This document shows positions 1 through 64,000 of a stretch of 64,000 nt of DNA, piece after piece; within the stretch, counting starts at the first letter, position 1, and the number at the start of each line of letters is the position of its first letter. Source of the stretch: Escherichia phage ESCO13. The notes under the pieces are model-generated. The model saw nothing but the letters and a program-made list of their open reading frames with translations. It did not search any database and was not told the origin of the DNA. The position numbers were made by a program, and so were the translations under genes. Location of the stretch: the sequence record NC_047770.1; one strand, 5' to 3'.

Positions 1-795
1 GAGGTTATTGGGGTATCTAAAGATTTAGGCGGTATGCCAGTTCTTAAGGTTCCAAGTGACATTCTAAACAGGGCATCTTTAGATCCTGCTGGGGATGAAG
101 CACAATCTCTTCGAGTTCTCCAAGCCAATATCGCTAACCTGCACTCTGGTGAGCAAGCCTATATGGTATTGCCTTCAGACGTTTATGAAGGCACAGTGAT
201 GCGTCAATACGATCTTGTATTCCAAGGTGTTGATGGCACGGGTAAACAGTTTGACACTCAAGCACTAATCAAACAACGCAAACTGGATATTTATAACCGC
301 TTTGGTGCGGGTGTGTTGATTATGGGTGATGGTGATGCAGGAAGTTTTGCGCTTTCTGACAACAAACAAACACTATTGTCTCATTTTATTGAGCGAGATG
401 TAGATATTGTTGTAGAAGCTATAAACTCTCAACTGATCCCTCAAACACTACGACTAAACAATATCTTCCTTTCTGATGAAGATATGCCTAAGTTTGTCAG
501 TGGTGAAATGGGTGATCCTGATATTGAAGTAAATGCTAAAGCTATTCAGCAGTTGGTAGCCTCTGGTGCAATACCTTTAACCCCAGAAGTTATTAACGAG
601 TTCCTTGAAAAAATTGGTTTTGAATATCGTATCCCTGACGATATTGTTGCCAATAAAGAGAAATTCTTTGAATTCATGGATAACTATATGCCTGACAAAA
701 CTTCACGATCAGGAGATGGTTTAGCTACAGCGGGAACTGGAACGTCTGATACTGTTTCTGCTTTAGATCCTTCGGCACAAAACCTGTCGAATTAA
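1..795 (+). CDS. Portal protein, C-terminal fragment (ORF open at the window start)
   Basis: Reading frame is open from position 1 with no stop before the ATG at 34; it lies directly upstream of the scaffold/decoration/capsid genes. Assignment is by synteny only. Confidence 0.4.
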   Translation, partial: EVIGVSKDLGGMPVLKVPSDILNRASLDPAGDEAQSLRVLQANIANLHSGEQAYMVLPSDVYEGTVMRQYDLVFQGVDGTGKQFDTQALIKQRKLDIYNRFGAGVLIMGDGDAGSFALSDNKQTLLSHFIERDVDIVVEAINSQLIPQTLRLNNIFLSDEDMPKFVSGEMGDPDIEVNAKAIQQLVASGAIPLTPEVINEFLEKIGFEYRIPDDIVANKEKFFEFMDNYMPDKTSRSGDGLATAGTGTSDTVSALDPSAQNLSN

Positions 796-823
796 AAATA
801 TTTAATATTTTTTAATTTTTCTA

Positions 824-852
824 TTGACAAAACAACAAATATCCTGTAGACT
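824..852 (+). promoter_or_regulatory. Sigma70-like promoter candidate (TTGACA-N17-TAGACT) upstream of the 889 gene
   Basis: TTGACA at about 824-829, 17-nt spacer, TAGACT at about 847-852, AT-rich upstream tract; RBS AAGAGG and ATG at 889 follow. Confidence 0.45.
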
Positions 853-888
853 AAGATTTATGGGATATCTGTTTTTAAGAGGTTTCAA

Positions 889-1368
889 ATGGAACTCAAT
901 AAAGATACACTGTGGGAACTCTTCAAAACCTTCGCTGGTTTTAAAGAGAATTCTGAATCCCAACAAGATTCTATACCATCTCAAAAACCTGAAACTCTAG
1001 TCAAACAAAATAAATTTGATGAAGAAAAGATGCAGGTTATTGAGGTCTTGTATTGTCCACCTGAAGAAGACGATCTCCACGGAGAGCGCATGTCTGATTT
1101 GGAAATCAGGAAGATGGTTGACAACTTCAATGAGAATATTACCAACATTAGTGGTAATCTTGGTCACATGAAGAACACCGATAAGTTTTCTCCAATTAAA
1201 GCTTGGGTAAATGAAGTCGATTGTTACATTGGTGACGAACTCGTTGTGGAAGGAACTCCCCTCGTTAAAATCCAATTCAACGACCCTGAATTATATCAAG
1301 CTCGTAAAGACGGCGTTCTTAAAGGTTTGAGTATAGGCGCAATGGGCGTTAAAGTCAAGAAGGACTAA
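889..1368 (+). CDS. Hypothetical head morphogenesis protein (between portal and scaffold)
   Basis: 159 aa ORF with RBS; position suggests a head assembly role; no protease motif recognised. Confidence 0.4.
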   Translation: MELNKDTLWELFKTFAGFKENSESQQDSIPSQKPETLVKQNKFDEEKMQVIEVLYCPPEEDDLHGERMSDLEIRKMVDNFNENITNISGNLGHMKNTDKFSPIKAWVNEVDCYIGDELVVEGTPLVKIQFNDPELYQARKDGVLKGLSIGAMGVKVKKD

Positions 1369-1370
1369 TC

Positions 1371-2486
1371 GTGGCAAATACATATTTAACTAACGTAGAC
1401 TTTTCTGGAAAAGCTACGGAAGAGTCACTAGGTGCTCATATTGCTTACACTTTTGATTTTCAAGGTGGAGCGGCATCTGGTTATAATACCCCCCTTTTAT
1501 TTAAGTCAGACGGATCTCCAGACATAACTTTTGAAAAGTTAGAAGCTCTCACTAAAATGGGAGAAGATGTTACAGAGTTACGTAAAAGCTATATTCAACA
1601 AGTGATGGATCGCATTTCTGAAAAAGTGCGTGAAAAATTTGAAGCTGGTTGGGATTGGGTTTACGTTATTGATGCTGACTTCGATGCGAACGTTGCAATT
1701 TTCTGTTCAGATAACGGTATGTTCTCTGTTGGCTTTAAAGTTGACGGACTGAATGTTGAAGTTGAAGAGGTTGCTAAACCTGTTGTTCGTGTTACTGATT
1801 ATCAAGTTGTTGATGGTGATGTAATGATCTCCATTGATTTCTTTGAGGACGTTTTAGACGATGCTTTGAGTAATCTCGTTAAGAGTTCCTTGAAACAAAG
1901 TCAAGTTAAAGATTATTTAGTGAAAGCTCACGCTAAAGCTAATACAAACTCTGTGGATGCAGAGGCTAACCCCGCAGGTGATAAATCTGCAAACACAACT
2001 GGAATCAATAAAGGAGAAACCCCTTTGGAAAATATCAACAAAGAAGAATTCCTGAAATCTGCTGAATTCCAAGAACTGATGAAAGCACAGATCGCTGAAG
2101 CTGTAGAAAAAGCAGCCGCAGATGCACGTGCAGCCGCAGAACTTGAAGCACAGGAAAAAATCGCTAAGGCAGAACAGGAAGCAGAAGAACTTCGTAAAGC
2201 TGAACAAGCTCGTATCGAAGAAGAATATACAACTGTTGTTAAATCCTATTCTTTCGTAGAAGAAGACAAAGTTGAAGCTCTCGTTAAATATCTGGTAGAC
2301 AATAAAGATATCGCTGAAACTATCGTCAAAGCATTCGAAAAAGCACGTGCAGAAGTGGACGCAGTTAAGAAAGAATTTGGAGCAGAACGTGGTGTTGATG
2401 TGATCAATACTCAACCTGTAGCTAAATCTTCTTCTGAACTGATTAGTCAGAAAGCTGCTGAACTTAAAAAAGCCCAGAAACAATAA
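1371..2486 (+). CDS. Scaffolding-like protein (GTG start)
   Basis: 371 aa; C-terminal half is Ala/Glu/Lys-rich helical coiled-coil-like (AEAVEKAAADARAAAELEAQEKIAKAEQEAEELRKAEQ); lies immediately upstream of the decoration and capsid genes. Confidence 0.5.
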   Translation: MANTYLTNVDFSGKATEESLGAHIAYTFDFQGGAASGYNTPLLFKSDGSPDITFEKLEALTKMGEDVTELRKSYIQQVMDRISEKVREKFEAGWDWVYVIDADFDANVAIFCSDNGMFSVGFKVDGLNVEVEEVAKPVVRVTDYQVVDGDVMISIDFFEDVLDDALSNLVKSSLKQSQVKDYLVKAHAKANTNSVDAEANPAGDKSANTTGINKGETPLENINKEEFLKSAEFQELMKAQIAEAVEKAAADARAAAELEAQEKIAKAEQEAEELRKAEQARIEEEYTTVVKSYSFVEEDKVEALVKYLVDNKDIAETIVKAFEKARAEVDAVKKEFGAERGVDVINTQPVAKSSSELISQKAAELKKAQKQ

Positions 2487-2505
2487 TCTTAGGAGATTAA
2501 ATTAA

Positions 2506-2904
2506 ATGGCTAAAGGAATTACTTTATCTAACTCTCGCCAGGAATTCGGACACCTGGTTCTGGGTGGAGTGTTTAGCTCTGACCTTGGACACTGTGTACG
2601 TGAAGTTAACCTGGTTAAAACAGCAACCATGAAAATTGGTTCTATCCTGAAAGCTGACAACACTGAAGCTGCTAAAGCTGAAGCTGCCGATGCTGCTAAA
2701 GTTCTGATTTGGACTGATGCTCTGTTCGGTATTGATGATGTAGCAGTAGGTGACACTTTCACCGCAGTTGTTGGCGTACGTGATCTTACTCTGAACCGCT
2801 TTGCAGTATACTACAAAGATGGCTCCCTGGTAGATGACGCTGGCGTAGCAGCACTGGAAACACATGATCTGAAACTGACCGAAAAAGTCGTTTTCACTTC
2901 TTAA
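2506..2904 (+). CDS. Putative head decoration protein (gpD-like position)
   Basis: 132 aa; strong RBS AGGAG; immediately precedes the major capsid gene as in lambda D-E order. Confidence 0.4.
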   Translation: MAKGITLSNSRQEFGHLVLGGVFSSDLGHCVREVNLVKTATMKIGSILKADNTEAAKAEAADAAKVLIWTDALFGIDDVAVGDTFTAVVGVRDLTLNRFAVYYKDGSLVDDAGVAALETHDLKLTEKVVFTS

Positions 2905-2925
2905 TTTTAATAGGAGATTAATATA

Positions 2926-3927
2926 ATGCCAGCAGTAATTTTAGATCAGGTTGTAGATTTCAGCCCTATGATCGAACTTCAGGATTCCCCTGATACACTG
3001 ATTGCCAGCCTGAATCTGTTCAGTGTTGACTATCATTCAACTACCGCTATTGAAATCGGTAAAGAAAAAGCTGAAGATGCTCTGATCTCCGCTCGTGAGC
3101 GTGGTGGTGAGCGTAACTTCCTGACCATGAAAAATCCAGAACTGAAAGCGTTCCGCATTCCGTTCTTCCCTCTGGATAAAAACATCAAAGCTCAAGATAT
3201 TCAATCTTTCCGTAGCTTTGCAATGGCAGGAATCAATGACTCTCTGCGCACAGACGCTGAAGTTGTTAACCGTTATATGTCCCAGATTCTGCGTGACGTA
3301 GCAAAAACCAAAGAGAAAATCTTTGCAGAAGCAGTTATGGGTCGTGCCTATAACGGCGTAGGTGGTGCAGCTAACTCTGCATACAACTGGTATACCGAGT
3401 GGAATGCTACCCAGAAATCTGTTGCTGTAGACTTTGCTTCTACCACTGTTTCTCCAGCAGCCACTATCGAACAAGAAGCTCGTGCTTACATCATCGATAC
3501 TAAACAAGATGGCTCTACCGCTACCCGTATCGTAGCTCTGTGTTCTCGTGAATTTTTCGCATCTCTGGTTAACTCTCCATTTGTTCGCCAGGCGTATCAG
3601 TATTTCCAGGGAACTCCTAACCTTCTGCGTGACCGCCTTAGCGGTAACATGGATGTTCAGGTGTTCGAATGGAACGGTGTAACTTACATTGAAGATATCC
3701 ACGGTAACATCCCTGCTGGTGAAGCATATGTTCTGCCTATGGGTATCGAAGGTATGTTCCAGGCGCACTACGCTCCTGCGGATACTCCAGAACTGGCTAA
3801 CACCCAGGCTCGTGAACTGTATACCTTCATGATCAGCCAGCACCGCACTATTCAGCTTCAGTCTGAATTCTCGCTGCTCGCAGTTAACACCCGTCCAGAA
3901 CTGGTAGTTAAACTGACTACGGCTTAA
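2926..3927 (+). CDS. Major capsid protein, lambda gpE-like
   Basis: 333 aa; C-terminal region (VLPMGIEG...NTQARELYTF) resembles lambda gpE (NTMVLGNTQARGLRTYG, recalled from memory); strong RBS GGAG; followed by a rho-independent terminator. Confidence 0.75.
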   Translation: MPAVILDQVVDFSPMIELQDSPDTLIASLNLFSVDYHSTTAIEIGKEKAEDALISARERGGERNFLTMKNPELKAFRIPFFPLDKNIKAQDIQSFRSFAMAGINDSLRTDAEVVNRYMSQILRDVAKTKEKIFAEAVMGRAYNGVGGAANSAYNWYTEWNATQKSVAVDFASTTVSPAATIEQEARAYIIDTKQDGSTATRIVALCSREFFASLVNSPFVRQAYQYFQGTPNLLRDRLSGNMDVQVFEWNGVTYIEDIHGNIPAGEAYVLPMGIEGMFQAHYAPADTPELANTQARELYTFMISQHRTIQLQSEFSLLAVNTRPELVVKLTTA

Positions 3928-3947
3928 CAGAACTCTGTTAATATTAG

Positions 3948-3981
3948 AGGCTCGTCCGTGATGGGCGAGCCTTTTCTGTTT
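3948..3981 (+). terminator. Rho-independent terminator after the major capsid gene
   Basis: Stem AGGCTCG/CGAGCCT followed by TTTTCTGTTT. Confidence 0.6.
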
Positions 3982-4011
3982 ACAATAAGAGTTTACAATG
4001 AGGAGATTGAT

Positions 4012-4356
4012 ATGTCAAACCCAGAATTGAAACGTTACTTTAGTTATCACGAAATGATTCGTGATTTCGAATCGCTTTCACCACTGATTGATGCTGATAA
4101 AACATTAGTATCTGCGCCACCAATGTCTTTCTATCTGAAAGATGGTCGTATTGCATTAGGTGGAAACTTCATTCACTTCCTCACGCGTTTGAGAGAAGAA
4201 ACAGGTATTCTTGTGCATCCTTTTGCAAGTGAAGAACACATGGGTTACTATCTTGTAAGTTACGAAGACTATGCACCTGTAAAAATCAAAGAAGAAGTTT
4301 TAAAAGTAGAAGCGGTAGACACTCCAGCTAAAAAACGTTCCCTTCGTAAAAAATAA
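4012..4356 (+). CDS. Hypothetical protein (head completion/neck candidate)
   Basis: Track ORF 3958-4356 begins inside the terminator; the in-frame ATG at 4012 preceded by AGGAG is the more likely start. Confidence 0.45.
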   Translation: MSNPELKRYFSYHEMIRDFESLSPLIDADKTLVSAPPMSFYLKDGRIALGGNFIHFLTRLREETGILVHPFASEEHMGYYLVSYEDYAPVKIKEEVLKVEAVDTPAKKRSLRKK

Positions 4357-4365
4357 GGTGGGCTT

Positions 4366-4914
4366 ATGCTGAATGCGGTAGAGTTGGCACCACTGATCCG
4401 AATTCTTGTTTATAACCCTTCTCAAGAAGTATTGCCAGATGCAATGCTGATTCAGATCGTCCAAACTTGGATTGATATTATAGGGAATGAAGATAAGGAT
4501 AAGTGTGCAGTATTGTGGAACAGCTTGATTTCTGTTTTAGAGTATTTATGGAACAACGATGTTCTTAATAACAATACTCAAACAGGAGGAGCTATGTCCC
4601 GCAGAGAAAAGATGGGTGAAGTCGAAGTTGAAGTTAAATTTAACAACGGTCAAGTAACTTATAAGTCTCCGTGGGAAGATATCTATCATAACTATTTAAA
4701 TGGTCTTATGGTGATCCCTGGGTGCACGGCAGGACGAGGAGCAACCAGTAAAGTTCTTATTGGTGGTGTTGATGCTCGTGAGATTGATCGAGTAAACAGT
4801 GATCCTAACTCTGTAAATGGTCTTGGTAATGTTGCAAGTGTTGATCGTAATACACGCAACGTTAATTATTTGCGAAATTACGGACCTGTTTCTTTTTATC
4901 GTAGGGACAAATAA
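4366..4914 (+). CDS. Hypothetical neck/head-tail connector protein
   Basis: 182 aa ORF in the head-tail joining region; no motif recognised. Confidence 0.4.
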   Translation: MLNAVELAPLIRILVYNPSQEVLPDAMLIQIVQTWIDIIGNEDKDKCAVLWNSLISVLEYLWNNDVLNNNTQTGGAMSRREKMGEVEVEVKFNNGQVTYKSPWEDIYHNYLNGLMVIPGCTAGRGATSKVLIGGVDAREIDRVNSDPNSVNGLGNVASVDRNTRNVNYLRNYGPVSFYRRDK

Positions 4915-5402
4915 TGGAAAGTGAGATCTTACCAGGTGACGATACAGATTGGGAAACCATTATCAAAAAGATGATGGACCTTGAACAAGTTCAAATCGAA
5001 GCTGGTTTTTTAACAAACAAAAGGCATCCTGAATCAGATCTCACTATTCCTGCAATAGCAGCTATTCAACAATATGGTAATGAAACAAACAACATACCTG
5101 CTCGCCCTTTTATAACAGATGGTGCTGTTATCTCACAGAACAATATCGCTAAAAAGATGAAGCAGGTTTTTGCAAATTACCTAATGAACAATGTTGGGTT
5201 GGCTGTTTTTGAGCCTATAGCGAGAGCCTCTAGAGAAGGAATAGCTCAAGCGATTGCAATGCAACGTTATCGTCCTTTATCTCCTGTGACAATTAAGATA
5301 CGACAAGATAAAGGCAACTATTCTAATCATATCTTAATAGATACGGCATATATGATAAATGCAATCGAAACAAAAATCACAAAAAGCAAGTCTAAAAAAT
5401 AA
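4914..5402 (+). CDS. Hypothetical virion protein (neck or tail completion candidate)
   Basis: 162 aa; start overlaps the previous stop (ATGA-type coupling); position between capsid and sheath. Confidence 0.35.
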   Translation: MESEILPGDDTDWETIIKKMMDLEQVQIEAGFLTNKRHPESDLTIPAIAAIQQYGNETNNIPARPFITDGAVISQNNIAKKMKQVFANYLMNNVGLAVFEPIARASREGIAQAIAMQRYRPLSPVTIKIRQDKGNYSNHILIDTAYMINAIETKITKSKSKK

Positions 5403-5403
5403 C

Positions 5404-5432
5404 TTGCATAAACTTTGTTTTTGATGTATACT
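5404..5432 (+). promoter_or_regulatory. Weak sigma70-like promoter candidate (TTGCAT-N17-TATACT)
   Basis: Hexamers with a 17-nt spacer, but the -10 sits only about 5 nt from the RBS of the next gene, which weakens the call. Confidence 0.25.
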
Positions 5433-5447
5433 AAAAAGGAGATACAA

Positions 5448-5864
5448 GTGTTACTAGATCAATTTACTCTCCTTGATCTAACTGAATACCAAGGTCGTAG
5501 ACGAGTCTACAAAGAGGCCGTTGGTTCAGTTATTGCTAACTTAGAAAGTAGTGTAGAATATGAACCATTTACTATTGAAGCTGCAAGCTTACAACCGATA
5601 TCTGGTAAAACACTGAATGCACTACCTGAAGGTTACAGATCTAAGGCTCAATATAGTTTCTGGACTAAAACAGAAATGAAGGGGTTACAACAAGGAACAG
5701 AACAGCTATCAGATCAGATATTGATAGATGGTAAATGGTATTCTGTTTATTCCCTTAAAGATTGGACCAGAACATCTTTCTTAGTCCATCATCACTGTGT
5801 TGCAATATTAGACGATCAAAACAACTCCTGGTCTTATGGAACAGAAGGAGGAAACTTTGGCTAA
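5448..5864 (+). CDS. Hypothetical protein
   Basis: Track ORF starts at TTG 5415; GTG at 5448 with RBS AGGAG 6 nt upstream is the more likely start. Confidence 0.4.
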   Translation: MLLDQFTLLDLTEYQGRRRVYKEAVGSVIANLESSVEYEPFTIEAASLQPISGKTLNALPEGYRSKAQYSFWTKTEMKGLQQGTEQLSDQILIDGKWYSVYSLKDWTRTSFLVHHHCVAILDDQNNSWSYGTEGGNFG

Positions 5865-6495
5865 TATTTACCAACAAATAGAAGCATACGAAAATGCCAT
5901 CTACTTAAATATAGGTGGCTTCCTTCAAGAATTAGTGGGGTTGCCAGTCTATGTTATGGATAAGCCATTCATTAAACCGGATACTCCTTACCTAGCACTA
6001 CGTATTATCACTTCCAGCGATTCTGGAGGTTGGTCTTACCGAAGCTCTATTCAAAATGATATGTATTCCTACGAGATGGATAATACCTACGAGATTGAAC
6101 TCGTAGCCTATCGTGGAAGACCTACCACTTTGATGAGCTATGTTCTGGCTGCTCTCCGTGGTGCAGAGGAATTAAAATACAAACATCTCTATTCTAAAGG
6201 TCTTGGTTTTTTAGGAGCCTCTAATATAGCTCAAGCCAATACAATTGTAGACGGAGATAAGACTGAATTAAGAGCGCGTATGGTTATGACGTTCAACACT
6301 CGCATGAGTATTGAAGATATTGCTACTACACCAATAGAAGCAATCAACATGCACATCCGTTCATTCAGAGATAGTTACAATGATCCTATCCCTTTAGATT
6401 TAATTCTAAACAGGGTTTATGCAATTACTTTGGTTCCAGGCGAATACTCGTCAGTTAATCAAAATGGATCATTATTTAACAACCCTACCGAATAA
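5836..6495 (+). CDS. Hypothetical protein (tail terminator/sheath initiator candidate)
   Basis: 219 aa; possible alternative start TTG at about 5857 after AAGGAGG; immediately upstream of the sheath gene. Confidence 0.4.
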   Translation: MEQKEETLANIYQQIEAYENAIYLNIGGFLQELVGLPVYVMDKPFIKPDTPYLALRIITSSDSGGWSYRSSIQNDMYSYEMDNTYEIELVAYRGRPTTLMSYVLAALRGAEELKYKHLYSKGLGFLGASNIAQANTIVDGDKTELRARMVMTFNTRMSIEDIATTPIEAINMHIRSFRDSYNDPIPLDLILNRVYAITLVPGEYSSVNQNGSLFNNPTE

Positions 6496-6529
6496 ACTCA
6501 TTGGAATTAAGTTTCTAACAGGAGCATAA

Positions 6530-7903
6530 ATGGCAACTTTTCGTGAAAAGGTAGCAACCGTAACTTTACTGTATGGTGCTACATCAATTCGTGAAACCCA
6601 GTTCGATATTCCCCTGATCCTTACAGGTCAGAACGTAACTGGCGAAGCGATTCAATATTACTCTTCTTCCGATGCACTTTTGGAAGCAGGTTATGGATTA
6701 AATGATCCAGCGTATATTATGGCAGTCAAACTGTTTAACGGTTTGTTCCCACCAGATCAAGTTATGGTTGGTAAGCGTGAAGTTACAAACTTTACTCTAA
6801 CTCCAATCGTAGAAGATAGTGCAACTTACACAATTACCATCAAAAATGGTACCAAGAAAAAAGAATTTAAATTCATTGCTGATGACACTGCAACTGCACA
6901 AGAGATTGTAGTTGGTCTGACTGAAATGATCAATGCAGATCTTGTTTATGGCCCACTGTTTACAGTAGCTAACAACGGCGCTGCAATGACTTTCACTCCA
7001 GTAGAAGGTAAGTTTGGTTCTATTGACAGCACAGGTTTCACTCAAGAAACTGTCTATGCTAATGCTATTACGGAAGATATTGCTGCTCTGCATGATATTG
7101 ATAGTAGCTGGTTCTGGACCCTTTCAGATTCCCATGAAACAGAAGATGTTCTAGCTTTGGCTGCATGGGTAGAAGAGAATGATAAAGTTTACTTCTTCTC
7201 TAGCTCTGAACCTGGAATTAAAACGAAAGCAGAAGATAACGTTCTGGAACGACTGAATGACCTCGGTTATAATAACACTTGCTTTGCTTTGTGGATGACC
7301 GATGCAGATTCTGTATTCCCAGAAGCAGCAGTTGTTGGTGCAATCTGTTCTCGTCAACCTGGTTTAACTACTCTTCACGGTAAAACACTGGTAGGTGTAG
7401 AGATCGAGAAACTGGATCAGACTTCGGAAAACAATATTGTTCAACAGAACGGTAACATCTATCGTAAAGAGCATGGAACTCTGTTCTATCGTGATGGATT
7501 GATGGTTAGCGGTTTCTTTGTTGACTATGTTGTTCATGCTTTGTGGTTTAAAGCTCGCACAGAAGAATCACTGTTTACACTGTTTAAACAACAGTCTATG
7601 CTGGGCGGTGGTGTTCGTGCTACTTCAAACGGTCTAGCTTTGATTCGACAAGCTGTTCTGGCTAACCCGATCCAAGTAGGTATCCTCAACGGTTCCATCG
7701 CTAATGAAGTTGTTACTTCTGAAGAGACTGGTTTGCGTGTCGATCTGAAACCTATAGTTTATATTCCTTCTCGTGCCGATATGACCGATGCGCAAATCAA
7801 TGCTCGTCTGGTTGATGGGATGAAGATTGAATATGTTTACGCTGGCTTCTTCCATTACGTTAAAGTTCAGGTCAACGTCCTGACTAACCGTACTGCAAAC
7901 TAA
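6530..7903 (+). CDS. Tail sheath protein
   Basis: 457 aa; size and position immediately before the ~159 aa tube gene and the chaperone/tape-measure pair; a hairpin follows. Confidence 0.55.
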   Translation: MATFREKVATVTLLYGATSIRETQFDIPLILTGQNVTGEAIQYYSSSDALLEAGYGLNDPAYIMAVKLFNGLFPPDQVMVGKREVTNFTLTPIVEDSATYTITIKNGTKKKEFKFIADDTATAQEIVVGLTEMINADLVYGPLFTVANNGAAMTFTPVEGKFGSIDSTGFTQETVYANAITEDIAALHDIDSSWFWTLSDSHETEDVLALAAWVEENDKVYFFSSSEPGIKTKAEDNVLERLNDLGYNNTCFALWMTDADSVFPEAAVVGAICSRQPGLTTLHGKTLVGVEIEKLDQTSENNIVQQNGNIYRKEHGTLFYRDGLMVSGFFVDYVVHALWFKARTEESLFTLFKQQSMLGGGVRATSNGLALIRQAVLANPIQVGILNGSIANEVVTSEETGLRVDLKPIVYIPSRADMTDAQINARLVDGMKIEYVYAGFFHYVKVQVNVLTNRTAN

Positions 7904-7908
7904 TACGG

Positions 7909-7925
7909 CGGGGGTTAAGCCCCCG
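7909..7925 (+). terminator. GC hairpin after the sheath gene (terminator-like, weak U tract)
   Basis: CGGGGG-TTAAG-CCCCCG followed by TTATC. Confidence 0.35.
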
Positions 7926-7949
7926 TTATCAAAATAAAGAGGATCTATA

Positions 7950-8429
7950 ATGGATAAAATGCTTACTGGCGTAATGGCCTACGACCCATCTCAAGTTATC
8001 CTTTCATTAGGTGGTTGGGAACCGTGGGGTTTTGCGGCTGATACTAAAATCGTTATTGCTAAATCTAACGATATTATCAACCCTTATTCAGGGACTGATG
8101 GGGACGTTTCATTAGCTTTGAGTCGTAACCGTTTGGGAACACTCACAATGTCTTTGCAACGCACATCTCCAGCTAACGAAGTACTTGCAACATATGCACA
8201 AACAATGTATTCTACTCGTCAAGTAGCATTCAGTGTTTACTTGGAAGACCCACGTGGCTATTACATTAGCACGATTGGATGGATTCAAAGTCAGCCTGAA
8301 GATACTATTGGCGAAATGATTACAGAGAACCAATGGGTTATTGGTCTTAAAGATGCAAGCCTTCTGCGTAATGAAGTTGGTGTAGGTTTGAGCACCCTTA
8401 ACTCAATCTCTGCTCTGACAATTCAATAA
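7950..8429 (+). CDS. Tail tube protein
   Basis: 159 aa; RBS AGAGGA; position after the sheath gene; terminator downstream. Confidence 0.55.
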   Translation: MDKMLTGVMAYDPSQVILSLGGWEPWGFAADTKIVIAKSNDIINPYSGTDGDVSLALSRNRLGTLTMSLQRTSPANEVLATYAQTMYSTRQVAFSVYLEDPRGYYISTIGWIQSQPEDTIGEMITENQWVIGLKDASLLRNEVGVGLSTLNSISALTIQ

Positions 8430-8434
8430 TAAAT

Positions 8435-8457
8435 AAAGGGCAGAAATGCCCTTTTTA
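8435..8457 (+). terminator. Rho-independent terminator after the tube gene
   Basis: AAAGGGC-AGAAAT-GCCCTTT followed by a T run. Confidence 0.55.
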
Positions 8458-8474
8458 TCATTAGAGAGGAAAAT

Positions 8475-8957
8475 ATGTCACAAGAACAAGATAACACAAT
8501 TCAAAAATATGCTCGACCAGAAGAAGTAGTTGAGATTCCGTTAGATGGAAACAGATCTGTTACTTTCCGTATTATGAAGTGGAGTCCATCTAAAGTGTTT
8601 GACAGGATTCCAGAATTAGGTAGTGTTCTGGTTGTTCCTATGACTATGTATAGCACAGCAACAATGTCCGCAGACGAAGACCTTGAGTCACGTATTGCTA
8701 TGGCACTGATCCAACTTTTTGCAGGTTTGGAAGAAAAGAATTTAACTGTCTTTTTGCGTAAAATTTTAGATGAGGTTTATACCCAAGACGGTTATAACGT
8801 TGCAGAAAATTTTGATGAATTATTTATGGCTCACCCAGAACTAGTGTTAGATCTTACTGCTAAAGTTCTGGAGGTAAACTACGGCCCTTTTTTCAAACGA
8901 GGTTTCGGAAAACTGTTCACACAGCTTCAGGCGATGACGAGTTTAGCAGCAAATTAA
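8475..8957 (+). CDS. Tail assembly chaperone (0-frame product)
   Basis: 160 aa ORF immediately upstream of the tape measure; an overlapping -1 frame ORF follows. Confidence 0.55.
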   Translation: MSQEQDNTIQKYARPEEVVEIPLDGNRSVTFRIMKWSPSKVFDRIPELGSVLVVPMTMYSTATMSADEDLESRIAMALIQLFAGLEEKNLTVFLRKILDEVYTQDGYNVAENFDELFMAHPELVLDLTAKVLEVNYGPFFKRGFGKLFTQLQAMTSLAAN

Positions 8958-9223
8958 CACCTGCGATTGAACATGCTATCGACACAGCAACGAAAACCCT
9001 TACTTTGAAGTGGTATGAGGTTATTCTTTGCAAAGTCGTTAAAGATACCTCGGAAACACTGAAAACATTGGATAACTACGGTGTAGATTATCTTTTAAAA
9101 CTATATGAGTATTTAACATACGAAGAGTATGTTGAAGCCATGTATGTTAAAGACACTTCAATAAAGAGAAAACATCAAAACCAGACAAATAAAATGTCAG
9201 ATTTGTTTAAGAAACTTGTTTAA
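8864..9223 (+). CDS. Tail assembly chaperone -1 frameshift extension (G/GT-like)
   Basis: The -1 frame relative to 8475-8957 is open from about 8864 to 9223; slippery heptamer T_TTT_TTC at about 8888-8894 lies in the overlap; predicted fusion about 250 aa. Confidence 0.45.
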   Translation, partial: SSGGKLRPFFQTRFRKTVHTASGDDEFSSKLTPAIEHAIDTATKTLTLKWYEVILCKVVKDTSETLKTLDNYGVDYLLKLYEYLTYEEYVEAMYVKDTSIKRKHQNQTNKMSDLFKKLV

Positions 9224-9243
9224 TCCAACACGAGGAACATACT

Positions 9244-11232
9244 TTGTTAGAAATTAACGCCTCCAGAATTAGTAACGTGGTTACGTTTAAGGTGGACAAG
9301 AACAGTCTCAAGGAAGCAAAAGATGCCGTGTTGAGTGTTCAGAAGTTTGCAAATAAAATGCAACCCACTATGAACATGACCAAGTTTAGACAACAAATGA
9401 AAGAGATTGAGCGTGAACTTAAGAAAGCTCAAACTCAAAGTCAAAAACCTATGCGAGCACCTACTCCCGCCGGAGCGGGTGCTCCTGTAGGAGGATCTGG
9501 TAGACCTAGAACTCCTAAAACCCCGCAAGGAAGAGAAGAAGAAAAAGCTCGTAAAGCTGCTGAACGCGAAGCTAAAGCAGCAGCACGTAGGGAAGATTTA
9601 GGTAATCTTCGTTTGCAGAACTTTAACTACAGAGCAAGAGCATTTAGTAAAGCCAGTCCTGGCGCTATGCAAGAAGCTAGGGACGTTATGGGTAAAGCTG
9701 TAGAGCAATACAAAAAGGGTGAAATAACTCTTCAACGTATGAACCAAGCTCTTGCTCACCAGTTGGATGCTTTACGCAGATCTCATCGTGAAAAGAATGC
9801 TGAAATAGAAGACGAGGTTCGCGGTCGTCGCCGTATTCGTAGAGAGCTAGAAGCAGAAGCTAAAATGCGTATACGTATGCGAAATCGTGAACTTAGAGAT
9901 ATAGAACGCAACCGTAAGCGTGAATTAGCTCAACAAAAACGTGATCGTGATCGTAGATACGGACAATTAAAAGAAGGTGCAGCAGGTCTTAATCCACGCA
10001 TGATTGCATCCTCTTTGATAGGTGCTGGGCTGTTTGCAGGTGGTTCTGTAGTTGGTAACACGTTGATGAATACTAACGAAAGAATTAAACTTGTAAGTCG
10101 TGGTGCTGAAAACGTTCAGACAAACGCCAACGCTATTTTGGCAATGACAGCTTGGGGTGAACAGAACGGTGTAGACTCTGCAAATATTATTAAATCAATA
10201 GATAATATTAAAGACGTTCGTGAACGTCTTGGTAATACTGTTTTAGCTGCAAAGTGGAATGAGAAAGAAGGGAAGTGGAAAGGCGGTGATAATGGCATAA
10301 CTGACATTATGAACTTGTTCGGATGGAATCCAGAACAGCTTAAACCTTTACAGAACGATCCTTTAGCTTTTATTCAGGCTACTGTTAATGAAGGTGAGCG
10401 TCGAGGTATGAACTCTGCTCAAATCGGGCGACTTCTTGAAAACCTTGGTGATGACCTTATGCACTACCAACGTATGTTTAGTAAAAACGGCGAAGGGTAT
10501 AATGAAGTATTGAAAATGCTTCAAAGAACAGGTGCAACATTAACTCAAGAACAAATAGATGCTTCTAAAGAGTTTACTCGTTTTGCTGCAACAGTTCAGC
10601 TTGTAGGTCAAGGTATGCAGAACCACTTCTTAGAGGGTTTTGTGAAAGCCTTACCTAAAGATGATTCTTGGTTGGATAACGTTAAAGTGCTAGATCAGTT
10701 TGCCAAAGATTTAGGTGAAGAACTCGGTAAGACAACAGTTCAATTAGGAGGTTTTGCTAAAGAATTAGGAGATGGCTTCGGATCTTTTACCAATTGGCTT
10801 AAAGAAACATTCCCAGATACATTCGGAGACAACACAGATCCTAATAAATCTATGGCACAAAAAGCATACGAGGCAACGCAAAGTGGAGACAGCAATCCTG
10901 TAGCAGATTGGTTGTACAATTTAACAGGTATTGATACACAAGACATTGGTCGTATGTGGAGAGGAGAACAAACAAGGACACGTGCTTTTGGATTTGGTAA
11001 TCCTCTTGAAGATTTACGTGAATCAGCCTATACACCTAACGTAAGTTTGGCTCGTAATCAACCTGTTGTTGAGAATACGGTAGCAATACCAAGTGATCTT
11101 ATCAAAGTTACGATCAGCCCTTCTTCAGAGTTTGGAAATATTCTTGATGCAAGAATTCAAAATAGCGGAAATAGCATTTTCCAACGTTTGTCTCTTTCAA
11201 CTCTAAGTGGACAATCTAACACTGGTGGTTAA
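9244..11232 (+). CDS. Tail tape measure protein (TTG start)
   Basis: 662 aa; largest ORF after the chaperone pair; Arg/Lys/Glu-rich helical N-terminal region. Confidence 0.65.
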   Translation: MLEINASRISNVVTFKVDKNSLKEAKDAVLSVQKFANKMQPTMNMTKFRQQMKEIERELKKAQTQSQKPMRAPTPAGAGAPVGGSGRPRTPKTPQGREEEKARKAAEREAKAAARREDLGNLRLQNFNYRARAFSKASPGAMQEARDVMGKAVEQYKKGEITLQRMNQALAHQLDALRRSHREKNAEIEDEVRGRRRIRRELEAEAKMRIRMRNRELRDIERNRKRELAQQKRDRDRRYGQLKEGAAGLNPRMIASSLIGAGLFAGGSVVGNTLMNTNERIKLVSRGAENVQTNANAILAMTAWGEQNGVDSANIIKSIDNIKDVRERLGNTVLAAKWNEKEGKWKGGDNGITDIMNLFGWNPEQLKPLQNDPLAFIQATVNEGERRGMNSAQIGRLLENLGDDLMHYQRMFSKNGEGYNEVLKMLQRTGATLTQEQIDASKEFTRFAATVQLVGQGMQNHFLEGFVKALPKDDSWLDNVKVLDQFAKDLGEELGKTTVQLGGFAKELGDGFGSFTNWLKETFPDTFGDNTDPNKSMAQKAYEATQSGDSNPVADWLYNLTGIDTQDIGRMWRGEQTRTRAFGFGNPLEDLRESAYTPNVSLARNQPVVENTVAIPSDLIKVTISPSSEFGNILDARIQNSGNSIFQRLSLSTLSGQSNTGG

Positions 11233-11239
11233 TAAAATA

Positions 11240-11261
11240 CCTCGCTTCGGCGGGGTTTTTT
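11240..11261 (+). terminator. Rho-independent terminator after the tape measure gene
   Basis: CCTCGC-TTCG-GCGGGG (one G-U pair) followed by TTTTTT. Confidence 0.6.
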
Positions 11262-11269
11262 CGTTTCCC

Positions 11270-11299
11270 TTGACACGAAGTTTCTATATGTGTTACAAT
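11270..11299 (+). promoter_or_regulatory. Sigma70-like promoter candidate (TTGACA-N18-TACAAT)
   Basis: Consensus -35 and near-consensus -10 directly after the terminator, upstream of the baseplate gene block. Confidence 0.45.
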
Positions 11300-11309
11300 A
11301 ATCAATATG

Positions 11310-11332
11310 GGAAGATCTTGCATCTTCCTTTT
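11310..11332 (+). promoter_or_regulatory. Leader hairpin plus U tract between promoter and 11359 gene (attenuator-like)
   Basis: GGAAGAT-CTTGC-ATCTTCC followed by TTTT, located between the predicted transcription start and the RBS. Confidence 0.3.
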
Positions 11333-11358
11333 GGCATTATCATTACTACGAGGTTATC

Positions 11359-12060
11359 ATGGCAGCAATGACTCCACAACAGTCGGTGAGAGCCGTCTAT
11401 AAGGCAGAACAGGAAATCAACTCTACCGAGAATAAAAATACCTCGGCATCTACTGTAAAGGGTGATAATGGTTTCTGCATTTTAGCAAGTGTTTATAATA
11501 GTTCAAGTGATCAATACATTCAAAACTTTAAAGCAATTACTTTCGATTCGGTCCCTGAAGTAGGTGTAACTCGTGAGGCAGATGTTACAAGTTTTCCAGT
11601 AGAATCAGGATCGGATGTAAGTGACCACGTTCAAATAAAAAACAACAGATTTAAACTTTCAGGTATAATTACCGAAACACCAATTCGGCTTATGCGAGAT
11701 CAATTATACAGTGCAGGTGTAAATGGGGCAAGGATTTCTCAAGCAATAGAATATCTAGATCAAATATTTGAGTCAAGACAACCAATAGTTCTTTTGACAG
11801 AACACAGGACTTTTGAAAATGTTATTCTGAAAGGGTACTCTTATGATTATAAATCTGAATTTGCTATGCAATTTGATTTAGAGTTCGAACAAATTCGTCT
11901 AGTCTCTAAGGCCACTACTAATGCTATTGCTGTAAAAACAGCACCAAATAAGTCAACTGGTGGTGATGTGAAAGGTCAAGTCGCTTCTAATGGTCCTAAG
12001 TCAGATATTACAGTAAGAACTGCTGAAGCTACTAATACCCCAACAAACAACGGAGGTTAA
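11359..12060 (+). CDS. Hypothetical tail/baseplate protein (first gene after tape measure)
   Basis: 233 aa; position comparable to XkdP/gpU-like proteins of contractile tails; no motif confirmed. Confidence 0.35.
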   Translation: MAAMTPQQSVRAVYKAEQEINSTENKNTSASTVKGDNGFCILASVYNSSSDQYIQNFKAITFDSVPEVGVTREADVTSFPVESGSDVSDHVQIKNNRFKLSGIITETPIRLMRDQLYSAGVNGARISQAIEYLDQIFESRQPIVLLTEHRTFENVILKGYSYDYKSEFAMQFDLEFEQIRLVSKATTNAIAVKTAPNKSTGGDVKGQVASNGPKSDITVRTAEATNTPTNNGG

Positions 12061-12062
12061 TA

Positions 12063-12476
12063 GTGACAACTTATTCTAAAACAACAAGGTCTACAAGTAA
12101 TACTGGCTACAGTGCAGTTTATCTGGAGGACCATTCTACTTATTTTGCATGGTATCTGAAAACTGAAGAGTACCCTGATCAAACATATACAGTTACATTG
12201 GATGGAGTTGATTATGACATTCGTTTAAGGTGGAACACTAGGGACGAGTCTTGGCAATGTCAGATAGGATTATCTGGAGATGATCCAAGTATAAGTTTCA
12301 AAGTTACAAATGGTTTAGATCTTCTTAAACCTTATAAATATCTTGAAAGTGTGCCAGATGGTCAATTGTATATAGTAGATACAGTTAAGATTAATGGTCG
12401 TCCTGGGTATACAACTACAGGTCGAGATAAACGTTTTGTATTGGTTTATATTGATAACAAACCTAATCAGGCGTAA
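12063..12476 (+). CDS. Hypothetical tail protein (GTG start)
   Basis: 137 aa; RBS GGAGG 7 nt upstream. Confidence 0.4.
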   Translation: MTTYSKTTRSTSNTGYSAVYLEDHSTYFAWYLKTEEYPDQTYTVTLDGVDYDIRLRWNTRDESWQCQIGLSGDDPSISFKVTNGLDLLKPYKYLESVPDGQLYIVDTVKINGRPGYTTTGRDKRFVLVYIDNKPNQA

Positions 12477-12485
12477 GGAGATAAT

Positions 12486-13496
12486 ATGGCAGAAAGAGAG
12501 TATACAAAAGCTCCTGCCCCTAATTTAAACAGGGCATACAAATTATTAATTGGTTCTGCCACAAACACAATACAGAAGAGAACTAAGAACTCGGCATTTA
12601 AATCTACAGTAGATTTGGATACCAAGTTAGGGACAACAGAAAAATCCTCTTCTAATTTGTATTTGTTGCAAGACCATCAAATAACCTTCAGTATTAAGAA
12701 AGATAATAACAAAGATCCTAACCAAGCAGAGATTGTAGTTTATAACCTTTCGGATGATACTGTTAACTATATAAACCGTGGTATCCGAAATAACTTGGCT
12801 GTTGCTTTAGCGGTAGGATACGAAGGTGAAGAGTTGGTTATGGTCTTCAAAGGAACTATCCAGTGGGTTAGTGATACTTTTGACTCGGTAGACAGGAAAA
12901 CCACTTTACACTGTTTGGATGGCGGTATTAACATTGCAGAAGCAAGAACAAGCCGCAGTTATCCAAAAGGAACTAAAATCAAACGTGTTGTGACAGATTT
13001 GGTAAAGGATTTAGGAACTACAGAAGGTAATATACACGTAGATAATGATCAAACCTTATCTTCAGCAACAGCTATGTGTGGAAACACTTCACATTACCTA
13101 GAACATATTTGTAAAAGTATTGATCACAATGTGTCGATACAAGATGGATCTGTTTATGTCACTCCTCGTTCACAAATGTCTAGTGCACGTAGCGCCTACA
13201 TTAGCCCTGAAACTGGTCTGATAGGAAGTCCAGAACCATTCCACAACGATATAAAACCTACTAAAAAAGTTACCAAGTCCTCTAAGAAGGCAAAGAAACC
13301 TACAGATGGTGTTAAATTCAAATGCCAAATGAATGGTGCAATACTACCAGAAAAAACAATCTGGTTAAAAAGCCGAGATTATGATGGTCCATTTAAAGTT
13401 GTTTCTGTTTCTCACAATGGTGATAAAGAGGGTAAAGAGTGGGTTACTGAAGTGGAGTGTGTATCCGTGTCTGAAATAATGACTAAGGAGAAATAA
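12486..13496 (+). CDS. Putative baseplate hub protein (gpD/XkdQ-like position)
   Basis: 336 aa; position and size only. Confidence 0.3.
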   Translation: MAEREYTKAPAPNLNRAYKLLIGSATNTIQKRTKNSAFKSTVDLDTKLGTTEKSSSNLYLLQDHQITFSIKKDNNKDPNQAEIVVYNLSDDTVNYINRGIRNNLAVALAVGYEGEELVMVFKGTIQWVSDTFDSVDRKTTLHCLDGGINIAEARTSRSYPKGTKIKRVVTDLVKDLGTTEGNIHVDNDQTLSSATAMCGNTSHYLEHICKSIDHNVSIQDGSVYVTPRSQMSSARSAYISPETGLIGSPEPFHNDIKPTKKVTKSSKKAKKPTDGVKFKCQMNGAILPEKTIWLKSRDYDGPFKVVSVSHNGDKEGKEWVTEVECVSVSEIMTKEK

Positions 13497-14230
13497 TGGA
13501 TGCATTGAATTTTGTCACAGCAATGCGCGGATTAATGACAGAACAATTAGCAGAAGTCCATACAGCCCTGCCAGTCCGTGTGACTGGCGTTAATTATGGT
13601 GCTAAAACTGTCACTTTAGAATCTATTGTTAAAAACACACGATCTAGTGAAGATGAAATAGATTATCCTACTTTTGAAGATGTTCCTTTTATGGTTAATG
13701 GGGGTGGGACAGGAAGAATCTCATTCCCTATTAAAGCTGGCGATTTAGGAACTGTTATATTTTCTGAAAGAGATCCTTCTAATGCACTGCAAACTAGTGG
13801 AGAAACCTCTTCATCATCCACTTTTATGCAGCCTTGTGGATTATACCCTATTTGTTTTATTCCCAAAATAGCTACAGGAACAGATTCAACAGAAGCCGTA
13901 GATTCTGAAAAGGTAGTTATTTCTAATAACAAAAACACGTACGCTTCTTTCGACCCTACAGGTAATATTTCAATATGGAATAGTCAAGGGATGAAAATAG
14001 ATATTACTACCTCCGGTATTACTATTACAGATGGCACAGGGACTTTGGATCTAAAAGGTGGTAATTTAACTTTCAAAGGCGGCGTGGCAGATATCAATGG
14101 TCTTAAAATAGATCAGAACGGTTTGATGACAGATGGTAATGGCATCGGATTCCATACTCACACGCACACGGTTCGTAACATTCAGAGCGGTAACTCAAGT
14201 GCCGAGTCCTTAAAACCAACAGGAGCCTAA
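13496..14230 (+). CDS. Baseplate spike protein, gpV/gp5-like
   Basis: 244 aa; N-terminal OB-like region (LPVRVTGV...GRISFPIKAGDLGTVIFSERD); Gly/Thr-rich beta region; C-terminal GFHTHTHTV His cluster consistent with a metal-binding spike apex. Confidence 0.5.
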   Translation: MDALNFVTAMRGLMTEQLAEVHTALPVRVTGVNYGAKTVTLESIVKNTRSSEDEIDYPTFEDVPFMVNGGGTGRISFPIKAGDLGTVIFSERDPSNALQTSGETSSSSTFMQPCGLYPICFIPKIATGTDSTEAVDSEKVVISNNKNTYASFDPTGNISIWNSQGMKIDITTSGITITDGTGTLDLKGGNLTFKGGVADINGLKIDQNGLMTDGNGIGFHTHTHTVRNIQSGNSSAESLKPTGA

Positions 14231-14231
14231 C

Positions 14232-14858
14232 ATGGGAATCCCTTTTGACTTAAAACTTGGGCCAAACAACGACCTCATCATGGATGATGGGGATTTGGTC
14301 CTCACTACAACCAGAACAGAAATTGCAGCACAAACTCTTGGGATAACTCTGAACACGTATCGTGGGGAGTGGTTTTTAAATACTAACTTCGGTGTTCCTT
14401 ACTTACAAGAGATTATTGGTGTTGCTAGAAAGAAAGATATTGTAGACAGAATATTTTTAGCAGAGATTGCCAAAAACGTTTACATAGATACAATAAACAG
14501 TTATAAATCTGCTTATGACATGGATCAACGTTATTACTCAATGACAGTTATGGTCACAGTTGGAGCAGATACAGTAACATCTATATTCAATACTCAACCT
14601 TCTGAAGAGTTTATTTACCCTGAAGCTGGTGAAGACAATGCAGCGATCACTTGTGAAGCTTACAGTATTGTTGAGAATTCGAATAGACTTTATCGCTTTA
14701 TCAACTTTGTTGGTTTGCCACGTGATACCTACTCTACTTGGTGGAATGAATGGTCTACAGAGTCAGCAGTGGAAAGAATCATGGTTAACGAAAAAGGTGA
14801 TGCATTAGCTACAAACAATAATTTCGGTATAACAGCTATGACAGGAGTAGAAGAGTAA
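14232..14858 (+). CDS. Baseplate wedge protein, gp25/GPW/XkdS-like
   Basis: N-terminal DLVLTTTRTEIAAQTLGITLNTYRGEWFLNTNFGVPYLQ resembles the gp25/W-family core; follows the spike gene. Confidence 0.45.
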   Translation: MGIPFDLKLGPNNDLIMDDGDLVLTTTRTEIAAQTLGITLNTYRGEWFLNTNFGVPYLQEIIGVARKKDIVDRIFLAEIAKNVYIDTINSYKSAYDMDQRYYSMTVMVTVGADTVTSIFNTQPSEEFIYPEAGEDNAAITCEAYSIVENSNRLYRFINFVGLPRDTYSTWWNEWSTESAVERIMVNEKGDALATNNNFGITAMTGVEE

Positions 14859-15331
14859 TGGCAGATTTAACTACGATCAAAGTTTCTGATCTTACACAAA
14901 CAACCTCTGTGTCTGATACAGATTTCTTTGTAACAGATCAGGCTGGAATAACAAAGAAAACTTCTTTGAAAGTGCTGTTGAGTGGTGCAGGGGTAACTAG
15001 AAACCGTCTGAATGCACGGGGAACAGTAACTAGCACCCTGGCATTAGATATTAGTTCGGCAGAATATTTTTCAGCAACTTTATCTTCTGCAACGTGCACA
15101 ATTAGTTTTACTAATATTCCAGTAGCAACAAATGCAGTTTTAAACTTTACTTTAGCTTTGCGTCAAGGAAGTGGTGCAAATAAAGTCGTATGGCCTTCTT
15201 CTGTAAAATGGAGTTTTGGTCGTTCCCCAGTTTTGAGTTATCGTCAAGGTGCAACAGACACTTTTGAGTTTATCAGTTATGATAATGGAGCAACTTGGAC
15301 AGGTAGCTTAGTTTTAGCAGGAGTTATTTAA
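14858..15331 (+). CDS. Hypothetical baseplate protein
   Basis: 157 aa; start overlaps upstream stop. Confidence 0.4.
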   Translation: MADLTTIKVSDLTQTTSVSDTDFFVTDQAGITKKTSLKVLLSGAGVTRNRLNARGTVTSTLALDISSAEYFSATLSSATCTISFTNIPVATNAVLNFTLALRQGSGANKVVWPSSVKWSFGRSPVLSYRQGATDTFEFISYDNGATWTGSLVLAGVI

Positions 15332-18207
15332 TGTCAAGAGTTAAGCACAATATTGACAACACGTTTCAGTTGATTGAAGGGTTGGTTCAGTTTTTGGAAA
15401 GAAATACTGGGCTTACCATAGATCCTACGGTTCAGCATTACATTATCAACCCACAAAACGTATTGGCGAACAACAGACACTTTATTAACTGGACAGCGCA
15501 GGAAGGGCAACCAAACGGTGACGCTACTACCGAAGGTCAATCTGTGCTTATCACTGGTTTTGCTTATGCATATTTGGCTACAGGGGATAAAAAATATCTT
15601 GAATCTGCCGAGAAGTATTGGCAAGCCTATATAGATCACTTCTTCGGGGGCCAACCTATTCCTGATCCTCCGGCTAAGTATCGTCCCAACTGGATCATCA
15701 ATGGTAAAGAACCACGTTTAGCACATTACCCTCTCACAGATGATGGGTATCCTACGCACGGTGGGTTCAAAGGTAGCATGATGACTTGGATTAACGGAAG
15801 GACTGTTATTCCTAAAGGTGCACCGCATTGGGGAGAATACTTAGATAAAGCTTGGTTTGCTTTCAATGGTAATCTTGGTTGGAACTCCGTTAACGCAACA
15901 GTTTATGCAACTAACCCAGATGGTTCAACTAACTGGAAAGAATATGGAGATCAGTGGGACGTTGAATGGATTATAGATCGTCTAGGACGTAAAGTTGATT
16001 GGGATGGTAACATTTTATCTACAGGGCACAGCTTCGCAGAATATGGAACAGTGCAACTTAAAAATGCTTCTGTGAACGGTGATTATAAATTCAACTACGC
16101 TACATGCAACCCTGTAGAACACGGTGGATATCTGCTTAAGCGTAATGAGATGTGGCATAACCGTCCTGTAAACGTTCCGGTAGAGTTAGGCTATCAAGAT
16201 AATGCTTCCGATGCTGAAACGTGGTGGTGTGATGCAAACTACTTGATGTATCAGATCACAGGAGAGAGAAAATACTGGCTTTGCTGGCAATCTTCTTTAT
16301 TGTTGTGTCAAGACTACTCAAACATCGATATGTTTGATAAATTCTTCCGTAGATCTACGACAGCAATAATTCCTTTTACAGATGGTATCTCGTATGATTA
16401 CTCATACCCATCTACAGCAATACCTAAATATTCTCGTGACGAATTAGGATATACAGTAATTCGCCAAGATGTTTCAGCACAAACAACTCTAGAACAACAG
16501 GCAGTTTGGTTCAGAGTGGATCAGAATTCAAAACTGCGTATTGAGTTTCAAGGTGTAGATGATGCAGGGGAAGGTGTTCTTTTCCGTCCAGAGTTAGAAT
16601 TAAGCAAGACTAAGAGTGAAACAGACACAGTGACATATCGTTGTGGCTTACCTCTTGGTGCAGCTAATATGACTAAGATGGATATACCTTTATCTAGTTT
16701 TATGCGCACCGAACCTCCTGGAGGTGGTGTATATATTATTGCTGAACCTAGAATCATTGTTGACTGGGGAAGCAATACTGTGATACAATATAAATATGCA
16801 ACTGGTATTGCTGGGACAAATAGTGATCAGATAGTTTCTGCTAATATGGATTCAGATGGTGGTTTTACTATTGGATTTTGGTTAACACCAACTAAAACAG
16901 CCAATTTAAAATCTATTACCTATCGTTCATACGCAGATGATTTTAACATCACTATTACGGATTCCGCAGGTTGGAGATGGTGGGCCATGTTAGAAAAAAC
17001 AAATTCTGCATGGGTTACTAAAGCTTTAAGTCCTGCTGATTTCAAATTAAGCACTTGGCAACCTAATCACAATGACACAGAGACAAAACCTTCGTCAATA
17101 AACCTGACTGCTGTTGATCAGATCAACATTGCATTGGATTCTGAACCTGCAAATGGCTTGACAGGGGCAATCGACTTTTATTGCGTTAACGATATCCCAT
17201 CTTTGTATTCTTCAGCCGCTGGTGATGATTACACAATGTATTTCAGGGTTACAGTTTCATCTGAAAATCCTTATACAGCAAAACTTGGAGATTGTACAAT
17301 ACTGGACTACAAACTTGACAGTTTGAATTATACTCCAGGAATCATTCCATTTTCCAATATTAGTGATCCTAACACAGCATTATATGACGGTTGGCGTGGT
17401 ATTCCTTACCCAGGTTATCAATACCCATCCTTATATTGTTTTAAAGGGAGAGATATTGACTGGGTTCGTATGAACAACAGTATAGACTTTTTATATGATT
17501 CACAAATGTGGTTTTATAATAAGTTTGCCCCTGTGATGCCTGGGCCAATGGCACAAGCTTATGTTTGGGATCGTTGGGATGCTCATAAATACGGAAACAA
17601 GAATGAGTTCACAATGTATCATTGGAACGATAAAGCTTGGGATGGTTATGAAGCACGAGCATTCTTCTGTGCATGTCATACAGTATACGAACTGAAACAA
17701 CGAGGAGCAGAAGTTCCTGCAAAACTTTTAACAGTTTGTAAAAACTGGATCAACTATCTGAAATGGTTCCAAGATAACAACGAAGGAAGAACACCAACAA
17801 TATTTTATCCCAATGGAGAAGTGGCTGCGCCTGTAGATGACTTTACAAGTCACATGTCTGCGCTCTTTATGGCGGGATGTGCTATAATGGGGATGGCTGG
17901 ATATGATTCAGAAATTCCTAACATTAGAATAGTAGCAGACCGCTGTTTTGAACTTATTCAGGAAAACTATATTGTTCTTGGTCCTAATCACGTCATGAAT
18001 GGTTGTTGGAGTGCCGCTCCTAGACCAGACAGTGATAACGGAGTCTTCTTTGGCTTCCACGCTGGAGAGTTGTTACGTGGTTTTGGGTTGTATGCTTTAT
18101 ACAAAAAACTTAATCCCCAAAATGCATTACCTGTTTTGGATTCGAGCAATATTCCTGCACTTACTGTTTTGACAATGGCAAACATTAGTGTGGACGTTAC
18201 CGAGTAA
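15331..18207 (+). CDS. Large tail/baseplate protein with a possible carbohydrate-active N-terminal domain
   Basis: 958 aa; N-terminal segment (ITGFAYAYLATGDKKYLESAEKYWQAYIDHFF) is reminiscent of alpha/alpha-toroid glycosidase/lyase folds; speculative. Confidence 0.35.
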   Translation: MSRVKHNIDNTFQLIEGLVQFLERNTGLTIDPTVQHYIINPQNVLANNRHFINWTAQEGQPNGDATTEGQSVLITGFAYAYLATGDKKYLESAEKYWQAYIDHFFGGQPIPDPPAKYRPNWIINGKEPRLAHYPLTDDGYPTHGGFKGSMMTWINGRTVIPKGAPHWGEYLDKAWFAFNGNLGWNSVNATVYATNPDGSTNWKEYGDQWDVEWIIDRLGRKVDWDGNILSTGHSFAEYGTVQLKNASVNGDYKFNYATCNPVEHGGYLLKRNEMWHNRPVNVPVELGYQDNASDAETWWCDANYLMYQITGERKYWLCWQSSLLLCQDYSNIDMFDKFFRRSTTAIIPFTDGISYDYSYPSTAIPKYSRDELGYTVIRQDVSAQTTLEQQAVWFRVDQNSKLRIEFQGVDDAGEGVLFRPELELSKTKSETDTVTYRCGLPLGAANMTKMDIPLSSFMRTEPPGGGVYIIAEPRIIVDWGSNTVIQYKYATGIAGTNSDQIVSANMDSDGGFTIGFWLTPTKTANLKSITYRSYADDFNITITDSAGWRWWAMLEKTNSAWVTKALSPADFKLSTWQPNHNDTETKPSSINLTAVDQINIALDSEPANGLTGAIDFYCVNDIPSLYSSAAGDDYTMYFRVTVSSENPYTAKLGDCTILDYKLDSLNYTPGIIPFSNISDPNTALYDGWRGIPYPGYQYPSLYCFKGRDIDWVRMNNSIDFLYDSQMWFYNKFAPVMPGPMAQAYVWDRWDAHKYGNKNEFTMYHWNDKAWDGYEARAFFCACHTVYELKQRGAEVPAKLLTVCKNWINYLKWFQDNNEGRTPTIFYPNGEVAAPVDDFTSHMSALFMAGCAIMGMAGYDSEIPNIRIVADRCFELIQENYIVLGPNHVMNGCWSAAPRPDSDNGVFFGFHAGELLRGFGLYALYKKLNPQNALPVLDSSNIPALTVLTMANISVDVTE

Positions 18208-18215
18208 GGGGTAAA

Positions 18216-20279
18216 ATGAAACAAGCTATATTTACTGTCACGCGAGACAAGAGAGTAAATGCGAGTTCATTTAACTACACGACTGTTGACGGAACAGCAG
18301 TCGCTGGTAGAGATTATATAGCAAAATCGGGAACACTTGTGTTCCCTGATGATGCTGATTCTGCTACCATTGTGGTTGAAGTATTTGAACGACCAAAGAA
18401 CTCAATAGATCTTAACTTCTCCCTCCAAGTTTCAGGGATTAGTCAAAATAACATGATGGTTGAAACGACCATCAATTGTATTATAACTACTATCCAAGAA
18501 AACACTACTCCAATAACTTGGACTACAAAAGACGTTAAAATGTTCTCTCCTATGTATTGGACAATAGACTCTCAAGCAACGGAAAGTTGTTCTATTGTAT
18601 CTCATGGAGACTCTTTTACTGCAAGATTTGTAAACAGAACAGCAGCAGGTTTGGCAGGGGTTATCTGGAGCACAGTTGACAAATATGATCACAAAGGTGT
18701 TGGGTATTTACCCCACACAGATTTAAGTTCAGAGAAACTTTGGTTTAAAATGGAAATTAGTCAAAACATGCCAGGTTTTAAAGAAGAACCTTTGGTGCCG
18801 ACTTTGACTGTAACTCTCCTGGATAAAAGTGTTCATTATGTCAGTTTAGGATTCTACGCTTCAGATATTTCAGAAGATGGTAAAACAGCCACAATCAAGT
18901 TAGATTTTGGTAATATCTTTTCTGGCCCTAATAATGATATTCCTTTGGATATGAGTGCTGTAGATAATATTTTCTTCTCTTTGATTACAGCAAGGTATGA
19001 AGAAATAGAAGAGATTGTACCTATTGCCAGTCAAGAGGCTTGGTTTACTTTCACTCTTCTTGAACCTACTTCTGGTTACAGTATGATGAAAGTCAGCAAC
19101 CTTGTCCAGCCTGAACATGATATTCGCATGTGCACATCTTATGATGATATGTATAACCTGACTCCAGAGAGAGTTATTTATAATACGTATGCACTAGGTT
19201 ATCGTGGAATGATTAACCATTACAACGGAATGTCTCACTATTATGAGTTCTCATGGAACGGAACATCTTGGGCTTTAAATAGATCTGTTTTCCTGAATCC
19301 GGCTACAGAAGCTTGGCTTAACAGTTTCCATTCTATAGCTAATGAAAATGGCTACACAATAATGAACTCTTTGAGTTTTGAGTTGATGAGCACAGTTTGT
19401 CCTGTAGAATGGGTTCAACATGATTGGAACGATGCTCTTGCAGCAACAGGTTATGAGCCGCCTAGTTATGTGTTATCTCCAACAATTGATGAAGGTATGG
19501 AATATTTGCAAAATGTTATTAACAAAATAGCATCTATTTCTCAAGCTAACAATATTCCAGTCGTCATTCAAATTGGTGAACCTTGGTGGTGGTATAATAC
19601 AGCAAGTAAAATGCCTTGTATATATGATTACACTACCAAACTAGCATTCAATACAGAAACAGGCTTATTTGCACAAGATGCAGGAACAATAGATAATTAT
19701 AAAACAGGAACACCGTTTGACGAATACTATGCATTTTTGTCTCGTAAACTAGGATTAAGAGTTACAAAGTTTGCAACAGACACTAGAGCAACTTATCCAG
19801 GAGCTAAAGTAACATTGCTTCCGTTCTTACCGTCAATTATTGGCAACGGTTTGATGGAGAAAGTTAACTTTCCGTCTGATTACTACATTCCTGAAGCTTT
19901 TGATTTTTACTGTTCAGAGTGTTACGACTGGCTTCTGGAAGGTAAAATGATGAAAGCATTTGATGCAATTACCATACCACATGAAAAATTAGGTTTTGAA
20001 TATTCTGATATTCACTATCTTTCAGGTTTTGTTCCAGATGCTACTCTTGCACCTTTGTATGGCTTCGATCCTGAATCAAACTACCGCACGTATCTTTGGA
20101 AAATGATTATAGGTAATATAGTGTTGAACGCCAATAAGTTCAATGGACTTACACAATATATATGGGCCTATCCTCAAATAATGCACGATTCCATCACGGT
20201 AGTTAATTCTCAATCCCAAGTTTTCTATATGGGTAACGTGCCTTTGAACGTTTATTTACAGGATACAGTATATGCCTAA
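18216..20279 (+). CDS. Tail fibre/adhesin-like protein with N-terminal Calx-beta domain
   Basis: 687 aa; RVNASSFNYTTVDGTAVAGRDYIAKSGTLVFPDDADSATIVVEVF matches the Calx-beta motif (T.DGTA.AG.DY...G.L.F). Confidence 0.45.
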   Translation: MKQAIFTVTRDKRVNASSFNYTTVDGTAVAGRDYIAKSGTLVFPDDADSATIVVEVFERPKNSIDLNFSLQVSGISQNNMMVETTINCIITTIQENTTPITWTTKDVKMFSPMYWTIDSQATESCSIVSHGDSFTARFVNRTAAGLAGVIWSTVDKYDHKGVGYLPHTDLSSEKLWFKMEISQNMPGFKEEPLVPTLTVTLLDKSVHYVSLGFYASDISEDGKTATIKLDFGNIFSGPNNDIPLDMSAVDNIFFSLITARYEEIEEIVPIASQEAWFTFTLLEPTSGYSMMKVSNLVQPEHDIRMCTSYDDMYNLTPERVIYNTYALGYRGMINHYNGMSHYYEFSWNGTSWALNRSVFLNPATEAWLNSFHSIANENGYTIMNSLSFELMSTVCPVEWVQHDWNDALAATGYEPPSYVLSPTIDEGMEYLQNVINKIASISQANNIPVVIQIGEPWWWYNTASKMPCIYDYTTKLAFNTETGLFAQDAGTIDNYKTGTPFDEYYAFLSRKLGLRVTKFATDTRATYPGAKVTLLPFLPSIIGNGLMEKVNFPSDYYIPEAFDFYCSECYDWLLEGKMMKAFDAITIPHEKLGFEYSDIHYLSGFVPDATLAPLYGFDPESNYRTYLWKMIIGNIVLNANKFNGLTQYIWAYPQIMHDSITVVNSQSQVFYMGNVPLNVYLQDTVYA

Positions 20280-20532
20280 AGAAAGTGGTTTTAAAAAATT
20301 TATTCGCGGAATGTTCTGCACTTACCCTGGCAACGGGGTAAGCTCTACAAAAGTCTGGAACGCTGTAGGCATGTCTGTTATGACAGGCATGTTTATCTTT
20401 TTAGGAATAGAAAAAGAAATTCCTGAATGGATGGGTTGGGCTTTTGTTTTCATGATAACTCCTTCTCGCCTCATGAAAAATCTTATTGATTTACGCTGGG
20501 GCAGATCACAATCTACCAAAGAGGATGACTAA
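20272..20532 (+). CDS. Small membrane protein (two predicted TM helices, charged C-terminus)
   Basis: 86 aa; hydrophobic segments VWNAVGMSVMTGMFIFLGI and WMGWAFVFMI; C-terminal RWGRSQSTKEDD; holin-like architecture but inside the tail module. Confidence 0.35.
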   Translation: MPKESGFKKFIRGMFCTYPGNGVSSTKVWNAVGMSVMTGMFIFLGIEKEIPEWMGWAFVFMITPSRLMKNLIDLRWGRSQSTKEDD

Positions 20533-22019
20533 TGGATGAATATGGTTTGACAGATGCGGGATTTGTAATCCCGACTTTTGACGATGTTCTAAACAACTAT
20601 ATGACAGCAGTAAAAAACACATTTGGTGCAGATGCAGCCACTTCGGAAGATACTGTGATCGGACAACTGTTTAGAATAATTGCATACACAGATTACACAT
20701 TGTGGGAAGGTATGCAAGGTGTTTATAATACTCAAACACTAGATGGTGCAGAAGGTATTTATCTTGATGAAATCTTTTCTAAACGCGGTTTCTATCGAGC
20801 AGGGGCAGCAGCAAGTACAGGTTATGCCTATGTTAAGAGTAATAACAAAGCAGCTTGGACTTATGAGTTAGGCACGGATATTTACTTCAACTCTGATAGT
20901 GATATGAACTACTATGTTAGCACACCAACTATGTTGAATGCTAAGATTGCAGCTTATCAAATCTCTCGTGCTAATGCAACTGCTACAGGTGTTCCAAATA
21001 TTACTTTTTATGCACAAAGTGCGGTGGATGGAGGACTAAACAGTAAAACACTTGCACCTGGTTCTTCTACATTTATAACCGATCTTGAAACTTTTATCAA
21101 GGCGAATTTAACAGAAGCTGATCGTAGTCTTGTATTTTCTGATTCAGGTAACTTATCAATTGGTTTTACTTCTTTAACCAGTGATACTCCAGTGGGGCTG
21201 GTAACTCCTATTAAATTTTATGCTAGTGTTCCGGTTGGAACCAAGTGGAGTGAGATTCCGGTAGTTGCAGCAGAGAAAGGATACAATCCTGTTGGTGTGG
21301 AGTCTATTACAGGGATATCTTCTACCTTTACAGGTTATCTTGATAGTGGTAACTTCTATTCATTTTCCCCTGGTCGAGATGTTGAGACAGACGCAGAATT
21401 CCGCTCTCGTTTCAATGACAACGTTGACGAAGCTAACGCAGGGACACGAGCAGCTATTGTGAAAGCTCTGCTACTTACAGATGGTGTTACTAAGGTGAAG
21501 ATTTATGATAACCCTACATTACATGATCAAGAACATGCTCCAGCTATGACTTTCCAGACTATAGTTTATGGTGGCAGTGCAGAAGAAATTGCAAATGTTA
21601 TCTATAAAACCAAACCAATCAACACTTTGACACACGGAACAACAAACATAACAGTTACAACAGAAGATGGAGGACAAGAAATTATTCGCTTCTCTCCTGG
21701 TGCTTCTGTTATGTATTCCGTAAAACTTGTTTATCAAACTGTCAACGGAACAACTTTAAGTGGAACAGAAAAACAAAACATCGTAGAAGCTTTACAAAAC
21801 CTGCAAGCTTACTTTGAGTTAGGTTCTTCAGTAACGAACGATCAAATCAAAGGTGTTATTTATGCAGCACTTGCTTTTGGACGCTTGACTTCTCTTCGTG
21901 TTTATGTTAAACTTAATACTGAGGATGACAGTAAATATACAGAGAATAATATAGTTCCTGCTTATAATGTTGTCCCTTCTTTTGACCTTGATAACATTTC
22001 TTACGAGTATGGAGTGTAA
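20532..22019 (+). CDS. Baseplate J-like protein
   Basis: 495 aa; N-terminal region (LDGAEGIYLDEIFSKRGFYRAGAAASTGYAYV) matches the Baseplate_J pattern; position in the baseplate block. Confidence 0.55.
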   Translation: MDEYGLTDAGFVIPTFDDVLNNYMTAVKNTFGADAATSEDTVIGQLFRIIAYTDYTLWEGMQGVYNTQTLDGAEGIYLDEIFSKRGFYRAGAAASTGYAYVKSNNKAAWTYELGTDIYFNSDSDMNYYVSTPTMLNAKIAAYQISRANATATGVPNITFYAQSAVDGGLNSKTLAPGSSTFITDLETFIKANLTEADRSLVFSDSGNLSIGFTSLTSDTPVGLVTPIKFYASVPVGTKWSEIPVVAAEKGYNPVGVESITGISSTFTGYLDSGNFYSFSPGRDVETDAEFRSRFNDNVDEANAGTRAAIVKALLLTDGVTKVKIYDNPTLHDQEHAPAMTFQTIVYGGSAEEIANVIYKTKPINTLTHGTTNITVTTEDGGQEIIRFSPGASVMYSVKLVYQTVNGTTLSGTEKQNIVEALQNLQAYFELGSSVTNDQIKGVIYAALAFGRLTSLRVYVKLNTEDDSKYTENNIVPAYNVVPSFDLDNISYEYGV

Positions 22020-22021
22020 AA

Positions 22022-22651
22022 ATGGCAGTGAGTGTTGACCATGTAACAACTTGGGCCAGTATCAATGAAGATGTTAAAAACCTTCTGATTGAAGATTTTA
22101 AATCTTCTCCTAACATTGTCAAGCTCCTCTACATCGTATCCAGTGAAAAGCAAAAGATAGATCAGGCAATGATCTATCTTGCTAAACACCGCTTGATCTC
22201 TACAGCCACAGGCAAATACCTAGATATTCTAGGGGAAGAAATGGGGATCGAACGTAATGGCTCTGATGATGAAGAGTATAGAACAATATTAAAAATCAGG
22301 GCTTACCGCGTAGCCTCATCGGGGACTCGTGGTGACATAATTGATATCTTCGCCCGTTTCACAGGAACAGAGCGTGAAACGCTTAATACTTACGTAGGTT
22401 TGAATAAAACCTTTGATGTGTTTTTCTACAACCTGTGTCTTCAATCTGATCAAGCTTTAGAGCAGTTGCTAAGTGTTTTCCCTATTATTAGTAGCTACCG
22501 TCTTGGAGCAAAAGCAGGATCAGCTTTTGGTTTTAGTTCTTATTATGCTACCAAACCGCCTCATGGTATTGGTGGTTTAGGTTCCCTGTACATGGAATCT
22601 ACTGGGGATGAAACAGGACGCATGTGTACGCTTCTCAAGCAAATAGATTAA
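22022..22651 (+). CDS. Baseplate protein, gpI/XkdU-like position
   Basis: 209 aa immediately downstream of the J-like gene. Confidence 0.35.
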   Translation: MAVSVDHVTTWASINEDVKNLLIEDFKSSPNIVKLLYIVSSEKQKIDQAMIYLAKHRLISTATGKYLDILGEEMGIERNGSDDEEYRTILKIRAYRVASSGTRGDIIDIFARFTGTERETLNTYVGLNKTFDVFFYNLCLQSDQALEQLLSVFPIISSYRLGAKAGSAFGFSSYYATKPPHGIGGLGSLYMESTGDETGRMCTLLKQID

Positions 22652-22660
22652 GGAGTTTAA

Positions 22661-23722
22661 ATGGCGAAGCCAATATATTATCCTGACTGGGCTACACAAA
22701 CTGTAACGCTCCCAGGAACTTTAAACACAAACAAAATTAGACCTAAAGAAACCATCCGCACAGTTGGTATGGATTATGGTCAAATCATGACTTGCGAAGA
22801 AATGAACTGGATTCTTAATAATATCGGTTTATGGATTCGCTATTTGGTGGATGACTTTCTTCCAACTTTACCTAATACCTACTTGCCTTTAGTGGGAACT
22901 AAGATTACAATGGCAGGTGATGCTACTGGTGAGGCTACTTGGAACGGTAACAAAGAAGTTACTTTATCTATCCAGGTTCAAGATAACAGTCATAATCACT
23001 TGTCGGCAAACATTACGGATGCCACTAGTTCAACAGTAACACCAAACGTGTTGGTAAAACGTGATGCGGGTGGTGCTATTTATGGTGGTGATGTTTATGT
23101 TAACGGTACTTCCACAACAGATCCTGCAACACTGTTCTTCAAAAACTTTGCAGGACAAACAAATGGTGAGATTTCTGCCGAGTATCAAAGCGGAGGTCAG
23201 CTTTACATCTATCGTAGAAATCCTAGCACAGGCAGTGTATCGGCAGGTGTTCGTTTATATGATGCAGGTTATGTTCTAATAGATAATCCAAGATCAAACA
23301 GTGGACAAGACACTTCTAACGGAAATGCTTTAGTTCGTTTAGATTATCTGAACTCTCGTTTGACTTCCCTTCAGAACACATTGCAGACGAATATTAACAC
23401 TGTTCAAAACAACTTGAATAATGTTAACAACAACCTCTCTTCTCGTATAAACAATGTAGAAAGTAATCATCAAAGTCAGATTACAAATAACTACAACTAT
23501 GCTAACGGAACCTTTGTAAGAGATATTCGTTATACTAGCCAAGGTGTGTATTATCCACCAGGGAACGAGGTTTCTTGGACTTATATCTGTTCTTCTGGTT
23601 ATGTTCTTTCTGGTATTATCGTACAGGAAACAGGACGTAGCTCTGCGGATAACATCGGTGGGGTTTACTTCAAACGCCTCCAGCGCAACGTTAACGGAAA
23701 CTGGTACGATATTGGAGGCTAA
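22661..23722 (+). CDS. Tail fibre protein
   Basis: 353 aa; Asn/Gln-rich heptad segment (LNSRLTSLQNTLQTNINTVQNNLNNVNNNLSSRINNVE) typical of fibre shafts. Confidence 0.45.
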   Translation: MAKPIYYPDWATQTVTLPGTLNTNKIRPKETIRTVGMDYGQIMTCEEMNWILNNIGLWIRYLVDDFLPTLPNTYLPLVGTKITMAGDATGEATWNGNKEVTLSIQVQDNSHNHLSANITDATSSTVTPNVLVKRDAGGAIYGGDVYVNGTSTTDPATLFFKNFAGQTNGEISAEYQSGGQLYIYRRNPSTGSVSAGVRLYDAGYVLIDNPRSNSGQDTSNGNALVRLDYLNSRLTSLQNTLQTNINTVQNNLNNVNNNLSSRINNVESNHQSQITNNYNYANGTFVRDIRYTSQGVYYPPGNEVSWTYICSSGYVLSGIIVQETGRSSADNIGGVYFKRLQRNVNGNWYDIGG

Positions 23723-24268
23723 ATGATATTTACAAACTTTAAAAAATATATTCCTGAAGACCCTGAACTAAAAGAATTGGTAGAAGCAGAGAACATTCTT
23801 TTTCTTCGTTGCGATCAAGGTTACGACTGGTATGATTTACGTAGCACAGAATTCAATAACGATAAAATGAAAGTCGTTTTTGATGATCAAAATCGTATTG
23901 TGTTTTGGAATACTGATCCTACACTACTTTGCCCTGAAGATCTTTCTATAGCACAAGTAGACTTTAATATAGATACTTTTGAGGATATTAGGAACAAGGT
24001 TCTGGATTTAGAAACCTTAACTCTTAAAGATAAAGAGTATTCCCGTGAAGAGTTGATGACACAAGCTAGTGCAAAAATTCGCTCTTTACAAGAAACAGCG
24101 GTAGCACTTATAACACCTTTACAGTATGCTAAAGATTTAGAAATGGCTACTGAAGACGAATTAGCTTATCTTAAAAATCTTCAAGTTTATGTAGTTAAAC
24201 TAAATCGTGTTCCGCTTCAAAAAGACTATCCTTACGCTATAGATTGGCCTACATTACCGACAGAATAA
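23723..24268 (+). CDS. Hypothetical protein (tail fibre assembly candidate)
   Basis: 181 aa following the fibre gene. Confidence 0.3.
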   Translation: MIFTNFKKYIPEDPELKELVEAENILFLRCDQGYDWYDLRSTEFNNDKMKVVFDDQNRIVFWNTDPTLLCPEDLSIAQVDFNIDTFEDIRNKVLDLETLTLKDKEYSREELMTQASAKIRSLQETAVALITPLQYAKDLEMATEDELAYLKNLQVYVVKLNRVPLQKDYPYAIDWPTLPTE

Positions 24269-24277
24269 GGGATCACT

Positions 24278-24613
24278 ATGGAATTTCAAGAAGCATGGGG
24301 ACTTGCAAAGGATGCAATAATCCCTTTAATCGGAGTCATCTGGTTCTTTTTCAAACAAAAAATGGATAAATTCGGCTCTGATCTTGAGGAAATGGAGGAG
24401 AAAAGTCGAGAGCTAGAGAAGAAGTTGGTCTTTGTTGAATCAACTTATGCAACTAAAGCCGAACTTACCCAGATGCTAAATCAAATTAACTCTACATTAA
24501 TGGCAAATAATAACACCCTTGAGCAAAAAATTGAAAAGATTATGGACCTCAAGAATGCGACTATCCAAATGATGCTAGATGACATAGTTAAACGTACACA
24601 GAATAAGGGGTAA
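24278..24613 (+). CDS. Membrane-anchored coiled-coil protein (i-spanin- or holin-like architecture)
   Basis: 111 aa; N-terminal TM segment AIIPLIGVIWFFF followed by a charged helical region. Confidence 0.3.
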   Translation: MEFQEAWGLAKDAIIPLIGVIWFFFKQKMDKFGSDLEEMEEKSRELEKKLVFVESTYATKAELTQMLNQINSTLMANNNTLEQKIEKIMDLKNATIQMMLDDIVKRTQNKG

Positions 24614-24616
24614 TTA

Positions 24617-27600
24617 ATGGCAACATTCCCAACATATCCAGCAACGTCTCTCGAACAGGGCGTAGACCTGGTTATTTTCTCATCTAACCAACTCCATGAT
24701 GTTATTAATGGAAGTGCTACAGAGAGTATTGAAACAGAATCAGGGTTGATACCAACCCTGAGAAAAGCCCTTGTTGACAACTTTTTCTTTAAAAGCCCAT
24801 TGGATTGGGCGCAAGGCACAAACGAAACAGTTTTTAACCAACTACGTTATTTTCAGAATGGGGTATTGAGCGGTTATTATTATGCTCCTAATGCTACACT
24901 GGTAAACCCAATTCCTATGCAAGGGACTCCAGTAGGAGATAACAACTGGGTATTGTGGGGACTGAAGACAGAACAACTAGCAACAGAAGTCACCCCGTGG
25001 GTATACTCTGGTGCAACGGGTTATGAAACAGTAATTAGTCCTCCTTACATCTTTGATAGTGCTATTGTTACGATCAATGGTGTTATTCAGGTTCTGGGGG
25101 AAGCTTTCCGTATAGAAGATAGTAAGATCATCTTATCTGAACCTTTGGGACACGATCCTGCAACAGGACTACCAAACAAGCTTTTTGCTTATATTGGTAA
25201 AATCGTAGCTTCAGCAGATACAGATCCTAATCTAGAGAACCGTCTTGTTAGTTTAGAAACAAAAACGGAAGAACTAACAGAAAGCATGGATAAAGTCCCT
25301 CTGCAAACTATTGCTCGTAAATATGGTTTGTTAGATGACGAGGTGGCTTACGCAACAGCAGGTCAATCGTTAACAGGGATTAAAGCTCTGTATGATCCAG
25401 TAGCACAGTCTTCCTACACATTACCTCCTAACATCACAGGAACTTTAACATCCTTGTCTGTTTCTGGAGTAATGACTTATTCTGGGGGGTCTGTAGATCT
25501 TTCTGCACTAGCTGTTGAACGTGGACAGTTTGTTCATTTGCCTACAAGCTTTGGTAATAACGTAACTCTGACAGCTAAAAATCAGACGATTGGACGTGGT
25601 GCTGGTCGTTATCGTTGGGCTGGAAGTTTACCAAAAAGTATTTTGGCCTCCGATACATTGGAGACAAGCGGTGGATTAGGTCCAAATGCATGGGTTCTGA
25701 CCAATACAGAAGGACTGTTAACCCCTCGTGGTGGAACATACAACGATTTATTCGATGTTGTCTACTTGTCAGAATTTGCTAACAACACAACAACATATAC
25801 CACACCAGAAGCAGCTTTCCAAGCGGCACTGTTAGCAGCAAAAGCTTCGAAAAGCAAGATTCTCGATGCTTACGGTTGCGATATGACTTTCACGACAAGC
25901 TCTTTTGATATTCAAGGTATCACTTTGCGTGGGGGTGTGTTCCGTGGTCAACGCGACTATCGTGTGCAAAATGCTACAGTAGAAGGCACAACTTTCCGTA
26001 ACTCTCGTGTTATGTATTGGGGTGGTGCTGTGCGCATGTTCGATTGTTTGTGGGACGGTGCTCCTCGCGCAGGTCAAGTTGGTAGCTTGGTATTCCAAGG
26101 CAACCCAATATCAGGTACTTTTGAAATTGATAACTGTACTTTTAAAAACGGGTTGTATGGCATCCTTCAACAAGGAACAGGGGAACCAGTAACACATGGT
26201 GTCTTCCGTAACCTTACCTTCATGGACATGCAAGGTGATGCAATAGAACTGAACGTCATCAATAAACATTATGACGATGGTTGTGTGATTGAGAATATTT
26301 ACCTGTCTAATATCGATGGGACTAACGCTCCTATTCCTCTGTCCAACTGGGGTATCGGTATCGGTGTAGCTGGTAAAGGACCATATGGTTACGGAATACC
26401 TGATGATCAATATTGCAAGAATATTACAATTCGTAACGTTTTTGCAAAACGTTGTCGTCAGATTGTCCACGTAGAAGTTGGTCGTAATATCTCTATCGAA
26501 AACATTCATGGCGATCCAGACCAAACTGTATCTGTTGGGACAGGTTTGGCAACTGGCGCAGTTGTAATGTATGGAAGTAAAGACTTTACGATTGATGGTG
26601 TTTATGGAGAGCCTAAAACAGACGGTAGCACACTTGCAAGTAATATCCGTATGATTTATTTGGAGTGGGGAACTAACGCAGTTCTGGACGAAGAGGGTAA
26701 TCCGGTAGTTCCGGCACAGGGTAGACCTTCAAATCCATGCTTTAACTATTCTGTTCGTAACATTCACACCAAAACTGGGCGTGTTTTTGCGGGAGTTTCC
26801 GCTGGGCCAGGTTATGAAAACAGAGTTAGCTTTGAAAATATTCGTTGCGCCGCATTGCAGTTGTTCGGTATAGCTTCTTGGCTTTCAATGTCTAACATCA
26901 CCTGTAATATCTTCGATTGTGTTGGTCAACCTGAATCTGGTCCAGGGACATTTTATGATGGATTCTTCCGTAGAGAAAAATCTGTTCTTGAAATGGTTAA
27001 CGTAAACTGTTACCCAGATGGCAAGACGATGGTTACTGGTCGTCCACAGTGGAGCCGTTGCCGTTACTCGGATATTCATCGTGTCAACTGTAATGTTGAA
27101 GCTAATATGTATACCAATATCGCAGGTGGTATTGGAGCTATTGTAGGGACAACGGGCAAAGTTTATTACTTAGAGCCTAATCCTAGTCGAAACATTGATG
27201 GAATGCATTTCCCAACGGGGAAAGAGTTTGACAAAGGGGATATGATAGTCAAGGCGGATAATACGTTCTTCCTTGTAACAACAAGTGGGGCATATATTCC
27301 AGATATCCCAGCTTTCGGTATTCGAGCTACACAGGCAGGAGATACCTTCCTGACACAGAACTTGACTCCTAACGGGACAGCAACAAATGCTTCTTGGTTG
27401 TATCATTACCCTCTGTCAGCAGGGACACGTATCCGTATTCCTGGTGCTGGTGTAGGTGGAGCAGATTTGGACACAGTTATTACTCGTGCACCTTATCAAG
27501 ATAATGATACGTGGACTAACCCAGTTAAAATAGACATTGCAGATCCAATTGTAACGCCTACAAGTGCTGGAGTTAGAATTAAAACCATACCTAATGATTC

Positions 27601-27670
27601 CAGTAATGTTTCTGTAGGTAATACTGCGGTTATTCGCCCAACGCCAGTAGTAGATGTGCCAACAACCTAA
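24617..27670 (+). CDS. Tailspike with beta-helix (pectin-lyase-like) depolymerase domain
   Basis: 1017 aa; recurring short beta-rung motifs (FRNLTFMDMQGDAIEL, ENIYLSNIDG, NITIRNVF, NISIENIHG, YSVRNIHT, VSFENIRC, SNITCNIF) typical of parallel beta-helices. Confidence 0.5.
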   Translation: MATFPTYPATSLEQGVDLVIFSSNQLHDVINGSATESIETESGLIPTLRKALVDNFFFKSPLDWAQGTNETVFNQLRYFQNGVLSGYYYAPNATLVNPIPMQGTPVGDNNWVLWGLKTEQLATEVTPWVYSGATGYETVISPPYIFDSAIVTINGVIQVLGEAFRIEDSKIILSEPLGHDPATGLPNKLFAYIGKIVASADTDPNLENRLVSLETKTEELTESMDKVPLQTIARKYGLLDDEVAYATAGQSLTGIKALYDPVAQSSYTLPPNITGTLTSLSVSGVMTYSGGSVDLSALAVERGQFVHLPTSFGNNVTLTAKNQTIGRGAGRYRWAGSLPKSILASDTLETSGGLGPNAWVLTNTEGLLTPRGGTYNDLFDVVYLSEFANNTTTYTTPEAAFQAALLAAKASKSKILDAYGCDMTFTTSSFDIQGITLRGGVFRGQRDYRVQNATVEGTTFRNSRVMYWGGAVRMFDCLWDGAPRAGQVGSLVFQGNPISGTFEIDNCTFKNGLYGILQQGTGEPVTHGVFRNLTFMDMQGDAIELNVINKHYDDGCVIENIYLSNIDGTNAPIPLSNWGIGIGVAGKGPYGYGIPDDQYCKNITIRNVFAKRCRQIVHVEVGRNISIENIHGDPDQTVSVGTGLATGAVVMYGSKDFTIDGVYGEPKTDGSTLASNIRMIYLEWGTNAVLDEEGNPVVPAQGRPSNPCFNYSVRNIHTKTGRVFAGVSAGPGYENRVSFENIRCAALQLFGIASWLSMSNITCNIFDCVGQPESGPGTFYDGFFRREKSVLEMVNVNCYPDGKTMVTGRPQWSRCRYSDIHRVNCNVEANMYTNIAGGIGAIVGTTGKVYYLEPNPSRNIDGMHFPTGKEFDKGDMIVKADNTFFLVTTSGAYIPDIPAFGIRATQAGDTFLTQNLTPNGTATNASWLYHYPLSAGTRIRIPGAGVGGADLDTVITRAPYQDNDTWTNPVKIDIADPIVTPTSAGVRIKTIPNDSSNVSVGNTAVIRPTPVVDVPTT

Positions 27671-27676
27671 TGGAAT

Positions 27677-27697
27677 AGAGGGGGGGATTCCCCCTCT
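27677..27697 (+). terminator. GC hairpin after the tailspike gene (weak U tract)
   Basis: AGAGGGGG-GGATT-CCCCCTCT followed by TCTTCC. Confidence 0.3.
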
Positions 27698-27733
27698 TCT
27701 TCCAATAGAATGGTCTAATGATAGGAGAGATAA

Positions 27734-29758
27734 ATGAATTTAACAAGACCTAATAGTGCGATAGCCGATCTGGTAGAAGCTACTTATCGAAAACGTCGCA
27801 GCTTTGAGGCAGGTTTTACATTACGTAATTCCCGTGAAGTTTTGCTGTTAGCAGCAGAAGGGAATTATTACCAATGGAAAGGAACTTTTCCTAAAGTAGT
27901 TCCAGCAAACTCTACGCCAGCCACCACAGGTGGTATTTCTTCCCTTGCATGGCAAAATGTTGGGACCGCTGATGATATAGCAATTATCAATGCCAAGTTT
28001 ACGGCAGTGCAACAACAGATTAATGATTTGTCAGAAGCAATACCTGAAGCTGGTAAATCGGCTTATCAGATCGCACTTGATAATGGTTTTGTTGGAACAG
28101 AAGCCCAGTGGCTTGCTTCTTTGAAAGGAGATACTGGTGCTCAACTTAATATTAAGGGATCATTAGCAAGCACTAGTGAACTACCATCTACAGGTAACAT
28201 CGCAGGAGATGGTTATATCGTAGGTGATGTGATTTACGCTTGGGATGGTTCTGTTTGGAAACTTATTTCTTCTCTTGGACCAGAAGGGAAATCAGCTTAT
28301 GAGGTATGGTTGGCAGATGGTAATACAGGATCTGTTTATGACTTTCTTACCTCTATAAAAGGTGATAAAGGTGATGTTGGTCCTACAGGGCCACAGGGAG
28401 CACCTGGTGTTAACGCCAACGGTTTTGATTATCGTGGGGATTTACCTTCTACAAGTAACTTACCACAACCTAACTCTGAAAACGTAAGCCAAGCTTATTC
28501 TATCAATGGTAATCTTTATGTCTCTAATGGGACAGCTTGGGTCAACATGGGTAATATTGTTGGTCCTCAAGGTCCACAAGGTGAGGCAGGTAAAGACGGT
28601 CTTGATGGAACAGATGGAGATGAAGGGAAATCTGCATATCAAAGTTGGCTGGATGCTGGTAATGAAGGGACAGAAGTAGATTTTATTGCCTCACTTAAAG
28701 GTCCAAAAGGAGACAAGGGTGATCAAGGAGAGCGAGGTCCACAAGGTGAACTAGGTCCACAAGGACCAGTGGGTGCAACAGGATCAGGCTTAGAGATTAT
28801 CGGGGTTCTGAACAGTGAAGCTGAACTTCCTCCTACTGGAGAAGTAGGTGACGCATATAAAATTAATAATGATTTATATGTTTGGGTCCAAGATGCTACG
28901 GAATGGATGAATGTTGGCAGTCTTGGAGGAACATCAATTACAGCTAAAGGTCATGTTCCGAACAGTGAAGCTCTCCCTGTTTACAATAACTATGGTGATG
29001 CTTACTTAACTGAAGACACTAGTAATCTTTACATCTATACCTACGATCAAGACACCAATTCCGCATCTTTTGTTGACATGGGAAGTATTAAAGGCGACAA
29101 AGGTGAAAAAGGGGATAAAGGAGATAAGGGTGATCCTGGAACAAACGGAACCAACGGTACTGATGGGACCAACGGTAAGGATGGCGCACAGTGGTTTGTA
29201 GCAACAACTAATCCAGTCACAGGAGACGGTGTTATCAATGATTACGCCTTCAATACTACCACTGGAGCAGTGTTTAAGAAAACAGATTCTTCTACGTGGA
29301 CGCTTATAGGCACTCTTCCTAGTATACCAGAAGCCCCTCAAGACGGCTTGACGTATGGTCGGTCTGATGGAAACTGGATCGAAATATCAGGATCAGATCC
29401 TACGGAAGCTATAACACCAACTAGAGTTACAGCAGGTTTCATGGAACTTGAAACAACTACTGCCAACTCTGGAGCATCTTGGACTCCTTCTGGAACTTCC
29501 AATATGTATGTTGTTACAGTAACTGATGCTCTGACAGTTGGAGCATGGCCTGGTGTCACTGGCTCTACAAAACCTAAAGCATTTTCAGCAATGATTTATT
29601 TGATTCAAGATACAACGGGACACACGGTTACACTAGATGCGTCTTATGGAGCACTAAATGATACAGAAATAGCAACTACTGCTAACGCAGTAACAATTTT
29701 GCAATTAACGTATCCTGGTGTGGGTGATATCGTGGACATGGTTGTTGTAACACGATAA
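27734..29758 (+). CDS. Collagen-like repeat tail fibre
   Basis: 674 aa; several Gly-X-Y runs (GDKGDVGPTGPQGAPG; GPQGPQGEAGKDGLDGTDGDEG; GPKGDKGDQGERGPQGELGPQGPVGATG; KGDKGEKGDKGDKGDPGTNGTNGTDGTNGKDG) and three copies of a GKSAY..WL..GN.G...DF..S.KG module. Confidence 0.7.
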   Translation: MNLTRPNSAIADLVEATYRKRRSFEAGFTLRNSREVLLLAAEGNYYQWKGTFPKVVPANSTPATTGGISSLAWQNVGTADDIAIINAKFTAVQQQINDLSEAIPEAGKSAYQIALDNGFVGTEAQWLASLKGDTGAQLNIKGSLASTSELPSTGNIAGDGYIVGDVIYAWDGSVWKLISSLGPEGKSAYEVWLADGNTGSVYDFLTSIKGDKGDVGPTGPQGAPGVNANGFDYRGDLPSTSNLPQPNSENVSQAYSINGNLYVSNGTAWVNMGNIVGPQGPQGEAGKDGLDGTDGDEGKSAYQSWLDAGNEGTEVDFIASLKGPKGDKGDQGERGPQGELGPQGPVGATGSGLEIIGVLNSEAELPPTGEVGDAYKINNDLYVWVQDATEWMNVGSLGGTSITAKGHVPNSEALPVYNNYGDAYLTEDTSNLYIYTYDQDTNSASFVDMGSIKGDKGEKGDKGDKGDPGTNGTNGTDGTNGKDGAQWFVATTNPVTGDGVINDYAFNTTTGAVFKKTDSSTWTLIGTLPSIPEAPQDGLTYGRSDGNWIEISGSDPTEAITPTRVTAGFMELETTTANSGASWTPSGTSNMYVVTVTDALTVGAWPGVTGSTKPKAFSAMIYLIQDTTGHTVTLDASYGALNDTEIATTANAVTILQLTYPGVGDIVDMVVVTR

Positions 29759-29761
29759 CAG

Positions 29762-29786
29762 AAGCCCCGAAAGGGGCTTTCTTTTT
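29762..29786 (+). terminator. Rho-independent terminator after the collagen-like fibre
   Basis: AAGCCCC-GAAA-GGGGCTT followed by TCTTTTT. Confidence 0.65.
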
Positions 29787-29799
29787 ATGGAGGGTTTAA

Positions 29800-32475
29800 A
29801 TGTTTCCAATTCCAATATTTACTATTATGACCAGCACTGGTGTCGTTCCTCTGCCAGCAGGTATTGTTAAAAAAGTAATCACTTTAGATTACCCAGATAA
29901 CGCTGGTAATTCTAACAGCAGTTTAGCAATTTTGCTTAATGATGGTAGATTGTTTACTCAAGGCGCAAACCTCTTTGGTGAGATTGCAGATGGAACTCGT
30001 AGTGCACGATTCAATAATTTCCACTTAGCTTCTACTGTAGTAGCGGATGTGTTTACCGCAGATCGTTGTTTTGTTATTAAAACTAACAGTGGGGGATGGC
30101 AATATTCAGGATTGACAGCAGGGTTGGTAGGATCTATAGCAGCAGGTGGTACGGATGCATGTGTAACTACCTGGACCAGCTTTCCATCTGTAATAACAGG
30201 GACTATTTCTTTAGCCAATCTTAAAGAGGTTAAAGGAGGGTATAACAATACTCTCTGGTTAATGAATAGTGGTGTTCTTTATGGATCGGGTCAAAACACA
30301 GTAGGTAGTTTAGGTGCAAGCACTACTAACGAAGTTTCTACTCCTCGTCAGATAACAAGCGCAGCAGTTGCTTTTGATGCAGGTTACAACCAATGCTCTT
30401 ATGTCAACAATGTGGGAACCTTGCGTGTTTGTGGAGCTAGTAAAGGTTTAGCAGGTAATAATAACACAACAACAGCTTTTGTCAATGCCACAATATCCAC
30501 TACTGAAACAGTGTATGTCAAAGATTACATCAATACAGTTTCCCAGACAATAGTTGTAGGAGATACCTCCGGTGGCACGGGTACAGTAAACTACTTATAT
30601 GTTAGATCTAATACAGAAACAACCTACACTAAACTGGATACCTTTGCAGCAGGTTTCTCAACATGGAAGTTTCCACCAAGCCGCCACTCTTTTTTCGTTG
30701 GGATCAATAATTCCTTGTGGGCTATTGGTAAGAACTACACTGCAAACTTAGGTTTGGGGTATGATTCTGCGAGCGGAGATCCACTCCAAGTGGGAAAACC
30801 AGTTAAACCTGAAGGAGTGGGTTCTTGGGATATAAACAAGCTCACAAGCGTTCATACGCTGAATATGGATGTTACTAACCAATTAGGTTATCAAGGAACC
30901 TTTTTCGTTTATAATGGAGATATGTATTATTCCGGTATTTGGAAAGATGGGAAAGCCTCGTATCTGTTCAATAGTGGTCTAAACTATAATAAATTCACAC
31001 CAATAGCAAGCTCCGTGATTACGGGCGATATTCTGGCAACAGGCTTAACTACAGATTCTTTAGGAATTTGTATTGTAGGTGGAACTAAACAGTTGACACA
31101 TTCTGTTAGCCCAGAAGGAGGCAAACTTTTCAATATTAAATACACTTCTTCTGCCCCTGCAAACATGACAATATCATCTACTGGTTTAATGACTTTCCAT
31201 GCAGAAGGTGGTTTTGATGCAGGTATGACAGCCTTAAACGCTGAAGGAACAACTTTATCAGATACCTCTGGAGGATATGCTTCAACATTGAGTGTTTACA
31301 CCCCTAGCTTATCTGCGATGGATGTAGGAACAACACAAACAATGGTAGCAGAAATAACGCCAACAGGAGCAGCAAGCTTACCTGGTATGGTTGTTGAGTA
31401 TTTCTCTAATGACCCTACGGTAGCAACAGTTGACCCCGTTACAGGCGTTATTACAGCGGTTGCTGATGGAGGTTGTCGTATCGGTTGTAGAGCAACTTAT
31501 CAAGGTGTGGTAACTGCCGAAGATAGTTCTTATCTCACAGTGAATGCTGTGGTGATTGTGATGGATTATGATTTGACGCAAGAAACTATTCCGGCGGATG
31601 TAAAGGTCAACAGGAGTAACCGTTATGCCAGGGCTTCTGGAGATATCCTTGTACCTACAGAGAGTTCTGCTCCCGTAGCACCTTTAGAATATGTTGGTAC
31701 AACTCCACAAGGTAGACGTGTTGTAGCAGCCAACCGTACACATATCTTTATCAACAATAACTTGACAACAGCTTCCCCGTGGTTGAAGACGAACTTGACA
31801 GTCACGGCATCAACAATCAACTCTCCGGTTGGAACTACAGCTAACACTTACAAGTTAACACCTTCTACAACTTCAGGACAACATATTTTATCAGCAGTGA
31901 ATACAGCTTCTGATATTACAGCAGGTAAGCACTGGGCGGCATCCGTATTCTTGAAGCCAGACGGGATCACTAAAGTGAAACTCAAATTGACTTCAGGAGA
32001 TGAGATTAACGAAGGGACTTATGATCTTGTAGCTGGAACATTTACAGGTGCAGATGCAAACATAATCGATATGGGGAATGGTTGGTATCGTGTAATTCTA
32101 CACAAAGTGACAGTTGCCAAACAAGCATCTATAACCTATGAGATTATAGCTTTGAATGCAAGTGGATCAGACACTTTCGCAGGAGATGGTACGGCAGGTC
32201 TTATTGCTTGGGTTCCACAGCTTGAGATGGGTGATATGACAAATCCAGTTTGGGCTGGGACACCATTTGTTTGTTCTTATGCACGAGACACTACCAGTGC
32301 TGTTACCTTCACTATTCCTAAGAATGGACATACTGGCGTGGACATTTACCACACTGATGGTACTGTGCAACGAGAGGTCTTCACTGGTACAGCTACAACT
32401 TGGATGTTGACGTTCACCGCCGCAAGTGCGGATTGGGGATCGAAGTTCATTACAGGTTTGAAATATTACGACTAA
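29800..32475 (+). CDS. Tail fibre/receptor-binding protein with Big_2 (bacterial Ig-like) domain
   Basis: 891 aa; segment YFSNDPTVATVDPVTGVITAVADGG...LTVNAV matches the Big_2 pattern. Confidence 0.5.
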   Translation: MFPIPIFTIMTSTGVVPLPAGIVKKVITLDYPDNAGNSNSSLAILLNDGRLFTQGANLFGEIADGTRSARFNNFHLASTVVADVFTADRCFVIKTNSGGWQYSGLTAGLVGSIAAGGTDACVTTWTSFPSVITGTISLANLKEVKGGYNNTLWLMNSGVLYGSGQNTVGSLGASTTNEVSTPRQITSAAVAFDAGYNQCSYVNNVGTLRVCGASKGLAGNNNTTTAFVNATISTTETVYVKDYINTVSQTIVVGDTSGGTGTVNYLYVRSNTETTYTKLDTFAAGFSTWKFPPSRHSFFVGINNSLWAIGKNYTANLGLGYDSASGDPLQVGKPVKPEGVGSWDINKLTSVHTLNMDVTNQLGYQGTFFVYNGDMYYSGIWKDGKASYLFNSGLNYNKFTPIASSVITGDILATGLTTDSLGICIVGGTKQLTHSVSPEGGKLFNIKYTSSAPANMTISSTGLMTFHAEGGFDAGMTALNAEGTTLSDTSGGYASTLSVYTPSLSAMDVGTTQTMVAEITPTGAASLPGMVVEYFSNDPTVATVDPVTGVITAVADGGCRIGCRATYQGVVTAEDSSYLTVNAVVIVMDYDLTQETIPADVKVNRSNRYARASGDILVPTESSAPVAPLEYVGTTPQGRRVVAANRTHIFINNNLTTASPWLKTNLTVTASTINSPVGTTANTYKLTPSTTSGQHILSAVNTASDITAGKHWAASVFLKPDGITKVKLKLTSGDEINEGTYDLVAGTFTGADANIIDMGNGWYRVILHKVTVAKQASITYEIIALNASGSDTFAGDGTAGLIAWVPQLEMGDMTNPVWAGTPFVCSYARDTTSAVTFTIPKNGHTGVDIYHTDGTVQREVFTGTATTWMLTFTAASADWGSKFITGLKYYD

Positions 32476-32480
32476 TAAAA

Positions 32481-32510
32481 AAGGGAACCCGCAAAGGTTC
32501 CCTTTTCTTT
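32481..32510. terminator. Bidirectional rho-independent terminator at the strand switch
   Basis: 9-bp stem AAGGGAACC/GGTTCCCTT flanked by an A run upstream and a T run downstream, between convergent genes ending at 32475 (+) and 32539 (-). Confidence 0.6.
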
Positions 32511-32538
32511 TATAAAAACTCTTTATAAATCAATAAGA

Positions 32539-33426
32539 TCAGAACGGAATATCATCATCGAAGTCCATTGGAGGTTCTTCTTGATTGCTTGGAGTTGGTT
32601 CTGGTTGTGGTTCAGGTTTCTTAACTTCTTTCTTCTCTTCTTTCTTAGGTTGTTCTGCGGAACCACGAATGGCAGCAGCAACTTTATCAGACAGAGCTAG
32701 AACTTTACGAGCAGAGTCAATCAGATCTTCTACAGATACAGTCTTAATGGTATGGTCTTTACAAGCATTGAGAATAGCGTGACCAACAGATGCCCCAAGA
32801 TCATAATCATTAATATCAACGCCACGAGATTCAGCAATTTCCGATTTCAGCGTGACAGTTGCAGATTGAACAACCCCAGCGATATCGAAAGCATCACCTT
32901 TAACACCATTACGAATCAGTTCCAGTGCACCATTTACTGCGTGACCAGTTTCCAGACCTACAGTATCACGTTTTTTATAGGACTGCTTAGGAGCAGCATC
33001 GTTGGAACCTTTATTGCCAGAAGATTTGTTAGACTTCTGAACACCATCGGTAGACAATACTGTAATACGAGATTTTTTAGTATTGTAGTAAGTTTTACCG
33101 CCTTTATTATCAACGCGATCAATATCAATACTTACTTCTACACCTTTTTCAATAGTGATCCAATTATCACCTTCTTTGACTTGCAGGTTTTCATAACCTT
33201 CTTTCAGTTCAATGTCACCAAGAGAAATCCAAACACCTTTCTCATCTGGTTTAGCACCTTTCTCTTTCAGAACAAGAGAGGCTCGGTGAGTTGAAACAAT
33301 CGTTTTTCCTTCCCAATGAAAAGTTTTAGGTTCAGCGAATTTATCCAGTTTAACGTAGTCTACGATACCAGTTGCATAAGTTACGGTTTTGCCTTTACGA
33401 TCAGTTTCAGTATTAATTACGGACAT
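32539..33426 (-). CDS. Single-stranded DNA-binding protein (phage-type, bacterial SSB-like C-terminal tail)
   Basis: 295 aa; C-terminus PQPEPTPSNQEEPPMDFDDDIPF is identical in its tip to the E. coli SSB tail; first gene of the reverse-strand replication block. Confidence 0.5.
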   Translation of the reverse strand: MSVINTETDRKGKTVTYATGIVDYVKLDKFAEPKTFHWEGKTIVSTHRASLVLKEKGAKPDEKGVWISLGDIELKEGYENLQVKEGDNWITIEKGVEVSIDIDRVDNKGGKTYYNTKKSRITVLSTDGVQKSNKSSGNKGSNDAAPKQSYKKRDTVGLETGHAVNGALELIRNGVKGDAFDIAGVVQSATVTLKSEIAESRGVDINDYDLGASVGHAILNACKDHTIKTVSVEDLIDSARKVLALSDKVAAAIRGSAEQPKKEEKKEVKKPEPQPEPTPSNQEEPPMDFDDDIPF

Positions 33427-33442
33427 TATTATCTCCTCTACA

Positions 33443-33835
33443 TTACATTAATTTTGCACAGAAAGAGCGGAGTCTTTCCATATCATCTTGCTCTAACAGG
33501 TATTTACCTTTACCTATTCCAACTCCAATTTCACCATTAGGAAAATGAACTATTTGCACTGGGAAACCTCCGAGTTTAATTGTGGCAGCTTTGCCTTCTT
33601 CGTCTATAACGTTTCGGATTGTATCTTGCAGTGAAATGAATTCTTTGTTTGTAACAGTGGTTTCAATTATTTCAGATGTTTCGACACGAGCAGTTAGCTT
33701 CTTGTTTCCACCTTGAATAACCAAAATTTGAAAATAAAAAGAGTTGTCAAGACCTACAACATTTTTCTCAACTAGTGTCAAACTGGTGTAGTTTCCATAA
33801 ACAGTTTCAACAGCTATCTTAGAACGTTCAGTCAT
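33443..33835 (-). CDS. Hypothetical protein
   Basis: 130 aa ORF with RBS. Confidence 0.4.
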   Translation of the reverse strand: MTERSKIAVETVYGNYTSLTLVEKNVVGLDNSFYFQILVIQGGNKKLTARVETSEIIETTVTNKEFISLQDTIRNVIDEEGKAATIKLGGFPVQIVHFPNGEIGVGIGKGKYLLEQDDMERLRSFCAKLM

Positions 33836-33880
33836 TGAATGCTATCCTATCATAAAATGTTTAATATTGTCAAGCTTTAA

Positions 33881-34474
33881 TTACCAAGGAATATCATCTT
33901 CTTCCAATCTGGTATCTACTTGAGGTGGACGTGGAACCTTAACCTCTTTCACAAAACGAAGATATGGGAAACGTGTAGCAATTTTAATAACGTGTTTGGC
34001 ATCTTCTCTAACATCTTTGTGCAAGAAGCAGATCCCTGTTTCCAAAGTTGTTTCAAAATCTTTAGAGTAATAACAATCCTTCCCATCAAATGCAGCCTGG
34101 CAGATGGACAGATCAAACTCATTTAGAAAGGTTGTCATTACGCTTGGTTCCATAATCATAAGGTTGCAAAGCTGACCATCACGTTCAAACTCAAAAACGT
34201 GTTTAAGACCAGTAACACCCTCGTAGTTATCCGAAGCTTCTTTGTTTCCTAATTTACGAACATTAGTTCCCATCAAAGCAGATGCAATCAATTCTTGTAT
34301 TTGCTCTTCTGATCGATGTGCAGGAAGAGACGTGTAAAAATCCAGATCACGTCCAGCAATATCAAGAATACGCCAATCACGAACAGCGCCGCCAGCCAAG
34401 ACAGAATTAGGATCAGCAATCTTTAATACGGTAAGAATTTCTTTGGCAATATTGATTTGTTTTGATTTAGTCAT
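33881..34474 (-). CDS. Nucleotidyltransferase-fold protein with SSB-tail-like C-terminus
   Basis: 197 aa; LAGGAVRDWRILDIAGRDLDFY resembles the GGxVRD...DxD nucleotidyltransferase head; C-terminus ends RLEEDDIPW. Confidence 0.35.
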   Translation of the reverse strand: MTKSKQINIAKEILTVLKIADPNSVLAGGAVRDWRILDIAGRDLDFYTSLPAHRSEEQIQELIASALMGTNVRKLGNKEASDNYEGVTGLKHVFEFERDGQLCNLMIMEPSVMTTFLNEFDLSICQAAFDGKDCYYSKDFETTLETGICFLHKDVREDAKHVIKIATRFPYLRFVKEVKVPRPPQVDTRLEEDDIPW

Positions 34475-34685
34475 GGATACGCTCCACAGTTACTTTTACA
34501 ACATCGTCCATATTAATCTCATCCCCCAAGACCTCAATAACACCTTCCTCATAAAGTCGAGCACATTCTTCCCACACTTCAGCTTCCGTCATTCCGCCTG
34601 CAATCTTATTTGCAAGACCTTTAATAACATCTTCATTTTGTTCATCAACAAGAATTGAAACATTAAAGCTCACTAATTTACGCAT
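34467..34685 (-). CDS. Hypothetical protein
   Basis: 72 aa; RBS AAGGAG. Confidence 0.4.
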   Translation of the reverse strand: MRKLVSFNVSILVDEQNEDVIKGLANKIAGGMTEAEVWEECARLYEEGVIEVLGDEINMDDVVKVTVERIHD

Positions 34686-34695
34686 TGTTTTCTCC

Positions 34696-34863
34696 TTATA
34701 CTTCTAAACGGAAAGTTTCTTTAGATACAAAATCGTATCCACCTTTTTCAAGCCAGTCATTGTAAACCTCATCGGCTTGAGACTCTATCATAAAATACCG
34801 AGTGATAACTTCGTCTCCGACAATACGCACAATTTTATAGCAAATCATGATACCATTTCCCAT
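34696..34863 (-). CDS. Small ORF not in the track (about 55 aa), translationally coupled
   Basis: ATG overlaps the stop of the upstream gene (TAATG); RBS GGAGGA; fills an otherwise empty 177-nt gap. Confidence 0.3.
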   Translation of the reverse strand: MGNGIMICYKIVRIVGDEVITRYFMIESQADEVYNDWLEKGGYDFVSKETFRLEV

Positions 34864-35054
34864 TAATCTTCCTCCAGATCAATTTCATTATAACAATGTA
34901 TGCAGAAACCATCATTGTGCATATGTTGTTCATAGGACATATCTTTACCACAAGACCAACAACGGATATCCCCATCGTCCCATTCACGTTCTTCTTCACC
35001 TTCAAATTCATCTGGTAGGTAAGGCATACCAAGACAATCTAAATCGTAATGCAT
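34863..35054 (-). CDS. Small Cys-rich (zinc-ribbon-like) protein
   Basis: 63 aa; CWSCGK...CIHCYN; RBS AGGAGGA. Confidence 0.4.
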   Translation of the reverse strand: MHYDLDCLGMPYLPDEFEGEEEREWDDGDIRCWSCGKDMSYEQHMHNDGFCIHCYNEIDLEED

Positions 35055-35067
35055 ATCTCCTCCTATA

Positions 35068-35085
35068 AAGGGGCAGAAGCCCCTT
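35068..35085 (-). terminator. Hairpin downstream of the DNA polymerase gene (weak terminator candidate)
   Basis: AAGGGGC-AGAA-GCCCCTT; no strong U tract. Confidence 0.25.
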
Positions 35086-35102
35086 ATAAAACAATGAGTT
35101 AA

Positions 35103-37700
35103 CTAGTGACAGGACGCCCAGGAGTTACCCACATCATATCCGGCAGTAAGCTGAACATTAAGATTGTAAAATTCTCCAGCCTTAGTAACAGCTAAAGCAG
35201 CAAGTTCACCTGCCCGACTATAGGCTGTAAACCATCCACCTTTGGGAGATTCATGAATGTTAGCCCAAATTTGCCCTGTCTCTTTTTCCTTATTATGCTT
35301 CCATTCTTCAACTTTAGCAAGGCATTCTTTATCAATTTTCTTTTGTTCTTCAGGATCGTCTACTTTCTTCCAACCTAATGATTCAGGTGAAAACCATTTG
35401 AATTCTACAAGGTTACGAGAAACTTCAAGCTGGGCTTCATCGTGATATGCAATCATTTGTTGCACGAAGTCTTTATTCTTCCAGTCATCTTTAAAGAAGT
35501 CAACACTTAGCCCTTCTTCTTCGATCATGTCGTCATAAATAACCATTGCACGTTTAGCACAGATAACCCCACCACTTTGGAACAGAGAGTTAAGAATCGC
35601 GTGAGCAGAACGAGTAGGAACCTTACGACCGTCAATACCCAAAACATACTGTTTACCAGTCTTAACCCAGAAATCGTTTAAACGTTCTTTAAGACGCGCC
35701 AGTGGGAATGCAGCTTCCCAGAAAGCATCGAACACCAGTTGCCCTGTGTATTTATCGCTACCAATTGTTTTAGCAACCTTGTCTGCTTGTGCACCATAAG
35801 TGATCCCGTATTTAACAGATTTCGCCGGACTACGTTCAAACTTACGCCCAATAGTATCTGTAATACGTTTTGCCATCATGGTATGAACATCGTTAGGCTT
35901 CTCTAACAAGAGAGCGTTACAGTATTCATGAGGCTCCGGTTCGTAGCGCCAACAATAATGCGACTCAATCTTTGCTTCCAAAGAGTCGAAGTCATAACCG
36001 ATCTGGAAGTATTTAGGAACTTCTACACCAAACAAGTTACGCATCTCCCATCCAAACAAAGATGTGACACGAGGGATATTGGCTACAGACCTATGCTTCA
36101 TACGAGAGGTTGCAGCATCACATGTAGCGGCTGGTGTAGGAATACGCCCATCCGCCCTTACTGCGGCTAAGAAACCTTTATCGTATTCTTGATCTTCTTC
36201 ATCTTCTTCCCAATCAGCACCGCCACCTAAAATAGAGTTCCTACGATGCTTATACGTTAAGTATTCTACAATCTGAGTAGCATAAGGAAATTTCTCACCC
36301 AAAGCTTGCAGGTTAGGACAGATTTCTTTTTCCTGACCTTTGGTAAAACATGGGTTAGTCAATACTTTAAGACCGCGACCTTTACCTTTTGCTATACGCT
36401 CTTGAATCTTCCTTTCCAAGGTTTCCGGTGTGCACTCCAGATGATCACAACGATCCTGACAAAAATTAGAAGATAGAGTTTGCTCAACGTAAGCTCGAAT
36501 ACCTTTCTGAAGTTCTTCCTCGCTCTTTTTAATCTTGGTGCCAGATTTAAGAGTCAAGTCTTTATCTTTATATTCAGACGGTACCCAACCTAATCCTACA
36601 AGCCAGTTTTTAATATGGGTTGTATCGTTCAATGTTGCAGGGATGTTAGGATCACATAGAGGTTCATCTGCTGCAACTGGCAGTTTCCACTCTTTCCCCA
36701 ACATAACTAACCACCAATCGCCATCCCTCTCTTCCAAATGACCATCATGCTTCTTAGCAAAATTGATCATATGGTTAGTTGGCTCTAAGTTCTTTTTAAT
36801 TTGCAACTTAGGTGGAATAAAAGCCTTAAGATAGCCTTTTGTTGCTGGTTTAGGTGGCAAAATAGGCTCAACGAGTAAACGAAGACGCTCCATTTCTGCA
36901 TCCAAAAAAGCAAGGTTCTCTTCTGCTTGCTTCATGTTAAAAGCAAACCCACGGTGTTCCTGGCGTGTGATAATGTCTGCTACACGTTGTTCAAGTTCAA
37001 ATGGACCTTCCCATTTATCATAATCACCCCATTCTTCCATAAGGTAGTTATATACGCTCGTATTGGCTTTGTTGTCATAGATACAGTAATAAAGCATATC
37101 CGCAGCAAAAGTCTTAAATCGATCTTCTTCTGGAATCTCTTTACGGAAATCTATTTTTACATCACCACCTGCTTTTCGAGAAAGTGCTGCCAAGCTATGT
37201 CCTGATTTGCCCTCAATCTTTCGATCTGGGTTTAACACTTTACTCAAAATCAAGGAGTCAATAAGTTTTACCTTATTTTTGCCCCACGTATTATATTTAA
37301 CACTGTAATCTAATCCATAAAACAGTTTTGTAGCCAACCAGTCGTAGTTGATACCGTTGTGAGCCACAGCCATTTCAACCAGATATTCAGGCTTGTCTTT
37401 AAAATAACCTTCATGATTAATAAAGTCTGGGAAATCTTTTAGTTGAAAATGCGTGTAATCTTGCGCCACATACTCTTTAAGAACATATGTGTATTTACCA
37501 TCTGACTCTTCATAAGGACGCCCATCAAAGATGTATTTAGGGCCATCGTGGAAAGCTACTATTTCTCCTGTTTCATGGTTCTCTAAGACAATACAGTGCA
37601 TTTGAAATGTGTCTTTGAGACGATAAGGACTAGCTAAATAATCAATAGTGTCATTATTCAACAATCCGTTTGCTTCAATATCCCATGTAAACTTACTCAC
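35103..37700 (-). CDS. DNA polymerase, family A, with 3'-5' exonuclease domain
   Basis: 865 aa; N-terminal exo motif DIEANG; motif A-like DFDSLEAKI; motif B-like K..YGITYG; motif C MIAYHDE. Confidence 0.85.
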   Translation of the reverse strand: MSKFTWDIEANGLLNNDTIDYLASPYRLKDTFQMHCIVLENHETGEIVAFHDGPKYIFDGRPYEESDGKYTYVLKEYVAQDYTHFQLKDFPDFINHEGYFKDKPEYLVEMAVAHNGINYDWLATKLFYGLDYSVKYNTWGKNKVKLIDSLILSKVLNPDRKIEGKSGHSLAALSRKAGGDVKIDFRKEIPEEDRFKTFAADMLYYCIYDNKANTSVYNYLMEEWGDYDKWEGPFELEQRVADIITRQEHRGFAFNMKQAEENLAFLDAEMERLRLLVEPILPPKPATKGYLKAFIPPKLQIKKNLEPTNHMINFAKKHDGHLEERDGDWWLVMLGKEWKLPVAADEPLCDPNIPATLNDTTHIKNWLVGLGWVPSEYKDKDLTLKSGTKIKKSEEELQKGIRAYVEQTLSSNFCQDRCDHLECTPETLERKIQERIAKGKGRGLKVLTNPCFTKGQEKEICPNLQALGEKFPYATQIVEYLTYKHRRNSILGGGADWEEDEEDQEYDKGFLAAVRADGRIPTPAATCDAATSRMKHRSVANIPRVTSLFGWEMRNLFGVEVPKYFQIGYDFDSLEAKIESHYCWRYEPEPHEYCNALLLEKPNDVHTMMAKRITDTIGRKFERSPAKSVKYGITYGAQADKVAKTIGSDKYTGQLVFDAFWEAAFPLARLKERLNDFWVKTGKQYVLGIDGRKVPTRSAHAILNSLFQSGGVICAKRAMVIYDDMIEEEGLSVDFFKDDWKNKDFVQQMIAYHDEAQLEVSRNLVEFKWFSPESLGWKKVDDPEEQKKIDKECLAKVEEWKHNKEKETGQIWANIHESPKGGWFTAYSRAGELAALAVTKAGEFYNLNVQLTAGYDVGNSWASCH

Positions 37701-38494
37701 TATTCCTCCTTTCTAATGTTCTCCAGAACCCACTGAAGTTCTTTTAAACTTAAACTTCTTACTCCCGCAGTTTTACTAGCTTCAGCTTTAAGTAACGGGT
37801 AAGCCTCAATGATACGCGTTTTAAGATCAGAAGTCAAGGCTTTTAAAAAATAGGTAGATGCTTCAGATAAAGAATCTTCTTCTGATAACACTTTACCTGC
37901 ACTTGCTCCCGCTCTCCTAACGGCTATATCGTAGTCTTTACTGTTACCTAATACGAATAGTCGATTCTCTCCTAAAACAACGGGAGAACGCTTCTCGTTG
38001 CGTTTAATCCATATCTGGAATACACAAGGAACATCCCAAGGTTCTCCATGAAGAATAAAAGATCCTTTTGGACATTCTTCTTCGTAAAGAAGATGCATGT
38101 GGGGATTTAGTTTGTGTGCAAAAAAGATTTTTTGAAATGTGCGAGGCAAGATAAAACAAATACCACCTTCGTTATCCAACATTTCAGCACAATGGTTAAA
38201 GAACTTAATGGCAAGACTAGCATTTTTTCCAAACGGAGGATTACCGACAAAAGCAGTTACACTACCAACAGACTCTACAGATTGAGCTAAAAAATCTGCC
38301 TCAATACAATCTTCAAACTTAGGATCAATATCAAAAGAAGTTATGTTTTTAAAACAAGAAGAGAAAGCTCCTTCTCCCGCAGATGGTTCTACGTAGTTAG
38401 CTTCCTCTCCAAAAATTTCTTTGATCTTATCACATAAGAACCCCGCATAAGCGGGGTTAGTGTAATATTGATCAAGTGTGTTCAACTTGCTCAA
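37700..38494 (-). CDS. SAM-dependent DNA methyltransferase (N6-adenine/N4-cytosine type, NPPF motif)
   Basis: 264 aa; motif I VEPSAGEGAF; motif IV FVGNPPFG; stop overlaps the polymerase start. Confidence 0.6.
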   Translation of the reverse strand: MSKLNTLDQYYTNPAYAGFLCDKIKEIFGEEANYVEPSAGEGAFSSCFKNITSFDIDPKFEDCIEADFLAQSVESVGSVTAFVGNPPFGKNASLAIKFFNHCAEMLDNEGGICFILPRTFQKIFFAHKLNPHMHLLYEEECPKGSFILHGEPWDVPCVFQIWIKRNEKRSPVVLGENRLFVLGNSKDYDIAVRRAGASAGKVLSEEDSLSEASTYFLKALTSDLKTRIIEAYPLLKAEASKTAGVRSLSLKELQWVLENIRKEE

Positions 38495-38503
38495 TAGTCC
38501 TCC

Positions 38504-38935
38504 TTAGTTGTTAGCGAACTCAATAGTGAGGTCAACTTTACCATCGTCAGAAATAACCATGTTTTTGGTATTTTTAAAGATGATATCTACTTTACCTTCA
38601 CTTACACGACAGAATGCAACACCATCTGCAACTTTATCGATATAATATTTGTAAGAAAGAATACCCACTTTACTACGACCAGCACCTTTTGTGAAAGAAG
38701 GGCTTACATCGAAACGGAAACCTTTAGAAGAAACAACACGGTAAGAACGTCCAGTTGGAAGATGTTCAATAACAGAGACATTGTTCTCAACAACTTTTAC
38801 AGCAAACTCTTCAGGATGATCCTCAACAATCATATGTGGGATGGCAAATGCCAACGCTTGTTTGTGTTTAATAACACCAGCACCCAGAGCACCAGCAGCT
38901 TTAACTTTTGCATTCAGATCGATTGTCATACGCAT
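38504..38935 (-). CDS. Hypothetical protein
   Basis: 143 aa; RBS GAGGAG; own promoter candidate upstream. Confidence 0.45.
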   Translation of the reverse strand: MRMTIDLNAKVKAAGALGAGVIKHKQALAFAIPHMIVEDHPEEFAVKVVENNVSVIEHLPTGRSYRVVSSKGFRFDVSPSFTKGAGRSKVGILSYKYYIDKVADGVAFCRVSEGKVDIIFKNTKNMVISDDGKVDLTIEFANN

Positions 38936-38968
38936 TTTTACTTCTCCTCTTGTTTGGTTGATGAGACA

Positions 38969-38997
38969 AGTATAAGTCCCTTCCGCAAAGTTGTCAA
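38969..38997 (-). promoter_or_regulatory. Sigma70-like promoter candidate on the minus strand (TTGACA-N17-TATACT)
   Basis: Reverse complement of about 38969-38997 reads TTGACA, 17-nt spacer, TATACT; RBS and start at 38935 follow. Confidence 0.45.
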
Positions 38998-39013
38998 CAG
39001 GTATTTTTAATAA

Positions 39014-39029
39014 AAGGGCCGAAGCCCTT
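39014..39029 (-). terminator. Hairpin at the 3' end of the primase-helicase gene (terminator candidate)
   Basis: AAGGGC-CGAA-GCCCTT overlapping the stop codon, followed on the minus strand by TTATTAAAAA. Confidence 0.3.
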
Positions 39030-40806
39030 AGTAGTTGCTATCCGTAGGCAAATTAGCAGGATTGTTGAAATACTGCTCTTTGTCATGCAGAGTTGCAGTT
39101 CTAATGTCATAGTAAAACTGCCCTGCCGGACCAGTTTCCGAGAACTCACGGTTTTTTAGGATAAAGCAATGAGTCGTATTGCGTTCTACAGGGTCTTCAG
39201 CGGCTTTATCTCGTTCCAAAGCCAAGGTAATACCAGCACCTTTAGCCAAGAAACTACTACCCATTGCATCGTCCTCTGTTAAGTGTTCATTGCCACCATT
39301 AGCCGATTTCTTAACGTGTGAGATGACGATAATAGTTATAGCATACTCTTTCATGATGCGCTTCAACCATGTTGCTAACTCTTCCTGGGCTTGAACATCC
39401 ATACCAGAAAGCAAATCAGAATAAGGGTCGATAACAAGAATTGTTACTCCAAAATAGATGATCATCTCCAAAACTTTTTCTTTGATAGACTCCACATCTG
39501 CTCCACGATCATCACACACATAAAAACGTGGTGATCCATCTTCTCTTTCGTAAAAATCTAGGATTTTTTCTTTATTCTCTTCCAAGATTTGAAATTTCTC
39601 TTCCGGTGTTTTCCTGTGTAGAGGAATATGCAGGAACGAGGACAACAGGTTACGAGAATACTTCTTATAAGTTGCTTCCAAGGACAGAATGCCTAGGGTA
39701 TGTTCTGGGTGCGCAACAATGATATGTTTGGTGATCTCGTTCACCATCAAAGTTTTACCGATACTGGTCTTTGCCAGGATGACTGTAATCTCTTCCTCTA
39801 CTAAACCACCACCCAGCATATTTGCAGCAACACGCATAAAAGGAGGCAAGGTAATCATCTTGGATTCCAAGCATTCTAATGCAGCTTCATACAAGACATT
39901 AGAAGCATAAACACCTGCTGGGGTGTATAGACGAGCACTCCAAAAAGCTTTTACGAAATCTTTTGCACGACCTTCTTCCAGATATTGATTGGCATCCTTA
40001 AGATCCATCTGCATACGGTAGACTTTGTTACGAGGCAGCACCTTAACAATATTTTCAAATGCCTCATTACCTGCTTTGTCATTATCCATGCAAACAATAA
40101 TCTTCTTAAATTTTTCAAAGAAAGGGTATTGTGCCTGAACTTGTTTATACATACTGGTTTCACCAGTTGTGCCACTTACTACGGCTGGAAGCTCATATTT
40201 ACTGTCCAAGTTTTCAGATAGCATTTGATAAGCTGCCAGAGCATCGTGTTCACCACCTGTAATTACAACAGTATGAGAACGGTCTGCAAAACGAATTTGT
40301 CCAAAAAGATCTACATCTTTACCTACTTGACCAATAGGTTTACTGAAATCTTTAGGATGAATACGACGCTTAAAACCAACCAATTCTTTACCGATGGTAG
40401 TCGGATATAAACAACTTTCTACTACCATCTGATCTCCTTCCTGACGGTATTCATAACGAACACCATAGAAAGATGAAACTTTTTCTTTAATGCCTCGATA
40501 ACCACGTGGGTTGGTTGATGTTTCTTGAACAATTTTACGATGAATCTGTTTATTAAATTCCGAACCCACAATCTCCTCCTCTTCTTCTAAAACTTCACCA
40601 TTTTCTCGTAACCATTCTACGCTAGGAATAGTGTATTCACACGCAAAGCACTTAGCACCTTTATGCTCTCCATTAGAATCTAATCCGTAAACCATCAGGT
40701 TATTACGAGAGCGATCCTTGCCATTTTTCATGCAGCGCGGACAACCTGTATGTCCTTCCTTGCTAAGATCAACATCAAATCCATATTTAGTTATAATGTG
40801 CGACAC
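39028..40806 (-). CDS. DNA primase-helicase (T7 gp4-like)
   Basis: 592 aa; N-terminal Cys4 zinc ribbon (CPRCMKNG...CFACEY); TOPRIM-like region; Walker A ILAKTSIGKT; DnaB-like C-terminal domain. Confidence 0.8.
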   Translation of the reverse strand: MSHIITKYGFDVDLSKEGHTGCPRCMKNGKDRSRNNLMVYGLDSNGEHKGAKCFACEYTIPSVEWLRENGEVLEEEEEIVGSEFNKQIHRKIVQETSTNPRGYRGIKEKVSSFYGVRYEYRQEGDQMVVESCLYPTTIGKELVGFKRRIHPKDFSKPIGQVGKDVDLFGQIRFADRSHTVVITGGEHDALAAYQMLSENLDSKYELPAVVSGTTGETSMYKQVQAQYPFFEKFKKIIVCMDNDKAGNEAFENIVKVLPRNKVYRMQMDLKDANQYLEEGRAKDFVKAFWSARLYTPAGVYASNVLYEAALECLESKMITLPPFMRVAANMLGGGLVEEEITVILAKTSIGKTLMVNEITKHIIVAHPEHTLGILSLEATYKKYSRNLLSSFLHIPLHRKTPEEKFQILEENKEKILDFYEREDGSPRFYVCDDRGADVESIKEKVLEMIIYFGVTILVIDPYSDLLSGMDVQAQEELATWLKRIMKEYAITIIVISHVKKSANGGNEHLTEDDAMGSSFLAKGAGITLALERDKAAEDPVERNTTHCFILKNREFSETGPAGQFYYDIRTATLHDKEQYFNNPANLPTDSNY

Positions 40807-40818
40807 TTTGTTCTCCTG

Positions 40819-41097
40819 TTAAAATGGTTCGTTAGTCTCCATCATATATTCTGCTTCTAGTTCTTCCATGTGCTTTCTAAATTGGAAAGCAATTTCTGCT
40901 ACAGTTACATTTAAATCTTTTTCAAAAACTTCTGTAGATCCTTCATAAAAACGAATACCGTCAATTAAAAGCCCTCCGTGGTAATCCCAATCGCTTTCAC
41001 GAGAAAGTGGATTAGGTTCTTCATAATAGTAATCCACCTCCACGACCAAGGCTTTCCCGTTACGAGTGGTGTATTCAAAATCAAAAGTGTTAATCAT
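40819..41097 (-). CDS. Hypothetical protein
   Basis: 92 aa ORF, coupled to the downstream gene. Confidence 0.4.
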   Translation of the reverse strand: MINTFDFEYTTRNGKALVVEVDYYYEEPNPLSRESDWDYHGGLLIDGIRFYEGSTEVFEKDLNVTVAEIAFQFRKHMEELEAEYMMETNEPF

Positions 41098-42041
41098 TAT
41101 AGCTCCTCAAATAAAAGTCTACGACGCTCATTCAACACATCAATGTGATAATGAGTCCTGACATACTTAGCTAATGCTAATCCTTTCTCCATGCAAACAT
41201 CGGGAGCACTTAATAAGTATTCCGTAATATCTTTCCACTCGGAAGGTGTTTCAGCAAAGAATAACAAATCTTTAAACTCTTGTGTATGATAATTCTCACG
41301 AGGAGAGCAGATTAAAGGTAAACCCTTAGCACCTGCCTCAAGAATTTTAAGATTGCTTTTTGCATTATTAAACACGTTATCGACCAATGGTGCAAGACTG
41401 ATTTGATGACCATCGTAAGATTCCATGTAGTTGGCATATGGTCTTACACCTTCATAAACACTAGTTGGTGCTACATTTTCTCTAATTACAGACCATTCAC
41501 GACTACTTAAAACTTCAGAATCCCTACGAAAACCACATATTGTAAGATCTTTACCAAAATCGGGCAAGATAGCCAAATCTTGTTTATGTGTTTCACTTCC
41601 AGCCCAGACTAATGGAGTTTTGGAGTAGCGATCACGGGTCAACACAAATTGACCTTCATCGTAAGGAAGTCCATTAGGGATTATGTGCACATTATCATTG
41701 TATTGTGAAAGTTCAACTTGCAAAGCAGGTGTCGTAGTTGTAACAAGATCACTGTGCTCTAAAAACCATTTTAAATGTTCACGAATACCTGATTCAAAAA
41801 TACCTTCTAACATGTGTCCTTTTGGAATAACTAAAGAGTCATCCAAATCCATAACCATTTTAAAGCCCAGGTTTTTAAGGGCTAAAAAGCCCTCTTTACC
41901 TTTTGTTGGCACTCCGTTAAAAACGAAAACGTTGTATTTAGGTTGTGAAGAGAACTGCCTTGAGTAAGGCAGCACTACCCTATGGAAATCGCAGACACTA
42001 TAATTGATTCCGTTACGATTGTCAAGAATTATTTGTCCCAT
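41097..42041 (-). CDS. Glycosyltransferase, GT-B-like (paralog 1 of tandem pair)
   Basis: 314 aa; shares with 42049-43035: C(D)FHRVV(L/I)P, DLDD, NxLPxDxGQF, VWAG, LAPLVDNxFNNxKSNLKILEAGAKG, VRTHY. Confidence 0.45.
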   Translation of the reverse strand: MGQIILDNRNGINYSVCDFHRVVLPYSRQFSSQPKYNVFVFNGVPTKGKEGFLALKNLGFKMVMDLDDSLVIPKGHMLEGIFESGIREHLKWFLEHSDLVTTTTPALQVELSQYNDNVHIIPNGLPYDEGQFVLTRDRYSKTPLVWAGSETHKQDLAILPDFGKDLTICGFRRDSEVLSSREWSVIRENVAPTSVYEGVRPYANYMESYDGHQISLAPLVDNVFNNAKSNLKILEAGAKGLPLICSPRENYHTQEFKDLLFFAETPSEWKDITEYLLSAPDVCMEKGLALAKYVRTHYHIDVLNERRRLLFEEL

Positions 42042-42048
42042 ACTTCAC

Positions 42049-43035
42049 CTACAAACTTTCAATAACCTGGCGTCGCAATTCGTTTGCATCTGCCAGATTA
42101 TAATGTGTTCGAACATGTTCCGCTAAGAACAAGCCACGATCTTCCCGATAGTTCGGATTGCGAAGAAGCTTAACAATTTCGTAATGCCATTCTGCTTTAT
42201 TCTCTGCGTAAGCAACAGCGCGAGCATCTACAGGGTTAAAATAAGGTAATATCTTAGAACAAACAATTGGAATACCTTTTGCCCCAGCTTCCAAGATTTT
42301 GAGATTACTTTTACAATTATTAAAATCGTTATCTACCAGAGGAGCTATAGCAATAGCATGACCCTCGTAAACACTCATGTAATTATCTAAATCTTTTACA
42401 GCGGCTTTATATTTAGCATTTGGTAAATTTCTGCGAATCTTAATCCACTCTTGTCCCGTGATGCTCTGTGATGCCTCATATCCCGCAATAGTAAGAAGTT
42501 CATCGTCGAAAGTATTAGAGACTAGTCGTAAGTCGGGTTCGTGACTAGCACCGCCAGCCCATACGACAGGGGTACCGGATGAACGATCATTTGACAAAGT
42601 GAATTGTCCGCTATCAAAAGGAAGTGCATTTCGGATCACAACAACATTCCTATTTAAGTGACGGATCTTATATGCCAAGTATTCCGTAGTCACAATGACC
42701 ACATCAGCAAGCTTAACCATAGCTACAATAGAATGGGTGTTTGACTCGTATAGACTTGCTAAATAATGTTCTGGATTAAGTTGGTAGAAATCATCTAAAT
42801 CTACAACAATCTTAACACCTTGACGTTTCAGGGACAGAACATATTCTGCCCCTTTAGAATGAATACGGTTAAACACGACAACATCTTTCTTAGGCTGAAA
42901 ATTATTGTTGTTAAATGGTATAACAATACGATGATAATCACAACCACTGTGAGGTTTTGCATCAATTTTCAGTTTAGTCCATTTTTTATTTGACATGTGC
43001 CAGTGCCTCCTCATAAGAAATTCGGATTTTCCCAT
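42049..43035 (-). CDS. Glycosyltransferase, GT-B-like (paralog 2; likely start at ATG 42996)
   Basis: Clear paralog of 41097-42041; ATG at about 42996 has RBS GGAGG and removes most of the overlap with the upstream gene. Confidence 0.45.
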   Translation of the reverse strand: MGKSEFLMRRHWHMSNKKWTKLKIDAKPHSGCDYHRIVIPFNNNNFQPKKDVVVFNRIHSKGAEYVLSLKRQGVKIVVDLDDFYQLNPEHYLASLYESNTHSIVAMVKLADVVIVTTEYLAYKIRHLNRNVVVIRNALPFDSGQFTLSNDRSSGTPVVWAGGASHEPDLRLVSNTFDDELLTIAGYEASQSITGQEWIKIRRNLPNAKYKAAVKDLDNYMSVYEGHAIAIAPLVDNDFNNCKSNLKILEAGAKGIPIVCSKILPYFNPVDARAVAYAENKAEWHYEIVKLLRNPNYREDRGLFLAEHVRTHYNLADANELRRQVIESL

Positions 43036-43669
43036 TTTTAATATCTTCTAAAGACGCTTTATATTCTTCCCAGTTAATGCCAATAGCAGCTTCTTTCTCT
43101 TCTTTTGTCAGATTAGCAAAAGGCATAGGATTGTTTCCAAAAACATCGTCTGGGTGGATATAAGCCATGATACGAAGTGGACAAGGTATTGCCTGAATGC
43201 CCTGATTCAAACCAGCAGCTTTCAAACGGTGTACCCATTCAGCATCTTCAAAACCATAGCCGTGAGTGTAAGGGCGGAAATAACCCATCTTCTCAACAAC
43301 GGCACGAGAATACATTGCAAATTGACACATTGCAAGTTCCCAGAGAATAACTTCTCCTTTACTCCCAACAACTTTATCTTTGAAATACTCCGGCATACCA
43401 AAGAAATCCCATCCTCCAGAGACAGCTTGATCTACAAAATATGTTTCCCATCCCTCCATGATTGGGTAGCAATCGTCGTCAAAAATAAACCAATAATCAT
43501 AACCTTCTTCATAAAACTGGTGCATAAGTTCATTCCTGGCGTAAGCTACACCTTTACGATCTGGATCGTTGAATACTCGAAAATCTGCATGTGGATCTGT
43601 TACAAGATAGTCTTTAAGTGGACGGACACCTACAGTGATAACACCCACTCCGATTTTAATATTTTCCAT
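42986..43669 (-). CDS. Glycosyltransferase, GT-A-like (DxD)
   Basis: 227 aa; WFIFDDDCYP (DxD-type) and GYGFEDAEW motifs. Confidence 0.45.
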   Translation of the reverse strand: MENIKIGVGVITVGVRPLKDYLVTDPHADFRVFNDPDRKGVAYARNELMHQFYEEGYDYWFIFDDDCYPIMEGWETYFVDQAVSGGWDFFGMPEYFKDKVVGSKGEVILWELAMCQFAMYSRAVVEKMGYFRPYTHGYGFEDAEWVHRLKAAGLNQGIQAIPCPLRIMAYIHPDDVFGNNPMPFANLTKEEKEAAIGINWEEYKASLEDIKNGKIRISYEEALAHVK

Positions 43670-43677
43670 TTTCTCTC

Positions 43678-44241
43678 CTAGATAGTTTTACTGTGATCGT
43701 GACAGTGTAATAAATGATGTATAGACCGTTGAGGATTTGTTTGACCTAATCTGTAAATGTGAAACAGATACATTCCCCGCATCAATCCTAACCTTTTTCC
43801 TTTTTCATGTAAAGTGCGAGAGAAAATTAGGTCGAATTGGATAGATTTTTCTTCGAAAGGAATTTCATTCCACAATGATTTTCTAAAAAGCAAAAAGAAA
43901 CCTGCCAGAGGTGTTCCGAAAGGAACTTCTTCAACACTCACTTTATGATATTCTCTTGCAATCTTAGCATATTCTATATGGTTTAGAATATTTGGATCAT
44001 CGTTAATTTGGTTAGAGAAAAGCTGATAACCACTACCTAACCTGTTACAAGTTGCACCTATTACATCAAAAGGCGGGTTTGACATAATAAGCTCTTCAAG
44101 CATAGATGGTTGATCAGGCAGGAGGAACATTGTATCGGTATCTCTTAAGCACACCCAACTATCATCTGGAAGAACGGCAATAGCTTCATTGATAGCCTTG
44201 CCGATATTTCCTGTCAGATAGGGAGTAATATAATAAATCAT
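43678..44241 (-). CDS. Putative GT-A-like glycosyltransferase
   Basis: 187 aa; LRDTDTMF DxD-like motif; weak. Confidence 0.3.
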   Translation of the reverse strand: MIYYITPYLTGNIGKAINEAIAVLPDDSWVCLRDTDTMFLLPDQPSMLEELIMSNPPFDVIGATCNRLGSGYQLFSNQINDDPNILNHIEYAKIAREYHKVSVEEVPFGTPLAGFFLLFRKSLWNEIPFEEKSIQFDLIFSRTLHEKGKRLGLMRGMYLFHIYRLGQTNPQRSIHHLLHCHDHSKTI

Positions 44242-44258
44242 TCTCCCCCTCCGTTATA

Positions 44259-44450
44259 TTAACTGTCAGCTACAATCCCACGTTTAATCATTTCTTGTTG
44301 GATTTGGATGACACGATCTCGTGCTTCCATATATTCTTTAAAAGATTCTTGGAGATGGTCACGAGCTACATCCCGTAGTTTAATCAGCTTGTCGTTTGTC
44401 ACTTCTTGAAGAGAGATCTCGCCAGTTTCATTGGTCCCAAGCGTTTTCAT
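44259..44450 (-). CDS. Hypothetical protein
   Basis: 63 aa ORF. Confidence 0.35.
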   Translation of the reverse strand: MKTLGTNETGEISLQEVTNDKLIKLRDVARDHLQESFKEYMEARDRVIQIQQEMIKRGIVADS

Positions 44451-44706
44451 TTACAACCTCCTTAATAGCTACTGCACAGTTCTTACAAATACATTGACCT
44501 TTGTTCTTAGAAATTTCAATGTAAGGTTCATTTTCGTTTTCTCCGCGTCGTGAATCGTATATTACAGTATTGAAGCAGACAACGCAAATGTTTTTAATAA
44601 CAACATATTTTTGCACTTTTTGTTTAGTGCGAAAATTTACTTCAATGACTTCTCCCATCAGTGAATCTCCCCTAAAATGTTGTTTTGAGACATTACTGCG
44701 GAGCAT
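44428..44706 (-). CDS. Small Cys4 zinc-finger-like protein (likely start at about 44658)
   Basis: CVVCFN...CICKNC; internal Met gives a start overlapping the upstream stop. Confidence 0.35.
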   Translation of the reverse strand: MLRSNVSKQHFRGDSLMGEVIEVNFRTKQKVQKYVVIKNICVVCFNTVIYDSRRGENENEPYIEISKNKGQCICKNCAVAIKEVVNENAWDQ

Positions 44707-45005
44707 TCTACAGCATCATGAGTCCTTGCAAAACGCTCCCACAGCACAGCATCTACTTTAAGAACCATACAAGGATAAATACTGTCGTTGATCATATCAA
44801 TGCTATATTTATCTACATCCTTTTCATCTTCCATAAACAAAGTAGCGTATGCTTCCAAATGTTTACGGGTGTAGTATACGTCCTCTTCGGTAAGACCGAC
44901 AACCAGGTAACTTGCTACAACAACAGTATTATCTTCTTGCATTTTAACTCCCCTTTGGTAGATAGAAACCATGCACTTTATCTCGATAAACAAGACGCAT
45001 ATCAC
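44658..45005 (-). CDS. Hypothetical protein (likely start at ATG about 44942)
   Basis: Internal Met preceded by AGGGGAG, 1 nt after the hydrolase stop. Confidence 0.4.
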   Translation of the reverse strand: MICVLFIEIKCMVSIYQRGVKMQEDNTVVVASYLVVGLTEEDVYYTRKHLEAYATLFMEDEKDVDKYSIDMINDSIYPCMVLKVDAVLWERFARTHDAVECSAVMSQNNILGEIH

Positions 45006-45465
45006 GCTCCCAGTGTGTCCTTATATTCCGTTTCTTGAAGTATAGAGCACCTTTAGTAACATCTAAAACAGACCGCAATTCAGGAAAATGTTTCTCTAAA
45101 TAAAGTAAACGCTCCGCTATTGCTTTTGCTTCCTGCCACTTATCTTTCTCTGTCACGTTAAAAGTTTTCGCATATGAGAATTGCCCTTTCTGGAACAAGA
45201 CTCCCTTGACTGTGTTAGGGAAGTAGGCATCATTTCTTCTGTTGATTACCACATTCCCAACGGCATTCATTCCTTTTTTACCCAGACCGCGACCTTCTGC
45301 GTAAATTGCACAAGCTAATAGAATTTTATCATTATATTGCTTTGTACATTTGTGAACTACTTTAGCGGTTTTTACGTTTGCAGCTTCGGCTTTCGCCACA
45401 ACAGGTGTAAATGTAAAAGCAGTTAAGGATAGTAACGCAACTGTTACAAAGTTTTTTATCAGCAA
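44944..45465 (-). CDS. Secreted cell wall hydrolase, SleB/CwlJ family (endolysin candidate; TTG start)
   Basis: 173 aa; N-terminal signal peptide MLIKNFVTVALLSLTAFTFTPVVAKA; Hydrolase_2-like core LLACAIYAEGRG...NVVINRRND...VLFQKGQFSYAK; RBS AAGGAGG. Confidence 0.65.
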   Translation of the reverse strand: MLIKNFVTVALLSLTAFTFTPVVAKAEAANVKTAKVVHKCTKQYNDKILLACAIYAEGRGLGKKGMNAVGNVVINRRNDAYFPNTVKGVLFQKGQFSYAKTFNVTEKDKWQEAKAIAERLLYLEKHFPELRSVLDVTKGALYFKKRNIRTHWERDMRLVYRDKVHGFYLPKGS

Positions 45466-45497
45466 ATTTTGCCTCCTTTTTAAGTTAACGAACTTCT

Positions 45498-45526
45498 AGT
45501 ATAACACGATAGAGGCTTTATTGCAA
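45498..45526 (-). promoter_or_regulatory. Sigma70-like promoter candidate on the minus strand (TTGCAA-N17-TATACT)
   Basis: Minus-strand reading gives TTGCAA, 17-nt spacer, TATACT, then RBS and the hydrolase start; a GC hairpin (about 45527-45547) abuts the -35. Confidence 0.45.
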
Positions 45527-45565
45527 GAGGGGGACTTCTCCCCCCTCAAAATCATTTGTTAATTA

Positions 45566-46168
45566 TTATGGACATTCATACCATTCTTTTTTACCACCGA
45601 AGGCCATCACCACATCGCAAATATCCAGACCAGCTTTACCTACACCATATGCTTTCAGCTTCCATTCTCCATCTTCACGAACCAGGGAAGCCACGTGGCA
45701 GATTGTGTTGCCAGCTACTTCAGGAGCCAGGAAGTCAAAATCCAGAATTTCCACATTGCGCTCGGAGTCGAAGATTTTAAGCATACCTTCAGAAGCATGA
45801 CCAAAACGTTTCAGACCTGTATCATCATCAATGGTCAGAACAAAGGCAATCTCTTGTGCATCAGGAGAGATTTTAGCCAGAGTAATATCAATCTGCTCCA
45901 TGCTGCCAGTTCCATCACGAACATCGTCACCAGCGAAGGTAGAACGTTCAGGATCAAACTTGTTAGCATAGCAAACCAGATGACGTGCAGATAGCATTTC
46001 AGGATTGCCAGCGGCATTGTGACGACAAACCAGTGCACTTACATCCAGATCCAGTTTAGAATCAGATTTCCAAGAGAATTCCAGACGCAGTTCTTTCAGA
46101 GCCGGAGCAACTTTCTTCAGGGAAATTTTTTCGCTAGAACCTTTTTTCAGGGAAATTTTATCAGTCAT
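45566..46168 (-). CDS. terD: TerD-domain protein
   Basis: 200 aa; N-terminus MTDKISLKKGSSEKISLKK (TerD-type ISLxKG strand, duplicated); acidic GDDVRDGTG region; size typical of TerD. Confidence 0.65.
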   Translation of the reverse strand: MTDKISLKKGSSEKISLKKVAPALKELRLEFSWKSDSKLDLDVSALVCRHNAAGNPEMLSARHLVCYANKFDPERSTFAGDDVRDGTGSMEQIDITLAKISPDAQEIAFVLTIDDDTGLKRFGHASEGMLKIFDSERNVEILDFDFLAPEVAGNTICHVASLVREDGEWKLKAYGVGKAGLDICDVVMAFGGKKEWYECP

Positions 46169-46183
46169 CTTTTGTCTCCTCTA

Positions 46184-46453
46184 TTATTTAAGTGTAATAC
46201 CAGTTACAGTCAATTCTACTTCCAAAAGCTTAGATGTGTTTTGGATTGATACTAATTGTGCATGATGGTTTAGTTCTACAGCAGAATAATCATTTTCCCC
46301 ATCATCTACTTTTAAATAAACAATGATTTCACTAAGGTCTAAACCATTTTCGTCAAATGCATTTTCATAGACGAAAGTATCTCCTACATCCAAATCTTTA
46401 ATGGTAAGGCATCGTTTATTTACTTTTTGCTCATCAATTTCGAAGTTTAACAC
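46184..46453 (-). CDS. Small acidic protein, paralog A (upstream partner of TerD)
   Basis: 89 aa; paralogous to 47475-47819 (DLDVGDTFVY...LEVELTVTGITLK versus DLDVGATFMY...VEVDLEVTNITLKKEK). Confidence 0.45.
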   Translation of the reverse strand: MLNFEIDEQKVNKRCLTIKDLDVGDTFVYENAFDENGLDLSEIIVYLKVDDGENDYSAVELNHHAQLVSIQNTSKLLEVELTVTGITLK

Positions 46454-46682
46454 TTCTTCCTCCTAATGTTATCTCCGGTTTGTATATACGAAGAATTATA
46501 GCATTTTCATTTTCTTTGTCAACCCATTCTTCATAATCAGGCCATACATGAATCTCTACTCTACTTACAATATCTTCCATTCGCACAGTCCCAATGAAAT
46601 ACTCTTTGAGACTGCGCATAATGAAAGCTTCTCTCTCGCGCCAATAATTTTCTATGACTTGAGAGGCAAGCTCGTCGATCAT
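46434..46682 (-). CDS. Hypothetical protein
   Basis: 82 aa; start overlaps the vWA stop. Confidence 0.4.
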   Translation of the reverse strand: MIDELASQVIENYWREREAFIMRSLKEYFIGTVRMEDIVSRVEIHVWPDYEEWVDKENENAIILRIYKPEITLGGRSVKLRN

Positions 46683-47473
46683 TTTTTAGCACCTACTTTA
46701 ACAACCCACTCTCCGAACTCTTCAGATAAGAGTTTGTCATAAAGCTCTGAATCTGTCAAGTCTAAATCTTTAATGCCAATAAAACCAACATTATCATAAG
46801 CATTTGCCAGTTCTTTCAGGAAGCCAAACTTCTCATTACCAACGCCAACCATGAACCAATAAATAGGTTTATTCTTATTCTCTTCAATAAGACGACGAAC
46901 AGCACTAGGATCACCATTCTCACCATCCGTCTGGAAGAATACAACACCAGGGGTAACGTCAGCACCTGGTTCAGACACAGCTACAACCTTTTCACGCTCT
47001 ACAGATACTGTTTCAGTTTTACCAAGCAGACGATTAAAGAAGCCTTTCTTTGGAGCCTCCTCTTGTACCACTTGTTTAGTGGTAATATATTTGGTAACAG
47101 TGCCAAAATACTCATCGTAGATATCTGCCATTACAGGGGCGTAATTTGTTCCACCTCCGATACGAACATTACGCATACATTTACCAACATAGTCATCGTA
47201 AACGTCTGCTGTTGCTGGAGTAAGCTCTTGGGAACTCGTATTGAAGGCCCACATATCAATTTGTTGATTATCGTCGAACAGCATACCAAAAGGAAGCAGT
47301 TTACCTACAAAATCACTCACTACCCCACTAGAATATAGACCATGCATACTACCAGAAATATCTAGAGCACATGCTACACGAAGAACAATCTTACCTTCAT
47401 TCAGGTTCTTATTCTTTTTCAGAGAGAAAGCAAGGTTTTCTTGACGTTTTTTCAGGCTGATTTTCTCGGACAT
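46679..47473 (-). CDS. von Willebrand factor A domain protein (TerY-like)
   Basis: 264 aa; MIDAS motif DISGSM, GGTNY and TDGENG elements; N-terminus MSEKISLKK resembles the TerD N-terminal strand. Confidence 0.65.
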   Translation of the reverse strand: MSEKISLKKRQENLAFSLKKNKNLNEGKIVLRVACALDISGSMHGLYSSGVVSDFVGKLLPFGMLFDDNQQIDMWAFNTSSQELTPATADVYDDYVGKCMRNVRIGGGTNYAPVMADIYDEYFGTVTKYITTKQVVQEEAPKKGFFNRLLGKTETVSVEREKVVAVSEPGADVTPGVVFFQTDGENGDPSAVRRLIEENKNKPIYWFMVGVGNEKFGFLKELANAYDNVGFIGIKDLDLTDSELYDKLLSEEFGEWVVKVGAKK

Positions 47474-47474
47474 A

Positions 47475-47819
47475 TTATTTCTCCTTCTTAAGTGTAATAT
47501 TGGTAACTTCTAAATCTACTTCCACCATATTTGTATCTGGTGGGATGCAATGAGTATAGCCTCGTTGTGCTAGTGATCCATTAATACAAATCGCACTGTT
47601 TGTGGAATTTTTAATGAACACCAAGTTACGGTAGGTATCCAACCCTGCGTCTTCATAGGCATCATAATACATGAATGTGGCCCCTACGTCAAGATCTTCG
47701 AAAGCAATAGGTAAATCCTGACTTTTTTCTTCTTGAATATTGAATCTAAACACGCATACCTCCTCTACCAATTTTGAAGCCCAAATCGTAAGCTTCCTTA
47801 GTGATCTTTTGTAACTCAC
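47475..47819 (-). CDS. Small acidic protein, paralog B (upstream partner of vWA; GTG start)
   Basis: 114 aa; paralog of 46184-46453; the homologous region starts about 22 residues in. Confidence 0.45.
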   Translation of the reverse strand: MSYKRSLRKLTIWASKLVEEVCVFRFNIQEEKSQDLPIAFEDLDVGATFMYYDAYEDAGLDTYRNLVFIKNSTNSAICINGSLAQRGYTHCIPPDTNMVEVDLEVTNITLKKEK

Positions 47820-48309
47820 TTATAGGAAGTGTTACAAGAGGATCATCTTCTTCAATTTCCATCTTGTCATCTTCTGTTTCAATGAGAGTATTATGCACTT
47901 TGTGATAAGGGTTGTCAACACGTTTAAACTTATTCTTTTCTGTGCTGAAAAAACAATCTGGATCTTCTTCGCCATCACCCCAACCTTGGTTAGGATCTCC
48001 GTCAGATTGTTCTGTAGGGATTTCACCTGTAAAATACTCTTCCAGCACCATAGCGATACCATCCCTTGGATTCGAGGAATGCATTAAATCACAAACCTTA
48101 CCCCAATCCATAGCCCATTCGAACCGTTCACGAACGCCATTTTCATCCTCCTTTCCAGAGAAAACACAACCATAACTATCATAGTTGCCATACATCTCTT
48201 CAATAACAACACCGTCCTTCAAAAGAAAGAGATAACAAGGTGATCCGTCGAAAGAAGTAGAAAGGGCAGCTTTGCCCGATTCTTTGCACAAAAAGCTAAA
48301 ACAACCCAT
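47746..48309 (-). CDS. Hypothetical acidic protein
   Basis: 187 aa ORF, coupled to neighbours. Confidence 0.4.
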   Translation of the reverse strand: MGCFSFLCKESGKAALSTSFDGSPCYLFLLKDGVVIEEMYGNYDSYGCVFSGKEDENGVRERFEWAMDWGKVCDLMHSSNPRDGIAMVLEEYFTGEIPTEQSDGDPNQGWGDGEEDPDCFFSTEKNKFKRVDNPYHKVHNTLIETEDDKMEIEEDDPLVTLPISELQKITKEAYDLGFKIGRGGMRV

Positions 48310-48512
48310 TACAAACCCTCCTTCAGATTATCAAGAGCTACAGTGGTTTCACAAAATTCTCCATAAGCTTTATGATGTTCCAGAAAAGCTTCGGGTCCAC
48401 CCCAATCATTGTCTTGTGTATTCCAGCCATCAATAAAAGCATCTTCAATGATTGTGATCAGTTCTTGTCGGGTTAACTGGATAATATTAGGGTCGTTATC
48501 GTAGTTAAACAT
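48309..48512 (-). CDS. Hypothetical protein
   Basis: 67 aa. Confidence 0.35.
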   Translation of the reverse strand: MFNYDNDPNIIQLTRQELITIIEDAFIDGWNTQDNDWGGPEAFLEHHKAYGEFCETTVALDNLKEGL

Positions 48513-48678
48513 CCTCTTCCTCCTCTAAAATATGGAACCCGTAATTACAATAGTCCTGAAAGGTTTCGTGTGCAAGATCTTCTATATCCTCTTGAGACAT
48601 ATCATCTTCAATTTCGATATCCACAACCTCATTGCATCCACACCAAGCAGTTTCAATATTCACTCGTAATATTTTCAT
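48505..48678 (-). CDS. Small ORF not in the track (about 57 aa), translationally coupled
   Basis: ATG overlaps the upstream stop (TAATG); its stop overlaps the next ATG; protein MKILRVNIETAWCGCNEVVDIEIEDD... Confidence 0.3.
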   Translation of the reverse strand: MKILRVNIETAWCGCNEVVDIEIEDDMSQEDIEDLAHETFQDYCNYGFHILEEEEDV

Positions 48679-48878
48679 TACTCCTCCTCCTCCTCATTGA
48701 AGTCAATATCTGCAAGGAGTTCGAATTTACGGAAGTTACGACAACCTTCATAAATATAACAATCACGACAAACTGCTAGAACACTTGGGGGATATATGCC
48801 TCCCATCGGCGCGAATCGTTTTTCGTCATCATAACGGACACCAATGTCCTCATCAATTATATAGATACGGATTCTCAT
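48678..48878 (-). CDS. Hypothetical Cys-containing acidic protein
   Basis: 66 aa; CRDCYIYEGC; poly-Glu C-terminus. Confidence 0.35.
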   Translation of the reverse strand: MRIRIYIIDEDIGVRYDDEKRFAPMGGIYPPSVLAVCRDCYIYEGCRNFRKFELLADIDFNEEEEE

Positions 48879-49987
48879 TTACCAAGCCCTCGTTTCACAG
48901 CAGCTACCATCCCGTCTTCCAAAGATTGAACTTCATTAATATAATCAACACGAGCAGCACGGGCTTCCGTATTGATGCGGTTAGTTTCTTCCAACATCTT
49001 AACCAAGTTTTCCTGATCGTGACGCAGAGTTTCAATATCCAACACTTGACGGTTAGCCAGTGCTGCTGCTTCGATCTGATTCTGTGTGGCAAGATCGCTA
49101 CCCAGTTTAATTGCCAGGTTAAATTCATCAAGAACGTTATTCTGCGTCTCTGCTGCTTTCATTTGACGTAAGCTCTCGATATACATTGAGAAGTTAGCAG
49201 AGTAAGCAGGAATAACATTATTTACTATGTTACGCGCAGATCGCATTAAGCTTGCAGAAACTTTTTGCATACCTTGTACACGCGGTCCCATTTGGACACA
49301 CAGTAGGCGCAATGCTTTTAAATCTGCAATACGAATCTCCAGAAGATCCAAAGTATCTCGGATCACTTGTCGCTGTTCTACTGCATCTTCTGGAAGAGCA
49401 GCCAAAGCTTGTTCTTCTTTTTCATAGGTTGCTGTTAGAAGCTGCATATCTCGGTTCAAACTTGCAGCATATTGTCCAATAGCTTGATGTAGCTTTTCAA
49501 GATATACCAAGGAATCTTCTTCTTTGCGAATATCCATTTGAAGGTTTTTTACCAACTCTTCAATACGGTTATTAACATTATCAAACTCCCCAAACAGATC
49601 TTCTTTCATACCCATAACTTTTTTAATGAGTTTAGTAATACCCTTGCTTTGTTTAATAGAGTTTGGATCAAGTTGTTTTGCCTGTTTAATCAAAGCTGTG
49701 AGTCGTTCACTCATCTGATCGCCTTGATTACTACGTTGATGTTTTAATACCTCGGCATTCAAGGAACGCAAGGTTGTTCCTGCCTCTGCCCCAATCTCTT
49801 CGATCTCTTGTCGGGTCATAGAAGGCAAAACTGGAACTTCTTGCGGTGCCGCTGGTGCATAAACAGGACTGGCATCTAACACGCTTGGAGCGAATACAGA
49901 TTTACTTGCATCTGTTGTTGCAGCAAATACGCTCATTTCAGGCTTCTTCTGACCGCCAGTAGCTGCTTTTAAAAATGGACTTGTCAT
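48875..49987 (-). CDS. TelA-like (toxic anion resistance family) helical protein
   Basis: 370 aa, helical/coiled-coil throughout; size and composition resemble TelA/YceH-family proteins; supported by the TerD/vWA/TerC context, not by a confirmed motif. Confidence 0.4.
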   Translation of the reverse strand: MTSPFLKAATGGQKKPEMSVFAATTDASKSVFAPSVLDASPVYAPAAPQEVPVLPSMTRQEIEEIGAEAGTTLRSLNAEVLKHQRSNQGDQMSERLTALIKQAKQLDPNSIKQSKGITKLIKKVMGMKEDLFGEFDNVNNRIEELVKNLQMDIRKEEDSLVYLEKLHQAIGQYAASLNRDMQLLTATYEKEEQALAALPEDAVEQRQVIRDTLDLLEIRIADLKALRLLCVQMGPRVQGMQKVSASLMRSARNIVNNVIPAYSANFSMYIESLRQMKAAETQNNVLDEFNLAIKLGSDLATQNQIEAAALANRQVLDIETLRHDQENLVKMLEETNRINTEARAARVDYINEVQSLEDGMVAAVKRGLGK

Positions 49988-50574
49988 TCTTCATTCTCCT
50001 CTTCTGCATCTCTTATATATGGTGAAACACCGTACTCTTTAGCTACTTTAACCCAATCGTCCCATTTATACAACCATAATTTTCCTTCGGTCCCTTCTTT
50101 ATCTGATTTCAACCACATATTAGGTTGCTTACCTGGGTACATGCGATTAGGTTTACGATTATAACCTCTAACACATCTTGTCGCAAACCTATCTACCAGA
50201 ACAAGAACATATTTATATTCGTGGTTCAACGGCTCTTTGGAAGTGGCTTTAGGATTAGCCCCTAACTCTGCTGCCAGTTTTTGCCAATGAGCACCGTGTC
50301 TACTAAACTTACCCATACAACCATCAATAGCATGAGCAATTTCGTGCTTCATTGTATCCACGATCATATCTCTTGTAGAGTTCTTATGCAAGTGCCAATT
50401 TACAACAACAATTTTATCTCGGTAGTTGCACCAACCGAAAGAGTTATTCACTTTGTTTCTAACACAAGCTTTATATCCTGCTTCACGTAACATGTTGTAG
50501 TAAACAGGAAAATCTTCTTTTATTTCCTGCATCACTTCCCACCACAAGAGTTGCAAGTCTCTCTCGGTATACAT
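49984..50574 (-). CDS. SprT-like zinc metallopeptidase domain protein
   Basis: 196 aa; MKHEIAHAIDGCMGKFSRHGAHW (HExxH followed by HGxxW). Confidence 0.55.
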   Translation of the reverse strand: MYTERDLQLLWWEVMQEIKEDFPVYYNMLREAGYKACVRNKVNNSFGWCNYRDKIVVVNWHLHKNSTRDMIVDTMKHEIAHAIDGCMGKFSRHGAHWQKLAAELGANPKATSKEPLNHEYKYVLVLVDRFATRCVRGYNRKPNRMYPGKQPNMWLKSDKEGTEGKLWLYKWDDWVKVAKEYGVSPYIRDAEEENEE

Positions 50575-50577
50575 AAC

Positions 50578-51171
50578 TTACACCTTAAAAGTGAAATGCG
50601 TGGTCGTGGTTTCAAAATCAGGACCAGATAAACGTGCACTGAAATCTGAAATATTTGTAATTAAAAAGCTTTTATGCATACCTAACACAGCTACGCTTTC
50701 AATATCTTCTACTAACATTTCAACCATGTTAGAAACATGGCTGAACGTAGAGTTTTGTTTTTTGATGGTGTAGAAAGAAAGATTCCCACCTGCTGTATAA
50801 GATACCTCTTCAAAATCTTTAATCGTATATTGTGTGCCATCAGTAAAGAAAATGGTAGCTTTATTAGTAGCACGTTTCTTGTTTTTTGGTCCTTTTTTAC
50901 GTTTACTGCGAGTAGGCAAACCGTTTGGGAACACCATAGCTACAAATTCTTCAGCAGAAACCTCCTTACCGAAATCATAACCATAAGAAACAGCGTCTAT
51001 AAACTCGTCATCTTCATTTTTAAAATAATGGAAATAGGGCCAATTTGAAAGATTATCAAGCATCTTATGCTCGTCCACAGCAGAGAATGTATCCCTCAAA
51101 GCGCGTGTGATTTGCAAAGCATTAGGCAACCTTTTAACACCTACGATGGAAGTACGAATAGAAATTGTCAT
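50578..51171 (-). CDS. Hypothetical protein
   Basis: 197 aa; basic central segment; no motif recognised. Confidence 0.4.
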   Translation of the reverse strand: MTISIRTSIVGVKRLPNALQITRALRDTFSAVDEHKMLDNLSNWPYFHYFKNEDDEFIDAVSYGYDFGKEVSAEEFVAMVFPNGLPTRSKRKKGPKNKKRATNKATIFFTDGTQYTIKDFEEVSYTAGGNLSFYTIKKQNSTFSHVSNMVEMLVEDIESVAVLGMHKSFLITNISDFSARLSGPDFETTTTHFTFKV

Positions 51172-51185
51172 TGTTTTTCTCCTTA

Positions 51186-51698
51186 TTAACGTCGCTTGCT
51201 ACGAGATGAACTCTTTTTACTTAAAGGGCTATTGTAAGATTTACGAGTTGTATAGCTACTATTTGTTTTAAAAGTTTGTCTCGGCTTTTCATAAGTTTTT
51301 ATCTCTTGTTTAGGCTTACTATAAAAATTAGTTTTCGGTTTAGGTGTATTATAATGCTTATTAATAATCGTTCTGTTATCGTTATAATCCCCACTGCTAC
51401 GATTACTACCGCCACTCATCATATGCCCTAACAACATACCTGTAGCAAACTCACCAACACCGCTACTACTAGAACCGCCACCATTGTTGATAATAGTTGT
51501 ATCTCCGTCAGATCCTTGTTGAGCGTATTGTTGAGGAGGTTGTTGGTATTGTGCAGGATTTGTTTCATCCTCGCAAGCTGTTAAAAAGATACAACCAATT
51601 AAAATCAGGGCTAGTTTTTTCATATTTGCTTTCCTCGTTTTGGCTATTAATACATCTGTGTTTGAAATCTCCAGAGAAGCAATAAAGTTGCTCTCCAT
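51186..51698 (-). CDS. Lipoprotein, Gly/Ser-rich (probable true start ATG at about 51623)
   Basis: Internal start gives MKKLALILIGCIFLTAC with lipobox LTAC; RBS GAGGA; mature part is Q/G/S-rich then basic. Confidence 0.5.
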   Translation of the reverse strand: MESNFIASLEISNTDVLIAKTRKANMKKLALILIGCIFLTACEDETNPAQYQQPPQQYAQQGSDGDTTIINNGGGSSSSGVGEFATGMLLGHMMSGGSNRSSGDYNDNRTIINKHYNTPKPKTNFYSKPKQEIKTYEKPRQTFKTNSSYTTRKSYNSPLSKKSSSRSKRR

Positions 51699-51806
51699 CT
51701 CGGTATAAACTCACTTTACTGCCGTTGATTACGCTTGTCAATACAAAAATTACAACAAACAACCCTATTGCAAAACAAATATTTTCAAACACAACCAACA
51801 AGTATT

Positions 51807-52157
51807 TCATTTTAAAAATACCTCATCATCAGTTTCATTATCCCAGAAGAACAAGTCCCAACCATTCGGATCATTCCATTTAGCTGCTGGAGAAGTCCAT
51901 ATTTGCTCGATATCAATATTCAAAACTTCACCGTTTCGTTTTGAAACAGCTTTAGTTAATTCCCAACGGGATACAGGCTCCACTTCCCCTGAACCACTCC
52001 CACAACAAGCTACCACATTAGGAGGCAAATTAATTGGATCTTTGGTCACGATCATAACGCTTACCCCAGGGTAAACTTTTGAAAGATAATCTAAAACGTA
52101 ATCCACATCACCAGATAAATCCCAAACAAGTTCTTGAATTTCATCAAAATTACTCAT
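51807..52157 (-). CDS. Hypothetical protein
   Basis: 116 aa; RBS AGGAGAG. Confidence 0.4.
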   Translation of the reverse strand: MSNFDEIQELVWDLSGDVDYVLDYLSKVYPGVSVMIVTKDPINLPPNVVACCGSGSGEVEPVSRWELTKAVSKRNGEVLNIDIEQIWTSPAAKWNDPNGWDLFFWDNETDDEVFLK

Positions 52158-52169
52158 AAGTCTCTCCTA

Positions 52170-52193
52170 TAAAATAGCCTCCCGAAGGAGGCT
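52170..52193 (-). terminator. Rho-independent terminator candidate downstream of terC (minus strand)
   Basis: AGCCTCC-CGAA-GGAGGCT followed on the minus strand by ATTTTAT. Confidence 0.4.
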
Positions 52194-52199
52194 CATTTA

Positions 52200-53174
52200 T
52201 TAAACAGTAGCTTCTTCTTTTTCAGGGAAGATAAAGCTTGCAATAACACCAAGAGATAATGTGCCTAGAACAATCATCAGACTTACGTTAGGGGAAATAT
52301 CATGCGGGAGGAATGACCACTTGGCATGAAGTGTTTCACCGAACGGGTGATACATAAGTTTAGCACCAACAAACACCAGAACCACAGCAACAGCTTTCTC
52401 TAAGTGAACCAGATATTTCACAGCTACACTTAACACAAAGAAAAGTGCACGTAAACCAAGAACAGCCATCAGCATTGCAGAATAAACTAGCAGAGGTTCT
52501 TGTGTCACACCGATCACAGCCGGAACTGAATCAAAAGAGAAGACAATATCTGTAAGCTCAATAACAAACACACAAAGAAGAGCAGGAGTTGCATATTTAA
52601 TACCATTCTTAATGGTGATGAACTTTTCACCATCCAGTGCATTGTGCACAGGCAGAACTTTACCTACTAAACGAACAGCCCAATGTTTAGAGTAATCAAT
52701 ATCCTCTTCTTCGTCACCACCTTTGATGATAGCCACGGCAGACCAAGCTACAATCAAACCGAACAACACTTGGACCGACCAATGAAGGTTAAACAAAGCG
52801 GTCCCTGCTGCAACAAAAATACCTCGGAAGACAATGGCTCCTGCAATCCCCCAAAGTAGAATCTTATGTTGGAGATGTGTGCTCTTAATTCCAAAGCTTG
52901 CAAAAATTGCCATGAACACCATTAGGTTATCTACAGAAAGACTCTTTTCCAACACATAGCCACTTAGGAAAAGCGCGGCAAACTCTTTACCATGTTCTAC
53001 CCAAATGAATGCGTAATACCCTAAAGCTAAAGCAATCCAAAAAACAGACCAAAGCAAAGCAGATTTAATTCCAATTTCTTTATTCTCTTTATGACCAAAG
53101 AAATCGATACCAATAGACAATGCTAAAATACCAACTAAAACAACTACATCAATAATTGGGAAACCGAGTTGCAT
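52200..53174 (-). CDS. terC: TerC-family integral membrane protein
   Basis: 324 aa, multi-pass membrane protein; signature segments EKSLSVDNLMVF and ELTDIVFSFDSVPAVIGVT (the two TerC repeats). Confidence 0.8.
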   Translation of the reverse strand: MQLGFPIIDVVVLVGILALSIGIDFFGHKENKEIGIKSALLWSVFWIALALGYYAFIWVEHGKEFAALFLSGYVLEKSLSVDNLMVFMAIFASFGIKSTHLQHKILLWGIAGAIVFRGIFVAAGTALFNLHWSVQVLFGLIVAWSAVAIIKGGDEEEDIDYSKHWAVRLVGKVLPVHNALDGEKFITIKNGIKYATPALLCVFVIELTDIVFSFDSVPAVIGVTQEPLLVYSAMLMAVLGLRALFFVLSVAVKYLVHLEKAVAVVLVFVGAKLMYHPFGETLHAKWSFLPHDISPNVSLMIVLGTLSLGVIASFIFPEKEEATV

Positions 53175-53253
53175 TCTTTTCTCCTCTCTTTGCGGGGAAC
53201 TATTCCCCGCTTCATGTGATATATCTTACTCTTTTTAAGAACTATGTCAACAC

Positions 53254-53475
53254 TTATTTTGTTGAATGAGAGGAAAAGATTCCTCGTAATACCGCCAAAA
53301 TAAACGAAACACAAACCACGGTCCAGAAGGTTACTGGGACAGTGATATCTGCATGACCCATAACTTCAGCAACATAGTTGTAAGCCAGCAACAGTAACCA
53401 AGCTGGAATCAAACTAAGCATAAAAGCAATAACAAAAAAGCTTACCACTGCAACAATACCTGCAAAAACACCCAT
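53254..53475 (-). CDS. Small membrane protein
   Basis: 73 aa; two to three hydrophobic helices. Confidence 0.4.
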   Translation of the reverse strand: MGVFAGIVAVVSFFVIAFMLSLIPAWLLLLAYNYVAEVMGHADITVPVTFWTVVCVSFILAVLRGIFSSHSTK

Positions 53476-53487
53476 ACTAATCTCCTC

Positions 53488-54027
53488 TTAAAGTTTATAA
53501 ATAGTCACATCGTGACCTGTTTTTACTAAAGTTTCTTCAATCATCACTTGGATGATAGCCCAATTACCTCCGGCATGTCCCGCTCCAATCATAGGTAAAC
53601 CGATCTTACATTTTTGGTCACGGAGAAGCAAATCATTAGCCATAGCTATTAGTGCATCGTAAAGTGCATCATAGTCCAACTGACGACCTTTAGCATTGTA
53701 TCCGTAACGGTATTGCCCGTATAGATTATATACCAAAGGGTCTGATTGTTCGTCTGGCACCCCTAAACTAAAAGAACCTAACTTACTTTGATCACCAGCC
53801 ATTGTGTCTAAATCTGCCGCATATGCATAAGGGAATGCTCGTTTAATTTGCGGAGCAATTCCTGCTCCCATATTACACATACAATTGCAACAATGAGCAA
53901 TAACAGTTACTTCACCTGCTTTAGCGGCATCAATAAGATTACCTGTTTTCATTTTAAGCATTTTTAGCTCCTTATTACAGAATGTGTTGTTTTGTGTAAC
54001 GATCCAAGAATTCAAAGTTTTCAGCAT
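53488..54027 (-). CDS. Macro-domain-like protein (probable start ATG at about 53961)
   Basis: VIAHCCNCMCNMGAGIAPQIKRAF and IGLPMIGAGHAGGNW resemble the macro-domain ADP-ribose-binding signature; internal ATG with RBS AAGGAG avoids overlap with the PRTase. Confidence 0.45.
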   Translation of the reverse strand: MLKTLNSWIVTQNNTFCNKELKMLKMKTGNLIDAAKAGEVTVIAHCCNCMCNMGAGIAPQIKRAFPYAYAADLDTMAGDQSKLGSFSLGVPDEQSDPLVYNLYGQYRYGYNAKGRQLDYDALYDALIAMANDLLLRDQKCKIGLPMIGAGHAGGNWAIIQVMIEETLVKTGHDVTIYKL

Positions 54028-54802
54028 ACTTTGAAATTCGGTTGTAACCTTCTCCCAAACATCCGAAGAAAAGTTGCTCTACATAGTAGTGTGGCAATTG
54101 GCTAAGAATGATTTTGAAGTCTTCGTGATTTTGGCCCATAAGATACTTAATAGGACGAACAAGACACTGTGCATCACGTTCTTCATTAATCATTTTAACA
54201 AACGCTTCTGGTGTATTGATGTAGTTAAAATTCAGTTTAGCTTCAGTATCTGCTTGATTACCTTCATATTTTGCAAAATACAAGAAGTAAACATCATTTT
54301 TAACTTGATTTTCATCAAGAATCTCAATCAGTTTGTCTTCATGAGTTCCGGTGATATTTACATCATCAATGAACACAAGCTTCTTATCACCCCAGAATTC
54401 TTTGTTGCAGTAGAATGTATCCCCATCAATAAGTTTCTTACGACTAGCTTTATCCAAGAAACCATAATCGTTGATATAGCTAACTTTACGATGAATAATA
54501 TCCAGTTCTGCTGAACGACCTTGATCATATTGTGCTTGCAACATATTAAAGTAATTAATAAAATGATCTGTCATCATTGTTGCAGCATTGTGCACATGGT
54601 TATAAGGAGAAGGGATGATAACAAATTGTTCCCCAATATGTTTCATTGCCACTTGAGCAAAAAACTGAAGTGCCAATTCTTTACCCATACGACGCGCAGC
54701 TTGGTTACTACCAAATTTCAATTTTGAATAGTCTTTGATATCAAAAGTAGCAGTTTCCAGGTCATCAAATTTATTTGCAAAAATTTGAGTTTGATTACGC
54801 AT
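53975..54802 (-). CDS. Type I phosphoribosyltransferase-fold protein
   Basis: 275 aa; PRPP-binding-like loop KLVFIDDVNITGTHEDKL. Confidence 0.55.
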   Translation of the reverse strand: MRNQTQIFANKFDDLETATFDIKDYSKLKFGSNQAARRMGKELALQFFAQVAMKHIGEQFVIIPSPYNHVHNAATMMTDHFINYFNMLQAQYDQGRSAELDIIHRKVSYINDYGFLDKASRKKLIDGDTFYCNKEFWGDKKLVFIDDVNITGTHEDKLIEILDENQVKNDVYFLYFAKYEGNQADTEAKLNFNYINTPEAFVKMINEERDAQCLVRPIKYLMGQNHEDFKIILSQLPHYYVEQLFFGCLGEGYNRISKYAENFEFLDRYTKQHIL

Positions 54803-55472
54803 TTACAATTTCTCCTCTTTTAAGTTTCTCTAGTAAATCGTTAGGGTTCTTAATATGACAGAAGTTAATCCCTATGTCAACACATTTACCATCAAATTCT
54901 TCGCTGTCCCCAACATGTAAAATCTCTTCAGCCTTCAAAGGAATGCTTGAATATGTGGCGGTCCTAACAAAGAATCTAGGATCTGGTTTACATAACAGAT
55001 GTTCGTCTGAAAAATGCATAAATTCAAAACAATTCCAACTGTCGAACATACAAGCACGACGCAAAATATCCCCAGATATAAAATTAGTATTGCTTTTAAT
55101 ACTAAGATCATATTTACCAGACAAGTATAGCAAACAAACTGGCAAATCTAAAGCGATATGTGGAGGAAATTTAAGAAACCATTGCTCACACTCAAAACGC
55201 ATTTGTGCAGATTCTACAGGGGTTAAACCTATCTTTCTTCCCAACATATTCCATGCATATGCTACACCTTCTGCACACCCATTTAGTGCAGCATTATCCA
55301 TAATTTCTTTGGCATCTTTATATGCTTCTTTTGCCGCACGTTCAGACATTCTACCATATGTAGCAATAGTGTGCGTACGTGCATCTGCATAGTTTTGATT
55401 GGCAGAAATAAGAGTATTCCATACATCAAAAGAAATATGTTTTATTGTCATACTAGGCCCACCACGCATCAA
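54795..55472 (-). CDS. HAD-superfamily hydrolase-like protein (variant motif I)
   Basis: Motif I-like ISFDVWNTL (Trp where the second Asp is expected); motif III CKPDP; motif IV VGDSEEFD. Confidence 0.45.
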   Translation of the reverse strand: MMRGGPSMTIKHISFDVWNTLISANQNYADARTHTIATYGRMSERAAKEAYKDAKEIMDNAALNGCAEGVAYAWNMLGRKIGLTPVESAQMRFECEQWFLKFPPHIALDLPVCLLYLSGKYDLSIKSNTNFISGDILRRACMFDSWNCFEFMHFSDEHLLCKPDPRFFVRTATYSSIPLKAEEILHVGDSEEFDGKCVDIGINFCHIKNPNDLLEKLKRGEIVNA

Positions 55473-56058
55473 GATTTAAGTTACTGTCTACCACAACTTG
55501 TTCTATGTGGTAGCCTTTTATCTGTATCCCACTGTTCAAGAGCATATCATACGCTTCATTGAAACGCAACTTATCTTCTGCGGAATATAAGCGAGCATTA
55601 TAAAATCGGTAATCAATTTCTTCAGCATTAGAAGAAATACGGAAGAAGTTTGTTTCTACTTCGGGATCACTTGCTGAAGTCTTAATGTGAACTTCTCCAT
55701 AATTTTCTTTACTTAGATCCATGAAAAGAACACAGGCAACATGTTTAAACATTCGTTCCAGTTTGTAACGAACAACATTGAAACCTGCATTCTCAAGTTT
55801 TTCTACACACTGCAACATTAAAGTAGTGTCGAGATCGCTTTGATACTTTGTTAACATACGATCACGTTGAGACTTTGTATCCCGATGTAAATCAATTGTT
55901 GTGCATTTGGCACCAATAATCTTAGCTGCTTTCATCAACTCTTCAGAACTAACGTTAGATAAAGTAAGATGAAAATGGGCTTTCCACACTTTTTTAGCAG
56001 GGACACCAAAAGATTTATCCCCACTATTCGGCATGTTGACTACTACACTATGTTGCAT
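55453..56058 (-). CDS. Hypothetical protein
   Basis: 201 aa; a single HxTx (HLTL) motif only; not confidently assignable. Confidence 0.3.
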   Translation of the reverse strand: MQHSVVVNMPNSGDKSFGVPAKKVWKAHFHLTLSNVSSEELMKAAKIIGAKCTTIDLHRDTKSQRDRMLTKYQSDLDTTLMLQCVEKLENAGFNVVRYKLERMFKHVACVLFMDLSKENYGEVHIKTSASDPEVETNFFRISSNAEEIDYRFYNARLYSAEDKLRFNEAYDMLLNSGIQIKGYHIEQVVVDSNLNLDAWWA

Positions 56059-56073
56059 TACTTATCTCCTCAC

Positions 56074-56298
56074 TTAAAATGGAAGTCTTTGAAGTTCATC
56101 TCCTCCGATATCAAGTAATTTAGCAACATCTCGATCAGAAAGCAACTCTTTTCTTTGTAAAATATCCACAAGGGTTGCAAGAATGTCCTTAACGTCCCGA
56201 TCACTGTTCTTCAAAAGTTCTCCTGCCGTCCCTACCCTATCTCCTACAGCAAAATATGTAACCATAAAACCTCCTACGCTAATCTGATTGCCAACCAC
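56074..56298 (-). CDS. Hypothetical small protein
   Basis: 74 aa; overlaps the nrdG 3' end; true start probably internal. Confidence 0.25.
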   Translation of the reverse strand: MVGNQISVGGFMVTYFAVGDRVGTAGELLKNSDRDVKDILATLVDILQRKELLSDRDVAKLLDIGGDELQRLPF

Positions 56299-56749
56299 TC
56301 GCCGTTTTGGTCCATAATCTTTGATTATCTGACCCTCTGAAAGGTTTTGTGGTTGGATTGTTTATTTCATACTTTCCGTCTACAATAATGTCAACAAGAT
56401 TTTTAATATACAAAGGCACTTCCTCAAAAGTATATCCTGTATACACCATTATATCTTTGCTTGACCCATAAACGTCTCTAACCTTTTCTATAAGGTTTTT
56501 AACATTGTAAATATTCTGCGGATCTAATGGTTCTCCTCCTAAAATTGTTAAACCTTTTACAAACGGTCTTGACAAATCTTTTAAAACTTGCTCTACATTT
56601 TCGTTAGTGAACGGTTTCCCATAAGAATAAGACCAGGCTTTCTGGTTAAAACAGCCACGACAACCGTGGCTACAACCACTAACCCAGAGGGAGCACCTAA
56701 CTCCCTCACCATTAATAAGATCTACAGGTTCATATCCTGCAAAATTCAA
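56279..56749 (-). CDS. nrdG: Anaerobic ribonucleotide reductase activating protein (radical SAM)
   Basis: 156 aa; CSLWVSGCSHGCRGCFN carries the CxxxCxxC radical-SAM cluster motif; overlaps and follows nrdD. Confidence 0.85.
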   Translation of the reverse strand: MNFAGYEPVDLINGEGVRCSLWVSGCSHGCRGCFNQKAWSYSYGKPFTNENVEQVLKDLSRPFVKGLTILGGEPLDPQNIYNVKNLIEKVRDVYGSSKDIMVYTGYTFEEVPLYIKNLVDIIVDGKYEINNPTTKPFRGSDNQRLWTKTASGWQSD

Positions 56750-58560
56750 AGATGTTTCTCCCTTTGCAAAACTTCCTGCATTTTACCTTTGTTATAAGGC
56801 CGTGAATTAGGGGCAGAAAGATACCCTGATACACGTCTAACTACAGAAATAGTTTCTTCTTCATGGTTGCCACAATTAGGACACTCAAACCCTTTAGCCG
56901 TTGCCTTAAATTCTCCATGAAAACCACACTTAAAGCATTGATCCACGGGCTGATTAATACCAAAATAGTGAATATGTTCATAAGCGTAGTCTACTAAAGT
57001 CTCCAAAGCTTCTAAGTTATTCTTTAAGTTTGGTGTTTCGACATAACTTATGTTACCACCATTGCTAATCTGTGCAAAACCTGCTTCATAATCCCATTTT
57101 TCAAAAGGATTTGTTACCAACCATACAGGTTGATGAAAAGAATTAGTAAGATAGTCTCTTTCTACCAGACCTGGATATTTTTCATTTAAAGCTGTTGCAA
57201 ATTTATAGCACAAGGATTCTGCTGGAGTTCCATAAAGACTAAATGCCAACTTAGATCGTTCTTTAAACACAGCACACACATCTTTCATATGTTGCAGAAT
57301 GTTTTTACCTAGTTCCTTTTTATCTTTTTCCTCTGGATAAAGGATTTCCAAAGCTTCGGCAAGACCTACATAACCAATACTAATAGAAGCATAACCACCT
57401 TCAAACAAAGCACCAATTTCATCGTTGGCATTTAAACGCGCTAAAGCCCCTTCCATGAAAAGAATAGGGTTTTCAGATGCTTTGGTATGTCTGATACGGT
57501 TTACACGTAGCATGTGAGCATCGTAGGCTATCTCCATATGTTTATTAAGAAGATCGGTGAAAGATTCTCCTTTACTTCTCGCTTCCGCAGCAATCAGAGG
57601 CAAGTTGATAGAAACTACTCCAAGGTTGAATCGTCCATCATATTTTTCTCCTTGTTCGGTGGCATAGTACGACAAAAAGGAACGACAACCCATACTCGTA
57701 ACGGTACCATCTGCTGATCCCGTAACTTCTTTGTTCAAAGGAACAGAAATAAAATCTGGATAAATACGATCAGCACAACATGCCAAAGCTTGTTGCTTAA
57801 GGTCGTAGTTAGGATCACTAGGTTTCATGTTAACACCTTCTTGTAAAAAGAAAATAACTTTAGGGAATACAGGCGTTACATGATCTTTACCTAGACCGTT
57901 ACTATGCACTTTAAGATAGTTAGCTGTGATCATTCTGCCAAAAACAGAGGTATCCAGACCCATACTGATTGTAATAAAAGGAGATTGTCCATTAACACTC
58001 ATTAAAGTGTTAACCTGATACAAAAGAGTTTGCATAGCGTCATATACATCTTGTTCGGTCATTTCTAGGGCTTCTTTCCTTGCATAACAACCGTAGCGAC
58101 GTTTGGTTATCTCCATGTTTTTAAGGAAACTGGCTTCAACATAAGGACTAAGACCTTTATCAATGTGCGCACACGTCTGACCTCCATACTGACTGGAGGC
58201 AACAGCTTGGATGATTTGAGTTAGCACTGTAGTAGCTACTCCAATAGATTTTGGTTTTTCTATCTGTGCAGCACCGATCTTAAAACCATTCTCTAACATA
58301 TCTTGATAATTAACAAGACAACAGTTTGTAAGAGGAGAGAGCAGATAATCCAAGTCGTGAATATGTCCAAAACCTTCTGTATGCCATTCTGACAAGTTTT
58401 TTGGCAGTATCTGTGTCATTGCCATATGTTTGCTTAAAATCCCCGCCAAGAGATCCCTGTGCGTGTTAACAAGGTGGGAAGGTTTGTTTGCATTCTCTCT
58501 AGTGTATGTTTCTGAAGTGCGATCTAAAAAAGAAAAAACATCTTGGTACAAATCTTTCAT
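56746..58560 (-). CDS. nrdD: Anaerobic ribonucleoside-triphosphate reductase (class III)
   Basis: 604 aa; C-terminal zinc ribbon CFKCG...CPNCG and glycyl-radical motif RRVSGYL. Confidence 0.9.
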   Translation of the reverse strand: MKDLYQDVFSFLDRTSETYTRENANKPSHLVNTHRDLLAGILSKHMAMTQILPKNLSEWHTEGFGHIHDLDYLLSPLTNCCLVNYQDMLENGFKIGAAQIEKPKSIGVATTVLTQIIQAVASSQYGGQTCAHIDKGLSPYVEASFLKNMEITKRRYGCYARKEALEMTEQDVYDAMQTLLYQVNTLMSVNGQSPFITISMGLDTSVFGRMITANYLKVHSNGLGKDHVTPVFPKVIFFLQEGVNMKPSDPNYDLKQQALACCADRIYPDFISVPLNKEVTGSADGTVTSMGCRSFLSYYATEQGEKYDGRFNLGVVSINLPLIAAEARSKGESFTDLLNKHMEIAYDAHMLRVNRIRHTKASENPILFMEGALARLNANDEIGALFEGGYASISIGYVGLAEALEILYPEEKDKKELGKNILQHMKDVCAVFKERSKLAFSLYGTPAESLCYKFATALNEKYPGLVERDYLTNSFHQPVWLVTNPFEKWDYEAGFAQISNGGNISYVETPNLKNNLEALETLVDYAYEHIHYFGINQPVDQCFKCGFHGEFKATAKGFECPNCGNHEEETISVVRRVSGYLSAPNSRPYNKGKMQEVLQREKHL

Positions 58561-58628
58561 TATTAATCCTTATTTTGTGAGTAGAACTATTATTCTACCT
58601 CTTTCAACCGAAAAAAGCTTTGAGGGAA

Positions 58629-58662
58629 ATCAAAAAAGGCGCAAAGTGCGCCTTTAAGTTTT
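58629..58662 (-). terminator. Rho-independent terminator upstream of nrdD (minus strand)
   Basis: AAAGGCGC-ACTTT-GCGCCTTT followed on the minus strand by TTTTGATTT. Confidence 0.5.
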
Positions 58663-58663
58663 A

Positions 58664-60079
58664 TCATTTGGAGAGGAATTGTCTTCCCATGATCTTACCG
58701 TTCTTCACAGCGGTCCCATCGTGTCCATTGTAATCCCAGGTTCCATCGATATTACGCAAGAAGCTATCACGAACAGTATAGGCTTTACCGTTCTCTACTT
58801 TACTTTCTTCCACAATGATTGCCATAACAAGCTTATTTTCAATTTCGGTAGTAACCGATTCTTTGATACCCTCTGTAACTTCACGATCATATTGGATATA
58901 AACTCGCTCCTCGGTTACTTGCACGTCTACCACATTTTTAAATGTGTAGGTCTGTTGCGTAGTGTAGAGGACACGAACGACACTCTTCTTACCTACCGGA
59001 GGCTTCTTACGAGGCTTACGGTAACGTGGTTTAGGGTTGTTAGTTGGAAGCCAACCAACAATATCCCGATCATATCCAACATGACCCCAAGTGAAATGCG
59101 TAGCCGATCCACTATCCGTAGTTCCGTCACGAAAGAGAACTTCTACGTGACCACCACAAGGGCGGTGTCCACCATTATTATAGTTGTATTTTGCCGTGCG
59201 CGGGAGAATGAAGTATTCTTTAATCGCCCACTCTTCCAGATTGTCGATATTCCAAGTGAATACTGTTCCCTTAGCAACATCTGTTTGACCATTGTTGAAG
59301 CGAACCTGCACGAAATCTTCCGAAGGCATAACACCTGTGTTCGGCAGATATTCAAATGCAGTATCTTCCGCTACAAACTGTTCTTCCTCTTGCTCCTCAA
59401 TACTTGGCACAGGCGCAGCTTCATCGTATTTCGCAGCAAACATATTTTTAAATTCTTGAGCCGTGACTTCTACAAGGCCGCGATCACCAGTAGCAGCAGA
59501 GTGTGGGCGTGGTAAATCCCCAACTTCAATATGCATTGCATCTAAGCCTGCTTGACGATCAAAGAAGATAACCTTGCGGAATTGTTTATCTTTATATTGT
59601 GGCAGTTCATACATACTTGGATCGATTGTCTTCAAACGTTCAGCATCTTCTGGCTTCCAGAAGCTTTTACCTGTTGCAAATCTAAAGTCTACCAGTAGTT
59701 TAACAACATCTCCTAATGATAAACTATCTGCATCTACGAAAACGTCTTCGATTCCCAATAACCCTGATTTCTTAAGAATCAAATCTAACATGTAACCTCC
59801 TGTGGTTTGTTCTGCGTCTGGATAACGATCAACACTGGTGCTGGTTACACCGTTTATTTCACCAGTGGAGGCATTGTAGGAAATATATGGGAAGGTCATA
59901 TCGTTCATTGCAAAATCACCTGAACAGGTTGGATCATCTTCTCCCTCCCAGCCATACACCTTCACAATACCTTCACACAATTTGTCATACACACCAGCGC
60001 GACGTGCTGCTTCAGCAACTTCCTGTTTACGGGCAAATTTATTAATCATGATTCCTCCTGTTAATTGCCATAGATGCAC
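58664..60079 (-). CDS. Hypothetical protein (GTG start)
   Basis: 471 aa; no motif recognised by eye. Confidence 0.4.
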   Translation of the reverse strand: MHLWQLTGGIMINKFARKQEVAEAARRAGVYDKLCEGIVKVYGWEGEDDPTCSGDFAMNDMTFPYISYNASTGEINGVTSTSVDRYPDAEQTTGGYMLDLILKKSGLLGIEDVFVDADSLSLGDVVKLLVDFRFATGKSFWKPEDAERLKTIDPSMYELPQYKDKQFRKVIFFDRQAGLDAMHIEVGDLPRPHSAATGDRGLVEVTAQEFKNMFAAKYDEAAPVPSIEEQEEEQFVAEDTAFEYLPNTGVMPSEDFVQVRFNNGQTDVAKGTVFTWNIDNLEEWAIKEYFILPRTAKYNYNNGGHRPCGGHVEVLFRDGTTDSGSATHFTWGHVGYDRDIVGWLPTNNPKPRYRKPRKKPPVGKKSVVRVLYTTQQTYTFKNVVDVQVTEERVYIQYDREVTEGIKESVTTEIENKLVMAIIVEESKVENGKAYTVRDSFLRNIDGTWDYNGHDGTAVKNGKIMGRQFLSK

Positions 60080-60599
60080 GAGGTTCGGCTATGGCTGTTG
60101 CATAAATATATGGATGACCTTGTGGGGACAATCTTGTTCCGAATGACCCTAATTCTAAACCATTCATGTCTTCCACGTCAAGCCCTATTTCTGTTTCTAC
60201 AATTCTTGTTTGGACTTTGTAGTAGGTCCAGAAGAAGTATCGCATTTCTTCGGCATACTCTTTCACTTCACCAAAGCTGGGATAGAACTCAATCAACTCC
60301 AGCTTCAAGAAGATGTTGAAGTGAGAATCATCCAACACTTCCTCTGTGCGGTAACATGGTGTCAGGGCCATGTAGGGATGACCAGCGATAAACTCGTAGC
60401 CATCCTTTTCCATTTGCAAGAATGATTGCTCGGCACTGGCAACATAAAACTTCCCATTAGGATGCCCCAAAGGAGCATCTTCTTTGCCAGGTGGCAGTGT
60501 GAATGCCAAAATATCTGCATCCACTAAATAAGGAACATCTAACATTTCAGCAAAGCGTCCATAACTCTGGATGGCTTCGGCAATCACACCTGTGTTCAT
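60042..60599 (-). CDS. Hypothetical protein
   Basis: 185 aa. Confidence 0.4.
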   Translation of the reverse strand: MNTGVIAEAIQSYGRFAEMLDVPYLVDADILAFTLPPGKEDAPLGHPNGKFYVASAEQSFLQMEKDGYEFIAGHPYMALTPCYRTEEVLDDSHFNIFLKLELIEFYPSFGEVKEYAEEMRYFFWTYYKVQTRIVETEIGLDVEDMNGLELGSFGTRLSPQGHPYIYATAIAEPRASMAINRRNHD

Positions 60600-60847
60600 G
60601 ACCTTCCTCCTGTGCGGAAAGCGCGTTTAGTAATGTTGGACATAATGATTAAATCTTGTAAAGTCATATCTGGGAACTGTTGTTCTAAAACTCCCTCGAC
60701 AGCCCCTATAATATCTGACAATTCAACAAGTTGCATTATTTTGCAATCCTGCTCAACAGCATCAAAAAGTTCTTCTACTTCCTCTTTAATCTTTTCTATG
60801 CTGCCATAAGGTTGTTTCTTAATGTCTGTTATGTGATACCCTGCCAT
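60596..60847 (-). CDS. Small helical protein, possible MazG/HisE-like nucleotide pyrophosphohydrolase
   Basis: 83 aa; EKIKEEVEELFDAVEQ...LVELSDIIGAVEGVLEQ resembles the EExxE...D/E helices of MazG-like proteins; tentative. Confidence 0.25.
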   Translation of the reverse strand: MAGYHITDIKKQPYGSIEKIKEEVEELFDAVEQDCKIMQLVELSDIIGAVEGVLEQQFPDMTLQDLIIMSNITKRAFRTGGRS

Positions 60848-62440
60848 TTAACGATCCTCTCTGATTTGATTAATCTTACGAGCAAGGGCAGCTATAAGCT
60901 TATCTTCTTCAGATACAGGAGCCGTGCTCTTACCTAAACGATGCATGTCTAAAATCTCTTGAACAGTTCGGTTCCATTGCAGACATTTAATACAACGTGT
61001 ATGTGCAACATACAGAAGATTTCGTTCTGATTCTTCAAGACCTACCCACTCACCCTTCTTATCGTAATTAGAAGGGAAGTCATTTGCAACAATAACCTGA
61101 TCCCATTCCAAACCTTTTGATTTGTGGGCTGTAGTTAAAGTAACTTTAGCCGTTGGAGAGTTACGGTGCATACGTAAAGTGTATGCAATATTATTAGCTT
61201 TACCAGAAACAACAATGTTTAAAAGTCGTTTTGCATCAGGATCTGATTCTGCACACTCTACAAATTCTTCCCAAGAAGTGTAAGGTAGAACTGTCTCATG
61301 CTTAACTTTGTCCAAATCACCTCTACGTAAAGCATTAACACTATCAACCATAGAAATGAAATCTTTGGTATCTACGTTAATAATAATCTCTTCTCCGTTA
61401 GCGATTCGGTCCATAGCTTCGAGCAACAGGGTCAAATTCTTACGGAAAATAATGGTGTAAGGTTTACTATAATCTACCACATCAGAATGAAAACTTCCAG
61501 TGACAGTATCATAACCTTTCCCTACCAGCGGATGCTTCAGAGGTGAGCGATCAGAAAGGATCGCATTAGCAATGTCCGCAACTTTAGGACCAAAGCGAAA
61601 ACAAGCTGTCAGAGGCAACTCAACCCCATATGTAGCCGTTTGCTTCATCATGTTCTGGCTTCCACGGAACTGATAAATACTCTGAAACTCATCACCCACA
61701 ACAACAATACGTTTAGCCGATTTAGCATTGCGAAGGATAGACAGGAATGCAGGGTTAACATCCTGGAATTCATCTCCAAAAATAATATCGTATCCTAAAT
61801 CTTCTTTACTCAATTCAAAGAGTTTCACATAGGTGTCATGAGTCATAATGGTTTCTGATTTAGGATCAATACGCTCACGCCAAAGTTGCTTCGCATATTT
61901 AACAACTTCGTTAATAAGTTTTTGTTCGTTGATGTTCTTACGTTTAAGATCTGACATATGCACTTTAGGAAAATGTTTATGTCCAATATGTTCATCGTCA
62001 GAAAACTCGTATTTAGCTAAAGTTTGTTTTACCATTAACCCGATCATTGCACGAGTCAGTAGCACTTTACCATTCTTATCAATCAAGTTCTGAATCTTGA
62101 ATTTTTTGGCAATCTCACTACCAGTTCCAGCTACGTTAACATATTGACCTTCTGGACGAGACAATTTGTGTCGAAGGTTTTGTGGAAGACGCTGGTAACA
62201 GATTGAATGTAGCGTTCGGCACATAACATTAGGCGGCATTTTACGTCGAGCTTCCTCTGCCATACTTTTGTTAAACGCCAAGTATAGAATACTATCATTT
62301 GTGCCATTAGCCAACATATACAGCGTTGACGTTTTACCTGATCCAGATTTAGCTTGAATTGTAACGAAACGATTTTCTTGATACCCACTTTCAATAGCGT
62401 ATTGTTCGTCGGTAGGTGTAAAACTCAACTGTGTAGACAC
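60848..62440 (-). CDS. UvrD/PcrA-like superfamily 1 DNA helicase
   Basis: 530 aa; Walker A AKSGSGKTST; VVVGDEFQSIYQFRGS; TAHKSKGLEWDQVIVA. Confidence 0.75.
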   Translation of the reverse strand: MSTQLSFTPTDEQYAIESGYQENRFVTIQAKSGSGKTSTLYMLANGTNDSILYLAFNKSMAEEARRKMPPNVMCRTLHSICYQRLPQNLRHKLSRPEGQYVNVAGTGSEIAKKFKIQNLIDKNGKVLLTRAMIGLMVKQTLAKYEFSDDEHIGHKHFPKVHMSDLKRKNINEQKLINEVVKYAKQLWRERIDPKSETIMTHDTYVKLFELSKEDLGYDIIFGDEFQDVNPAFLSILRNAKSAKRIVVVGDEFQSIYQFRGSQNMMKQTATYGVELPLTACFRFGPKVADIANAILSDRSPLKHPLVGKGYDTVTGSFHSDVVDYSKPYTIIFRKNLTLLLEAMDRIANGEEIIINVDTKDFISMVDSVNALRRGDLDKVKHETVLPYTSWEEFVECAESDPDAKRLLNIVVSGKANNIAYTLRMHRNSPTAKVTLTTAHKSKGLEWDQVIVANDFPSNYDKKGEWVGLEESERNLLYVAHTRCIKCLQWNRTVQEILDMHRLGKSTAPVSEEDKLIAALARKINQIREDR

Positions 62441-62454
62441 GTATTTCTCCTCTC

Positions 62455-62964
62455 TTAATAAAAACTCTTGACAATCCTCATCATTTCCTTAGCTCTGCTG
62501 GCATAAGGTTCTTTTAGATTAGGTGGCAAATGTGCATTAATGTATCCCATTTGTTTTTCCCATGTCCACTTATCTTTAAATCTTGGCATGGTATCTCCTG
62601 CTAAACTGTTTTCTTTTCGTGTTTGAATAATCCAATTACATGGAAAATGCACACCACCTTTACGGAAGGGAATATAATGTCCCAATGTGAATGCCTTATT
62701 GTTCTTTAAACGTCCAGCTAAATTAAGATTAACAATAAGACTACGAAACACATAGTATTGATAAAGATTGTCAACAGTATATACAGAGTAGTATGCTCTA
62801 AGTGCATTATCTCTACTAAGATTACCAACATCCAAACTGCACCAGTTTAAATTACTTGGATCATAGTTGTGATTATCAATCCATTCTTCTCTTTCCTCAA
62901 ATTCTGCATTAACAGCAGATTGCCCTGCTGTAGATACAAAAAGAGAATTTGCATCAAAGAACAT
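62455..62964 (-). CDS. Hypothetical protein
   Basis: 169 aa. Confidence 0.4.
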   Translation of the reverse strand: MFFDANSLFVSTAGQSAVNAEFEEREEWIDNHNYDPSNLNWCSLDVGNLSRDNALRAYYSVYTVDNLYQYYVFRSLIVNLNLAGRLKNNKAFTLGHYIPFRKGGVHFPCNWIIQTRKENSLAGDTMPRFKDKWTWEKQMGYINAHLPPNLKEPYASRAKEMMRIVKSFY

Positions 62965-62974
62965 ACTCCCTCCT

Positions 62975-63385
62975 TTAGTTTACATCGTTTAGAGCATTAC
63001 CAATCTTTAAGATAATAACATCGTTAAGGGCTTCTTCTCCATTAAGGCCAGAGAAAGCAGGAGTAACGAAAGTTACCATATAATAATGGTCTTCTTGTAG
63101 GATTGCGATAACGCCGTCTAGTTTAACATCTCCTGTGAAACGAAAAACTTTCAACTTTTGTTCTAAAGGAAGATCTCCTTCAACATTTAAAACCATATCT
63201 CCAACACCAAACTTTTCTGCCCCGATGTAGATGTAAGCTTGGTCCTCTTTTTTATGATAATACAGTGTTGCTTGTTTGTCTTGTAGTGTTGTGATACCAA
63301 ACACATCTACATCAATAATATTTTTCAAAAATTCTCCTCCCAAATCCAATAATTGTCTACATAAGTAGGATGCCTTTTGTCCCAC
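62975..63385 (-). CDS. Hypothetical protein
   Basis: 136 aa. Confidence 0.4.
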   Translation of the reverse strand: MGQKASYLCRQLLDLGGEFLKNIIDVDVFGITTLQDKQATLYYHKKEDQAYIYIGAEKFGVGDMVLNVEGDLPLEQKLKVFRFTGDVKLDGVIAILQEDHYYMVTFVTPAFSGLNGEEALNDVIILKIGNALNDVN

Positions 63386-63693
63386 TCTTTTCTAGCCCAA
63401 GCCACGGCTGCTATCAATACATCTCCATGACAAGGTTGAGGGGAGCAGAAGCAAACTAAATCTTTCCCTTCTAGCTCTAATAAATCTTCAAGAGTGATCT
63501 TACCACAACGAATTTGCTCCCACAACCACTCTTTATACCTTTGTATAGTTGATCCTCGTGGTTCATCATCTTTTAACTTAAAAGGGTTTGCAAACTTGGA
63601 GGCTTTTAGTCCCATGTGTGGCATTGCTCTACCAATATAAACAGCACCTTCTGGGATTGTTTTGCCTAAATGGTAAAAGTTTAATACCTTCAT
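63325..63693 (-). CDS. DUF4326-like protein
   Basis: 122 aa; VYIGRA...SKFANPF...YKEWL...GKDLVCFCSPQPCHGDVL matches the pattern I recall for the DUF4326 family. Confidence 0.35.
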   Translation of the reverse strand: MKVLNFYHLGKTIPEGAVYIGRAMPHMGLKASKFANPFKLKDDEPRGSTIQRYKEWLWEQIRCGKITLEDLLELEGKDLVCFCSPQPCHGDVLIAAVAWARKEWDKRHPTYVDNYWIWEENF

Positions 63694-63694
63694 A

Positions 63695-64000
63695 TTAACC
63701 TAAACACATACGTGCGATCAGACCTTGAATTAGTTTATCTGCTTCTTCTCGATCATAGTCGGTATCTTCTATACCACCATCTTCGTCACGATAAACTTTA
63801 CCTTCCAGGTACCCAGCATCGATCAAACCAATAATCAAATCGAACTGCCAACAAGAATTACCGAAAGGACGTTTTCCACTGAAACTGTCTTCTTCTTCCC
63901 AAAGTGTAGAGAGCAGTCGTCTGAAATATTCACGCACAGTAACAGTGCCAAGATCATCGTCTTCAAAAACAACATCTAAAGCATCTGGTTCAGCTTTATC
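63695..64000 (-). CDS. Hypothetical protein, 5' end probably beyond the window
   Basis: Track ORF 63695-63937 starts at GTG, but the frame stays open upstream to position 64000. Confidence 0.35.
   Translation of the reverse strand, partial: DKAEPDALDVVFEDDDLGTVTVREYFRRLLSTLWEEEDSFSGKRPFGNSCWQFDLIIGLIDAGYLEGKVYRDEDGGIEDTDYDREEADKLIQGLIARMCLG

What the first reader, a model, noticed from the sequence alone, without database searches (positions are those of the whole stretch)
8864..8957. Programmed -1 ribosomal frameshift in the tail assembly chaperone (G/GT-like)
The chaperone ORF (8475-8957) is overlapped in the -1 frame by an ORF open from about 8864 to 9223. The overlap contains the slippery heptamer T_TTT_TTC (about 8888-8894), which fits the X_XXY_YYZ rule. 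This is the conserved arrangement upstream of tape measure genes and predicts a second, roughly 250-aa product.
Basis: partly seen in the sequence, partly recalled or inferred. Interest (0 to 1): 0.5.

Follow-up and report, generated by a model that had tools for sequence, protein, structure and literature searches.

The report
Tail chaperone programmed -1 frameshift
This phAPEC8-like E. coli phage makes a short and a long tail assembly chaperone from one gene by a conserved backward ribosome slip on UUUUUUC, a classic phage device that database records for this phage group mis-annotate as two separate genes.

Summary
The chaperone ORF is 8475-8957. The -1 frame is open 8864-9223. T_TTT_TTC (8888-8894) lies in the zero-frame register needed for tandem slippage. 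It overlaps a second heptamer, C_CCT_TTT (8885-8891), and both give the same 249-aa product.

The window is a Phapecoctavirus (99.8% identical to Schickermooser). The gene order is sheath, tube, chaperone, tape measure.

Comparative evidence is strong:
- All 54 related loci (25-100% protein identity, Stephanstirmvirinae and Vequintavirinae) keep T_TTT_TTC in frame, plus a -1 ORF of 101-128 codons.
- The two Phe codons are TTT and TTC in 44 of 44 distinct genes. Other invariant Phe columns vary freely.
- Substitution periodicity switches to the -1 frame right after the G stop, including a stretch with no possible start codon.
- The first start codon in the -1 frame wanders from codon 28 to 83 across lineages.

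No 3' RNA structure is supported. An upstream GGAGG 13 nt from the heptamer is a likely stimulator.

None of the 17 related GenBank/RefSeq records whose feature tables I read annotates the join. The same device was proposed in December 2025 for sister clades, and KPP10 has the site at the homologous position.

Verdict: real, ordinary in kind, and a useful annotation correction.

The parts
6530..7903 (+). Tail sheath gene (context)
   Evidence: Pfam DUF3383 at 7e-20 and PHROG 205 'tail sheath' at 3e-100. Annotated as tail sheath in RefSeq Schickermooser.
7950..8429 (+). Tail tube gene (context)
   Evidence: Weak Pfam match to KPP10_Orf10 (E 3e-5, 24.4 bits, just under the 25-bit cut-off) and PHROG 280. 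It occupies the same position as phi92 gp131, which the phi92 cryo-EM paper names the tail tube protein.
8435..8454 (+). Terminator-like hairpin followed by a T-rich tail, between the tube gene and the chaperone gene (context)
   Evidence: 8-bp stem found by the scan. Annotated as a terminator in the Schickermooser record.
8475..8957 (+). Short chaperone ORF (G / TAC-N), 160 aa, with a GAGG ribosome-binding site at 8466-8469
8870..8874 (+). Internal Shine-Dalgarno-like GGAGG, 13 nt before T_TTT_TTC and 10 nt before C_CCT_TTT; a candidate 5' stimulator
   Evidence: Sequence read directly. GAGG or GGAG(G) sits at the same offset in 25 of 32 distinct contexts. The Glu codon here is GAG in 34 of 39 genes, against 134 GAG to 394 GAA elsewhere in the same genes. 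The spacing falls in the 9-14 nt range given for -1 stimulation in PMC5009743.
8885..8894 (+). Slippery decamer C_CCT_TTT_TTC, holding the heptamers C_CCT_TTT (8885-8891) and T_TTT_TTC (8888-8894)
   Evidence: The register was checked against the zero frame. T_TTT_TTC is in register in 54 of 54 related loci. The codons are TTT and TTC in 44 of 44 distinct genes.
8894..8957 (+). Dual-coding overlap: the G C-terminal tail in frame 0, and the RFR motif plus a Gly/Ser-rich linker in frame -1
   Evidence: G143 is GGT in 44 of 44 genes, which fits constraint from the -1-frame Phe of RFR.
8894..9223 (+). -1 frame extension (T / TAC-C part), 109 codons plus a stop codon at 9221-9223
   Evidence: Purifying selection acts in the -1 frame, including 8957-9004, where no start codon exists upstream (pS 0.69, pN 0.29). 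Third-position variability follows the -1 frame.
9005..9223 (+). 72-aa TTG ORF that public records annotate as a separate hypothetical protein; here read as the C-terminal part of GT
   Evidence: No Shine-Dalgarno sequence lies upstream. PHROG 16039, 'unknown function'.
9244..11232 (+). Tape measure protein gene (TTG start, GAGGA ribosome-binding site), the presumed client of G and GT
   Evidence: PHROG 16051 'tail length tape measure protein'. RefSeq annotation. It occupies the same position as phi92 gp134, which the phi92 cryo-EM paper names the tape measure protein.

Best explanation
Gene 8475-8957 encodes the short tail assembly chaperone (G, 160 aa). A minority of ribosomes slip back one base when the two tRNA-Phe occupy UUU-UUC (8889-8894), or when tRNA-Pro and tRNA-Phe occupy CCU-UUU (8886-8891). 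They re-pair on UUU-UUU (or CCC-UUU) and continue in the -1 frame to the stop codon at 9221-9223.

The result is a 249-aa fusion (GT). It keeps the whole folded chaperone domain (residues 1-140). It replaces the 20-residue G tail with a flexible linker and a roughly 85-residue helical T domain.

By analogy with lambda gpG/gpGT, many copies of G and a few of GT would coat the tape measure protein (9244-11232). The T domain would then recruit the tube protein (7950-8429) to start tail polymerisation. Neither product would stay in the virion.

The slip appears to need no 3' RNA structure. It is probably boosted by the internal GGAGG (8870-8874) pairing with 16S rRNA 13 nt upstream.

Shown here: the anatomy, the conservation, and translation of the -1 frame from the slip site onward.

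Inferred: that the ribosome rather than RNA polymerase slips, the role of the Shine-Dalgarno-like element, the low efficiency, and the assembly roles of G and GT.
For: 1. Anatomy. The heptamer is in register, the -1 frame is open 8864-9223, and the other frame is closed.

3. Conservation. 54 of 54 loci across Stephanstirmvirinae, Vequintavirinae and IMG/VR contigs carry N-T_TTT_TTC in register. Each has a -1 ORF of 101-128 codons ending 8-227 nt before the next long ORF, at the tape measure position.

4. Synonymous constraint. F139 is TTT and F140 is TTC in 44 of 44 distinct genes. The preceding codon always ends in T (CCT, TGT or AGT). Other invariant Phe columns vary: 24 TTC to 20 TTT, and 14 TTT to 30 TTC.

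5. The -1 frame is translated from the slip site.
- Substitution periodicity follows frame 0 before the heptamer and frame -1 immediately after the G stop.
- pS 0.69 against pN 0.29 in 8957-9004, which has no start codon upstream in that frame.
- RFR is conserved in frame -1 just after the slip, and it forces GGT in 44 of 44 genes in frame 0.

6. No independent initiation. The first ATG, GTG or TTG in the -1 frame ranges from T-codon 28 to 83 between lineages, almost never with a Shine-Dalgarno sequence. In several lineages it lies after most of the conserved domain.

7. The slip falls at residue 140, the end of the last confident helix (121-141) of the modelled chaperone domain.

8. Shift-prone class. 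In E. coli, UUN A-site codons are among the more shift-prone. Heptamers in which X and Z are all pyrimidines are favoured (PMC4066793).

9. Shine-Dalgarno-like element. It lies at a spacing of 13 nt, with a GAG codon bias of 34/39 against 134/528. The effective range is 9-14 nt (PMC5009743).

10. Deep homology. KPP10 has the same Pfam family at 9e-25. Its site G_GTT_TTT is at the homologous position, followed by RFR in a 100-codon -1 ORF. This matches the published proposal for Vandenendeviridae and Andersonviridae (PMC12846349).

11. The phi92 virion cryo-EM paper lists the homologous sheath, tube and tape measure proteins (gp130, gp131, gp134). It never mentions gp132 or gp133, as expected for chaperones.
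Against: - There is no direct protein, RNA or reporter evidence for this phage or any close relative. Everything is comparative.
- No 3' stimulatory structure was found. The fold z-score is +1.1, the consensus energy is -1.0 kcal/mol and there is no covariation. Efficiency may therefore be low, and it is unknown.
- The Phe-Phe dipeptide is itself invariant at the protein level. Part of the conservation of the T-run is protein constraint; only the synonymous positions speak for the signal.
- In this clade the C at 8894 is also forced, because T there would create TAA in the -1 frame.
- The Fisher P values treat related sequences as independent.
- The Shine-Dalgarno-like element is absent from the Certrevirus-like clade, ChuuTotoro and FBKp34, so it is not essential.
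- The T-domain model is poor (pLDDT 65). No fold-based function could be assigned to it.
- Ribosomal slippage and transcriptional slippage give the same protein, and sequence alone cannot fully separate them.
Confidence: 0.85

Rival explanations
1. Transcriptional slippage. RNA polymerase stutters on the T6 template run and adds one U to a fraction of the mRNAs. Normal translation of those transcripts then yields the same GT protein.
For: The site is a homopolymer run, and the product (PFFQ) would be identical. A paper cited (Vladimirov et al. [quoted passage not shown]
Against: The bacterial slippage described in PMC5009743 involves runs of 9 A or T. Here the run is exactly 6 in 54 of 54 loci and never longer. 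It is only 5 at the homologous site in KPP10. The run always sits in the X_XXY_YYZ register, although shared ancestry also explains that. A codon-biased Shine-Dalgarno-like element at the spacing that stimulates ribosomal -1 shifts has no role in transcription.
Confidence: 0.08
2. Two separate genes, as in the public annotations. The 72-aa ORF 9005-9223 would be translated from its own TTG start, or by re-initiation after the G stop codon, and no fusion would be made.
For: RefSeq and GenBank records annotate it this way. Gene callers produce stand-alone proteins of 64-85 aa. PHROGs hold them as families 16039 and 10409.
Against: No Shine-Dalgarno sequence precedes TTG 9005. The conserved residues (PAI..A..A) and purifying selection in the -1 frame lie upstream of any start codon. 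The first available start shifts from codon 28 to 83 between lineages. In the Mydovirus-like and Hena1 lineages it comes after most of the conserved domain. This reading leaves the invariant TTT-TTC and GGT codons unexplained.
Confidence: 0.04
3. A chance overlap. The heptamer and the open -1 frame would be coincidental, and the region after 8957 would be non-coding spacer.
For: In one genome, an in-frame heptamer in a 31-codon overlap is expected about 0.13 times.
Against: The arrangement is present in 54 of 54 loci down to about 25% identity. Selection follows the -1 frame, and the T-domain sequence is conserved. The median -1 open stretch across stop codons in the window is 24 codons, against 119 here.
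Confidence: 0.01

Closest known systems
Phage lambda gpG/gpGT and the conserved tail assembly chaperone frameshift of dsDNA tailed phages (Levin 1993; Xu, Hendrix and Duda 2004, 2013, 2014, as summarised in PMC5009743)
   Same: Two overlapping ORFs lie between the major tail gene and the tape measure gene. [quoted passage not shown] The long product shares the whole chaperone domain and gains a C-terminal domain. No 3' RNA structure is evident, and the products are expected to be absent from virions.
   Different: The heptamer is different: T_TTT_TTC, overlapped by C_CCT_TTT. This is a contractile-tailed phage of about 150 kb. The protein belongs to Pfam Phage_TAC_15, and no lambda-type family was hit. 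A codon-biased 5' Shine-Dalgarno-like element is present. Nothing has been shown experimentally for this phage.
Proposed -1 frameshift in the chaperone locus of Vandenendeviridae (Pseudomonas phage Adele, Pakpunavirus) and Andersonviridae, with an invariant GTTTTT motif (PMC12846349, December 2025)
   Same: The Pfam family is the same (KPP10 gp013 at 9e-25). The gene order is the same. The slip site is at the homologous position at the end of the domain, followed by RFR in the -1 frame. The mis-annotation of the downstream piece as a hypothetical protein is the same.
   Different: That paper analysed Vandenendeviridae and Andersonviridae, not Stephanstirmvirinae or Vequintavirinae. In the window the run is T6, preceded by C, and forms a full tandem heptamer. 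In KPP10 the site is G_GTT_TTT, in which only the A-site tRNA re-pairs perfectly.
E. coli dnaX and IS-element -1 frameshift cassettes
   Same: A heptamer is paired with an upstream Shine-Dalgarno-like sequence within the 9-14 nt range that stimulates -1 shifting.
   Different: No 3' stem-loop or pseudoknot is present. The heptamer is different. The purpose is to make a minor extended isoform, not a truncated subunit or a transposase fusion.
Phage T7 gene 10A/10B frameshift (G_GUU_UUC; from my own knowledge and as cited)
   Same: A -1 shift on a U-run that ends in UUC and is decoded by tRNA-Phe, giving a minor C-terminally extended structural-module protein in an E. coli phage.
   Different: The protein is a capsid protein, not a chaperone. 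[quoted passage not shown] No such element was looked for here.

Membership tests
G/GT-type tail assembly chaperone with programmed -1 frameshift | The gene pair lies between the major tail (tube) gene and the tape measure gene | tested here: met
   Tube 7950-8429, chaperone 8475-8957, -1 ORF to 9223, tape measure 9244-11232. The order is the same in phi92, whose tube (gp131) and tape measure (gp134) proteins are named in the cryo-EM paper.
G/GT-type tail assembly chaperone with programmed -1 frameshift | The second ORF overlaps the 3' end of the first in the -1 frame and lacks its own initiation signals | tested here: met
   The overlap is 94 nt. No start codon occurs before 9005 and no Shine-Dalgarno sequence precedes it. 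Start positions are not conserved across lineages.
G/GT-type tail assembly chaperone with programmed -1 frameshift | A slippery X_XXY_YYZ heptamer sits in zero-frame register inside the overlap and is conserved in relatives | tested here: met
   T_TTT_TTC at 8888-8894 is present in 54 of 54 loci. The synonymous positions are fixed in 44 of 44 distinct genes.
G/GT-type tail assembly chaperone with programmed -1 frameshift | The downstream frame is under protein-coding selection from the shift site onward | tested here: met
   Periodicity switches frame. pS 0.69 against pN 0.29 in the stretch with no start codon. RFR and the T domain are conserved. Within the overlap itself, the -1 frame behaves as a poorly constrained linker (dN/dS 1.6).
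G/GT-type tail assembly chaperone with programmed -1 frameshift | Chaperone homology or fold of the first ORF | tested here: met
G/GT-type tail assembly chaperone with programmed -1 frameshift | Both products are made in a fixed ratio, are required for tail assembly, and are absent from virions | not testable with these tools
   Indirect only: the phi92 virion cryo-EM paper never mentions gp132 or gp133.
Natural in-frame G-T fusions as independent proof of a single polypeptide | Some relative encodes G and T in one uninterrupted ORF | tested here: not met
   All 41 G-type hits are 158-175 aa, and all 18 T-type hits are 64-85 aa. No fusion was found at this search sensitivity. This does not count against frameshifting.
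dnaX-type -1 cassette (5' Shine-Dalgarno, heptamer, 3' stem-loop) | A Shine-Dalgarno-like sequence 9-14 nt 5' of the heptamer | tested here: met
   GGAGG at 8870-8874 leaves a 13-nt gap. It is found in 25 of 32 contexts, with a GAG codon bias. Function is inferred, not shown.
dnaX-type -1 cassette (5' Shine-Dalgarno, heptamer, 3' stem-loop) | A stable, conserved 3' stem-loop or pseudoknot 5-9 nt after the heptamer | tested here: not met
   MFE -11.2 kcal/mol with z +1.1. The consensus folds have essentially no covariation support: 0 of 7 and 1 of 20 pairs show a compensatory change.
Programmed transcriptional slippage | A long homopolymer run (9 A or T in the bacterial cases reviewed) | tested here: not met
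   The run is exactly T6 in 54 of 54 loci, and T5 in KPP10. The criterion comes from PMC5009743.
Vandenendeviridae/Andersonviridae chaperone frameshift (PMC12846349) | The same protein family, a shift site at the homologous position, and the GTTTTT motif | tested here: inconclusive
   Family and position are met for KPP10. The literal GTTTTT motif is present in Vequintavirinae relatives (TGT TTT TTC). In the window the run is preceded by C (CCT TTT TTC).

The most novel reading that the evidence does not exclude
The frameshift signal may be more than a bare heptamer. It would be a conserved composite cassette shared across the whole Phage_TAC_15 family: Stephanstirmvirinae, Vequintavirinae, the KPP10 lineage and, per the Adele paper, Vandenendeviridae and Andersonviridae.

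Its parts would be:
- a codon-biased internal Shine-Dalgarno element 13 nt upstream;
- an unexplained fixed AAC codon between that element and the heptamer;
- the U-run;
- the invariant dual-coded GGUUUCG (G-F in frame 0, R-F-R in frame -1) 6-9 nt downstream.

In this reading the last element acts at the RNA or nascent-peptide level to set the G:GT ratio without any 3' RNA structure. Alternatively, part of the GT pool could come from RNA polymerase stuttering.
Probability: 0.15. Interest if true: 0.45.

Novelty: new member of a known kind. Interest (0 to 1): 0.25.

Why it matters
The finding corrects a systematic annotation error. In the 17 related records whose feature tables I read, the T part is either a stand-alone 'hypothetical protein' or is not annotated at all. 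PHROGs hold it as 'unknown function' families. The related set is large: 131 records matched the 4.8-kb tail region at the DNA level, and 357 matched the fusion protein.

These phages (phAPEC8-like, phi92-like, rV5-like) are widely used as therapy and biocontrol candidates, so correct structural-gene annotation has practical value.

It also extends the recently proposed chaperone frameshift of Vandenendeviridae and Andersonviridae to two more subfamilies. The slip site is positionally homologous across the whole Pfam Phage_TAC_15 family, so the recoding event is ancient.

Finally, it offers a compact cassette with a 5' Shine-Dalgarno-like element, a U-run and no 3' structure, for studying how low-level -1 shifting is tuned in E. 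coli.

It does not change the current understanding of tail assembly.

Tried and rejected
- 3' stimulatory structure. I folded 8895-8975 and two family alignments and found nothing above shuffles and no covariation. Rejected.
- Natural in-frame G-T fusions. I searched the 5.8-billion-protein collection with the fusion and with the T part alone. Only separate short calls came back.
- Solved structures by sequence. No hit for G or for T.
- Structure of the T domain. The model was too poor (pLDDT 65, pTM 0.35) to search with, so its binding partner remains an analogy.
- Window-only statistic on -1 open stretches across stop codons. It is confounded by ordinary next genes that overlap by ATGA. I replaced it with the per-heptamer extension test.
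- Other in-register T_TTT_TTC sites in the window (gene 29800-32475, codon 297; minus-strand gene 47746-48309, codon 119). They are not among the sites with long -1 extensions: every site other than this one and the ATGA-overlap case closes within 29 codons. Treated as chance.
- T_TTA_AAA near the end of minus-strand gene 51807-52157. The -1 ORF there is simply the next gene, with its own ATG.
- Literature. No paper in the searchable library links Phapecoctavirus with a chaperone frameshift. Vladimirov et al. 2022 could not be read.
- Stop-codon readthrough and +1/-2 shifts. Both are excluded by nearby stops in those frames.

Full report
**What the window is**

The 4.8 kb around the finding is 99.8% identical to Escherichia phage vB_EcoM_Schickermooser and to other phAPEC8-like phages (Phapecoctavirus, Stephanstirmvirinae). 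It is about 75% identical to phi92-like phages.

The local genes, in order:
- tail sheath, 6530-7903 (DUF3383, PHROG 205);
- tail tube, 7950-8429;
- a 160-aa ORF, 8475-8957;
- a -1-frame ORF that ends at 9223;
- a 662-aa tape measure gene, 9244-11232.

In the phi92 cryo-EM paper the proteins at the corresponding positions, gp130, gp131 and gp134, are the sheath, tube and tape measure proteins. gp132 and gp133 are never mentioned.

**Checking the observation**

All coordinates are right.
- ORF 8475-8957 starts at ATG, preceded by GAGG.
- The -1 frame is open from 8864 to 9223, giving a 94-nt overlap.
- The +1 frame is closed.
- The run TTTTTT is 8888-8893 and C is 8894. The zero-frame codons are CCT (8886), TTT (8889) and TTC (8892). 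T_TTT_TTC is therefore in the register that tandem -1 slippage requires.
- A second heptamer in register, C_CCT_TTT (8885-8891), overlaps it. Both give the same junction, NYGPFF|QTRFRK, and a 249-aa product.

Within the window alone the statistics are modest. About 0.13 in-frame heptamers are expected in a 31-codon overlap. However, of 82 in-frame heptamers in 69 ORFs, only this site leads into a long -1 extension. The one other case is an ordinary overlapping next gene.

**What the first ORF is**

It matches Pfam PF21822 (Phage_TAC_15) at E 1.3e-23 and PHROG 3840, 'tail assembly chaperone'.

An AlphaFold model built on 23 homologues has pLDDT 75.6. Its last confident helix spans residues 121-141, so the slip at residue 140 falls exactly at the end of the folded domain.

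- RBSTP2171;
- B. subtilis YqbN;

**Comparative test of the frameshift**

I collected 15 loci from GenBank phages and 39 from IMG/VR. They span Phapecoctavirus, Justusliebigvirus, unclassified Stephanstirmvirinae, and the Vequintavirinae genera Vequintavirus, Seunavirus, Mydovirus, Henunavirus and Certrevirus. Protein identity to the window's chaperone ranges from 25 to 100%.

Every one of the 54 loci has N-T_TTT_TTC in the zero-frame register at the aligned position. The 53 complete loci have a -1 ORF of 102-128 codons beyond it, ending 8-227 nt before the next long ORF at the tape measure position. The remaining locus is cut by its contig end after 101 open codons.

One caveat applies. One of the two search patterns for the IMG/VR loci contained the Phe-Phe motif at the amino-acid level, but it did not constrain codons.

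**Synonymous sites**

Among 44 distinct genes:
- the first Phe is TTT in 44 of 44, and the second is TTC in 44 of 44;
- the preceding codon always ends in T, although it encodes Pro, Cys or Ser;
- two other invariant Phe columns in the same genes are mixed: 24 TTC to 20 TTT, and 14 TTT to 30 TTC.

The constraint therefore acts on the RNA, not only on the protein.

**The -1 frame is translated from the slip site**

- Upstream of the heptamer, the most variable codon position is position 3 of frame 0.
- Directly after the G stop codon, it is position 3 of frame -1 (0.65 against 0.19-0.30). This includes 8957-9004, where the window has no ATG, GTG or TTG upstream in that frame.
- Nei-Gojobori counts for that stretch give pS 0.69 and pN 0.29.
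- Inside the overlap, frame 0 remains the more constrained. The -1 frame there encodes a variable Gly/Ser-rich linker.
- Immediately after the slip, the -1 frame encodes a conserved RFR. This explains why the frame-0 Gly143 codon is GGT in 44 of 44 genes.

**Against independent initiation**

The first possible start codon in the -1 frame moves from T-codon 28 to 83 between lineages and almost never has a Shine-Dalgarno sequence. In the Mydovirus-like and Hena1 lineages it comes after most of the conserved T domain.

This explains the database picture. It holds 'hypothetical proteins' of 64-85 aa with inconsistent starts and separate PHROG families of unknown function. None of the 17 related GenBank/RefSeq feature tables I read shows a joined CDS.

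No natural in-frame fusion was found.

**Stimulators**

No 3' structure is supported. The fold of 8895-8975 is weaker than its shuffles (z +1.1). The two consensus folds have essentially no covariation: 0 of 7 and 1 of 20 pairs show a compensatory change.

Upstream, GGAGG (8870-8874) lies 13 nt before T_TTT_TTC.
- GAGG or GGAG(G) is at the same offset in 25 of 32 distinct contexts.
- The Glu codon that supplies it is GAG in 34 of 39 genes. Elsewhere in the same genes the split is 134 GAG to 394 GAA. The P values there ignore relatedness between sequences.
- The review PMC5009743 gives 9-14 nt as the spacing at which Shine-Dalgarno-like sequences stimulate -1 shifts.

I therefore regard a 5' stimulator of the dnaX/IS type as likely in this clade. 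It is not essential, because three lineages lack it.

**Ribosome or polymerase?**

Both mechanisms give the same protein. I favour the ribosome for four reasons:
- the run is only T6, never longer in 54 loci, and only T5 at the homologous KPP10 site;
- the bacterial transcriptional slippage reviewed involves runs of 9;
- all-pyrimidine heptamers with UUY in the A site are in the shift-prone class in E. coli (PMC4066793);
- the Shine-Dalgarno-like element makes sense only for ribosomes.

This step remains an inference.

**Relation to what is known**

The arrangement is the classic lambda G/GT device (PMC5009743).

A December 2025 paper proposed a conserved -1 frameshift with an invariant GTTTTT motif in the chaperone locus of Vandenendeviridae and Andersonviridae. 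It noted that those clades are related to Vequintavirinae and Stephanstirmvirinae, but it did not analyse the locus in either subfamily.

I checked KPP10.
- Its chaperone belongs to the same Pfam family (9e-25).
- The pairwise alignment places its G_GTT_TTT at the position of the window's slip site.
- Its 100-codon -1 ORF also begins with RFR.

The window's site is therefore the same ancient recoding event, here in a stronger tandem-heptamer form.

No paper in the searchable library links Phapecoctavirus with this frameshift.

**Verdict**

This is a genuine, deeply conserved programmed -1 frameshift of a well-known kind. It is new only as an un-annotated member in this phage group.

I put about 0.85 on the ribosomal frameshift as stated, and somewhat more on a GT fusion being made by some frame change at this site. 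What remains untested is the mechanism (ribosome or polymerase), the efficiency and the binding partners.

Noticed in passing
window 8435-8454: A terminator-like hairpin (8-bp stem followed by a T-rich tail) sits in the 45-nt gap between the tube gene and the chaperone gene. It is annotated as a terminator in Schickermooser. It could lower transcription of the chaperone and tape measure genes relative to the sheath and tube genes.
   Followed up: partly
window 11239-11299: A strong terminator-like hairpin (7 bp, 5 of them GC, then TTTTTCGTTT) lies directly after the tape measure stop codon. It is followed by a near-consensus promoter-like site, TTGACA-18-TACAAT with an upstream TG, at 11270-11299. 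This suggests a transcription-unit boundary before the baseplate genes.
   Followed up: no
window 8877-8879 (Asn135 codon): The Asn codon between the Shine-Dalgarno-like element and the heptamer is AAC in 43 of 44 distinct genes. Elsewhere in the same genes the split is 128 AAC to 95 AAT. This is an unexplained synonymous constraint 9-11 nt upstream of the slip site.
   Followed up: partly
window 8901-8907 (GGTTTCG): The motif GGTTTCG, 6-9 nt after the heptamer, is conserved from the window to Vequintavirinae and Pseudomonas phage KPP10. It encodes G-F in frame 0 and R-F-R in frame -1. Dual coding explains it, but an RNA-level or nascent-peptide role was not excluded.
   Followed up: partly
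window 9244-9246: The tape measure gene starts with TTG, 8 nt after a GAGGA ribosome-binding site. RefSeq annotates the same start. The -1 ORF ends only 20 nt upstream, so the chaperone and its client are tightly packed and may be translationally linked.
   Followed up: no
window 9005-9223; PHROGs 16039, 10409, 8811: Fragments of the T domain are held as separate 'unknown function' PHROG families, and as database proteins of 64-85 aa with inconsistent starts. This is an annotation artefact that spreads through automated pipelines.
   Followed up: yes
public records matched: Several records that are 99% identical to this E. coli phage, or that fall within the phi92 and rV5 clusters, are labelled as phages of Acinetobacter (vB_AbaM_ABPW7), Campylobacter (A150, A110a, C2, C9 and others), Pseudomonas (PsgM04F) or Klebsiella (ZCKP1). 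These host labels look doubtful.
   Followed up: no
window 30690-30695 (gene 29800-32475) and minus-strand gene 47746-48309: Two further T_TTT_TTC heptamers lie in the zero-frame register of long ORFs. Neither is among the sites with a long -1 extension; apart from the chaperone site and one ordinary overlapping gene, every in-frame heptamer's -1 frame closes within 29 codons. They look like chance sites.
   Followed up: yes
window 51565-52157, minus strand: T_TTA_AAA lies three codons before the stop of gene 51807-52157, with 81 open codons in the -1 frame. This is simply the next gene (51565-51810), which has its own ATG in an ATGA overlap. It is not a recoding site.
   Followed up: yes

Follow-up and report, generated by a model that had tools for sequence, protein, structure and literature searches.

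A probable multivalent host-recognition module with an empty tailspike slot in the phAPEC8-like Escherichia phage ESCO13

Why one phage should carry a whole row of large fibre and spike genes, and how many of their products act on the host surface, is the question raised by positions 15331-32475 of the DNA analysed here, a stretch of 64,000 nucleotides from Escherichia phage ESCO13 (NC_047770.1; hereafter, the window). The first-pass annotation of this stretch counted five or more large fibre or spike proteins that differ in their domains and took them as a sign of several receptors. That view is supported by homology, by fold, by genomic context and by what has been published on phages of the phi92/phAPEC8 type, and the six large ORFs, both terminators and nearly all of the domain calls are borne out. 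The region is very probably the baseplate-periphery and host-recognition module of Phapecoctavirus, that is, the multivalent adsorption apparatus already described as a 'Swiss army knife'. Six predicted host-recognition proteins (958, 687, 353 with its 181-aa chaperone, 1017, 674 and 891 aa) surround two true wedge proteins (495 and 209 aa) in the following arrangement.

14858..15331, + strand: 157-aa protein, homologue of phi92 gp140 (84% identity), small putative fibre or knob, just upstream of the region under study
15331..18207, + strand: 958-aa homologue of phi92 gp141; as a candidate proximal arm, it would bind or cleave glycans
18216..20279, + strand: 687-aa protein, homologue of phi92 gp142, by homology an N4 gp64/gp65-like 'glycan deacetylase' receptor-binding protein
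20266..20271, no strand: empty tailspike slot, filled in relatives by a 34-residue gp142-like extension and a tailspike gene (insert of 2.0-3.4 kb)
20272..20532, + strand: 86-aa protein with two transmembrane segments, homologue of phi92 gp144, its ATG overlapping the stop of the 687-aa gene
20532..22019, + strand: 495-aa baseplate wedge protein (Baseplate_J), homologue of phi92 gp145 (Pfam E 5.1e-8, PHROG 6, phi92 structure paper)
22022..22651, + strand: 209-aa baseplate wedge protein (DUF2612), homologue of phi92 gp146 (domain match, PHROG, phi92 structure paper)
22661..23722, + strand: 353-aa short tail fibre, homologue of phi92 gp147, or fibre III (PHROG 4465, E 3.4e-108)
23723..24268, + strand: 181-aa tail fibre assembly chaperone (Caudo_TAP, PF02413, E 3.2e-13)
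24278..24613, + strand: 111-aa protein, homologue of phi92 gp149, annotated as 'lipoprotein' in relatives
24617..27670, + strand: 1017-aa tailspike, a four-part mosaic by PDB, Pfam and PHROG matches
27680..27693, + strand: weak G+C-rich hairpin 3' of the 1017-aa gene, annotated as a terminator in Schickermooser
27734..29758, + strand: 674-aa fibre of collagen-like type, homologous to phi92 gp151 (Pfam matches at E 1.9e-19 and 3.3e-12)
29761..29780, + strand: hairpin with an 8-bp stem, GAAA loop and T-run, annotated in relatives, with the RBS and ATG of the 891-aa gene directly 3' of it
29800..32475, + strand: 891-aa protein with propeller, Ig-like domains and tip
32479..32506, no strand: strong 11-bp hairpin with A-run and T-run flanks, between convergent genes, annotated in relatives

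The window belongs to Phapecoctavirus (phAPEC8-like myoviruses, Stephanstirmvirinae) and is 99-100% identical to deposited genomes. The whole region shares 99.1% nucleotide identity with Ro121lw/Schickermooser, phAPEC8_ev052 is 100% identical to the window over 6 kb, and identity at the locus ranges from 95.9 to 100% among the 25 best records, all Phapecoctavirus. An identity matrix indicates gene-by-gene synteny with phi92 gp140-gp151, in a region that lies between the genes for the baseplate spike and the replication module. Every gene has a counterpart in phi92, with 60-88% protein identity, the exceptions being gp143, which is absent here, and the 891-aa gene, which is fragmentary in phi92. 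No tRNA genes were found in the window.

The multivalent adsorption apparatus of phi92, a Justusliebigvirus, was reportedly described by Schwarzer et al. 2012. The core finding is thus already known, having been published for phi92, for the BASEL collection and in Vitt 2024, which states explicitly that no receptor has been identified for phages of the genus Phapecoctavirus. Cryo-EM places several fibre and spike sets on one phi92 virion, three fibre sets being co-expressed (Chen et al. 2026, PMC13450770); the identity of fibre II was not reached in that paper, and gp141 and gp142 go unmentioned there. The arsenal, initially called unusually rich, is rich when compared with most phages; within the subfamily such richness is the norm, and the ESCO13 genome represents a reduced version.

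The 687-aa protein consists of a Calx-beta domain (residues 4-82), NCTSP_N (107-292) and an NCTSP TIM barrel (299-658), with Pfam matches at E 3.8e-79, 2.1e-16 and 8.6e-11. Both NCTSP domains, in the expected order, score above the Pfam gathering cut-off of 27 bits for each (PF23844, 60.1 bits; PF23845, 266.7 bits), and PDB structure 9lc0 (chains M and I) is matched in N4 Gp64 (E 7.6e-30) and gp65 (E 2.6e-12). Homologues of this N4 gp64/gp65 type have been published as 'glycan deacetylase tailspikes' linked to the NGR glycan. Genetic data on NGR dependence (wecB, nfrB) exist for N4, Vequintavirinae and phi92-like phages; NGR/wecB dependence in the rV5-like (Vequintavirinae) and phi92-like phages was established by genetics done there, and Phapecoctavirus lies outside that set.

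C-terminal alignment identifies the 687-aa protein as the short allele, ending in ...LQDTVYA and devoid of the tailspike-docking extension. Window positions 19900-20265 correspond to positions 5570-5935 of the phAPEC8 locus and 20272-20700 to 8862-9293, which defines a precise indel of 2,926 bp between the two. The same empty allele is found in 13 of about 47 genus members, the window included, and the others carry at least a dozen insert sizes, encoding an endosialidase, a G7C-like spike or an unknown protein. These slot tailspikes have in common a conserved N-terminus of 54 residues, followed by variable bodies; in the relatives, the 34-residue C-terminal extension of the 687-type protein would carry interchangeable tailspikes by means of this N-terminus. 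The slot, overlooked in the first-pass annotation, is the most polymorphic site of the region. Because it is empty, ESCO13 should lack, for example, the K1/K92-capsule specificity of phAPEC8. We also considered phAPEC8_ev052 as an 'evolved' phAPEC8 that had lost its endosialidase; no paper to this effect was found, the record has no host or source data, and the idea was set aside.

Downstream of the slot, the 495- and 209-aa proteins are true baseplate components. Domain annotation did not turn most of the large proteins into structural baseplate parts; those are encoded by smaller ORFs (495 aa Baseplate_J, 209 aa DUF2612, hub and spike). The short fibre that follows corresponds to fibre III of the phi92 cryo-EM paper (gp147, PMC13450770). 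Compared with phi92, its shaft (residues 1-267) is conserved and its tip (268-353) is exchanged; residues 286-353 match the short tail fibre in PDB 9cuy_c at E 5e-23. With a Caudo_TAP gene directly 3' of a fibre whose tip resembles a solved short fibre, the pair belongs to the Mu gpS/P2 gpH type of short fibre with Tfa chaperone. In phi92-like phages the chaperone has 24% identity or no match, against 75-88% for neighbour genes, and judging by these sequences it has been swapped together with the fibre tip. The 111-aa protein has a hydrophobic N-terminal segment and a coiled coil, and contains no cysteine. At the upstream end of the region, the 157-aa protein has no Pfam family. The phi92 paper (PMC13450770) names its homologue gp140 among the possible fibre proteins and also raises a resemblance to the C-terminal knob of the 674-aa fibre; this was not significant by BLASTP (E 0.21).

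In the 1017-aa tailspike, a baseplate anchor takes up about 1-116/215, N-terminal modules of the Ackermannviridae/G7C type, Tail_spike_N among them, occupy 128-370, and a colanidase body lies at about 430-1000. The body (residues 426-1000) matches the solved structure of phi92 gp150 (PDB 6e0v, E 4.1e-80), residues 455-1002 are 33% identical to gp150, and the protein falls into PHROG 6117 (E 2.3e-282). This places it by homology in the colanidase family of phi92 gp150, and it is predicted to be a colanic-acid-degrading tailspike. Residues 226-399 match CBA120 TSP1/3/4 and G7C gp63.1 (E 1e-26 to 1e-30), so that the N-terminal part is of the kind (Tail_spike_N or XD-type) found in the branched complexes of Ackermannviridae and G7C. 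PF18668 (Tail_spike_N) is located at 302-361 in this spike and again at 12-77 in the 674-aa fibre.

Behind this docking domain, the 674-aa fibre has four Gly-X-Y runs of 6-11 triplets (210-227, 277-300, 323-352 and 454-486), which together with PF01391 (E 3.3e-12) make it collagen-like. It ends in a C-terminal knob (559-674); the C-terminus matches PDB 9cuy_g and is 51% identical to rV5-like lateral fibres. The 891-aa protein is built of a seven-bladed RCC1-like β-propeller (about 20-400), two Ig-like Big_2 domains (410-582), a flexible linker and a tip (585-891).

The 958-aa protein resists sequence-based classification. We recognise in it a discontinuous (α/α)6 toroid, with helices at 2-104, 293-330 and 699-927 and β inserts at 146-258 and 354-677, the latter CBM11-like; this is the barrel fold of GH8 and clan GH-M. 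Some of its motifs looked GH8-like. Sequence-profile membership in GH8 was not found: there was no Pfam match to the whole protein or to the toroid without its inserts, the best hit to either being a sub-threshold GH127 (E 0.018), and hhalign of a 27-sequence profile against E. coli BcsZ returned a probability of 0.1%. A profile search of the PDB with the family found nothing. We retain only the fold-level statement and do not file the protein under GH8. Acidic residues D64, E68, D294, E296, D336, D750 and E913 are invariant or nearly so in the family, as are many aromatics, and motifs 'TTEGQS' and 'NA(A/S)DAE' are found at helix starts.

It is against this background that the count of six has to be weighed. 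If the 958- and 687-aa proteins were structural arms of the baseplate periphery with degenerate enzyme-like folds, the real receptor-binding set would number four, not six. The 958-aa family has constant length and no variable tip and stays 43-55% identical even in phages of very different hosts, which is not how a variable receptor-binding protein typically behaves; Pfam and profile comparison give it no sequence-level membership in any glycoside hydrolase family; its fusion to wedge subunit gpI, seen in a P2-like baseplate operon, suggests a proximal structural place; and the 687-aa protein is a tailspike carrier in relatives. We nevertheless regard this reading as unlikely. Klebsiella phage FBKp34 lacks both genes while keeping the wedge, short fibre and chaperone, and phiWec179 lacks the 687-aa gene, so the two proteins are accessory to a baseplate that is retained. 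In the T7-like podovirus phiR8-01 a 958-aa homologue fills the tail-fibre slot and is the only large protein there, in S144 a homologue is a virion protein by mass spectrometry, and the family is present in myo-, podo- and jumbo phages, all of which argues for an appendage; as a family, it is virion-borne, widespread and uncharacterised. As for the 687-aa protein, its homologues are genetically tied to wecB/nfrB dependence, N4 gp65 is the receptor-binding protein of N4, and the window and 12 other genus members keep it intact with no tailspike to carry. The tail-borne set would also shrink if the 891-aa protein, possibly with the 674-aa fibre, decorated the head, neck or whiskers and raised adsorption non-specifically. 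The 891-aa C-terminal domain does match the RcGTA head-spike fibre (E 3e-14), its PHROG matches include 'structural protein with Ig domain, head and packaging', phi92 gp151 and gp140 are likened to head spike gp52 of phage Pa223 (PMC13450770), and phi92 has its three fibre sets despite a broken 891-like gene. Yet the best solved match of the tip is the distal domain of the tail fibre gp17 of Sf11 (E 1.5e-20), the tail/baseplate operon ends with these genes, the N-terminal docking domain of the 674-aa protein is of tailspike type, and the 891-aa tip is exchanged between phages otherwise 98% identical, as a host-range determinant would be. A head location is doubtful on this evidence, and we prefer six host-recognition proteins on the tail.

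Exchange, too, was expected by the first-pass annotation, in the form of fibre cassettes coinciding with independent late transcription units bounded by terminators. Comparison of relatives upholds exchange and not these units. Each of the last three genes does have a hairpin terminator behind it, conserved in relatives, and the G+C content of 0.42-0.43 at 26-32 kb, as compared with 0.38-0.39 at 16-24 kb, is consistent with separate acquisition. But the gaps at 27671-27733 (63 nt) and 29759-29799 (41 nt) contain only a hairpin, a T-run and an RBS, leaving no space for a promoter, and sigma-70-like sites are no commoner than in shuffled sequence (51 versus 50.5 expected). The 1017-aa gene is nearly invariant in the genus (59 records at 99% identity or more), and every mapped breakpoint lies inside a gene: at residue ~267 of the 353-aa fibre, at ~116/215 and ~455 of the 1017-aa spike, and at 584/585 of the 891-aa protein. 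Terminator-bounded cassettes are, accordingly, quite improbable. To judge from the alignments, exchange is real, but takes place at domain boundaries flanked by conserved sequence. The hairpin at 32479..32506 is a bidirectional terminator that closes the structural operon; the one at 29761..29780 is probably an attenuator, since so little room is left before the 891-aa gene. From their spacing, the hairpins after the 1017-, 674- and 891-aa genes probably tune read-through and hence protein dosage.

How would six such proteins work together? By extrapolation from relatives, surface glycans (colanic acid, NGR glycan) would be cleared or bound by the enzymes, and the short fibre would then bind the LPS core and trigger contraction. 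The colanidase is probably anchored by its conserved N-terminal domain, and its Ackermannviridae/G7C-type modules could hold a further protein; the docking domain of the 674-aa fibre would match them. The 958-aa protein may dock on a gpI-type wedge subunit, with the 687-aa protein distal to it. This order, wedge to 958 to 687, follows Rosetta-stone logic only, from the gpI::958 fusion and from a 958::NCTSP fusion in a SU10-like podovirus. A tentative extension, possible if short of probable, is that the gp141 family represents active virion-borne (α/α)6 glycanases or lectins of a new sequence family, directed at a glycan conserved among Gram-negative bacteria and able to move between tails of the P2-like, rV5/phi92-like, jumbo, T7-like and SU10-like kinds. 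The gp141 and gp142-like proteins might together account for the 'arm' of fibre I, so far without an assignment in the phi92 maps, and/or for fibre II, in a chain from wedge gpI through gp141 and gp142 to an exchangeable tailspike.

The host range of phAPEC8-type phages is among the broadest of coliphages, which makes them attractive for therapy and biocontrol; AV125, for instance, forms plaques on 84 of 198 ESBL/AmpC E. coli strains, and the locus is the likely reason for such breadth. The host-recognition finding itself adds nothing to the literature, and the domain boundaries of module swaps are now mapped exactly. The latest phi92 structure leaves some densities without an assignment, and proteins of the gp141/gp142 type are strong candidates for them. 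The empty slot is a natural landing pad for engineering, with the 34-residue extension and a tailspike bearing the common 54-residue N-terminus.

Of the closest known systems, phi92 differs at several points: it has endosialidase gp143 and the gp142 docking extension, both lacking in the window; its short-fibre tip and chaperone are different alleles; its colanidase is without the ~150 extra residues of Tail_spike_N-type modules, the catalytic bodies being 33% identical; and only fragments, gp152/gp153, remain of the propeller-Ig-tip gene that is intact here. In phAPEC8 and most Phapecoctavirus members the slot behind the 687/717-aa gene is occupied by a tailspike; in the window and 12 other phages it is empty. 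The slot tailspikes of relatives resemble the adaptor-plus-tailspike systems of K1-5/K1E in joining a conserved anchor to variable bodies, although their carrier is a C-terminal peptide of an N4-sheath-like protein and not a TSP4/gp66-type protein of Ackermannviridae/G7C. With the branched complexes of CBA120 TSP1-4 and G7C gp63.1/gp66, the 1017-aa spike has its N-terminal module types in common. The (α/α)6-barrel carbohydrate-active enzymes (GH8, GH76, GH105/GH88, AGE-type epimerases) are 9-14% identical to the 958-aa protein, with no Pfam or profile match, and in the 958-aa protein the toroid is split by two large β inserts. In the non-contractile sheath heterodimer of N4 (PDB 9LC0 and 9YF4), the 687-aa protein finds its matches in the TIM barrel of gp64 and the N-terminal domain of gp65; it differs from its N4 counterparts in being a single polypeptide to which a Calx-beta domain is added, in belonging to a contractile-tailed phage, and in having no equivalent of D9-D10, the gp65 domains that gate the N4 tail.

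The region at 15331-32475 belongs to what, judged by sequence, is a phAPEC8-like myovirus of the Stephanstirmvirinae, because its 25 best Phapecoctavirus matches run from 95.9 to 100%. Escherichia phages Ro121lw, phAPEC8_ev052 and Schickermooser are 99.1% identical to the region across the full 17.1 kb, the other 22 among these 25 are 95.9-98.9% identical, and phAPEC8_ev052 is 100% identical over one 6-kb sub-region (65 records covered at least 80% of the region). Genes of the structural operon are on the + strand, and the operon meets the replication module convergently at about 32.5 kb. The six large ORFs of the first-pass annotation have exactly the coordinates and lengths reported there. 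Gene equivalences were assigned with phi92 as the reference phage:

157 aa, phi92 gp140
15331-18207 (+), 958 aa, (alpha/alpha)6 toroid protein, phi92 gp141
18216-20279 (+), 687 aa, phi92 gp142
20272-20532, 86 aa, phi92 gp144
495 aa, wedge protein gp145 of phi92
209 aa, wedge protein gp146 of phi92
22661-23722 (+), 353 aa, phi92 gp147
181 aa, phi92 gp148
24278-24613, 111 aa, phi92 gp149
24617-27670 (+), 1017 aa, phi92 gp150
27734-29758 (+), 674 aa, phi92 gp151
29800-32475 (+), 891 aa

Three phages deposited under other hosts, MG065650 (Campylobacter phage B15), OP562383 (Acinetobacter phage ABPW7) and MH252123 (Klebsiella phage ZCKP1), match E. coli Phapecoctavirus at 96-99% identity across the receptor-binding locus, and MG065639 (A150) has the phi92-like wedge-protein allele. 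Such similarity suggests that the hosts were misassigned or that coliphages contaminated the material; otherwise the host range would be remarkable.

The genuine baseplate components are small and medium ORFs, namely the hub (E217_GP41 domain), the central spike, the Baseplate_J protein and the DUF2612 protein, all of which have a baseplate location in the phi92 cryo-EM paper (PMC13450770). The 86-aa protein has two predicted transmembrane segments, unexpected amid virion genes; its gene lies within the baseplate operon, with an ATG that overlaps the final codons of the 687-aa gene, and forms the right-hand boundary of the tailspike slot. The 111-aa protein is annotated as "lipoprotein" in phAPEC8, Schickermooser and phi92, but contains no cysteine and therefore cannot be one; its hydrophobic N-terminal segment leads into a coiled coil, and conservation of its gene directly upstream of the colanidase extends to Klebsiella phage FBKp34 (34% identity).

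In the 687-aa protein, a Calx-beta domain (residues 4-82) precedes the two domains that Pfam lists for the N4 'non-contractile tail sheath protein' (NCTSP_N at E 2e-16, TIM barrel at E 4e-79), and PDB 9lc0 gives matches to N4 Gp64 (E 8e-30) and gp65 (E 3e-12). The receptor-binding protein of N4 is gp65, with gp64 as heterodimer partner; homologues in N4, Vequintavirinae and phi92-like phages have been published as 'glycan deacetylase tailspikes' and tied genetically to wecB/nfrB, that is, to the NGR glycan.

Context argues for the 958-aa protein as an appendage rather than a building block of the baseplate. Full-length homologues (about 940 aa, 32-55% identity) are present in 532 phage records, among them rV5-like, jumbo, Rosemountvirus-type and FelixO1/phiEa104-type phages and 40-42-kb podoviruses; in phiR8-01, a T7-like Yersinia phage, a 269-aa adaptor-type protein is followed by the homologue in the place of the tail fibre; a probable homologue, ORF17 of phage S144 (111 kDa), has been found in the virion by mass spectrometry; and FBKp34, a member of Stephanstirmvirinae, has no 958-aa gene and an intact wedge, short-fibre and chaperone set. 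The authors of the S144 study did not act on an HHpred 'hydrolase' prediction for ORF17. Natural fusions place a P2 gpI wedge domain N-terminal to a 958-aa homologue within a gpV-gpW-gpJ-gpI operon, put NCTSP_N and a TIM barrel, as in the 687-aa protein, C-terminally on another, and add to a third a fibre with a glycine-rich domain. From these we infer a chain that would run from the gpI-type wedge subunit through the 958-aa protein to the 687-aa protein. Metagenomic P0092 and its relatives (about 1620 aa) are 958-aa homologues lengthened by about 650 residues of repetitive fibre and Gly_rich_2, so that in other phages the toroid module doubles as a base from which a long fibre extends. The 2026 phi92 structure paper (PMC13450770) does not mention gp141 or gp142, and leaves the fibre I arm and all of fibre II without an assigned gene.

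One exchange point follows the 687-aa gene, where phAPEC8 differs from the window by a precise 2,926-bp indel at 20266-20271. In phAPEC8 and phi92 the gp142-like protein bears a near-identical 34-residue extension (ITLKQVNV...QKFYI), followed by a tailspike gene; the ESCO13 protein ends in ...LQDTVYA and that of phi92-like PATM in ...LQDTVYVSS, neither with a tailspike after it. Of the roughly 47 distinct genus members listed for a 6-kb query centred on the junction, 13 have an empty slot; the others carry inserts of at least 12 sizes, from about 2,014 to 3,388 bp. These encode a bona fide endosialidase in phAPEC8, a G7C gp63.1-type spike in SKA64 and a 536-aa protein without annotation in ECO340P1; the slot proteins, in all examples examined, share a near-identical 54-residue N-terminus and diverge afterwards. 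Identity between the endosialidase of phAPEC8 and phi92 gp143 reaches 96.9%, against only 75-83% for the flanking genes, and this indicates recent transfer between genera. Since its slot is empty, ESCO13 is, if anything, a reduced member.

Downstream, the 353-aa protein is a short tail fibre (PHROG 4465; tip resembling PDB 9cuy_c) with a Caudo_TAP chaperone gene directly after it; comparison between genera shows tip (residues 268-353) and chaperone replaced as a pair. The phi92 counterpart is fibre III, with proposed roles in stable adsorption and as contraction trigger. The 1017-aa protein is a predicted colanidase-type tailspike and a mosaic: residues 426-1000 match the phi92 gp150 crystal structure 6e0v (E 4e-80) and residues 226-399 the N-terminal modules of CBA120 TSP1/3/4 and G7C gp63.1, while residues 10-114 are common to rV5-like fibres (43-46% in the records listed), 4-116 are 61% identical to the FBKp34 spike, 128-370 are common to Ackermannviridae and G7C, and 433-1000 to colanidases of 41-kb phages (up to 52%). 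In the 674-aa protein Tail_spike_N occupies residues 12-77; there are also four runs of collagen-like Gly-X-Y and, at the C-terminus, a knob common to rV5-type lateral fibres. FBKp34 has a minimal version of the apparatus, in which a 161-aa gene and a single 1199-aa spike (20492-24091 of its locus L005) replace the 1017-, 674- and 891-aa genes; only the N-terminal anchor of that spike is in common with the 1017-aa protein, and the spike has an endosialidase-type chaperone domain at its end.

Alleles of the 891-aa protein part sharply at residue 584/585, where the structural model has a low-confidence linker. Phage tuntematon is 97.8% identical up to this boundary and unrelated beyond it, other alleles carry DUF285 domains, and PATM joins the tip seen in the window (63% identity) to a different N-terminal scaffold. 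The type phage phi92 has a broken gene, split into gp152 (202 aa) and gp153 (295 aa; 21321-22983 of locus L006), 97% and 92% identical to parts of a single 939-aa PATM gene (22486-25305 of locus L003); the phi92 copy therefore lacks the C-terminal tip domain. G+C at 26001-32000, which holds the last three receptor-binding genes, is 0.42-0.43 against 0.38-0.39 in the preceding baseplate genes, consistent with acquisition of these genes, or parts of them, from elsewhere.

Cassette exchange, as proposed in the first-pass annotation, is thus real by comparison with relatives, but its sites and manner are different. Both terminators on which that proposal drew are present, together with a weaker hairpin, and relatives have terminators annotated at matching positions of all three:

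27680-27693, weaker hairpin after the 1017-aa gene
29761-29780, hairpin with 8-bp GC-rich stem, GAAA loop and T-run
32479-32506, hairpin with 11-bp stem between A-run and T-run

Several results speak against their ending independent units: none of the breakpoints in the slot, the short-fibre tip, the 1017-aa or the 891-aa gene falls at a terminator, the gaps before the 674-aa gene (63 nt) and the 891-aa gene (41 nt) hold only a hairpin, T-run and ribosome-binding site, and sigma-70-like sites occur at the frequency expected by chance. The hairpins are for these reasons better read as attenuators that would set relative expression.

The earlier interpretation is supported, with corrections to what the terminators do and to where exchange takes place. 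Of remaining interest are the gp141-type toroid protein, which is widespread and uncharacterised, the assembly order deduced from fusions, and a tailspike slot that is empty and open to engineering. The colanidase-type spike differs from phi92 gp150 by about 150 additional residues mid-protein. Multivalent host recognition itself is a correct finding and already known, because the apparatus has been published, also by Vitt et al. in 2024, and the window hardly differs from genomes already deposited. The BASEL paper, which called the assignment of genes to individual fibres unclear, described three co-expressed lateral fibre sets with many glycan-active domains in Vequintavirinae and their phAPEC8- and phi92-like relatives, and a 2025 paper treats the same genes under the names TfpL, TfpM1, TfpM2 etc.; the apparatus is the 'nanosized Swiss army knife' of the BASEL authors.

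Follow-up and report, generated by a model that had tools for sequence, protein, structure and literature searches.

In the 64,000-nt stretch of the Escherichia phage ESCO13 genome analysed here (NC_047770.1; hereafter the window), a 687-aa tail protein opens with a Calx-beta domain that lacks its first strand, and the protein encoded just upstream ends in a peptide resembling that strand. We propose, with about an even chance of being right, that the 687-aa protein is a baseplate-associated receptor-binding protein carried on a calcium-independent, split Calx-beta joint and equipped with a glycan-targeting body. The N-terminal Calx-beta domain would be a structural module that does not depend on calcium, an incomplete six-stranded sandwich, which the C-terminal tail (…NISVDVTE) of the upstream-encoded protein would complete in trans as strand A. 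The resulting non-covalent strand-complementation joint would then plug the receptor-binding protein onto its carrier. In Phapecoctavirus and Justusliebigvirus, this carrier may be the gp141-like fibre protein; Vequintavirus and Avunavirus may use a small wedge protein instead. The NCTSP_N sandwich and the glycoside-hydrolase-like TIM barrel that follow the joint would constitute the working part, binding, and possibly cleaving, a surface glycan.

Genomic context of the 687-aa protein

The gene is an open reading frame at 18216..20279 on the plus strand with both Pfam and PHROG matches, and its product has the layout Calx-beta, NCTSP_N and glycoside-hydrolase-like TIM barrel. The 7-kb region around it is 100% identical to that of Escherichia phage phAPEC8_ev052 (LR597654.1) and 97-99.9% identical to that of many other Phapecoctavirus genomes. 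Phapecoctavirus phages are 150-kb myoviruses of the Stephanstirmvirinae. The phage of the window is likewise a myovirus and has its own contractile sheath gene.

The 687-aa gene lies within a baseplate and fibre module, where the gene order matches that of phi92 from gp140 to gp147. The protein is an ortholog of phi92 gp142 and rV5 gp34, and its first 106 residues alone give a direct tblastn match to phi92 gp142. The phi92 record itself notes the similarity of gp142 to rV5 gp034. Upstream, on the same strand, the gene for a 958-aa protein (15331..18207) is the ortholog of phi92 gp141, as indicated by synteny and by its match to PHROG 2871 (‘tail protein’). No Pfam, NCBIfam or PDB sequence match was found for this 958-aa protein, which we propose to carry the tail that donates strand A. 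Directly downstream, the gene for an 86-aa membrane protein (20272..20532, plus strand; PHROG 1322), a homolog of phi92 gp144, shares 8 nt with the end of the 687-aa gene, and a Baseplate_J wedge protein (gp145) is also encoded on that side. Many relatives have a tailspike gene inserted ahead of the gp144-like gene. The genes around the 687-aa ORF look co-transcribed; a scan for promoters and terminators over 14500-23000 returned nothing exceeding the shuffled expectation.

The Calx-beta domain and its calcium ligands

The Calx-beta domain comprises residues 1-95 (18216..18500, plus strand) and contains six strands, B to G. A sequence-only reading of the window had placed such a domain at the N-terminus of a 687-aa tail protein, and both the domain and the tail-protein context proved right, since the Pfam profile search recovers PF03160 (Calx-beta) at 42.3 bits (E 8.6e-11) against a gathering threshold of 27. 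The same family is also precomputed for the phage ortholog clusters P0001-P0009, so the assignment is already present in Pfam-based annotation, and one GenBank record reads ‘Calx-beta domain protein’. Taken by itself, the finding of the domain is thus routine, and the protein belongs to a known type of receptor-binding protein. Our literature search on Calx-beta domains in phage tail proteins found nothing relevant. When residues 1-106 were compared with 1.84 billion representative proteins, giant multi-repeat Calx-beta proteins dominated the matches, which made the search uninformative on N-terminal single modules.

Structure prediction agrees with the profile. The model is a beta-sandwich that can be superposed on the first calcium-binding domain (CBD1) and on the Calx-beta domain of integrin beta4, but it has six strands only, placed by AF2 at residues 2-10, 17-25, 38-43, 49-56, 66-73 and 85-90. 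AF2 models this six-stranded domain with confidence even in isolation, and the domain may therefore be stable without a seventh strand. A linker of low conservation follows at residues 96-106 (18501..18533, plus strand), where model confidence is lower (pLDDT 77 for the block 91-100).

Then, could the domain be a calcium-dependent adhesion module, as the sequence-only reading had suggested, or a calcium sensor similar to CBD1 of NCX1? Both its sequence and its fold match calcium-binding CBD1 domains, which is what speaks first for this possibility. An alignment of nine phage orthologs and 17 tandem Calx-beta repeats from bacteria served to tabulate the columns of the NCX1 ligands, which we take to be E385, D421, D446, D447, E451, E454 and D498-500 in CBD1 numbering. 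In the HMMER alignment, the NCX1 acidic ligand cluster VGIIDDDIFEEDENF corresponds to VEVFERPKNSIDLNF in the phage protein. Three positions could still favour calcium binding: the D421 column is an invariant aspartate in the phage orthologs (D33 here) and is acidic in 17/17 bacterial repeats; the D446 column (E58 here) is acidic in six of the nine orthologs and in 12 of the 17 repeats; and position 95 carries an acidic residue in 8/9 orthologs. The rest of the site, however, has been replaced. The D447 column holds R, K or H in the phage proteins, the E451 column S or T, and the E454 column L, I, V or R, so that none of the three is acidic in any of the nine orthologs, whereas each is acidic in 14/17 bacterial repeats. 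The DND after strand G reads mostly T-x-Q/R/E in the phage proteins, and its successive positions are acidic in 12/17, 5/17 and 13/17 bacterial repeats. In addition, the A-B loop ligand (E385) is absent, because the phage polypeptide begins past that loop. With the acidic ligands lost and the A-B loop missing, a canonical calcium site is not predicted. We consider a calcium-dependent role very improbable, and, judged by these columns, reading the domain as a calcium sensor is not warranted. The Calx-beta domain of integrin beta4 provides a precedent for a calcium-independent member of the family.

The missing strand A and the tail of the upstream protein

The Pfam match begins at residue 4, which corresponds to profile position 24, and strand A (profile positions 1-23) is absent. 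The Calx-beta domain of the 687-aa protein thus opens exactly at the start of strand B. The same truncation is found in all the phage homologs, in which Met1 falls at profile position 24-25.

A candidate for the missing strand is encoded immediately upstream. The 958-aa protein bears a C-terminal extension of about 29 aa (18118..18204, plus strand; QNALPVLDSSNIPALTVLTMANISVDVTE), shared with phi92, whose core is the strand-A-like motif NISVDVTE (18181..18204, plus strand), recognised by hmmalign, by a regular-expression count and by its joined Pfam match. In canonical bacterial Calx-beta arrays, a repeat reads …LSISSNASVTEGG-TLSFTVTRSG…; here, the 958-aa protein ends in …LTVLTMANISVDVTE, and the Calx-beta protein then starts with MKQAIFTVTRDK. 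When NISVDVTE and MKQAIFTVTR are joined, they align by hmmalign without a gap to the canonical Calx-beta consensus SNASVTEGGTLSFTVTR, and the start of the Pfam match on the joined tail and N-terminus moves from profile position 24 to 14. At the level of sequence, the sandwich is incomplete and the protein encoded next to it has a strand that would match it in residues and register.

The tail travels with the Calx-beta gene. The pattern [ILV][STV]V[DNQ][ADV][ST] occurs within the last 13 residues of the upstream protein at all ten Calx-beta-bearing loci examined (the window, phi92, Av-05, HeinrichReichert, and the metagenomic loci L012-L016 and L020), although these tails share ancestry, so that the loci do not amount to ten separate events. 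It was found at none of the 13 NCTSP loci that lack a Calx-beta domain. Among the 25,266 residues of the ORFs in the window, the pattern, which was written after seeing the data, occurs once, namely in the tail itself. For example, phi92 gp141 carries the same tail (…MNDISVDVTK), while two gp141-like proteins whose genes have no Calx-beta gene behind them, PVP-SE1 gp50 (…YRNLTR) and rV5 gp42 (…YRGLYL), end about 29 residues earlier. In Vequintavirus and Avunavirus, the Calx-beta gene comes after a small wedge protein, and it is this protein that bears the tail, ending in …YVDNISVDATE in Av-05 and in …CESITVNATRQEG in HeinrichReichert. The window's own wedge protein has no tail. No homology links the two carriers, the gp141-like fibre protein and the wedge protein. 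When the window is compared with Av-05, 5/7 conserved tail codons show synonymous differences, including a serine encoded by AGT in one and TCT in the other, which argues for selection on, and conservation of, the peptide.

We also considered, and rejected, a fusion of the two ORFs by read-through or frameshifting. From the stop of the first ORF to the start of the second, both distance and frame vary by lineage (8, 9, 12 and -1 nt), which makes translational fusion unlikely, and in the window a second in-frame stop follows, against read-through.

It should be noted that the gain contributed by the tail to a profile score is small. With an HMM built from 48 bacterial Calx-beta repeats including strand A, and with 66 other C-termini from the window and 200 shuffles as controls, the true tail gained 1.7-3.8 bits; over all the profile comparisons the gain was 1.4-3.8 bits, and 5/66, 25/66, 3/66 and 2/66 of the control C-termini did as well. 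The gain, which lies only marginally above the controls, is kept as weak support.

Both this small gain and the confident AF2 model of the domain without strand A could equally be expected if the tail and the truncated domain were a relic of gene fission or a recombination junction, with the domain serving only as a spacer; cassette boundaries within upstream genes are, moreover, frequent in phage mosaicism. However, a relic would hardly account for a tail peptide that is kept through synonymous changes despite a Calx-beta identity of only about 35-40%, that is kept on two non-homologous carriers, and that is missing wherever its partner gene is missing. We therefore regard a relic as improbable, though not to the degree of a calcium-dependent role, and prefer a docking joint completed by the tail.

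Portability of the module

A strand-A-less Calx-beta domain is also found at the N-terminus of proteins of another kind, ahead of a GH48 enzyme, in gp07 of the Erwinia N4-like podovirus phiEaP8 and in gp074 of the Erwinia Henunavirus pEp_SNUABM_01, a myovirus. These two proteins are 55% identical end to end, the Calx-beta domain included. The Henunavirus also encodes a stand-alone 117-aa Calx-beta protein, whose gene adjoins a fibre gene. In the tail profile test, the C-termini immediately upstream in the Erwinia phages gain 2.8-4.2 bits, and the candidate donor strand is less clear there. The 958-aa protein does not resemble the GH5 partner proteins of the Erwinia phages, and no common ‘socket-bearing’ domain was found between them.

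Within the 687-aa protein, it is the Calx-beta domain that evolves fastest: distant orthologs are 33-40% identical over this domain, compared with 55-70% over the barrel. Such divergence agrees better with docking that is specific to each lineage than with a ligand site that has been conserved. A docking role is likewise consistent with the placement of the domain at the extreme N-terminus and with its portability between enzyme bodies.

The same occurrences could also be explained by an accessory module, Ig-like or similar to a carbohydrate-binding module, which binds glycan weakly and raises avidity, the upstream tail being unrelated. The module is found in three glycan-active settings (ahead of the NCTSP barrel, ahead of GH48 and beside a fibre gene), a beta-sandwich before a TIM barrel is usual in glycoside hydrolases, and the podovirus and the myovirus above have the entire GH48 protein in common, Calx-beta included. 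However, such a module would not need to stand always at the extreme N-terminus or to be truncated invariably at one profile position. In addition, no other domain of the protein is conserved so little, and the co-travel of the module with the tail would be left unexplained. This explanation is, in our view, unlikely, although it is the strongest competitor of the docking joint, and a weak accessory role of the Calx-beta domain in glycan binding is possible.

The docking joint may extend beyond the window. The Calx-beta domain could be split over two genes, and the portable joint could have passed whole from the wedge protein to the gp141-like protein, two carriers without homology, with the same module placed on the GH48 proteins of a myovirus and a podovirus, and the proximal fibre densities of phi92-like phages would be gp141 plus gp142. 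We put this extended reading at slightly less than an even chance. The split-domain reading appears to be new, and no earlier description of it was found.

The putative glycan-targeting body

Behind the linker lies the NCTSP_N beta-sandwich, residues 107-292 (18534..19091, plus strand), which matches PF23844 at 60.1 bits (E 2.1e-16; cut-off 27) and N4 gp65 by phmmer and Foldseek. It is followed by a (beta/alpha)8 TIM barrel, residues 299-658 (19110..20189, plus strand), which is glycoside-hydrolase-like and matches the TIM-barrel_NCTSP profile PF23845 at 266.7 bits (E 3.8e-79; cut-off 27). The full-length AF2 model has a pLDDT of 93.8 and a pTM of 0.90, and with it Foldseek returns N4 gp65 and many glycosidases of the ‘sandwich plus TIM barrel’ type, besides a structural likeness to the N4 sheath subunits.

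In an alignment of 38 homologs, D310, D311, E389, E455 (in GEPWWW), E568, Y570 and W650 are invariant, and D571 is nearly so. The conserved carboxylates D310, D311, E389, E455, E568 and D571 are located at the C-terminal ends of barrel strands, which is the usual active-site face. E455 resembles a strand-4 acid/base site, and the second conserved glutamate comes after strand 6 rather than strand 7, positions read from the predicted fold. The GMSHY motif, residues 338-342 (19227..19241, plus strand), is in the loop after barrel strand 2, and its G338, M339 and S340 are invariant in the same alignment.

The motif has been described as a predictor of the use of the N4 glycan receptor, with the phi92 gp142-type protein binding the receptor in myoviruses (bioRxiv 10.64898/2026.04.02.716166). 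A need for wecB and nfrB, which together with nfrA mark dependence on the N4 glycan receptor, is common to Vequintavirinae, phi92-like phages and N4 and indicates that they use this receptor (PMC8669472). Therefore, the GMSHY motif, the conserved barrel residues and the receptor literature together suggest the barrel as the likeliest site of glycan recognition, and possibly of cleavage. The suggestion that the Calx-beta domain itself is a carbohydrate-binding adhesion module loses ground accordingly, since recognition is much more plausible in the TIM barrel, with its invariant residues and GMSHY. By homology with Vequintavirinae, phi92-like phages and N4, the surface glycan targeted by the 687-aa protein is most likely the N4 glycan receptor.

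‘Non-contractile tail sheath’, ‘capsid protein’ and ‘deacetylase’ are all in use as labels for this family, and all three mislead: in structure, the body is a barrel resembling those of glycoside hydrolases. The NCTSP (sheath) name does not describe its role here, because a myovirus with a contractile sheath gene of its own is concerned. The conserved lateral fibre of the Vequintavirinae has been credited, by Phyre2, with a ‘poly-GlcNAc deacetylase domain’ in common with N4 gp64 (PMC8594841). A reading as a CE4 polysaccharide deacetylase was rejected, as the Pfam search gives no NodB/CE4 signal, and a match to the glycoside-hydrolase domain of PgaB probably explains the label.

Implications

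The truncated Calx-beta domain and the upstream tail have the appearance of a well-delimited docking joint. Should such a joint exist, it would account for the attachment of the receptor-binding protein in phages of the rV5, phi92 and phAPEC8 group, and it would be a small, transferable interface through which therapeutic phages could be given other receptor-binding proteins. It would also help to assign fibre densities in phi92. In the 2026 cryo-EM study of this phage, gp141 and gp142 were left out of the model, and no assignment was made for the proximal portions of fibres I and II. Consequently, the docking proposal can be tested on existing maps.

Comparison with known systems

The closest counterparts of the 687-aa protein are phi92 gp142 and rV5 gp34, which have the same three-domain layout, the same neighbourhood and the GMSHY motif. 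The phi92-type protein (cluster P0004, which leads by tblastn to phi92 gp142) is 76% identical to it, and the ‘lateral tail fiber with glycosidase and deacetylase domains’ of the BASEL Vequintavirinae belongs to the same ortholog group. The protein of the window is the short, 687-aa form, whereas phi92, phAPEC8 and others have an alternative C-terminus that is 30 aa longer, with a tailspike gene after it.

The solved relatives are the non-contractile sheath subunits gp64 and gp65 of phage N4 (PMC13434306; PDB 9lc0, 9yf4). Unlike the 687-aa protein, they have no Calx-beta domain, and they form a heterodimeric sheath round the tail tube of a podovirus, whereas here a single chain is assigned to the baseplate of a myovirus. 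The barrel also resembles PgaB/BpsB (GH153) and the TIM-barrel glycosidases of clan GH-A (GH42, GH5, GH14), but the identity is only 7-12% and the catalytic residues could not be mapped onto the phage barrel, a putative glycosidase by fold.

For the Calx-beta domain, CBD1 of NCX1 and CALX shares the fold and the Pfam family, but in the phage domain most of the acidic calcium cluster is replaced, and strand A and the A-B loop are missing. The Calx-beta domain of integrin beta4 (PDB 3fq4) is an equally good structural match; it is a eukaryotic cytoplasmic domain with the complete seven strands in one polypeptide, whereas the phage domain has six. The likeness that we propose for the joint as a whole is to donor-strand complementation in chaperone-usher pili. 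Although there is no homology between the two systems, and here the missing strand is the N-terminal strand A, the donor is a C-terminal tail and the complex is a proposed one, in both cases an Ig-like sandwich would be completed by a strand from its neighbour.

The barrel of the 687-aa protein (window 19110-20189) matches in fold the GH153 glycoside-hydrolase domain of PgaB/BpsB, as well as other GH barrels. A CE4 deacetylase was considered as the identity of the barrel and rejected; the fold does not agree with one. The label "poly-GlcNAc deacetylase domain", found in the literature for this protein family, probably stems from the match to PgaB. Annotations of the family vary, including "capsid protein", "phage capsid protein", "capsid and scaffold", "non-contractile tail sheath" and "hypothetical protein"; the capsid label is carried by hundreds of Acinetobacter prophage copies, which are 623 aa long and lack the Calx-beta domain.

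Database host labels also call for comment. The MG0656xx records, labeled "Campylobacter phage", and OP562383, labeled "Acinetobacter phage vB_AbaM_ABPW7", are no more distant from rV5-, phi92- or phAPEC8-type coliphages than genuine coliphage records are. In the Calx-beta region, comprising the first 106 residues, the Campylobacter records show the same identity as phi92- and rV5-type coliphage records, and OP562383 shows 97.4% DNA identity over the 7-kb region. The Campylobacter and Acinetobacter host labels of these records are probably wrong.

The C-terminus of the 687-aa protein (window 20190-20279) differs among relatives, some of which have a form about 30 aa longer, ending in …NCYLQDITLKQANVEIATISGITLATKSGEDLVTTQKFYI, with a total length of 717-719 aa. 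In these relatives a variable tailspike gene, encoding an endosialidase or another tailspike, begins 8 nt past the 717-719-aa gene (loci L002:3717-8644, L005:3417-7993, L006:3417-7189 and L007:9001-13925). The tailspike gene is absent from the window and from Schickermooser, both of which encode the short form. The longer C-terminus may serve to dock the tailspike; if so, the 717-719-aa protein would be the arm of phi92 fibre I. Downstream in the window, the gene for an 86-aa predicted membrane protein (20272-20532, + strand; phi92 gp144, PHROG 1322) overlaps by its start the last 8 nt of the 687-aa gene, and its position amid baseplate and fibre genes is conserved.

Upstream, at the first part of the C-terminal extension of the 958-aa tail protein (window 18118-18180), the tblastn alignment to phage PVP-SE1 (L010:3757-3900) continues past the gp50 stop codon and covers the initial 17 codons of the gene that follows, a colanidase tailspike gene in frame with gp50. 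The first half of the extension (NALPVLDSSNIPALT) is faintly similar to tailspike N-termini (MADLLPTVKVSDLPTAT). These similarities may be the trace of an in-frame fusion.

Two Erwinia phages, one an N4-like podovirus and the other a Vequintavirinae myovirus, have a two-gene cassette in common (L003:3804-8409 and L004:1323-6339), in which an Ig-like and GH5 cellulase protein is followed by a Calx-beta and GH48 protein. The GH48 proteins are colinear between the two phages, Calx-beta domain included, and the GH5 proteins diverge in their N-terminal, virion-specific parts. The myovirus has an additional stand-alone Calx-beta protein of 117 aa, whose C-terminal end, …VISISDAVLTTV, is also the motif with which the region common to both GH5 proteins begins.

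In homologs P0082-P0104, mainly from Pseudomonadota metagenome bins, NCTSP_N and the barrel are joined to a C-terminal DUF2460 (PF09343/TIGR02217) domain, known as a tail protein of gene-transfer-agent-like elements. These fusions are a further case of the same putative glycan-binding body on a different anchor.

Finally, PDB 9lc0 chains I and M, from the non-contractile tail sheath of phage N4, were compared with residues 273-606 of the window protein by phmmer. Within the barrel, the match of N4 gp65 is confined to strands 1-2 and their motifs FDD and GMSHY; that of gp64 spans helix 2 to strand 7, with the equivalents of E389, GEPWWW and E-x-YDW. Consequently, the conserved motifs of the single-chain barrel are split between the two sheath subunits in N4.
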